DNA from: Verrucomicrobiota bacterium
Lineage (GTDB): Bacteria > Verrucomicrobiota > Verrucomicrobiia > Chthoniobacterales > UBA6821
Reading direction: 5' to 3'
Assembly: GCA_008932965.1 (NCBI GenBank)
Contig: WBXG01000016.1
Location: forward strand, 1-29,171
DNA: 29,171 bases
Both the position numbers and the translations under genes were made by a program. Of this stretch, positions 1 to 29,171 are shown piece by piece (the stretch's first letter is position 1; each line of letters starts with the position of its first letter). Under the pieces are notes generated by a model. It was not told the origin of the DNA. It made no database searches and saw only the letters and a program-made list of their open reading frames with translations.

Positions 1-114
1 TATTTTGACGCAAGGCTGTATGTTTCATACTGCCCGAGGAGCAATTCGAAGCTGACGCAGTATCCATCAGGTGTTCGCAAGCCGCAGCAGAATCGGTATG
101 AAATAGGCGGGTTA
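1..114 (+). repeat. MITE-like palindromic element, copy R1 (right part only, cut by window edge)
   Basis: Bases 1-114 align colinearly (about 93% identity by eye) with 17318-17431, the right half of copy R10. It ends in the family terminus GGTATGAAATAGGCGGGT followed by TA (113-114). Confidence 0.85.
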
Positions 115-171
115 GGCTAGCACATCAGATTTTCTGTTTCTATTTACGTTTTTCGGACAAGACCATTTCTA

Positions 172-1041
172 TCAAATATCATTTTTAAGCAATGCTGCTA
201 GGCGCTTTACAGCACGTCCTACTTTACGGTCCTCCATTAACTCCAAGGCCTCATTGAGAGGAAGAAGCCTACGAAGTCGAAGATGTTCCTCTGGCCAAAC
301 TCCAAGTAACTTCGAAATTTTCAGTGCATAGAGCTGCAAGAAACTTCCATTGCTCATTTGGCAACGAGTGTGTACATCAGCACGAATTGACCCTAATACC
401 CCACCCTCCTCGACAGCCTCCATTAAAGCTACTTCGTGAGCAGTCATTCCTGGCTCTTGCTGACCTTTGGGAAGAATCCAACGATTTCCTGAAGAGCTGG
501 TAATGAGGAGTACCTGTAATTTTCCATCTTTAATAACGTAGGGAAGAGCCCCTACCTGAGAAATTCCTTTTGATTCAGGTGCCCCATACATGGCGAGTGA
601 AATTGTTTCGTACTCTTCACGCCCTGTCACCTCTTCACCTAAAAATTCTAAATGCTCGAAAGCCTTACTAGCAGCAAGAGTAGGAAAATTAACTGTAGCT
701 AACATCAAAGGAGCATGCTCTCCTAAAAAAACATCTAATATGATTTTGAGTTTTTTTATTAAAAAAATGGAGCGATTCAAAAAAACACGTTGTCCTTCGG
801 TGAAGGGCCACAAAAAATCAAATTGAGCTTTTGATAATCTTACCTCTTTGGATTGAACTCGCTCATGAGATTCTTTGGGAACAACAAAATAGTCCCTGTT
901 CACCCGCTGTAGTAGCAAATCTCTTTTAGGATGCCGCAGAAAATAACCCTGCTCGATTTCCTGAGCTTTTATAGAGGCATAGAAGGGTGGTTTTCTTAAA
1001 ACAAGAAATGTACGCCGAAGGAGATCACGATTTGCTTTCAT
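172..1041 (-). CDS. CYTH (triphosphate-tunnel) domain fused to a Nudix hydrolase domain
   Basis: 289-aa ORF. The N-terminal half carries CYTH-type motifs (FDFLWPFTEGQRV, LDVFLGEHAPLMLATVNF, FLGEEVTGREEYETISLA). The C-terminal half has a Nudix box, PKGQQEPGMTAHEVALMEAVEEGGV, with the EE pair retained. Confidence 0.75.
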   Translation of the reverse strand: MKANRDLLRRTFLVLRKPPFYASIKAQEIEQGYFLRHPKRDLLLQRVNRDYFVVPKESHERVQSKEVRLSKAQFDFLWPFTEGQRVFLNRSIFLIKKLKIILDVFLGEHAPLMLATVNFPTLAASKAFEHLEFLGEEVTGREEYETISLAMYGAPESKGISQVGALPYVIKDGKLQVLLITSSSGNRWILPKGQQEPGMTAHEVALMEAVEEGGVLGSIRADVHTRCQMSNGSFLQLYALKISKLLGVWPEEHLRLRRLLPLNEALELMEDRKVGRAVKRLAALLKNDI

Positions 1042-1110
1042 GCAATGAAATTCGTATCACAAAGATTGACAATAGAACGAGATAATTCATGATGTAGCGC
1101 TCTATTTTAT

Positions 1111-1186
1111 GGTGGCCGTAGCTCAATGGTAGAGCTCCAGGTTGTGGTCCTGGCTGTTGCGGGTTCGAGTCCCGTCGGTCACCCCA
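1111..1186 (+). tRNA. tRNA-His (anticodon GTG), with encoded G-1 and CCA
   Basis: Cloverleaf folded by hand. Acceptor GTGGCCG/CGGTCAC with an extra 5' G pairing to C73 (a His identity feature). Anticodon arm CCAGG-TTGTGGT-CCTGG. T arm GCGGG-TTCGAGT-CCCGT. 3' CCA is encoded. Confidence 0.9.
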
Positions 1187-1268
1187 TAACCTCGTAAGAA
1201 TCTAGTGCCACGTAGAGATTATTAGAAGATGGTATGAGATTTTCACTCTCTTAAGATAGCACCTGTTC

Positions 1269-2417
1269 ATGAAACGCTACCAACTTCCACGATTCCTTCT
1301 TTTTCTTCTTTTTTTATTTTTCGTTGTTACAGGAATTTTCCTCTGGAAATTTTATCAAACCTCTCTTCTAGAAAAAAAAACTTATCAACAACTCCTCCCT
1401 CCCCCTTCTACACTCCTAACGCGAGCAGACTCCTCCTCCTGTCGCAATCCTTCTCTCCAAGTTCTTGATGAAGAATTCACAAGTTTAATAGCACACATTG
1501 TTCCCTCTGTAGTCAGTATCATTACTACCGATGCTCCAAATTGCGAAGATTTGTTACGAGAGTTTTTAGGCCTTTCCCATGTCCAGGAAGCCTCTCCAAA
1601 CAAAATGGGCTCAGGCATGATCGTTTCGAAAAGTGGAGATATCATTACCAATTGGCACGTTGTTAAAGATGCCATCGAAGTCCATGCTCAATTAGATGAC
1701 GGACGATCTCTGCCTACAAAGCTTGTTGGTTTCGATGATCGAGCCGATATTGCGATTCTTAAAATCCAAGCTGACCATTTAATTCCTATCCCTTTTGGTA
1801 ACTCTGATCAGGTCAAAGTAGGACAAACTGTCGTGGCAATCGGTAATCCTTTTGGACTACAAGAAACCGTTACCGAAGGCATTATTAGTGCCAAAGGCCG
1901 CCGTGCTTTGAGCGAGACAGTGAATGAATTCTTTCAGACAAGTGCTCTGATTAATCCCGGCAATTCAGGTGGACCTTTGGTGAATATTCACGGAGAGGTG
2001 ATTGGCATCAATAACTTCATCATTAGTCGTAGCGGTGGTGCTGAAGGGCTTGGATTTGCAATCCCGTCAAATGTAGCACGTCGTGTCTATAACGATATTA
2101 CAAGGTATGGTCACGTGCTCCGTCCTTGGTTTGGGGTTGTTCTACGACCGCTCAATACTCCTCTTGCCAAGCAGCTTGGCTTAACAAGAACCTCAGGAGC
2201 GCTCATTGCAGCAACACTTTTAAATTCTCCTGCTGAAAAAGCTGGTCTCAAGCCAGGTGATGTTATTACTTCTTTCAACCATCATTCTATAAATGACCCG
2301 ATTGACCTGCGTCATTGTTTAGAACAAACGGAAGTAGGAGAAAAAGTAACCCTCACTATTGAGCGATATGGTGACACAGTCTCTTTGAGTACCTCCATTC
2401 AAGAAGAACCAAAGTAA
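1269..2417 (+). CDS. HtrA/DegS-family periplasmic serine protease with a single PDZ domain
   Basis: 382-aa ORF with an N-terminal hydrophobic anchor (FLLFLLFLFFVVTGIFLW). Catalytic triad contexts are TNWHVV, DIAILK and GNSGGPLVN. The C-terminal region is PDZ-like (SPAEKAGLKPGDVITSFN). Confidence 0.85.
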   Translation: MKRYQLPRFLLFLLFLFFVVTGIFLWKFYQTSLLEKKTYQQLLPPPSTLLTRADSSSCRNPSLQVLDEEFTSLIAHIVPSVVSIITTDAPNCEDLLREFLGLSHVQEASPNKMGSGMIVSKSGDIITNWHVVKDAIEVHAQLDDGRSLPTKLVGFDDRADIAILKIQADHLIPIPFGNSDQVKVGQTVVAIGNPFGLQETVTEGIISAKGRRALSETVNEFFQTSALINPGNSGGPLVNIHGEVIGINNFIISRSGGAEGLGFAIPSNVARRVYNDITRYGHVLRPWFGVVLRPLNTPLAKQLGLTRTSGALIAATLLNSPAEKAGLKPGDVITSFNHHSINDPIDLRHCLEQTEVGEKVTLTIERYGDTVSLSTSIQEEPK

Positions 2418-2559
2418 AGATCCCGTAGATTCAAAAGTGAAGTCCCCTTCCATAAAACAAAAATACTCTTGTGAGCAACCAAGAACAGAGTTCCTTACTT
2501 GACTTGAACTTCGCTTCCGGGCAGGCTCCCATCATTTACAAGAAAGCAGGTGAATTTAC

Positions 2560-2757
2560 ATGCCAGAAGTTATAGTCCGTAAGGGCGAACCAATAGATAG
2601 AGCGCTCAAGCGTCTCAAGAGCAAACTTGACACCGAGGGAATCCTCGATGAGGTAAGGCGTCTTCGTGCCTTCGAAACCCCAACGCAACGGGTTAAACGC
2701 AAAGCAAAATTAAGTGCTAAGAAAGCGAAAGCAAAACAACGCTATAACGCTCATTAG
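2560..2757 (+). CDS. rpsU: 30S ribosomal protein S21
   Basis: 65-aa basic ORF MPEVIVRKGEPIDRALKRLKSKL...RAFETPTQRVKRK, typical of S21. AGGTGA lies upstream of the ATG. Confidence 0.95.
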   Translation: MPEVIVRKGEPIDRALKRLKSKLDTEGILDEVRRLRAFETPTQRVKRKAKLSAKKAKAKQRYNAH

Positions 2758-2770
2758 TCCCTGACATTAC

Positions 2771-3829
2771 ATGTTGGAAAAAAAAACTTCCCTCATTATC
2801 GTTGGCTGCGGCTTTCTTGGGAAGGCCGCAGCTTCACTTTTTTGTTCACAAGGATACTCCGTCTTAGGAATTGTTCGGACTCCTCTAGAACCGATATTTC
2901 ATACTGATCATAACGAGGAAGTCGTGAAGGCTAGTGCGGTCATGCGAGTGATGAATTCTCACGACATAGGTGCGGATACAGACTACCCGAGGAAGACTTC
3001 ATGCTCAACGCAGCATCCATCTGGTTTCACGGTCTCCACAAGTGATGAACATCAAACATCCGGCCTAGTAAAACATTCTCCTACGGAGAAATCATATTCT
3101 CTCTTAAGCTGTGATGTTACAGATCCTTTGGCTGTTGATGCCCTCACAAAGAACATACCCCCGGAATCACTATTGATTTATTGCGTGAGCTCTGGAAAGG
3201 GAGGAAGTGATACCTATGCTGCAATCTATCGCGATGGTTTGGAACGTCTCTTACACTCATGGAAGCCCAAGCGAGCGCTTTTTGTGAGCAGCACCTCGGT
3301 TTATGGACAGAAAGATGGAGAAATTGTTACCGAATCCTCTTCTGCAGAACCTGACCGTGAAACAGGAAGAATTCTCTTGGAGGCCGAAAAGATTGCTCTT
3401 CAATCAGGGGGAGTAGTAGCACGTCTTTCAGGTATTTATGGGCCAGGCCGTTCGATGCTTTTAAGGAAGTTTCTTGAGGGAACAGCAACCCTTGAAAATG
3501 GAGGGGGACGACTCATTAACCAAATACACCGTGATGATGCTGCATCTGCTTTATTTTGTCTTATGACACATGAAAATGCATCAGGAATTTATAATGTCAC
3601 TGATGATACTCCAGCATCCCAGAGGGAAGTTTATGCATGGATTTCAGAGGCTCTTCAAAAACCACTTCCACCTCCAGGCCCAGCTGATCTGAATCGCAAG
3701 CGAGGTTGGACTTCCAAACAAATCTCTAATGAAAAGCTACATACCCTTGGTTGGGCTCCTCAATTTCCAAGTTATCGTGAAGCATTGCCAGAGTTAATAG
3801 AAGAGATACTGTTGAAGAGAGAAGATTAA
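2771..3829 (+). CDS. NAD(P)-binding SDR-family epimerase/dehydratase-like protein carrying a 60-codon in-frame repeat insertion
   Basis: Rossmann motif IIVGCGFLGKAAA. Downstream motifs are FVSSTSVYG, ARLSGIYGPGR, NQIHRDDAA and YNVTDD. Codons about 39-99 are encoded by repeat copy R2. Confidence 0.7.
   Translation: MLEKKTSLIIVGCGFLGKAAASLFCSQGYSVLGIVRTPLEPIFHTDHNEEVVKASAVMRVMNSHDIGADTDYPRKTSCSTQHPSGFTVSTSDEHQTSGLVKHSPTEKSYSLLSCDVTDPLAVDALTKNIPPESLLIYCVSSGKGGSDTYAAIYRDGLERLLHSWKPKRALFVSSTSVYGQKDGEIVTESSSAEPDRETGRILLEAEKIALQSGGVVARLSGIYGPGRSMLLRKFLEGTATLENGGGRLINQIHRDDAASALFCLMTHENASGIYNVTDDTPASQREVYAWISEALQKPLPPPGPADLNRKRGWTSKQISNEKLHTLGWAPQFPSYREALPELIEEILLKRED
2886..3067 (+). mobile_element. 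MITE-like palindromic element, copy R2, inside the epimerase CDS and in frame
   Basis: TA-GAACCGATATTTCATACTGATCATAACGAGG...CCCGAGGAAGACTTCATGCTCAACGCAGCATCCATCTGG...CATCCGGCC-TA aligns along its whole length with R6 (15054-15235). The TA-to-TA offset is 180 bp, or 60 codons. Confidence 0.85.
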
Positions 3830-3935
3830 AAAAAAGATGATACGGTCTGCTAGAGGGGAATAAAATTCCATCGTTTTGCCAAGACCACACAGACAATCTA
3901 TGACCTTCTCTTCCCACTCTTTTGTTTCATAAAAA

Positions 3936-5297
3936 ATGAAGAAGATTTTATTGATCGTTGATGATGAAAAACATACTCGCGAGGGCCTTAAAGAGGCCTT
4001 CAGCGAAAATTATGATGTGTATAGTGCTGCAACACTAGACGGGGCTTTAGCAACCCTAGGAGCGGATCCAGCTGATGTATTGATCACTGATTTAAAACTA
4101 GGAGGAGAGAATGGTATGGAACTCATGGAAAAAGCCCTAGCGCTACCAAAGCCTCCCATTTGTATTATCATGACTGCATATGGATCTGTAGATACCGCAG
4201 TAGAAGCGATGAGGCGTGGAGCTTATGATTTTGTGACAAAACCAGTAAATATTGAACGCCTAGAAATGCTGGTGCGTCGCTCGCTACGGGAACAAGCCAT
4301 AGAACAAGAAAATGGAGAGCTCAAACAGGAAATCCAAAAAAAATATGGATTGGAGCAAATGATTGGAACCTCCCCTATCATGACCACCGTCTTTGATACG
4401 ATTCGTCAGGTTGCCCCATCCAAAGCAACTATCCTCATCGAGGGAGAAAGCGGAACGGGAAAGGAAGTTGCAGCAAAAGCAATTCACATGCTCAGTCCTC
4501 GATCTCAAGAACGCTTTGTTGCCGTTCACTGTGCTTCTTTGTCACCCCAACTTTTGGAAAGCGAACTCTTCGGACATGAAAAAGGGGCTTTTACTGGAGC
4601 CACAGAGCGCCGCATTGGTCGTTTTGAACAAGCTCGTGGGGGGACTCTTTTCTTGGATGAAATTGGAGAGATCGATCCAAGCGTTCAGGTTAAGATTTTA
4701 CGTATTCTTGGAGAACATACATTTGAACGTGTTGGAGGCAATCAAACATTATCAACGGATGTTCGTCTGATTGCAGCTACTAACCGTGATTTAAAAAAAA
4801 TGACTACTGAAGGGACATTTCGTGAAGATCTTTTTTTTCGTCTCAATGTCGTTCCGCTCTTGATGCCCCCGCTACGTGATCGTAAAGAGGATATCCCTCT
4901 GCTCACGGAGGCTTTTTTAATCGAGCTAGCAAAAGAACATGAAAAACCACAGCGTCTTTTTTCCTCTGAAGCTATGTCTCTGCTTATAAAGTACCCATGG
5001 CCAGGAAATGTTCGTGAACTTCGCACTGCCGTGGAACATGCTATTGTACTTGGTCGAGAACAAGAATTACAAATTCGTGATCTTCCATCACGTATGTGTA
5101 ACACCACCCTTTTGGAACCTGCCGAACACTCCATTACTCATTCCCCCGACTCACTCAATTTACAACAGGCTACCTCAACCATGATTGACCGTGCACTCAA
5201 AGAATGCAGTGGCAACCGTTCTCAAGCAGCAGCAAAACTGGGTATTAGCAGACGCACCTTACACCGGCACTTGGCTTCTGGTAGGTCTAGCGAATGA
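3936..5297 (+). CDS. Sigma-54-dependent response regulator (REC + AAA+ + Fis-type HTH; NtrC/AtoC family)
   Basis: The receiver has DD, ITDLKL, MTAYG and TKP. The AAA+ domain has Walker A GESGTGKE, the GAFTGA loop ([15 protein letters not shown]) and Walker B LFLDEIGE. The C-terminal HTH reads [20 protein letters not shown]. Confidence 0.92.
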
Positions 5298-5414
5298 ACT
5301 CATCAATAATAAGATCCGATCTATAAAAATAGAGGTAGGAAAAGAGTTCCTTGACTCAAAAAGTCGTACGACAAGAGCCAAACAGCGTTCTATTAATCGT
5401 AGAAATAAGTCAAT

Positions 5415-5443
5415 TTGTATACGGGATTCAAAAAAATTAATAT
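5415..5443 (+). promoter_or_regulatory. Possible sigma-70-type promoter for rpsA (TTGTAT-N17-TAATAT)
   Basis: A hexamer pair with 17-nt spacing lies about 100 nt upstream of the rpsA ATG. The AT-rich context means it could be a chance match. Confidence 0.25.
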
Positions 5444-5541
5444 TGCCATATTCCTTTTTTGGGATAATGTATGCGGCTTCCATCGTCTGCTTTGAAAGGG
5501 CGACGATTAATGGTTTAGACCATTTTGGAATTTTAAATATC

Positions 5542-7239
5542 ATGACAACTAGCGCTAGCATGGCTGATCTTCAGCAACTCATTGCCAACTCGGTTAAAAA
5601 TTACCGTGAAGGAAGTATCGTAAAAGGACATATCCTTGAAAAAAGACCGAAAGAATTTTTAGTTGATATCGGTTACAAATCCGAAGGAGTCATTCCAGCA
5701 TCAGAATTTGATCATCCCGAGGACATTCAGTTAGGGGATGAAGTGGAAGTTCTTTTAGCCCGTTTAGAGAATGATCAAGGAATGGTGGTCCTCTCTAAAT
5801 TAAAAGCAGCCCAACGTCAAAACTGGGATAAAATTTGTAAACTTTTTGAAGAAGAGGGAATTATTCAAGGAAAAGTGAAGGCCGTTGTTAAAGGTGGCCT
5901 TACTGTTGATGTCGGCGTCGAAGCCTTTCTACCTGCTTCTCAGGTCGATGTTACTCCTCCAAAAGATCTTCAGCAATTTGTTGGAAACACCTACGATTTT
6001 AAAATTGTGAAGCTCAATGAAGATCGCAAGAATGTTGTTCTTAGCCGTCGAGAATTAATTGAAGCTGTTCGTAGTACACGTCGTCAGGATTTCCTCACCA
6101 CTGTCAATCCTGGGGATGTCGTTGAAGGAACCGTCAAAAATATCACTGATTTTGGAGCATTTATCGATCTCGATGGCATTGATGGACTCCTCCATATTAC
6201 TGATATGTCATGGGCGCGTCTCACCCACCCAAGTCAAGCCGTTAAGCCTGGGGATCGCCTCAGGGTGGTTGTTCTTGAAATCAATAAGGAAAAAGAACGT
6301 ATTTCACTTGGACTCAAACAACTTCAGGATAACCCTTGGGATAAAATTGAAGAGCGCTTCCCAACTGGCACTAAAGTCAAGGGGACCATTAGTAACCTCA
6401 TGCCCTATGGAGCTTTTGTAGAAATCGAAGAAGGAATCGAGGGTCTTATTCATGTCTCAGAACTCTCCTGGACAAAACGAATCGTCCGTCCTTCAGATGT
6501 ACTTACCCTTGGTCAGGCTATCGAGGCCGTTGTATTGGGTGTCAACAAAGAGGATCAAAAAATCTCACTTGGAGTGCGCCAGTTAGAATCAAACCCATGG
6601 GATGAAATCGAACAGCGCTTCATGATTGGGAAACAGGTGAAAGGAAAAGTCCGTAACATGACCGCTTACGGTGCCTTTATTGAACTTGAGGAGGGAATTG
6701 ACGGAATGGTTCATGTCTCAGATCTTTCATGGAATCGCAAGATCAGTCATCCAAGTGAAGTTCTTAAGAAAAATGAGGAAATTGAAGCTATTGTAATCGA
6801 CATTGATAAGGCAAATCAACGCATTAGCCTTGGAGTCAAGCAGCTCGAGGAAGATCCTTGGAAAGAAATCGATGCTCACTACAAGATTGGTGATATCGTT
6901 CAAGGAAAAGTAAGCAAGATTGCTAACTTCGGAGCCTTTGTAGAACTTATGGGTAGCATTGATGGACTTGTTCATATTTCTCAGATCAGTGAAGATCGGG
7001 TTGAAAAAGTCAAGGATGTCCTAAAAATTGGAGATGAGATTGAGGCACGTGTAATCAAGATTGATAAAATTGAACGACGTCTAGGACTCTCTATCAAAGC
7101 AACAACATACAGTGATGAGGCCTTGATTAAAGAAACAGAGGTACTCGATTCATTACGTGGCTCAGATGATATGGTTAGCTTTGGAGCAGCTCTTTCAGCT
7201 GCTGAAGAAGAATACCGACCAGGAGAAAAAGGGGCTTAA
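5542..7239 (+). CDS. rpsA: 30S ribosomal protein S1 (six S1 domains)
   Basis: Six tandem S1/OB repeats (G.V....V..I..FGAF(V/I).L....GL(V/I)H(V/I)S). The start was moved to the ATG at 5542 (MTTSASMADLQQL) because the 5185 ORF extension overlaps the upstream regulator and has no S1-like sequence. Confidence 0.93.
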   Translation: MTTSASMADLQQLIANSVKNYREGSIVKGHILEKRPKEFLVDIGYKSEGVIPASEFDHPEDIQLGDEVEVLLARLENDQGMVVLSKLKAAQRQNWDKICKLFEEEGIIQGKVKAVVKGGLTVDVGVEAFLPASQVDVTPPKDLQQFVGNTYDFKIVKLNEDRKNVVLSRRELIEAVRSTRRQDFLTTVNPGDVVEGTVKNITDFGAFIDLDGIDGLLHITDMSWARLTHPSQAVKPGDRLRVVVLEINKEKERISLGLKQLQDNPWDKIEERFPTGTKVKGTISNLMPYGAFVEIEEGIEGLIHVSELSWTKRIVRPSDVLTLGQAIEAVVLGVNKEDQKISLGVRQLESNPWDEIEQRFMIGKQVKGKVRNMTAYGAFIELEEGIDGMVHVSDLSWNRKISHPSEVLKKNEEIEAIVIDIDKANQRISLGVKQLEEDPWKEIDAHYKIGDIVQGKVSKIANFGAFVELMGSIDGLVHISQISEDRVEKVKDVLKIGDEIEARVIKIDKIERRLGLSIKATTYSDEALIKETEVLDSLRGSDDMVSFGAALSAAEEEYRPGEKGA

Positions 7240-7585
7240 TTCAGGAACTATCCTTTAAAGCTCTTTTTGATTCTCTCCGATTCTGATACTTGCTCTGATG
7301 AGTCATAAGGTACCTTCTCGAAGGTCTTGATACAATCTGGTCAAAACATTGTGATAATAAGCGTCAAGAGAGTTCTTACTGTTCCATCACAATTGTGGAC
7401 CAATGGAGCTGCTCGAGAGGTCTCAAAAAGAACTTCTTGATGGAGCATCCAGTAATTGAGTTACTCACTGCTCGAACGATGAATGGAATATTCATGGGGC
7501 CAAGAGTTTCTTTGAGTTTTATTTTAATCAGACTTTCAAGGAACAGAATAATCTATAACATTAACTTCTCAAAATTATAATTCCC

Positions 7586-7921
7586 ATGCAAATCACAGCT
7601 TACCTAAAAACAACGTGCGGTTGGAGCAACGGAGTACGTGCCGTTATGACCAAGTACTCACTCCTCTACTCAGAAAAAGATATTATCAAAAACCCTGCGT
7701 TCCGTTTTGAAATGGAACAAAAAAGTGGTCAGCCTCTTTCTCCCTGTGTCGAAATTGACGGGGTAATGTTAGCAGATATTAGTGGGGAAGAGTTAGAATC
7801 CTACCTACTGGAGCACAAACTTGTAGGAACCTCTGCCGTACCTACCGATGTACCACTCAATGCCCCTTGTTCTGATGAACAGCATGCTGCAATGGCTGGA
7901 AAAGTGAAGATGCAGTTTTAG
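7586..7921 (+). CDS. Glutaredoxin-like thioredoxin-fold protein (CxxS motif)
   Basis: 111-aa ORF. ITAYLKTTCGWSNGV (CGWS in place of CxxC) and a downstream SPCVEIDGVML fit the glutaredoxin fold pattern. Confidence 0.55.
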   Translation: MQITAYLKTTCGWSNGVRAVMTKYSLLYSEKDIIKNPAFRFEMEQKSGQPLSPCVEIDGVMLADISGEELESYLLEHKLVGTSAVPTDVPLNAPCSDEQHAAMAGKVKMQF

Positions 7922-7986
7922 AGTATCTTAAAAAAGTTACTGCTCCGCTTGAACGTGCAAAATGCGTTACTCGCCTCCTCGAGCAC

Positions 7987-8337
7987 TAGCCCGGATATTT
8001 CATCCCGATTCTGCTGCGGCTGCGAACACCTGATGGATACTGCGTCAGCTTCGAACTACTCCTCGGGCAGTATGACTACCGGCAGCGGGGAAGCTGCGGG
8101 AGAGATTGTCGCAAAGCGTCAACCCGAAGGGCGAGACGAGCGGGAGCGAGCGAGTCAAACTACAGCCGTCGTCGCAATCCATCACCTTCGTTGACTCGCT
8201 CACTCCCCCTCGTCTCGCCCTTTCAGGGCTGCCTTCTAAAGCCAGGGCAATCTCCACCGCGGTCTCCCGACCGCCGGTGGTGTCTGTATCAGGATTCGCG
8301 GCGCCTCGCAATGAACCAGTATGAAGTAGGCGGGTTA
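7987..8337 (-). mobile_element. MITE-like element, copy R3, expanded 351-bp form in inverted orientation
   Basis: The outer parts match the reverse complement of R10. Two extra modules of about 85 bp are present. They include a 33-bp imperfect inverted repeat (8126-8158 versus 8191-8223, 30/33 complementary) around a 32-nt loop. TA flanks lie at 7987-7988 and 8336-8337. Confidence 0.85.
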
Positions 8338-8359
8338 AGAAACTCTACAGTCCCTGGTA

Positions 8360-9460
8360 TTACTGTCGAAGCAAACGCCTAAAAAGAATTATTCCAAGAG
8401 TGGTAAAAATAATATTGGGTAACCAAATTAAAACGACAGGAAAAGCATGGGGGTTCGAACGGAATGTATCTGCAATGATGATGAAGAAAAAATAGCCAAA
8501 GGCGACCACAAGGCTTAATGCAAAACCAACAGAGGTCTCTTTTCGATGAGCAGTGATTCCAAGTGGAATTGCAATAAGAGCAAAGGCAAGTGTTGCAAAG
8601 GAAATAGAAAAACGTTTGTTTAATTCAACGAGAAGCTGTAGTTGCTGAGGGGTTTTTTTTCCAATTTCACTAATGAGTTCCGTAAGACGATAAGAATTAA
8701 GATGTCTCCAACGCATTTTTGTTTCAAAGAGTCTTTTAAGTGGCATCGGAAAAATACCTGATTGTATAGAAATTCCTTGACGAATTTTTAGGAAATTATT
8801 TGGTTCTTGAGGATCCCGTTCTTCAAAATGGGCATCTTCTACCTTAAGAAGTAAATGAGAATGATCTTGATCTATTGAGAGATGTCCCTCTTTGGCGAAG
8901 ACAACCTTAGAGAGATGTCCACCCTCAAGCTCAAAGACTAAAAGATTTTTTAACGTCTCTCCTTCTCGAGCTCCTACATAGACGCGTCGATCAGGAAAAT
9001 CCTCGCTTACTTCATCTGATTGAAAGAAAGAGAGGGGGTTACTGGTAGCTATTTTGTAAAGGCTCTCCATCATTGCTTGTTCTGCTCTAGGAGCCACCTC
9101 TAAATTGATCCAGAGACAGATGGCAGTTAAAAAAAGAGAGCTAATCAACACAGGAAAACAAATCCTTGTAAAACTCATCCCCATGGAACGCATAGCGAGA
9201 AGTTCATTATCAGCCGAAAGCCGACCAAAGACGAGGAGGAGTGCTGTTAAAAATCCCCATGGGATAGTGAAGGTCATCGAAAAAGGAAGGACAAATGCAA
9301 TGAAGGCAAATACTGTTTGGAGAGGCACATCATGATTGATCAAAAGATCCAATAATTGCTTGAAGACATTTCCAAGTACCAAGACAAGACTTAAAAGACT
9401 CACCCCCATGAGGGTTGCGATACCAAGCGCAGAAAGAAGATAACGATCAATAATTTTCAA
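8360..9460 (-). CDS. LptF/LptG (YjgP/YjgQ) family LPS export permease
   Basis: 366 aa. The N-terminus MKIIDRYLLSALG is typical of this family. Three N-terminal and three C-terminal hydrophobic helices flank a soluble insert of about 150 aa. The start codon is TTG. Confidence 0.75.
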   Translation of the reverse strand: MKIIDRYLLSALGIATLMGVSLLSLVLVLGNVFKQLLDLLINHDVPLQTVFAFIAFVLPFSMTFTIPWGFLTALLLVFGRLSADNELLAMRSMGMSFTRICFPVLISSLFLTAICLWINLEVAPRAEQAMMESLYKIATSNPLSFFQSDEVSEDFPDRRVYVGAREGETLKNLLVFELEGGHLSKVVFAKEGHLSIDQDHSHLLLKVEDAHFEERDPQEPNNFLKIRQGISIQSGIFPMPLKRLFETKMRWRHLNSYRLTELISEIGKKTPQQLQLLVELNKRFSISFATLAFALIAIPLGITAHRKETSVGFALSLVVAFGYFFFIIIADTFRSNPHAFPVVLIWLPNIIFTTLGIILFRRLLRQ

Positions 9461-9590
9461 AATAAAAAGGGGCTAGAAATTCAAATGTTTCAACATTAGA
9501 GCCTCCTGCTTCAAAGTGCGATCTCCAAATTTAAGCATCGCGTTTCCTTTCTAGAGCCGCTATCATGCATCATTTGTTAACAGCTCTTCT

Positions 9591-11450
9591 ATGACCAACA
9601 ACCCTCATCCTTTTCATCGCTTTGCAGGAACACTTCTATGGGGCAATAGCATTGCTCTTTCTTGGCTCTGGGGCCTAGGACTTTTTTTCTCTGTTCAATT
9701 CACCGTTGATTTTGGATTTTTTGGGCTCCTTACTTTTGTCATCCTCAACTGCTGCGGCTTATTTCTTTTTGGTTACATTACCCATCATATTGCACAGCGA
9801 AGCGAAGGATCCGAATCGCTTGCGAATTTTTTTAATCAATGGTCGCGTCCCTTTCGTTTGGCTTTTTTTCTTTATCAGATACTTGCCATTACCCTCACCA
9901 TTTTTGCTCTGATTCGTTATGCATGGCAACCACTCCATTTTCAGCCCAATGTACTCTACCTCCCATTAACAACTCTCGTTATCTTGGCAGGAAGCATCCT
10001 TTTTGGTGAAGAATTTAATATACGCCGAATCAAATATAGTCACGGATGCCTTTTTCTCCTCATTGCTGGAGCTATCGGTATTATTCTCTCTCACGTAGGA
10101 ACAGCCTACTGGGAAGCCCTTCCTATTCCAGGAAGGCTCTCAACCCATGATCTCAACTTTTACGGTTATCTTGTTCCCATTTGCATAGGTTTCCTCATTG
10201 GTCCCTGGCTTGACTTACAACAATGGCAACGAGCCATTCAGATCAGACGAGAAAATCTTTCAATCACACTCTCCTATGCTTTTGGTGCAGTCATTTTCGG
10301 ACTTGTTCTTCTCTTTCATGGAGCTCTTGCCTTATGGGCCCTTTCTGGAGGAGCAAGTCGGCTTATTCACACAGGTATTGCTGGCTATACTTACTCTGAA
10401 GATTTATTGACACGGGTTTTTTCAGAAGCCTCCTCCAGGAGTCCATGGCTTTTTGGTGCTTACATGACTTTCTTGGTGGTTTGTGGATTAACAACGCTGG
10501 ATAGTGGGTATATTGCTCTACGATGGTTTTTAAAAAGTAATGCGAACCGCAGTTCCCATCCCATTTTTTCTTTGATTCCATCCTGGTTTCTTACCTCCCC
10601 TATTTTACCTTTCCTCTTCTGTGGCATTGTGGCGGTGAGTGCTGCTGCTATCGAATTAGAGCTAGAATATTTTATGATATTCTATGCTACTTTTTTTGTC
10701 GGATACGAAGCACTTTCGATTGGGAGAGCTTTTATGAATGGGCCAGTTAATGTCATTCCTCAGGTCAAAATGTTTTGTATCGGTTCACTTGCAGTTGTGA
10801 TTTTTTCTTATGGATACTTTCTGCACCAACCGATTTTTCAAATACTCGGATCCCTCATGCCGCTGGGTTATGTTTTTTGGCTCATGCTTAAACCGATGGC
10901 GGCAGAGGATTTTACTGTGGGCAATGAAGAATTAGAGGAGACATCACTATTACAAAGCGCTCCTGTTGTTCTCATGAAAACAACCACGTTAGCAACACAC
11001 ATTCCAACCAATGATACTCTCACGCATTCCATCACTGGACATTTTGAGGATAAGTGGTTCATCCATACTTTTATTGCCACTTATGCAGATACAAATTCTG
11101 TGGGAAATGTTTACTTTGGTATGTATGCCATGTGGGTGGGAAAAACTCGGGAGCTTTTCTTTAATCAAGTTATGCCTAAGTTCAATTTGAGAGAGACTCC
11201 CTATTATATTTTAACACGCTCCTTCGAGCATAAATTCGTACGAGAAACACGAGAATTCGAAACGGTGAGTGTTCGTATTCGTATTGCGAGTTACAATCGT
11301 AAATTTGTCACCTTAGAGCATGAAATTTATGACTCTCAAGGACATCTTCTTGGAAAAGGAAATCAAGGGCTTCTCTTTGTTTCTTCAACAAATTATAAAA
11401 TGCTCGATATCCCACAAGATGTCGTTTCAGCCTTTATAGCACATACCTAG
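9591..11450 (+). CDS. Polytopic membrane protein fused to a C-terminal 4HBT/hotdog-fold acyl-CoA thioesterase domain
   Basis: 619 aa. About 440 aa carry at least 10 hydrophobic segments. The following domain contains YADTNSVGNVYFGMYAMWVGKTRELFF, the YbgC/4HBT thioesterase signature. Confidence 0.5.
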   Translation: MTNNPHPFHRFAGTLLWGNSIALSWLWGLGLFFSVQFTVDFGFFGLLTFVILNCCGLFLFGYITHHIAQRSEGSESLANFFNQWSRPFRLAFFLYQILAITLTIFALIRYAWQPLHFQPNVLYLPLTTLVILAGSILFGEEFNIRRIKYSHGCLFLLIAGAIGIILSHVGTAYWEALPIPGRLSTHDLNFYGYLVPICIGFLIGPWLDLQQWQRAIQIRRENLSITLSYAFGAVIFGLVLLFHGALALWALSGGASRLIHTGIAGYTYSEDLLTRVFSEASSRSPWLFGAYMTFLVVCGLTTLDSGYIALRWFLKSNANRSSHPIFSLIPSWFLTSPILPFLFCGIVAVSAAAIELELEYFMIFYATFFVGYEALSIGRAFMNGPVNVIPQVKMFCIGSLAVVIFSYGYFLHQPIFQILGSLMPLGYVFWLMLKPMAAEDFTVGNEELEETSLLQSAPVVLMKTTTLATHIPTNDTLTHSITGHFEDKWFIHTFIATYADTNSVGNVYFGMYAMWVGKTRELFFNQVMPKFNLRETPYYILTRSFEHKFVRETREFETVSVRIRIASYNRKFVTLEHEIYDSQGHLLGKGNQGLLFVSSTNYKMLDIPQDVVSAFIAHT

Positions 11451-11458
11451 ATGAGCTT

Positions 11459-11731
11459 TAACCCGGATATTTCATACTGATCGTGACGAGGAGGCCGTGA
11501 AGGCTGATGGGGCACCACCGGCGGTCGGGAGACCGTGGGGGAGACTGCCCTGGCTTTAGGGGGCAGCCCTGAAAGGGCGAGACGAGCGGGAGATAGCGAA
11601 GTCAACGCAGACAAGCATTTTGACGACGGCTGTGTGTGTACACACTGCCTGAGGATGACTTCGAGCTTGGGCGAAGCATCTACCCTTGCTTCCAGGCTTC
11701 CGAAATAGATTGGTATAAAATATCCAGGTGA
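11459..11731 (+). mobile_element. MITE-like element, copy R4, 273-bp form with one extra module
   Basis: TA-ACCCGGATATTTCATACTGATCGTGACGAGGAGG matches R6. An internal module of about 90 bp (CCACCGGCGGTCGGGAGACCG...GAAAGGGCGAGACGAGCGGG) is the reverse complement of a module in R3. The central GTGTGTGTACACAC is present. The right end is degenerate (GGTATAAAATATCCAGGT-GA). Confidence 0.85.
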
Positions 11732-11736
11732 GATTG

Positions 11737-13131
11737 TTATGATTCGCCAGCTTCATGAGAAGCATGAGACTCTTTTATTACCCCTCCTTTATCAATACCT
11801 ACCGGTACTAAAATAGCATCACTCATTCCATGAAGGATTTTTTTATCTGCAGGACAAAGTGTAGCGAGTCCACCAGCAAGGGTGACTTTTTCTCCAGAGA
11901 CAAAATAGTACGGGGTAAGGCGAACACGAGCTGGCATTTCGGTGATTTCTTTAGAACAACTGAAATATGGTTGGTTTGTTAATACAGATCGATGAAAGCG
12001 CTGGAGAAGGTGTGGGTGTGTTTCATATTCATCAAGGGCTACTTGAAGCACCTCCTGCCATTCTTTTTTTGAAAGATCATGCCCTACAGCGACTCCACGA
12101 GACCCCCACGCACGTGCGTCAAAACCACTGATTTTGATAACAAGGTCACGTCCTTGTTGGCTTAAATTGCTAACCTCCTTCCACGACTGCACTTCAAGGC
12201 GAGGATAGACTGCTTGAGGGGGTAACGGCATAGGATCTAAAATCCAACTATAGGGGATAATTTCTTTTAATTGCTCCCATCCTCGCTCCGTGAGCTGCCT
12301 GATCCAAAACTCCTCCAGCGGCTTCATCCAAAAAAGAGCGAACCAAAGTTTTTCTTCAAGTTGCGGCTTCGGTGGTGGTGTCATTGAGATCTCTCCATCA
12401 CGTGCTCGTGCAAGGAGATCAGCGGCACACTCCACATTAGTAATATCAAAGAGTTCAAAAAAACGATACACCCGAGAAGCCCACCTGTTTTGATCCTTTG
12501 TAGAAAGCAATCTCCATTTTGTTTCTGGAAAATAGTGTTGAAGCTCTCCTATTAAGTAAAGCATCTCTGGACGGTATGTTGCAGATTCTTCCGAAATGAA
12601 AATATCTCCTTCGTTACTTCCTTTAAAAATCGATTCAAATCCATGAAGCATTCCTTGTGGACCACCTAGAATGGAATAACCGAACTCTGTGTATATCTTT
12701 TGCAACCAGGCTGTGAGTCCGATACCACCAGGAATTTGGTCCAGTTCACACATCATATAACCCTCCTCTGTGAGAAGGAGATCTGGTCGAATTACTGAGG
12801 CTGTTACTCCACGAAAGATTTTGGAACGAGCAAGTTCTATTAGCTCAGGCGGCTTTCCACGATCGAGCAATAAAGCAATCCAGGAAGGTTGCTTTCCTTC
12901 AACGCTCTGACGATAGAGTAAATCACACGCTTTATTAAAAGCATGCAAACGATCTCCTAGTTTTTCTAATTTTTTGTGAAACTCCGGTGAAATCAAAAAT
13001 GGTTCTGGCGACTCTCTCCACGTCTTTTGATCAAAAAAACCGTGTTCTGGTAATGATTGCTGCAACGTCTCATAAATCTTTTGCTCTTCTTGAGAAGCAA
13101 GTCGAGAGAGAGAAGGAGGATTCATGTTCAA
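11737..13131 (-). CDS. Hypothetical protein, possibly an ATP-grasp-type ligase
   Basis: 464 aa. IRPDLLLTEEGYMMCELDQIPGGIG, LVIKISGFDARAWGSRGVAVG and RLTPYYFVSGEKVTLAGGLATLCP resemble ATP-grasp (glutathione-synthetase-like) strand motifs. No firm family assignment is possible by eye. Confidence 0.35.
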   Translation of the reverse strand: MNMNPPSLSRLASQEEQKIYETLQQSLPEHGFFDQKTWRESPEPFLISPEFHKKLEKLGDRLHAFNKACDLLYRQSVEGKQPSWIALLLDRGKPPELIELARSKIFRGVTASVIRPDLLLTEEGYMMCELDQIPGGIGLTAWLQKIYTEFGYSILGGPQGMLHGFESIFKGSNEGDIFISEESATYRPEMLYLIGELQHYFPETKWRLLSTKDQNRWASRVYRFFELFDITNVECAADLLARARDGEISMTPPPKPQLEEKLWFALFWMKPLEEFWIRQLTERGWEQLKEIIPYSWILDPMPLPPQAVYPRLEVQSWKEVSNLSQQGRDLVIKISGFDARAWGSRGVAVGHDLSKKEWQEVLQVALDEYETHPHLLQRFHRSVLTNQPYFSCSKEITEMPARVRLTPYYFVSGEKVTLAGGLATLCPADKKILHGMSDAILVPVGIDKGGVIKESHASHEAGES

Positions 13132-13237
13132 AGAATAGTGATTTTTCCCATTCTATTAACAAATAATTTTTATATCGAGTGTGGAGTGGTTATTGTACTA
13201 GATTTGGTGCATCACAGGAACCTCAACCCGATTGATT

Positions 13238-13564
13238 ATGTTTGAATCAGGAGAAAAAATTGTCTGTATCAATGATACATTCGAAGCATTGCACCGAAAA
13301 ATTTATCGTGAGCTCCCCAAAAAAGGGAGTGTATATACGGTTCGAGAATGTTCTCTCGGTCGACTTAAAACAGGTGCCGCTAATCCTGGAGTGAGTTACC
13401 GTATTCTTTTAGAAGAATTGTTTAATGATCTGGATCCCTACATGGACGAAGGAATGGCTGAGGAACTCGGTTTTCGATCAGATCGCTTTGCTCCCGTCAT
13501 CGGCATCGAAGAATCTGAGGAAGCAAAAAATACAGAAGCCATCGGAGTCAACTATGAGTCATGA
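13238..13564 (+). CDS. Hypothetical small protein
   Basis: 108-aa ORF from the ATG at 13238 (the ORF track starts at a TTG two codons upstream). No recognisable motif. The codon usage looks like neighbouring genes. Confidence 0.35.
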   Translation: MFESGEKIVCINDTFEALHRKIYRELPKKGSVYTVRECSLGRLKTGAANPGVSYRILLEELFNDLDPYMDEGMAEELGFRSDRFAPVIGIEESEEAKNTEAIGVNYES

Positions 13565-13579
13565 TGATAACTCGATGTG

Positions 13580-13614
13580 AGCTGCAGCGGAATCAGTATG
13601 AAATATGCAGGCTA
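13580..13614. repeat. Solo terminal fragment of the MITE-like family (R5)
   Basis: AGCTGCAGCGGAATCAGTATGAAATATGCAGGC-TA matches the right end of R1/R10 (AGCCGCAGCAGAATCGGTATGAAATAGGCGGGT-TA). Confidence 0.7.
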
Positions 13615-13634
13615 GGAATGTGCAAGAATGTTTC

Positions 13635-15428
13635 CTAGAAATCACGATAGTATGGTTTTTGATAGGTTTCCATTAACTGTCTATAAATTCCGATTTGGGG
13701 ACCGATTTTAGACCTGCAATTCTCAATTGCATGGAGCATTTCACTCCATTCTTTTTTTTGTTCTGGAAAACCTTGGTAATTTTCAATTTTAGATCGGAGT
13801 GCGATCACCTTATTGCAAGAAACTCGAAGATCTTCTGCCTTAGTAATGACCTCTCCATAGGCCATAGAAGCCTCGGAAGTGCTCACCTTTCGAGCCACTT
13901 GAAGAGCGACGAGGTATTCTCTTTCACAATGAGTGAAATCTGATACTGCTTTGGATATTTCGAACTTTTCTTTAAAAGAGTTCCCGTCTAGTGGCAGTTT
14001 TTCCTGAGATTTTTTTAAGAGAGACGTGCGTTCCGTGACTTCAGCTGCAGTGCCTTCAAATGAGTAGGATTTTCTTAAGCCTGCTCCTACAAAAGGTCTT
14101 ACTGAAGAAAATTTCTTTTTGGGAGACGGAGTTTCGTCAGCAGTAATTACTCCTCCCTTTTTGATAGAATCTAACAAAGGAGTTGTTTCCGCTGGTTCTA
14201 TTTTAGTCCCTGCAAATCGATTGTTTGAACTACCTAATCCTCTTGGAGCATTCTTTGTATTAGGTGAACTAAGTGAATATAATCTGTGTTCATCACCTCT
14301 ATGATCTATTGAAGTTTTTTCTATGCTTCCGTACATATCATTACCTTTTCCTAAAACAAGAGAGGCGTACAAGTCGGTTTTACTCGAAGCGTTACCCATC
14401 ACTCTTTCTTCCTCTCTATGTACTAGGAGATGCTCGTTTTCATTCAGAATCAAGGCTCTTCTTGGTGAGTAGAATATTCCCATTAAAAAAAGACCTATCC
14501 ATTCAAAAGAAGCCCCTGCTGCCTCTTCTAATCCCATGCTAGCAGTGCAAGAAGAGGCCACAGCATGAAAGGTGATAATATTTGATTTTAAATAAGGATC
14601 GCAACAGGCTGCATGATTTTCTGAAATAAAATCAATAAAATCTGTTCCGCTACCATCTTCCAGAAAGGGAGAGTCTTCATTTTGATTTCTTTCTTCAGTG
14701 ATGATTTTGGATTCCCTCCACTCGGCTTTATGCTCTTGAAGAGTCTGATCAGCCCTCTTTAATGATGAGATGTTTTGCAACCAGTGAGAATAATAACTTG
14801 CAGAAGTACGATCTACAAAAGGGATGGATCTACTGTTATTAGCACTCCTAGAAAGCAGATAGTAATACTCGCCAGGATTACCCATGCGTATGACATCCTC
14901 CATTGAAGCGGCATACAAGTTATTGAAATCATTTTGTGCCACTGCATTGAGAAAAGAAGAGTAGCTTAGATTACTGAGATCGAGATTCGATTCATGACTC
15001 AAAGCGTTGTGTAAAAAAACCAAATTCAGCAACCATACCAAACAAGTTAGAACTAGCCCGAATATTTCATACTGATCGTGACGAGGAGGCTGCGAAAGCT
15101 GATGGGGCAAGGCGAGCGATGAAGTCTGACGACGGCTGTGTGTGTACACACTGCCCGAGGAAGACTTCGAGATCAACGCAGCATCCATCTGACTTCCCGG
15201 TCTCCGCAGTAGATCAGAATGAAATAGGCGGGCTAGCCCGAATATTTCATACTGAAGTGTCATGAGGCGCTGTACAAAGCTTGTTAGTGCAAGGCGGCCG
15301 AAGGATTGGAATGCCGGGCTGTAGGAGTCCCTGCAGCTCGAGTCACGATGTGAATCTAGCGAAGCATCTCTCTGGCTTTCTGCTCTCCGCAGGTAATAAG
15401 TATTAAACATGCTGGTTACACTTGTCAT
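13635..15428 (-). CDS. Orphan hypothetical protein; the 5' 125 codons are encoded by two tandem repeat elements, so the true start is uncertain
   Basis: 597-codon ORF with no recognisable domain. Codons 4-125 lie in R7+R6. A hydrophobic stretch, VLTCLVWLLNLVFL, follows directly. Alternative starts are TTG at 15041 and ATG at 14903. Confidence 0.45.
   Translation of the reverse strand: MTSVTSMFNTYYLRRAESQRDASLDSHRDSSCRDSYSPAFQSFGRLALTSFVQRLMTLQYEIFGLARLFHSDLLRRPGSQMDAALISKSSSGSVYTHSRRQTSSLALPHQLSQPPRHDQYEIFGLVLTCLVWLLNLVFLHNALSHESNLDLSNLSYSSFLNAVAQNDFNNLYAASMEDVIRMGNPGEYYYLLSRSANNSRSIPFVDRTSASYYSHWLQNISSLKRADQTLQEHKAEWRESKIITEERNQNEDSPFLEDGSGTDFIDFISENHAACCDPYLKSNIITFHAVASSCTASMGLEEAAGASFEWIGLFLMGIFYSPRRALILNENEHLLVHREEERVMGNASSKTDLYASLVLGKGNDMYGSIEKTSIDHRGDEHRLYSLSSPNTKNAPRGLGSSNNRFAGTKIEPAETTPLLDSIKKGGVITADETPSPKKKFSSVRPFVGAGLRKSYSFEGTAAEVTERTSLLKKSQEKLPLDGNSFKEKFEISKAVSDFTHCEREYLVALQVARKVSTSEASMAYGEVITKAEDLRVSCNKVIALRSKIENYQGFPEQKKEWSEMLHAIENCRSKIGPQIGIYRQLMETYQKPYYRDF
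15054..15235 (+). mobile_element. MITE-like element, copy R6 (182 bp, reference short form)
   Basis: TA-GCCCGAATATTTCATACTGATCGTGACGAGG...GTGTGTACACAC (15140-15151, exactly central)...GATCAGAATGAAATAGGCGGGC-TA. GC is 98/182 by hand count. Confidence 0.9.
15234..15418 (+). mobile_element. MITE-like element, copy R7, in tandem with R6 and sharing one TA
   Basis: It has the same left end, TA-GCCCGAATATTTCATACTGA. The interior is diverged, with GCGAAGCATCT shared with R4. The right end is degenerate (GTATTAAACATGCTGGT-TA). Confidence 0.8.
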
Positions 15429-15558
15429 TATAGTAAAAAATATGTTCTAATTGATTCTTGTTTAGTGCTTGCTGTGTACTTTAAAAATAGGAAAAAGCTC
15501 CCATTGTTGGCGACAACGGTGGATGCCGCATAATTAAACAGCCTTTTAAAAAAAGCTT

Positions 15559-15631
15559 GGGGGTATAGCTCAACGGTTAGAGCAGCCGGCTCATAACTGG
15601 TTGGTTCCTGGTTCGAATCCAGGTACCCCCA
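15559..15631 (+). tRNA. tRNA with CAT anticodon (elongator Met or lysidine-type Ile2; not an initiator)
   Basis: Acceptor GGGGGTA/TACCCCC with a paired 1:72. D arm GCTC-AACGGTTA-GAGC. Anticodon loop CTCATAA. T arm CCTGG-TTCGAAT-CCAGG. No CCA is encoded. Confidence 0.88.
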
Positions 15632-15633
15632 CT

Positions 15634-15649
15634 TAACCCGGATATTTCA
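15634..15649. repeat. Solo left-type terminus of the MITE-like family (R8), 3 nt after the tRNA 3' end
   Basis: TA-ACCCGGATATTTCA is identical to the first 16 nt of R4. Similarity fades after that. Confidence 0.55.
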
Positions 15650-15765
15650 ATGGTTGCCGGTAGTGATGAGTTCTCAGTTGTCAGAAGATTACATTACGTT
15701 AGCATAAGTCATCTATAATCCTTCAGTTTTGGGAAAAGAAATTTATAAATTCAAATTTTCACATT

Positions 15766-17010
15766 ATGAGCTCTTCCGTTACGTTTGAACAACCTGATAC
15801 ACTTGCCCGCACGTTACAAGGTCTAGAACAAACATCCTCCGAACTTGGAGAAAAAATGTCACTTAACATGGGGCCTTCCCATCCTGCTACCCATGGTGTC
15901 TTAAGACTAGAGCTTGACCTTGATGGTGAAATTATTACCAAGGTTGTCACTCATATCGGCTACCTCCATCGAGGTGATGAAAAAATTGCAGAGAACATGA
16001 CTTACAATCAGTTCATTCCCTACACTGACCGACTCGACTACCTTGCTCCACTTGCCAATAATGTTGCCTACGCACTTGCTGTTGAAAAGCTTCTTGGATG
16101 GGAACTTCCTGCACGTGGAAAAACAATTCGTGTCATTTGCTGCGAATTAGCTCGGATCTCTGCCCACCTTCTTGGGATTGGTGCTGCTAGCATGGATATC
16201 GGAGCTCTTTCGATTTTCTTATACACCTTTGCGGAACGTGAAAAGATTTATAACCTCTGCGAGCTCCTTACTGGAGCACGCTTCACCACAAGCTACACGC
16301 GCGTGGGTGGACTCGTTCGTGATCTTCCTGAGGGCTTTGCCGAGCAGCTTAAAGAATTTTTAAAGAATTTTAAACCAACCCTCGAAGAAATTAATAATCT
16401 TCTCGCACGTAATCGTATTTTTGTGGACCGAACACGTGATCTTGGAATCATTTCCAAAAGTGATGCAATCAGCTATGCCTTAACTGGCCCTAATCTACGC
16501 GCTTCAGGAGTAGAGCACGATCTTCGCAAAGCAAATCCTTACCTCGACTATGAGCGTTATGATTTTGAAATTCCCACTGGAAGTGTTGGTGATTGTTATG
16601 ATCGCTACCTTGTTCGCATGGAGGAGATGCGTCAAAGTGTACGTATTCTAGAGCAAGCAATCCATTCTCTCCCCTCCGGGCCAATCAATGTGGTGGATGC
16701 TAAAAATATACCCCCAGGTAAGGAAGCGGTAATGGAAAAAATGGAAGAACTCATCCATCATTTTATTATTACTACCGAAGGAATCGATGCTCCAGCTGGA
16801 GAAATTTATTTTGGTGCTGAGAATCCCAAAGGAGAACTTGGTTTTTACATCAATAGCAAAGGGGGAGGAGTCCCCTATCGGCTTAAAATTCGTGGACCTT
16901 CTTTCATGAACTGTAGCATCCTTCAAAAGATACTTCCTGGGTGCATGATCTCTGATATTGTGGCCATTAATGGAAGTTTGGATTTTGTATTTGGAGAATG
17001 TGATCGTTAG
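15766..17010 (+). CDS. nuoD: NADH-quinone oxidoreductase subunit D (complex I 49-kDa subunit)
   Basis: 414 aa. LNMGPSHPATHGVLRL, YTDRLDYLAPLANN and C-terminal DFVFGECDR are NuoD hallmarks. The NiFe-hydrogenase cysteine motifs are absent. Confidence 0.9.
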   Translation: MSSSVTFEQPDTLARTLQGLEQTSSELGEKMSLNMGPSHPATHGVLRLELDLDGEIITKVVTHIGYLHRGDEKIAENMTYNQFIPYTDRLDYLAPLANNVAYALAVEKLLGWELPARGKTIRVICCELARISAHLLGIGAASMDIGALSIFLYTFAEREKIYNLCELLTGARFTTSYTRVGGLVRDLPEGFAEQLKEFLKNFKPTLEEINNLLARNRIFVDRTRDLGIISKSDAISYALTGPNLRASGVEHDLRKANPYLDYERYDFEIPTGSVGDCYDRYLVRMEEMRQSVRILEQAIHSLPSGPINVVDAKNIPPGKEAVMEKMEELIHHFIITTEGIDAPAGEIYFGAENPKGELGFYINSKGGGVPYRLKIRGPSFMNCSILQKILPGCMISDIVAINGSLDFVFGECDR

Positions 17011-17123
17011 TAGTCCAGATACCCATTCCATTCTTTAATAGGACTATTGCGGCTTGTTCTCTTGGTCCCTGACTTGGGTATTCATCCCAATCAATTGCTG
17101 AGACTGAGAAGAAAGAGGGATAC

Positions 17124-17155
17124 GGAGTCACGATTAGGATGAAATTTCCGGGTTA
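17124..17155. repeat. Solo right-type terminus of the MITE-like family (R9)
   Basis: GGAGTCACGATTAGGATGAAATTTCCGGGT-TA. Its reverse complement matches the canonical left arm ACCCGGATATTTCATACTGATCGTGAC at about 26/31 positions. Confidence 0.65.
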
Positions 17156-17249
17156 ACTTTTTGTTACCAAGATAATCTTTTTATGTTTGAGGATTGTGGT
17201 TCCTCTAAGAGTATGATTTCATAGTGAGCCGTTTTTCCTTAATTCGGGC

Positions 17250-17431
17250 TAGACCGCATATTTCATACTGGTTCGTCGCGAGGCGCCGCGAATCCTGATG
17301 CAGACAAGGAAGGTGATGGATTGCGACGACGGCTGTATGTTTTATACTGCCCAAGGAGCAATTCGAAGCTAACGCAGTATCCATCAGGTGTTCGCAAGCC
17401 GCAGCAGAATCGGTATGAAATAGGTGGGCTA
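17250..17431 (+). mobile_element. MITE-like element, copy R10 (182 bp, second subfamily)
   Basis: TA-GACCGCATATTTCATACTGG...GGTATGAAATAGGTGGGC-TA. The right half is about 93% identical to R1, and the whole element matches R3 in reverse. Confidence 0.9.
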
Positions 17432-17465
17432 AGACACTTCCTCTTATTTTTAATCATTTTTTATC

Positions 17466-18851
17466 ATGCATATAACTACAGAACAAAAAGAAAACTCTGT
17501 GTTGGATCTTCATATCGAGTTACCTCCTGAATACTTTAAAAAAGAGTGGAAGAAGATTGCTCAAGAGTATGTTCGATTAGCCCGTATTCCAGGATTTCGA
17601 AAAGGAAAGGCTCCCCTTAGTGCTATTGAAAAAAAATATGGTGCGGATATTGAGAAAGAAGCACTCCAAAAAACAATTGAATCAGCCTTGCGTGAAGTTA
17701 TTCGAGATAAGCAGTTCAACCTTGCTCAATATCCCGAGCTGAAAGAAAAGCAGCTTGAGAAGGATCATACCCTTCGTTTCACCGTAACTATTGTAATGAG
17801 TCCAGAGGTTGATCTACCAGAATATCGTGGGCTGTCTCTCTCCGTAGAAAAGGAAATGGTGAGTGATAAACGGCTGGAGGAATTATTAGAAAAAATGCGC
17901 AATGACTTTGCAGAATTTATCAATGTCGAAGAACGCGGGCTTGAGATGGGAGATTTTGCAGTATTGGATTATGATGCTACAGTTAATGGACAAGGGTTAC
18001 TCGAAATTGATTCCGAAATACCTTTAAGCTTTGTAGGTGGAAAAAATCGTTGGATGCAGTTAGCAGCACAATATCCTATCCCTGGACTTGCAGAGTCTCT
18101 TCTAGGATTAAAACCACAGGAATCACGGACCTCTTCTGTTACCTATCCCTCCGATTTCTCAGAAAAAGCTCTTCAATCCATTACAGTGACCTACGAAGTC
18201 ACACTACATGAAATTAAAAATCGCCAACCTGCACCCCTAGACGACACTCTTGCAGCTCGGGTTAAACCTGGCATGACACTGGAAGCGTTACGCCAAGAGA
18301 TGAGGGATCAATTGGTATCCTTTGTAGAACAACAATTTCAAACCAATCTTCGCTCCGCTCTTATTCAAGAATTACTCACAAAGATTCCATGTGAAGCTCC
18401 CACTCCCCTAGTGCAACAGGAGAGTCATTCTATCCTTGAGAAAATTATTCGCGAAAACCAATCACGTGGTGTTTCCGAGGAGGAAATTCGCTCTCATCAG
18501 CAAGAGCTCCTGGAGTCAGCTCAAAAAAGTGCAGATGAAAAGATGCGCCTTCATTTTATATTGAATGCTATTGCTGCTAAAGAAAAGATTGAGGTCACTC
18601 CTGAAGAATTCAATTCCTACCTTACTCTTCTTGCCGAGAGATATAAAATGACCCTTAAAAAACTCATTAGTGAGCTTCAAAAAAATCGGGCTCTTGGGGG
18701 TATTCAAGAAGAACTTCTTTTTAATAAGACCTTAGAATTTTTAACAACGCATTCAAACGTTACTGAAATTCCCTCCTCGAAAGAGACTGGAAAGTCCCAC
18801 ACCCATGATCATGCTCAACCTCATGTACATGGTCCTCACTGCAAGCACTAA
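17466..18851 (+). CDS. tig: Trigger factor with a His-rich C-terminal tail
   Basis: 461 aa. The TF signature IPGFRKGKAP sits in the N-terminal ribosome-binding domain. An FKBP-like middle domain is followed by clpP, as in many bacteria. Confidence 0.9.
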   Translation: MHITTEQKENSVLDLHIELPPEYFKKEWKKIAQEYVRLARIPGFRKGKAPLSAIEKKYGADIEKEALQKTIESALREVIRDKQFNLAQYPELKEKQLEKDHTLRFTVTIVMSPEVDLPEYRGLSLSVEKEMVSDKRLEELLEKMRNDFAEFINVEERGLEMGDFAVLDYDATVNGQGLLEIDSEIPLSFVGGKNRWMQLAAQYPIPGLAESLLGLKPQESRTSSVTYPSDFSEKALQSITVTYEVTLHEIKNRQPAPLDDTLAARVKPGMTLEALRQEMRDQLVSFVEQQFQTNLRSALIQELLTKIPCEAPTPLVQQESHSILEKIIRENQSRGVSEEEIRSHQQELLESAQKSADEKMRLHFILNAIAAKEKIEVTPEEFNSYLTLLAERYKMTLKKLISELQKNRALGGIQEELLFNKTLEFLTTHSNVTEIPSSKETGKSHTHDHAQPHVHGPHCKH

Positions 18852-18855
18852 TGAG

Positions 18856-18877
18856 TTCGGGCTAGACTGTATTCATG
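18856..18877. repeat. 22-bp end-TA-end junction relic of the MITE-like family (R11)
   Basis: TTCGGGC-TA-GACTGTATTCATG parallels 17243-17266 (TTCGGGC-TA-GACCGCATATTTCAT). Confidence 0.45.
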
Positions 18878-18945
18878 AAAACGATTACATCTTTACCGCT
18901 TGATTTTAACGAATTCCTTGGCTTCATCCCTAAATTTACTCATCT

Positions 18946-19563
18946 ATGTTAGTCCCCGTTGTTATTGAACAGTCTGGTCGTGGTGAACGCAGCTACGATA
19001 TCTACTCACGTCTTTTGAAAGACCGTATTATTTTCATCGGGACCTCTATTGATGATCATGTTGCTAATTTAGTGATCGCTCAAATGCTCTTCCTTCAAAT
19101 GGAAGATCCAAAAAAAGATATTCATCTTTACATTAACTCCCCAGGGGGCTCGGTAACTGCAGGTCTTGCTATCTATGACACCATGCAATTTGTCACTTGT
19201 GATGTGACGACCTACTGCATGGGAATGGCTGCGAGCATGGGAGCTGTGATCCTTGCCGCTGGCACCAAGGGAAAACGTTTTGCACTTCCCAATTCTGATA
19301 TCATGATCCACCAAGTCTCTGGTGGTGCCCAAGGAACCGCTAGTGATGTAGAACGAAGTGTTGAGTTTATGTACAAATTAAAACGGCGTCTCAATAGACT
19401 TCTGGCTCACCATACTGGAAAAGATGTTAAGGTAGTAGAGCATGATGCTGATCGTGACTATTACATGTCGGCTGAGGAAGCGTGTAAATATGGCCTTGTG
19501 GACAAAGTTGTCGAGTCACGTAAAGAACTCAAAAATCCACCAGAAAGCAGTGGAAAAAAATAG
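18946..19563 (+). CDS. clpP: ATP-dependent Clp protease proteolytic subunit
   Basis: 205 aa. [29 protein letters not shown], active-site context GMAASMGA and HQVSGG. Confidence 0.95.
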
Positions 19564-19623
19564 TTTTTAATGAGTAGTGGGTGACCTCTTTCTAGGGCAT
19601 CCTCAAAAATAAATGGACTATAG

Positions 19624-19727
19624 GAAGCAGGCATTTTGCTGATGAGCGAGGAAGACTTCAAACTCAATGCAGTATTCATTTAGCTTCGTAGTTTCCTCGT
19701 CACAATCAGTATAAAATATCTGGATTA
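19624..19727 (+). repeat. 5'-truncated, internally deleted copy of the MITE-like family (R12)
   Basis: AAGCAGGCATTTTGCTGATGAGCGAGGAAGACTTCAAACTCAATGCAGTATTCAT...CAATCAGTATAAAATATCTGGAT-TA aligns with the right halves of R4 and R6. The central palindrome is missing. Confidence 0.65.
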
Positions 19728-19749
19728 GAAAAACAGGTGCCATTCCAAC

Positions 19750-20676
19750 ATGAAAAGCCACAATCCAACATCTCCAGAAGATTTTCTTTGGGGAGTGGAT
19801 ATTGGTGGCACAAAGATTGAGGCGGTCATTACCAATAAAAATGCCCCAGAACAGGCTCTTTATCGAAGGCGCGTTCCAACAGAACGTGATGGTGGATATA
19901 CGCATATTCTTAATCAGATTAGAAAGCTTGTTAAGGAAATGGAGACCCTCTCTGGCCAGAGGTCTCCCGATAAAATAGGATTTGGAACACCAGGCGTGAG
20001 TGATCCAACGACTGGTATTTTAAGAAATTCCAACACCATCTGTTTGAATGGCCAGAGGTTGGAACATGACCTTTCAGCGATTTTAGGTGTAGAGGCTCTC
20101 CTTGCTAATGATGCAAACTGCTTTGCGCTTGCAGAGACTTTATTAGGAGCAGCTCAAGGAAAAGAGGTTGTCATGGGCCTCATTCTTGGAACAGGAGTTG
20201 GCGGTGGTATCGTCATTCATGGACATGCGATTAGTGGGTTACACGGAATTGCTGGGGAATGGGGTCACAACACGATGCGGGGGGAGGAAGCTCCCTGTTA
20301 CTGTGGAAAAAAGGGATGTATCGAACAGGTTTTTTCAGGACCAGCATTAGAAAAGTTCTATTTGCATCAAAGCGGTCATGCTCTTACATTGCGTGATATT
20401 GTTAGCCAGGCAGGGTTAGGAGATTGGAAAGCTCAAGAAACCTTAGAACGATTGCAGGAAAAGTTTGCTGAAGCCATAGCGGGACCCATTAATATTATTG
20501 ATCCCGATGCTATCGTCATTGGTGGAGGAGTTGGCAACATCGACCTCCTCTACACCGATACTACTCGAGATAAAATCACCCAGCACATCTTTAATAATGA
20601 GCTTAAAACAGAACTCCTAAGACCGGCCTTAGGAGATAGTGCAGGTGTTTTTGGAGCAGCACTATTGGTAAGGTAA
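19750..20676 (+). CDS. ROK-family sugar kinase (NagK-like N-acetylglucosamine kinase or glucokinase)
   Basis: 308 aa. DIGGTKIE, NDANCFALAE, LGTGVGGG and the ROK zinc motif GEWGHNTMRGEEAPCYCGKKGCIEQ. Confidence 0.8.
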   Translation: MKSHNPTSPEDFLWGVDIGGTKIEAVITNKNAPEQALYRRRVPTERDGGYTHILNQIRKLVKEMETLSGQRSPDKIGFGTPGVSDPTTGILRNSNTICLNGQRLEHDLSAILGVEALLANDANCFALAETLLGAAQGKEVVMGLILGTGVGGGIVIHGHAISGLHGIAGEWGHNTMRGEEAPCYCGKKGCIEQVFSGPALEKFYLHQSGHALTLRDIVSQAGLGDWKAQETLERLQEKFAEAIAGPINIIDPDAIVIGGGVGNIDLLYTDTTRDKITQHIFNNELKTELLRPALGDSAGVFGAALLVR

Positions 20677-20700
20677 CACTAGCCTGCATCTAAAAAAATA

Positions 20701-21486
20701 TTATCGATACCGCTCTGCAATCCTTCTGATTTTGGTGGCACGCCCCGTCTCTTCCTCAATTTCTAGAAGCACTCCTAGGGCAATAGTAGGGCCTTCAGCA
20801 ATCGGGAATTTTTTTGGCATGGAAGTGAGGAATCTTTCTATAACGGCTTTGGGATCTCTCCCGAGAGAAGAATATTCTGGCCCACACATTCCAGCGTCGC
20901 ACAGAAAAGCAGTTCCATTGGCAAGGATTTGCTCATCTGCAGTAGGAACATGGGTATGTGTTCCTACAACACAGGAAACACTACCATCGAGGTAGTACCC
21001 CATCGCAATTTTTTCACTTGTAGTTTCGGCATGCATGTCGACAAGAATAACCGGAGTTTTTTGACGAAGCTGCTCCACCTCCTTTTTTGCCACAAGAAAT
21101 GGATTTTCAAGTGGGTTGTTCATAAATGTGCGACCTTGAAGATTCATCACAGCAATGGGTCCTTTTTCTGTCTCTAAAATGATACTTCCTGAACCAGGTG
21201 TACCTGGTGGATAATTAAGAGGGCGCAAGAGTCTCGGTTCTGTGTCTAGATAAGGTATGATTTCTTTTTGATCCCAGATATGATCACCACTAGTAATCAC
21301 AGCAATACCACTTCGCATGAGCTCAATGGCTAGCTTTGGAGTGATCCCCCTGCCTGCAGCAGCATTTTCGCCATTGGCTATTACAAAATCAGCATCTCCA
21401 CGAGTAAGATAAAGTTCTGCTGTGCGCGTGGCGGCTAACCTTCCTGGCTCTCCGACGATATCACCTAAAAAAAGAATTTTAATCAT
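20701..21486 (-). CDS. YmdB-family metallophosphoesterase (TIGR00282-type)
   Basis: 261 aa. MIKILFLGDIVGEPGR, NGENAAAGRGIT, SGDHIWD, DMHAETTSEK and GTHTHVPTAD. Confidence 0.8.
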   Translation of the reverse strand: MIKILFLGDIVGEPGRLAATRTAELYLTRGDADFVIANGENAAAGRGITPKLAIELMRSGIAVITSGDHIWDQKEIIPYLDTEPRLLRPLNYPPGTPGSGSIILETEKGPIAVMNLQGRTFMNNPLENPFLVAKKEVEQLRQKTPVILVDMHAETTSEKIAMGYYLDGSVSCVVGTHTHVPTADEQILANGTAFLCDAGMCGPEYSSLGRDPKAVIERFLTSMPKKFPIAEGPTIALGVLLEIEEETGRATKIRRIAERYR

Positions 21487-21539
21487 TGCTGATTTTTATA
21501 GAAAGTTTTCTTATGTGCGATCATAAATTCACGTTCATT

Positions 21540-22757
21540 ATGAATTTCTTTTGCTTTGTAGTACTACTTCTCTTTTCACCAGTCCTGCTGGCAACTACTC
21601 CCAAGGAACCTTGGACATCACCTCCCCGTTGGGCTTCTTTAGCGCGCTTCAACGATACCATCACTGCCACTGAGTTAGAAAAACTACTTCAAACTGTCTA
21701 TGTTCCCGATGGATCATGGAAATCGTGGATTACCATTACTCCTGAAACAGCCTTCATTAAGCCCTCCCCTGGAGAAGCACAACGTATCCAACTCTCACTG
21801 GCTGCTTCTCCTCAAGAATGTCAACCAGTACCACGTTATTGGAAAGCCCCTCAGGAACGATCCCCACTTCCTGGAAAACCACTAGCAGGGTTAACTATTG
21901 CACTCGATCCAGGTCATCTTGGTGGTGCTTGGGCAAAAATGGAGGAGAGGTGGTTTAAAATAGGACATACACATCCGGTTGAAGAGGGAACAATGACGTT
22001 CTATGAAGCTCTATTAATAGCAAACCGACTCAGAAGCTTAGGGGCGACTGTTCAACTCACCAAGACCCATTTGGGTCCCACAACACCACTTCGCCCATCA
22101 ATGCTGCGCCAAGCAGCTATTGATCAGTTTCATGAGGAGGGCCGTACCACTTGGACCCATCGGCAATTAAAATGGCTTGAAGAAATCCTTTTTTATCGAA
22201 CAGCAGAAATTCATTACCGTGCACAGCGTGTTAACCAAGAGCTTCGACCCGATTTAGTCATCTGTCTTCACTTTGATGCTGAGGAATGGGGAGATGCAAA
22301 GCATCCTCAACTAATCCCATCTAATCGCTTTCATATTCTTATTTCAGGTAATTTCAACGGAAGTGAATTACGTAAAGAAAATGATCGTTATATCATGCTA
22401 CGAAAACTCCTAGGACAGGTACATGATGAAGAAGTTGGCATTGCTAATGCTATTGCCAAGGCTTTTGAGGCGACAACATCCCTCCCTCCTTTTACCTACC
22501 ATAACCCTACTAAGGCACGACCTGCTTTGAAGGAAAATCCCTATCTTTGGAATCGTAATTTACTTGCTTCTCGTCTCATGGAAGCTCCTGTTATTTTTTG
22601 TGAAGCCTATTCCATGAATGATCCATTGATTTTTCAACGCATTCAACTAGGAGACTATGATGGCACCCGTCTGATCCAAGGAAAAAAATTTCCAAGTATC
22701 TATCGCGAGTATGCCGATGCGGTAACTCAGGGGCTGGTGAATTATTTTGGAAAGTAA
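21540..22757 (+). CDS. Secreted N-acetylmuramoyl-L-alanine amidase-like protein (divergent Amidase_3)
   Basis: The ATG at 21540 gives a signal-peptide-like N-terminus, MNFFCFVVLLLFSPVLLA. Motifs are IALDPGHLGG, DLVICLHFDA and APVIFCEAYSMNDP. The ORF track's TTG start at 21486 is less plausible. Confidence 0.6.
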   Translation: MNFFCFVVLLLFSPVLLATTPKEPWTSPPRWASLARFNDTITATELEKLLQTVYVPDGSWKSWITITPETAFIKPSPGEAQRIQLSLAASPQECQPVPRYWKAPQERSPLPGKPLAGLTIALDPGHLGGAWAKMEERWFKIGHTHPVEEGTMTFYEALLIANRLRSLGATVQLTKTHLGPTTPLRPSMLRQAAIDQFHEEGRTTWTHRQLKWLEEILFYRTAEIHYRAQRVNQELRPDLVICLHFDAEEWGDAKHPQLIPSNRFHILISGNFNGSELRKENDRYIMLRKLLGQVHDEEVGIANAIAKAFEATTSLPPFTYHNPTKARPALKENPYLWNRNLLASRLMEAPVIFCEAYSMNDPLIFQRIQLGDYDGTRLIQGKKFPSIYREYADAVTQGLVNYFGK

Positions 22758-22821
22758 ATTATAATTTGCAAATAGCCATTATTTAACTGCAAAAGCAAAG
22801 TATAGTTTTTTTTCATAACCG

Positions 22822-23025
22822 ATGATTGAAATTCGATTTGCTAGTCACGATGACCTTCCTAGATTGTTTTCATTGATGGCTTTTTTGGAAGAGATTGATA
22901 AAGAATCTGGTTCTGTCATCATTGACCTCTACACAGGCTTGAGACATGCCAAAAATGGTACTCGTGAGTTTTATAAAAAACTTGGTTATGGCAATCAAGG
23001 CCTCATGGCCAAGCTCTATTTATGA
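22822..23025 (+). pseudogene. Internally deleted GNAT acetyltransferase remnant
   Basis: The 67-aa ORF keeps a GNAT-like N-terminus (IEIRFASHDDLPRLFSLM) and C-terminus (REFYKKLGY). The central acetyl-CoA-binding core of about 80 aa is missing. Confidence 0.4.
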
Positions 23026-23069
23026 AAAGAGATCCATCTATAAATTCTCTAGCCTCTAGTCCATTCACC

Positions 23070-23876
23070 ATGCCTACAAAAATCATTGCCGTTGCAAATC
23101 AAAAAGGAGGCGTTGGCAAGACAACAACGACCATCAATCTTGCTGCGGCACTTGCTGAGCAAGGTCTCTCTATTTTGCTCATCGATCTCGACCCTCAGGC
23201 TAATGCCTCCAGCGTTCTTGGCAATAAAGAGACCCAGGAAGGGGGGCTCTATCGTGGGCTCATGGGCGAGGTTCCTATGCGTGATCTTATTGAATCAACC
23301 CGTTTGCCCCATCTTGCGCTCCTTTCAGCAGATCTAGAATTAGCAGGTGCTGAAATTGATATCGCTCGACTTGAACAACATTTGATCCAACTCAAATCAA
23401 TGCTAGCAGAGGTAAAAGAGTCAGGTCGTTTTTCCTATATTTTTATCGACTCTCCTCCATCACTTGGAGTGCTTATGTCCAATGCTCTCACTGCTGCTGA
23501 TGAAGTTTTAATTCCTATTCAATGTGAATACTATGCTCTTGAAGGCCTTGGAAAGCTCGTTGGGGTGATGGATCAACTCCGTCACACGGGAATCAATCCC
23601 ACACTTGCAATGACAGGACTTCTCATGACCATGTTTGATGTGCGTACCAACTTAAGCTCTGCTGTTGCTAAAGATGTGCGCACACATTTTCAAGAAGTGG
23701 TTTTTGAAACAGTGATTCCACGATCCATTCGTATGAGTGAGGCTCCCAGTTTTGGTCAGACAATTTTAGAATATGATCCTAAAGGTCCTGGGGCTCTTGC
23801 CTATCGGGCTCTGGCCGCAGAGTTTTTAAAGCGTCAAGAACAGGGCATCTCTTTTGTGGGAGCAGCCTCTTCTTAA
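23070..23876 (+). CDS. parA: ParA/Soj-family partitioning ATPase
   Basis: Deviant Walker A KIIAVANQKGGVGKTTTTINLA, then LLIDLDPQANAS and IFIDSPPSLG. The start was placed at the ATG at 23070 (MPTKIIAV). Confidence 0.9.
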   Translation: MPTKIIAVANQKGGVGKTTTTINLAAALAEQGLSILLIDLDPQANASSVLGNKETQEGGLYRGLMGEVPMRDLIESTRLPHLALLSADLELAGAEIDIARLEQHLIQLKSMLAEVKESGRFSYIFIDSPPSLGVLMSNALTAADEVLIPIQCEYYALEGLGKLVGVMDQLRHTGINPTLAMTGLLMTMFDVRTNLSSAVAKDVRTHFQEVVFETVIPRSIRMSEAPSFGQTILEYDPKGPGALAYRALAAEFLKRQEQGISFVGAASS

Positions 23877-23888
23877 AAAAAAGAACCA

Positions 23889-24713
23889 TTGAAAAAATTC
23901 CTCACCTTCATTCGCTTTTCTCATACTCTTTTTGCCCTCCCTTTTGCCTTAGGCTCTATGATCGTGGCTGCGCATGGATGGCCCGGCTTGCCTCTTTTTG
24001 TACTAGTCATCGGGTGTATGGTTTTTGCACGCACCGCTGCTATGAGTTTTAATCGTATTGTCGATTGGGAAATTGATCTGCGTAATCCTAGAACAGCTCA
24101 CCGTCATAAGCTTTTAAAAAAATCTCAAGCACTTTTCTTTTGTAGTTTAAGTGGAGCTTTTTTTTGGATTACAGCCTCCTGGATCAATCACCTTTGTTTT
24201 GCACTTGCACCAGTAGCAATAGCCCTGATTTTTTTCTATTCTCTAACCAAGCGCTTCACCCATTATGCACAGTTTTTTTTAGGGCTTGCCTTGGCTGTTT
24301 CACCAGTGGGAGCCTGGATTGCTGTCAAAGGGACCCTAGATTGGCCTCCATTAATATTAGCTCTAGGGGTGATTTGCTGGGTTGCCGGATTTGATATTAT
24401 CTATGCCACTCAAGATGTGGAGATCGATCGAAGCGAAAAACTCTACTCTATGGTTGTCTGGCTTGGAATTCCAGATGCACTCAGACTTGCAGGATGGCTT
24501 CATTTTTTTTTATTAATCACGTTAATAGCTTTTGGAGCAATGACTCAGCAGCATTTTGGATATTATCTTTTTTTAATTTCTTTACCCTTTCTGCTACTCT
24601 ATGAAAACCGTATGGCAAAGACTCTCCAACTGAATGCTATCAACCGTGCCTTTTTTCAGACCAATGTGGTTGTGGGTTGTTTATTTTTAGCAGCAACATG
24701 CGCAGGTCTATGA
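23889..24713 (+). CDS. UbiA-family aromatic prenyltransferase (menaquinone/futalosine-type)
   Basis: 274 aa and polytopic. Asp-rich motifs are NRIVDWEIDLRNPRT and QDVEIDRSEKLYS. A TTG start is needed to retain the conserved N-terminal helix. Confidence 0.75.
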   Translation: MKKFLTFIRFSHTLFALPFALGSMIVAAHGWPGLPLFVLVIGCMVFARTAAMSFNRIVDWEIDLRNPRTAHRHKLLKKSQALFFCSLSGAFFWITASWINHLCFALAPVAIALIFFYSLTKRFTHYAQFFLGLALAVSPVGAWIAVKGTLDWPPLILALGVICWVAGFDIIYATQDVEIDRSEKLYSMVVWLGIPDALRLAGWLHFFLLITLIAFGAMTQQHFGYYLFLISLPFLLLYENRMAKTLQLNAINRAFFQTNVVVGCLFLAATCAGL

Positions 24714-25741
24714 GTACTCGTCTGAACTCATCATCAGGACTCACTCTTCTGAAAGGAGACTCCGAGGAGTTGCGTTCACAAGCTCATAGGAAGCGGTGCG
24801 AGTATCTTCAAGAGGGAGCTGCTACCTACTTGATTATGCGTATTGTGAGTTACACTAATATCTGTGTGGCCGATTGCAGCTACTGTGCTTTTTATCGCAA
24901 GCCCAATGATCCCGAGGGTTACGTGCTCAGCAATGAAGCAATTTTTAAAAAACTAGATGATTTAATTGCAGCAGGTGGAAGCCTTGTTGCGATGGAAGGA
25001 GGATTTCATCCCAAGTTAAAAATCGATCATTACGAAAATCTCTTTCGTACAGTACGCACACGCTATGGAAACACCCTTGAAATTTACGGCCCCACCATTG
25101 TAGAAGTTATTTTTATTGCACGTAGCTCGAGGATTTCTCTTGAAGAAGCCCTTTTAAGGCTCCAGAAAGCAGGCCTAAGCTGGATTCCAGGTGGTGGTGC
25201 TGAGATTTTAACCAATCGATGGAGACACAAGCTTTCACCTCGCAAATATTCTGTAGAAGAATATCTCGATGGCATGGAGCTGGCTCAACGCCTTGGATTT
25301 GGAACTACAGCAACGATGGTGATTGGTTTTGGAGAATCGTGGGAAGATCGGTTGGAACACTTAGAACATATTAGAAATTTGCAGGATAAGACTGGTGGTT
25401 TTAGTAGTTTCTTACTTTGGACTTACCAATCCGATAACACGGCCCTTGGTGGGGAGAGGATTGATAACCAGGAGTATTTAAAATCAGTAGCAATAAGCCG
25501 CCTTTATCTTGATAATATTCCAATAATACGTGCCTCTTTTCTTACTCAAGGAAATCGAGGTCCTCTTGCCCTAAAGTGGGGAGCCTCTGATTTTGATATC
25601 GTCCTTGAAGATCAGGTCACACAACTTGCAGGAGCAACCATTGAACCGAATATTAAAAGGGTCTTAGAGCAGGTAAAAGAAGCAAAAATAGAGCCCCTAC
25701 AACGACAACCCTTTTTACAACCTTTTCGAGCTCTTGTTTAG
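24710..25741 (+). CDS. Radical SAM enzyme of the MqnC/MqnE (futalosine pathway) type
   Basis: Motif SYTNICVADCSYCAFYR (CxxxCxxC). The body is CofH/ThiH-like (MEGGFHP, GGGAEIL). The ATG at 24710 overlaps the ubiA-like stop as ATGA. MqnC and MqnE cannot be told apart by eye. Confidence 0.7.
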   Translation: MSTRLNSSSGLTLLKGDSEELRSQAHRKRCEYLQEGAATYLIMRIVSYTNICVADCSYCAFYRKPNDPEGYVLSNEAIFKKLDDLIAAGGSLVAMEGGFHPKLKIDHYENLFRTVRTRYGNTLEIYGPTIVEVIFIARSSRISLEEALLRLQKAGLSWIPGGGAEILTNRWRHKLSPRKYSVEEYLDGMELAQRLGFGTTATMVIGFGESWEDRLEHLEHIRNLQDKTGGFSSFLLWTYQSDNTALGGERIDNQEYLKSVAISRLYLDNIPIIRASFLTQGNRGPLALKWGASDFDIVLEDQVTQLAGATIEPNIKRVLEQVKEAKIEPLQRQPFLQPFRALV

Positions 25742-25747
25742 AGCGAG

Positions 25748-26431
25748 TTAACCCAATTCGATAAGAAACTTTTTGGCGCTTGGACAAAGAGCATGTAACT
25801 CACAATGACGGCAATCGGGCTTACGAGCATAACAGCGCCTTCTTCCGTGCCAGATGAGCCAATGACTTAGGATTCCCCAATCCTTCCTATTAAAAAGTTT
25901 CATAAGATCTTGTTCTATTTTCACAGGGTGGTGCTGGGAAGTAAGCCCGAGGCGTTGGGCAAGCCGTCCGACATGGGTATCGACAACGACTCCTTCATGA
26001 ATGTTAAAAGCATTACTTAAGACCACGTTAGCTGTTTTTCTTCCCACTCCAGGAAGTGCCGAAAGCTCCCCAAGTGTGGAGGGAACAATTCCTTGATGCC
26101 TCTGGAGAAGTGCCATCGCTGTTTTTCGAATGGCAGTTGCTTTGTTACGAAAAAAACCAGTTGAATGAATGATCGTTTCTAACTCTTCTTGAGAAATGGT
26201 TGAATAATCTATGGCGCTCTCGCAGCGTTGAAAAAGCAAAGGAGTCACCTTATTAACACGAACGTCAGTGCATTGGGCTGAAAGAATTGTGGCAACAAGA
26301 AGCTGTAAAGGATTTTTATAATCCAGCTCACAGTAGGCATCTGGATAAATAACACTCAGTTTTTTTCTCAGTTTTTTGGCCCTTGTTTGTATGATGGTTT
26401 CCTTCTTATTCACGTTAGATTGGTGTTGCAA
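25748..26431 (-). CDS. nth: Endonuclease III
   Basis: ILSAQCTD, HhH motif LPGVGRKTANVVL, and the Fe-S motif C-X6-C-X2-C-X5-C (CYARKPDCRHCELHALC). The start is TTG at 26431 or GTG at 26413. Confidence 0.9.
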   Translation of the reverse strand: MQHQSNVNKKETIIQTRAKKLRKKLSVIYPDAYCELDYKNPLQLLVATILSAQCTDVRVNKVTPLLFQRCESAIDYSTISQEELETIIHSTGFFRNKATAIRKTAMALLQRHQGIVPSTLGELSALPGVGRKTANVVLSNAFNIHEGVVVDTHVGRLAQRLGLTSQHHPVKIEQDLMKLFNRKDWGILSHWLIWHGRRRCYARKPDCRHCELHALCPSAKKFLIELG

Positions 26432-26583
26432 AGTATTTTTTATGGAGAATCGACCTACGAATCCTTGGTTCTTGATTGACCATTTGTCAAGAGGGCTTCA
26501 TATTCATCAACTCTTCATTCGTTTTTGTGAATGAGAGCTGTCCCTGTTTCTTCGACACAATTACTACGAGAAATTACTAAGTT

Positions 26584-27840
26584 ATGAACTCTGAATTTAT
26601 TGCCATGCTCGACTACCTCGAGCGTGAAAAAGGTATCAAGCGTGAGATGCTCATTGAAGCGATTTCAACGGCACTCATTGCAGCCGCCAAAAAAAGTTTT
26701 TCCATTTCAAGAGAAGTACGTATTGATATCAATCCTAAAAGTGGACAAATTCGAGCTTTTGCAACTCCCTTGGTTGTAGAAGTAGTCACAAATCCACAAG
26801 AAGAAATTACCCTTTCCCGTGCTAGACAGGTGAAAAAAGATGCTGTCATTGGTGATGAGGTAGAGGTAGAGGTGACCCCTTCTGATTTTGGCCGAATTGC
26901 AGCACAAACAGCACGCCAAGCCATTACCCAGCGCATTCGTCAGATCGAAAAAAATATGATCTATGAAGAATTTAAAGATCGTGCTGGGGAAATTGTGAGT
27001 GGAACAGTACGTCGCTTTGAACGCTCAGATGTCATGATCGACCTAGGCAAATTTGAAGCAGTTATGCCTTCCCGAGAGAGGGTTTCTACAGAGGAGTACA
27101 ATATTGGTGATCGAATACGCGCTTATGTGCTTGCCGTAGAAAATGGGATACGTGGCCCTGAAATTATCCTATCTCGAAGTCATCCCAATTTTATTCGACG
27201 ACTTTTTGAGATCGAAGTCAGTGAAATTGGTGATCGCACTGTTGAGATTCGCTCCATTGCTCGTGAAGCCGGCTTTAGAACCAAAATTGCTGTTTTTAGT
27301 TCTAATGAAAAGATTGATCCTGTCGGAGCATGCGTAGGAGTTCGAGGAGCACGTGTAAAAAATATCGTACGAGAATTGAACAATGAAAAAGTCGATATTA
27401 TTCGTTGGTACGAGGATCCTAAAGAATTTATCAAAGAAGCCATGAAGCCAACTCGACTTAAAAGCATCGAGATTGATGAGCCAGCACATACCATTCGTAT
27501 TGCTATTGAAAAAGAGGAACTGGCACTTGCTATTGGAAAGCGTGGTCAAAATGCCCGTTTGACATCACGCCTTCTAGGTTGGGAGCTCGATATTAGCGAG
27601 GACAGGAGTGCAGTAGAGGTTTTTGAACAACAAATGGCAGGAGCTGCTCATCAGCTTGCTACTGCTTTAGGAGTCACCGAAAAAGAAGCTAAGGTATTAG
27701 CTGATGGTGGTATGAATTCCCTAGAAGTCATCGTCACTGCAGAAGCATCTGACATTGCGGAGCTACTTCCCTGTGAATTAGAGCGTGCTGAAGCAATACT
27801 ACAAGCTGCAAAACAATATTTAGAAAACTCAGCTCAGTGA
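26584..27840 (+). CDS. nusA: Transcription termination/antitermination factor NusA
   Basis: 418 aa. The N-terminal domain starts [10 protein letters not shown]. It has an S1 domain and two KH domains ([29 protein letters not shown]). infB follows directly. Confidence 0.95.
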
Positions 27841-27865
27841 GCTTTTTTGCAATAGAGAATCAATA

Positions 27866-29171
27866 ATGGCACTTAAAACAACATCTTCCTCATCCTCCAG
27901 GCCTTCTTCATCAAAAGGAAAAAGTGCTGGCAAGGTGCCGTCTCGAAATAAAAATAGCTCTCAGCTTTCTCAAAAAAAATCTTCTAATCGTTCTGAAAAT
28001 AATAACCGTAGCAAAACTACTGCTTTATCTACAGAGCCATCTTCTCAAGCGGCTCCAAGATTAGAAAATCCCACTCCTACCCCGAAAATATTACCTCGAC
28101 TTTCTCTTATTGAGGAAAAAGCACCTCGATCGCATCAAACTGCTACTTCATCTCGAGGAAAGGCACTTCCCCGTATCGGGACTCGTGAAGAGATACCAGA
28201 GCCGATAAAAGAGAATCCGGATCTTTTAGTACCAGAAGTTCTTGATCCAAAAAAAGAGGAGGAGATGATTCCTCTTCAATCTGAAGTAGTGGATCGCAAG
28301 GTGATTCATATTAAGCCACCCATTATGATTAAGGAGCTGGCTACTCAAATGAATGTTAAACCGTTTAAAATGATTCATGACCTTATGGAAATGAATATTT
28401 TTGCGAGCATTAATCAGTCGGTAGAACCGGAAGTAGCTATCAAACTCTGTGATCGCTACGGCTTTATTTTTGAACGTGAAAAGCGCATTGCAGGTGCTGG
28501 GGTTCATAAGGTGGAAGTTCCAGTAATACCTCCCCCTCTGGTTAAGCATGAAGAGAAATCAGAAGCACTCGTACTTCGTGCCCCCATTATTACATTCATG
28601 GGACATGTCGATCATGGCAAAACATCGCTCCTTGATGCCATTCGTCGCACCAAGGTAGCTTCAGGAGAAGCTGGTGGAATCACCCAGCATATTGGGGCCT
28701 ACATGATTGAACGCCAGGGCCAGTCGATTACTTTTATTGACACTCCAGGCCATGCGGCCTTTACAGCAATGCGTGCTCGAGGTGCTACGGTGACAGACAT
28801 TGTTGTCTTAGTCGTGGCTGCTAATGATGGTCTGATGCCTCAAACTTTAGAAGCTTTAAGCCATGCTCGTGCAGCAAATGTTTCCATTATTGTAGCCATT
28901 AATAAAATTGATCTTCCTACTGCTAATGTCGATCGTGTCAAAGCACAACTTCAAGAAAATGGATTGGTTCCTGAGGATTGGGGAGGAGAGACGGTCTGTT
29001 GTGAAGTCTCAGCGACAACTGGTACGGGAATAGATCATCTTTTAGAAATGATGTTACTTCAGGCTGAGATGTTAGAGCTTAAAGCCAATCCTCTCCAGCA
29101 AGCACGTGCTAATGTCATTGAAGCTCAAGTAGAGCCAGGCCGTGGTCCTACTGCAACAGTTATCGTGAACA
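27866..29171 (+). CDS. infB: Translation initiation factor IF-2 (3' end beyond the window)
   Basis: The open frame from the ATG at 27866 runs to the window edge. The N-terminus is Ser-rich. The G domain carries [17 protein letters not shown] and NKID. Confidence 0.95.

Follow-up and report, generated by a model that had tools for sequence, protein, structure and literature searches.

Insertion sequences (ISs) of the IS1380 family (ISfinder) have a target duplication of 4 to 5 bp. The duplication of IS1247 is 5 bp (PMC3281130). IS1380 transposases serve as the prokaryotic outgroup of piggyBac, whose elements begin with 5'-CCC at their termini and duplicate a 4-bp TTAA, rarely TTAG or CTAA (PMC10813416). 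Here, we analyzed a family of short palindromic elements in a 29,171-nucleotide stretch of DNA (the window), the host of which is an uncultured freshwater Chthoniobacterales bacterium. The terminal repeat of these elements is identical over 16 nt to that of two full-length ISs (L045 and L169) and matches 11 of the 16 positions of CGCGGAAATCTCACA, the terminal repeat of IS1380A, the founding member of the family; the 4-bp duplication and the CCC/CG-rich termini are also common to both. In contrast to the ISs, which are 1.7 to 2.1 kb long, the window elements measure 176 to 370 bp, lack a transposase gene and enclose a long hairpin that bears no relation to the interior of the ISs. The known ISs with the identical repeat are from high-GC organisms and not from the host lineage. 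Like piggyBac and its MITEs, the window elements have a 4-bp TTAA-type duplication, termini beginning with CCC and a tie to the IS1380-related transposase lineage (PMC10813416); unlike eukaryotic piggyBac, they reside in a prokaryotic host and have a target relaxed to YTAR, with CTAG common.

The long-hairpin MITEs ERIC/IRU, Yersinia YPAL and Neisseria Correia resemble the window elements in being 100 to 200 bp long, with inverted repeats at their termini and a target that contains TA, in being whole-length imperfect palindromes that fold as hairpins, and in lying densely in intergenic regions with no obvious resident transposase. The window elements differ from these repeats in their unrelated sequence, in the transposase family and in the 4-bp duplication; they also show no orientation bias relative to transcription and have modular long forms with an insert of about 90 nt.

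Anatomy of the repeat family

The first-pass annotation of the window had listed twelve copies or fragments in the first 20 kb and had described them as one family of small, GC-rich, palindromic, noncoding MITE-type mobile repeats. Profile search, the end motif and direct reading found copies or remnants at 12 of 12 loci, R9 and R11 needing inspection by eye or a short inverted-repeat match to be recognized, and the description of the family was supported. The repeat family in the window is real and was formerly mobile. Using an nhmmer profile built from R2, R6, R7 and R10, we recovered the four full 182-bp copies at their annotated coordinates with E values of 1e-47 to 2e-55, and the similarity of the copies is significant in this search. 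When up to 2 mismatches were allowed, the end motif CGNATATTTCATACTG occurred 12 times versus 0.10 times expected by chance.

The basic unit, CCCGSATATTTCATACTG...CAGTATGAAATATSCGGG, is an imperfect palindrome of 176 bp. The element proper, of about 176 bp, starts with CCCGSATATTTCATACTG and closes with the inverted copy of it as terminal inverted repeats, and the first 20 pairs of the model hardly vary. The elements fall into size classes of 182, about 273 and 351 to 377 bp, all noncoding and without a transposase gene, the long forms of about 273 bp and 351 to 377 bp having one or two copies of a module of about 90 nt. Compensatory changes preserve the long hairpin in four subfamilies. Taken together, the eight largest copies have a GC content of 52.6%, versus 42.4% in the remaining window. 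Small noncoding units, terminal inverted repeats, a target-site duplication and many dispersed copies, all features of MITEs, were found.

Individual copies in the window

R6 (15054 to 15235, plus strand) is an intact 182-bp copy of subfamily A with CTAG on both sides (nhmmer E = 2.1e-55; covariance model score, 203.9 bits). It forms a long hairpin with a predicted fold energy of -85.6 kcal/mol (z = -7.0). The central perfect palindrome GTGTGTACACAC at 15140 to 15151 and the GC content of 54% were both as annotated earlier. R7 (15234 to 15418, plus strand), a degenerate 185-bp copy of subfamily C (E = 1.3e-47), lies in tandem with R6, and the CTAG between the two is common to both; its fold is no better than that of shuffled sequence (z = -1.2). 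R10 (17250 to 17431, plus strand), between nuoD and tig, is an intact 182-bp copy of subfamily B (E = 6.5e-48) with the flanking 4-mers CTAG and CTAA and a predicted fold energy of -76.8 kcal/mol.

R1 (1 to 114, plus strand) is the 114-nt tail of a long-form copy, the right arm of subfamily B, and is cut by the window start. Its nhmmer match spans 2 to 114 (model positions 70 to 182, E = 4e-23), and its right 4-mer is TTAG. The identity of R1 and R10, given earlier as 93%, measured 90% over 114 nt. The whole copy is found in a strain contig (L126, 5921 to 5973 plus 6050 to 6179), where the module of about 90 nt is inserted at model position 56, the parent copy being a long form of about 260 bp. 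R3 (7987 to 8337, minus strand), which is reversed in orientation, is a long form of 351 bp with the module in both arms, flanked by CTAG and TTAA. It was matched by nhmmer in three minus-strand pieces (best E = 8e-17) and has a predicted fold energy of -180 kcal/mol; its module copies are the inverted repeat I10 (8127 to 8158 with 8191 to 8222), and I1 connects R3 to R4. R4 (11459 to 11731, plus strand), a 273-bp long form with the module in the left arm after model position 56, was matched in two pieces (model 1 to 56 and 58 to 179, E = 4e-19 and 1e-11) with a covariance model score of 74.6 bits; its left 4-mer is TTAA, and its right end is degenerate (TGAG).

The remaining loci are partial. 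R12 (19624 to 19727, plus strand), between clpP and a ROK kinase gene, is the right half of a copy (model 102 to 181, E = 8.7e-9). R5 (13580 to 13614, plus strand) is a 35-nt right-end remnant, a solo terminal repeat with a weak nhmmer match (E = 0.003 to 0.008) and 84% identity to the R1 end in repeat family D3. Three others were read directly in the sequence. R8 (15633 to 15649, plus strand) is a solo left end, TTAA-CCCGGATATTTCA, that abuts a tRNA-Met gene (15559 to 15632). R9 (17127 to 17156, plus strand) is a right-end remnant, ...GGATGAAATTTCCGGG-TTAA, supported by the inverted repeat I13, a 30-nt arm of which is 90% complementary to the left end of R4. R11 (18856 to 18877, plus strand) is a degenerate junction remnant (TTCGGG-CTAG-ACTGTATTCATG) that resembles the junction left of R10 and gave no significant profile match.

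Insertion of R2 in an SDR/epimerase gene

R2 (2886 to 3067, plus strand) is a full 182-bp copy, degenerated, with CTAG on both sides (nhmmer E = 1.2e-48). It lies within an SDR/epimerase gene (2771 to 3829, plus strand), in frame between the Rossmann beta2 strand (GIVRTP) and the remaining domain. The insertion adds a net 180 nt, exactly 60 codons, and translation continues without a stop; removal of the 180 nt restores CCT-CTA-GTA-AAA, which contains CTAG. Exactly these 60 residues are absent from 8 of 8 aligned homologues in alignment A1 (281 to 346 amino acids; the six closest, 288 to 291 amino acids), and the Pfam Epimerase match picks up again at residue 103 of the protein. All ten strain contigs returned have the gene called as 352 amino acids. 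The earlier statement that no copy is explained by a gene must be qualified, since R2 lies within a called ORF, not between genes, and is translated in frame. R2 could survive in the enzyme as an insert of 60 residues because the element is open in one reading frame. Rickettsia palindromic elements (RPE) are likewise palindromic and lie in frame within protein-coding genes as an apparently tolerated extra surface segment; their sequences are unrelated to R2, which is the only such case seen here.

Distribution and mobility among relatives

We found the family, in many copies, only in Chthoniobacterales MAGs and lake metagenomes; copies are present in four Chthoniobacterales MAGs, and in 0.8 Mb of loci from relatives the covariance model gave 178 matches, counting both strands. 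The family is a miniature transposon spread through uncultured freshwater Verrucomicrobia. Judged by comparison of the loci, its mobility was shown in three ways: the in-gene insertion of R2, the difference in occupancy from a sister species (about 83% nucleotide identity to the window in genes) and the strain-variable tandem copies at R4.

The unoccupied R2 site is given by sister-species DNA (L136); the best empty site is thus a coding region of an about 83%-identical species, and none was obtained at the nucleotide level from a near-identical strain. The sister species lacks both R10 and R12 and has only 8 bp at the R12 position. At the R4 site, the sister species has a 30-nt end only, and at the site corresponding to R5, it has an 80-nt left-end fragment (L121, 3914 to 3993). 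Its R6 and R7 sites hold internally deleted copies. Among strains 99.5% identical to the window, the R4 site carries a single copy, a short copy together with a long one, or two long copies, and the tandem copies share TTAA. The window copies, for the most part old, are fixed in every strain seen, and several have decayed to solo ends; decayed copies and solo ends are common in the family.

Target-site duplication

We then compared the 4-mer at each end of a copy, that is, one outside base, TA and one inside base. The 4-mers were identical direct repeats in 25 of 36 copies in a first set and in 67 of 94 in a larger set (permutation mean, 35.9; p < 5e-5). The flanking duplication is a 4-bp direct YTAR, mostly TTAA or CTAG, with TA as its center; TTAA is the commonest (46 of 94 copies), and TTAG and CTAA variants occur. 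Since most duplications are palindromic (TTAA, CTAG), the decision between 4 bp and 2 bp rests on nine copies with non-palindromic direct pairs (TTAG/TTAG in eight, TTAC/TTAC in one) and on two full-length ISs. An inverted non-palindromic pair, the arrangement to be expected of an extra base that is part of the terminal inverted repeat, was found in 0 of 94 copies. The direct TTAG and TTAC repeats do not support a 2-bp TA duplication; the TA noted earlier at the element ends is present, but as the center of the 4-bp YTAR. The inner bases were also seen to vary together with the flanks inside a single subfamily and a single genome.

Link to IS1380-family insertion sequences

A full-length IS with the same terminal inverted repeats, as the first-pass annotation had proposed to look for, was found in other bacteria. 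Several such ISs share the 16-nt ends and the 4-bp duplication with the window elements and encode DDE transposases of the IS1380 family. One of them, L169, reads CTAG, CCCGGATATTTCATAC, a 480-amino-acid ORF and CTAG; the ORF matches PF13701 (E = 8.6e-131) and the equivalog model of the IS1380 family, NF033539 (E = 1.5e-103). The L045 element, from a Verrucomicrobia (Pedosphaerales) MAG, has perfect 16-nt repeats with CTAG on both sides, and those of L243 and L242 (contigs of 205 to 553 kb) have TTAG and CTAA, respectively, on both sides, so that the duplications of the full-length relatives in long contigs are CTAG, CTAG, TTAG and CTAA. L234 to L241 carry the same ends as candidate cognate autonomous elements, all in other organisms. 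The end motif alone retrieved four loci with IS1380-family transposase genes. The transposase of IS1380A is 46.5% identical to the L169 protein, and two tandem IS1380A copies are separated by TCGA.

The 16-nt ends and the 4-bp duplication in common with full-length IS1380-family ISs lead us to conclude, with a probability of about 0.85, that the elements are non-autonomous MITEs derived from IS1380-family insertion sequences. The Pfam search and tblastn with an IS1380 transposase found no transposase in the window, as had been annotated. Nor was an IS1380-type transposase found in about 60 kb of this genome, in two sets of ten strain contigs or in some 0.8 Mb of low-GC loci that are rich in repeats and come from related MAGs and metagenomes. 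MAGs often lack multi-copy ISs. The full-length relatives are all from high-GC organisms, with none found in the host lineage, and past the first 16 to 18 nt the MITE showed no similarity to them.

Since the window has no transposase, mobilization must occur in trans. By analogy with IS1380/piggyBac-type DDE transposases, an enzyme encoded elsewhere would bind the two 16- to 18-nt terminal repeats, excise or copy the element and integrate it at YTAR, cutting the target with a stagger of 4 bp. Its repair would duplicate YTAR on both sides, which would account for the TA at every end and for the single 4-mer common to tandem copies. The stop codons TAA and TAG fit this target and would be restored by the duplication, so that many copies would come to lie exactly at gene ends. 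The long interior hairpin may help bring the ends together or stabilize the element.

Hairpin structure and alternative explanations

Folding of the long hairpin gave z values from -5.6 to -7.0, and the internal loop motifs are kept across subfamilies. In an alignment that was fitted to the model, with the strand chosen by score, both of which lean towards pairing and G-U, 48 of 62 pairs had changes on both sides, 90.7% of cells were paired (31 to 45% when partners were slid), and 26 of 42 interior pairs were compensatory among best-strand short forms, with 272 G-U versus 132 A-C. Except in 3 of the 43 folded copies, one strand has the more stable fold, typically by 5 to 28 kcal/mol. The fold is lost in R7, R2 and several remnants. 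Relative to flanking genes, orientation is random (12 co-oriented and 18 anti-oriented in tandem gene pairs, from crude ORF calls). In an Rfam search, only two tRNAs reached the gathering threshold, and at E <= 1 there were just chance matches to long hairpins, with no family for the elements. A plain MITE model does not predict such strong conservation of a hairpin in which one strand has purine-rich loops.

It is conceivable, though on balance doubtful, that the whole-length hairpin is no by-product but a functional single-stranded structure (DNA or RNA) of one defined strand, either needed to mobilize this piggyBac-like MITE of prokaryotes or recruited by its streamlined freshwater hosts. 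The stems covary across the four subfamilies, and the asymmetric purine-rich internal loops and the apex are conserved. If true, such a structure would explain about one copy per 2 to 3 kb without a detectable resident transposase.

A related alternative, which we consider unlikely, is that the elements are mobile MITEs with a hairpin that the host has recruited in its compact genome, for example as a transcription terminator, an insulator or an mRNA-stabilizing hairpin at gene ends. Many copies lie directly at ORF ends, where the TAR of the duplication often is the stop codon (distance -2, about 10 of 56); the copies are fixed in all strains seen, those at the R6/R7 position are retained in the sister species, and the hairpin structure is conserved. 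However, a YTAR target together with purifying selection would also put copies at gene ends, the ORF calls behind these positions are crude, the hairpins are followed by no U-tract, and both the random orientation and the folds lost in R7, R2 and several remnants speak against recruitment.

An origin of the MITEs from an IS5-family element, which would likewise duplicate a 4-bp YTAR, is very improbable. IS5 has the same target and the same length of duplication (PMC5009759), and IS711 of the IS5 family uses YTAR (PMC2266754), but the full-length elements recovered with these ends (CCCGSATATTTCATAC) are all of the IS1380 family (NF033539) and none of the IS5 type, and the terminal repeat also resembles that of IS1380A.

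It is still harder to maintain that the elements are structured RNA genes or cis-regulatory RNA hairpins, not mobile themselves and kept by selection on RNA structure. Their stable folds, covarying and compensatory pairs, excess of G-U over A-C, strand-biased stability and conserved internal loop motifs would all fit such RNAs, but the model-fitted alignment and the score-chosen strand favor just this outcome, decayed copies and solo ends are common, orientation is random and an Rfam match is lacking even at E <= 1. Target duplications, the in-gene insertion, tandem insertions and between-species differences in occupancy indicate mobility. The first-pass annotation had set a structured RNA family with covariation against a mobile repeat; covariation is present, but it coexists with clear mobility, and the mobile-repeat reading stands.

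IS630 targets CTAG and duplicates TA. The mobilization of IS630/Tc1-mariner type suggested earlier, with TA duplicated often within CTAG, fits the TA at every recognizable end and the frequent CTAG flank, but it is scarcely credible, since the outer base next to TA at one end recurs, as a direct repeat, as the inner base next to TA at the opposite end, the non-palindromic pairs are direct and never inverted, the inner bases covary with the flanks within one subfamily of one genome, and the terminal repeat adjoins IS1380-family transposases and never the DDE_3 type; such an origin is already contradicted.

A family of hairpin repeats in the window

The repeat family at the twelve loci R1 to R12 is real. 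Exact-seed repeat finding tied together the coordinates listed in the first-pass annotation, as direct repeats and as inverted ones. A profile HMM from R2 (2886-3067), R6 (15054-15235), R7 (15234-15418) and R10 (17250-17431) recovered these four 182- to 185-bp copies with E values of 1e-47 to 2e-55. The same profile matched R1 (1-114; E = 4e-23), R12 (19624-19727; E = 9e-9), R4 (11459-11731) as two pieces and R3 (7987-8337) as three pieces on the minus strand, and it matched R5 weakly. The element ends are written CCCGSATATTTCATAC. With up to two mismatches allowed, the end motif CGNATATTTCATACTG occurred 12 times in the window versus 0.10 expected. R8, R9 and R11 are short remnants visible by direct reading of the sequence; R8 (within 15559-15649) is a solo element end, TTAA-CCCGGATATTTCA, that starts one base past the 3' end of tRNA-Met.

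The central palindrome GTGTGTACACAC was located at 15140-15151, and the eight largest copies had a GC content of 52.6% versus 42.4% in the rest of the window, in agreement with the first-pass annotation on both points. The identity of about 93% between R1 and R10 was not borne out, the value being 90% over 114 nt. A strain contig (L126) showed that R1 belongs to a longer copy, of which the window start leaves the tail. A tRNA-His gene occupies 1112-1186, some 1 kb downstream from R1. These elements account for about 8% of the sequence in the first 20 kb of the window.

Element ends and target duplication

For each end of a copy, we took the 4-mer that has TA at its centre, with one outside base and one inside base, and compared the two ends. 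The 4-mers were identical in 25 of 36 full copies and, in the larger covariance-model alignment, in 67 of 94 copies (permutation mean, 35.9; p < 5e-5). The 67 identical pairs were TTAA (46), CTAG (12), TTAG (8) and TTAC (1), and the nine non-palindromic pairs among them were direct repeats. If the extra base were part of the terminal inverted repeat, inverted pairs would be expected; no copy in the 94-copy set had an inverted arrangement such as TTAG...CTAA. Inside one subfamily of one genome, the inner bases covaried with the outer flanks. Since the 4-mers are direct repeats and the inner bases follow the flanks, the element proper is CCCG...CGGG, which is 176 bp in the short form. With its YTAR target duplicated, it adds a net 180 bp. 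Where copies are in tandem (R6 with R7; R4-site alleles of the strains), they have one 4-mer in common.

Autonomous relatives in the IS1380 family

Full-length insertion sequences with the same terminal repeats were found in four comparison loci (L169, L045, L243 and L242), and they belong to the IS1380 family. The contig L169, which was fetched by the end motif alone, has CTAG followed by CCCGGATATTTCATACTGAG on one side and GGTGTATGAAATATGCGGG followed by CTAG on the other, flanking a 480-aa ORF. This ORF matched PF13701 (E = 8.6e-131) and, in NCBIfam, the equivalog model of IS1380-family transposases (E = 1.5e-103). Using tblastn, we found related transposase genes in three more motif-selected loci, including L045 from a Pedosphaerales (Verrucomicrobia) MAG, in which the 16-nt repeats of a 1.8-kb element are perfect and the same as the MITE repeats, with CTAG on both sides. 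Homologues in long contigs carried the same terminal repeat and non-palindromic duplications, TTAG in the 553-kb L243 and CTAA in the 205-kb L242. The IS protein was 46-50% identical to annotated plasmid IS1380-family transposases, including that of IS1380A. The IS1380A end, CGCGGAAATCTCACA, and the MITE end agree at 11 of 16 positions, and two tandem IS1380A copies have 4 bp between them. In L169 (843-1775), a high-GC contig, the full-length IS1380-family element directly adjoins a gene that carries the Druantia domain DruA (PF14236, E = 5e-27).

On short (2-3 kb) metagenome contigs (L235-L241 and L204), the 4-mers flanking the IS copies disagreed between the two sides. The flanks of L237-L241 and L204 were left out because the flanks of a multi-copy IS may be chimeric there; the mismatch likely arose from flanks assembled from different insertions.

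IS1380 has been treated as the prokaryotic outgroup of piggyBac, whose termini are CCC and whose duplication is TTAA, rarely TTAG or CTAA (PMC10813416). The family is best explained as IS1380-derived (piggyBac-like) MITEs that duplicate a 4-bp YTAR target, and its copies in the window genome as mostly old. The MITE reading of the first-pass annotation stood. Its assignment to IS630/Tc1-mariner did not, since the same ends flank IS1380-family transposases, and its 2-bp TA duplication gave way to one of 4 bp that includes the nine non-palindromic direct repeats.

A YTAR duplication is also made by IS5 (PMC5009759), and YTAR is also used by IS711 (PMC2266754). None of the genes found with these element ends was of IS5 type. 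As the first-pass annotation had reported for the window, no transposase of any kind was found there, nor in about 0.8 Mb of repeat-rich low-GC loci. A search of MAG loci for end pairs in inverted orientation, spaced 0.5-3.5 kb, brought up housekeeping genes only (pyrB-like and cysD/N-like genes in L024; likewise housekeeping genes only in L154). REP/RAYT, IS200/IS605-type palindromic elements and integron attC sites were discarded because of the element size, the terminal inverted repeats with target duplication, and the dispersed copies.

To our knowledge, few or no miniature IS1380 derivatives have been documented; none was found in the literature searched, which does not prove their absence. 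The elements make up a MITE family not described before, from a freshwater lineage of uncultured Verrucomicrobia, and are tied to IS1380, the bacterial relatives of piggyBac.

Hairpin structure and long forms

R6 folded into a single long hairpin (-85.6 kcal/mol, z = -7.0), as did R10 (-76.8 kcal/mol, z = -5.6), and the fold was lost in R7 and R2. The copies fall into at least four subfamilies, A (R6), B (R10 and R1), C (R7) and D, and inter-subfamily chimeras occur. Common to the subfamilies are the ends, the apex GGC-t-GTATG...CATAC-t-GCC, and the internal-loop motifs AAGG in the left arm and ACGCAG and CGAGGA in the right arm. The stems differ in sequence between subfamilies yet still pair.

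Since the interiors misalign, RNAalifold on a MAFFT alignment of all subfamilies detected no helices beyond the terminal and apical ones, and it was superseded by a covariance-model alignment. In that alignment, which was fitted to the structure and comprises related copies with the strand picked by score, 90.7% of cells were paired versus 31-45% with partners slid, both sides had changed in 48 of 62 pairs, and the observed values were reached by 0 of 500 shuffles. Compensatory interior pairs numbered 26 of 42, with 272 G-U versus 132 A-C (one strand per copy, short forms only); an arm-against-arm alignment gave a modest excess (256 G-U versus 195 A-C). The defined plus strand had the more stable fold in all but 3 of 43 folded copies, typically by 5-28 kcal/mol.

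Among copies between tandem genes, orientation relative to the neighbouring genes was random (12 co-oriented and 18 anti-oriented). Rfam had no match to the element, and nothing relevant appeared at relaxed thresholds either. We concluded that the hairpin is maintained, yet that it is not a host-transcribed RNA gene. The hairpin of the family is unusually well conserved. It may be kept either by selection, for end synapsis or for stability as single-stranded DNA or RNA, or by arm-to-arm template switching. A hairpin with 90-bp arms that is kept by compensation across subfamilies makes the family a tractable case for why bacterial MITEs retain structure.

The long forms contain a GC-rich module of about 90 nt and, owing to it, fall into size classes of about 273 bp and of 351-377 bp. 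The module occurs in the left arm after position 56 of the 182-bp element model (R4 and R1), reversed just 3' of the apex in copies of 278-284 bp (for example in the comparison loci L172 and L194), or in both places, where the two copies pair together (R3 and forms of 351-377 bp). Examples are located at 8127-8222 and 11513-11599 in the window, at 7313-7590 in L172 and at 1050-1426 in L196.

Distribution and occupancy across species and strains

In a scan of one genome per species, enrichment of the end motif was found only in four Chthoniobacterales (Verrucomicrobiota) MAGs, each of which has many full copies; one orthologous stretch was 70-76% identical to the window. An end-motif scan of metagenomes returned 96 loci, of which 57 contained the family, often with several copies per 10 kb. 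Exact-protein look-ups each returned ten lake-metagenome contigs about 99.5% identical to the window. The look-up of glutaredoxin returned only one short contig, and that of the 366-aa LptF/G ORF gave no match, probably owing to start-codon choice.

Site differences between species and strains, together with the R2 insertion, are evidence that the elements have moved. A sister species (trigger-factor identity, 87%; gene nucleotide identity, about 83%) is without R10 and R12 and has only a 30-nt end at the R4 site. It has its own copies at sites unoccupied in the window. At the R6 and R7 positions it has internally deleted copies, so these insertions predate the species split. At about 83% identity, the intergenic alignments with the sister species had diverged too far to yield nucleotide-exact empty sites for R4, R10, R12 or the copies in comparison locus L136. 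In the sister-species contig L121 (2113-2142), a 30-nt element left end spans the 24-bp gap between two convergent genes, and the thioesterase-domain gene appears to use the TAG of the element end as its stop codon.

Among the 99.5%-identical strains, the R4 site was the sole variable element site. Three alleles were found there: one long copy (window 11459-11731), a short plus a long copy (L111 2333-2786) and two long copies (L113 2240-2786). The window allele is apparently a recombinant between two tandem copies. Contig L112 (GCA_029866255.1) has a hybrid element at 8213-8486 with an R3/R4-like left part and an R10 right part, through which another gene neighbourhood (QueH, CDP-alcohol phosphatidyltransferase and others) is joined upstream of tig. 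This junction reflects either recombination between copies or an assembly chimera. The elements can break or mis-join metagenome assemblies, for which the L112 junction would be an example, and they are usable as strain markers.

Elements at and within genes

Copies were often located at ORF ends, where the stop codon is the TAA or TAG of the duplicated YTAR; by crude ORF calls, the distance to the ORF end was -2 in about 10 of 56 cases. The first-pass annotation held that no copy was explained by a gene. We found that R2 is translated inside the SDR/epimerase ORF 2771-3829, a 352-aa protein that was called with an intact frame in all ten strain contigs returned. The Rossmann motif lies in the first 38 residues and is followed by 60 residues from R2, past which the Pfam epimerase match restarts at residue 103. 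The insert is exactly 60 codons, in frame, after the Rossmann beta2 strand (GIVRTP). The homologues listed were mostly 280-300 aa, and all eight that were aligned were without exactly the 60 R2 residues. The site reads CCT CTC ACT GGA in the sister species and CCT-[CTAG]-AACCG...CCGGC-[CTAG]-TAAAA in the window, and taking out 180 nt leaves a continuous frame containing CTAG. This clean insertion illustrates a route by which such elements add peptide segments to proteins.

The element has one open frame per direction. Because of this open frame, R2 is translated, and ORF 13635-15428 is spuriously extended through R6 and R7; in both cases the elements mislead annotation. The subfamily A consensus in the same phase as R2 was also stop-free in a by-eye reading of the alignment A3 consensus. 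ORF 13635-15428 (minus strand, 597 aa) contains the translated end motif QYEIFGL twice. It was called 597, 517 or 422 aa among strain contigs, and the orthologue in the sister species has 366 aa. The N-terminal part of this ORF probably results from misannotation caused by the open frame of the repeats.

The window genes encode HtrA, S21, SDR/epimerase, a sigma-54 activator, S1, LptF/G, NuoD, trigger factor, ClpP, ROK kinase, YmdB, ParA, UbiA/MqnC-type proteins and NusA, all of them housekeeping. The start of the ribosomal protein S1 gene (5185-7239) is ambiguous: with a TTG start the window protein has 684 aa, strain contigs have it called as 590 or 676 aa, and in its longer versions the gene overlaps the end of the sigma-54 activator gene.
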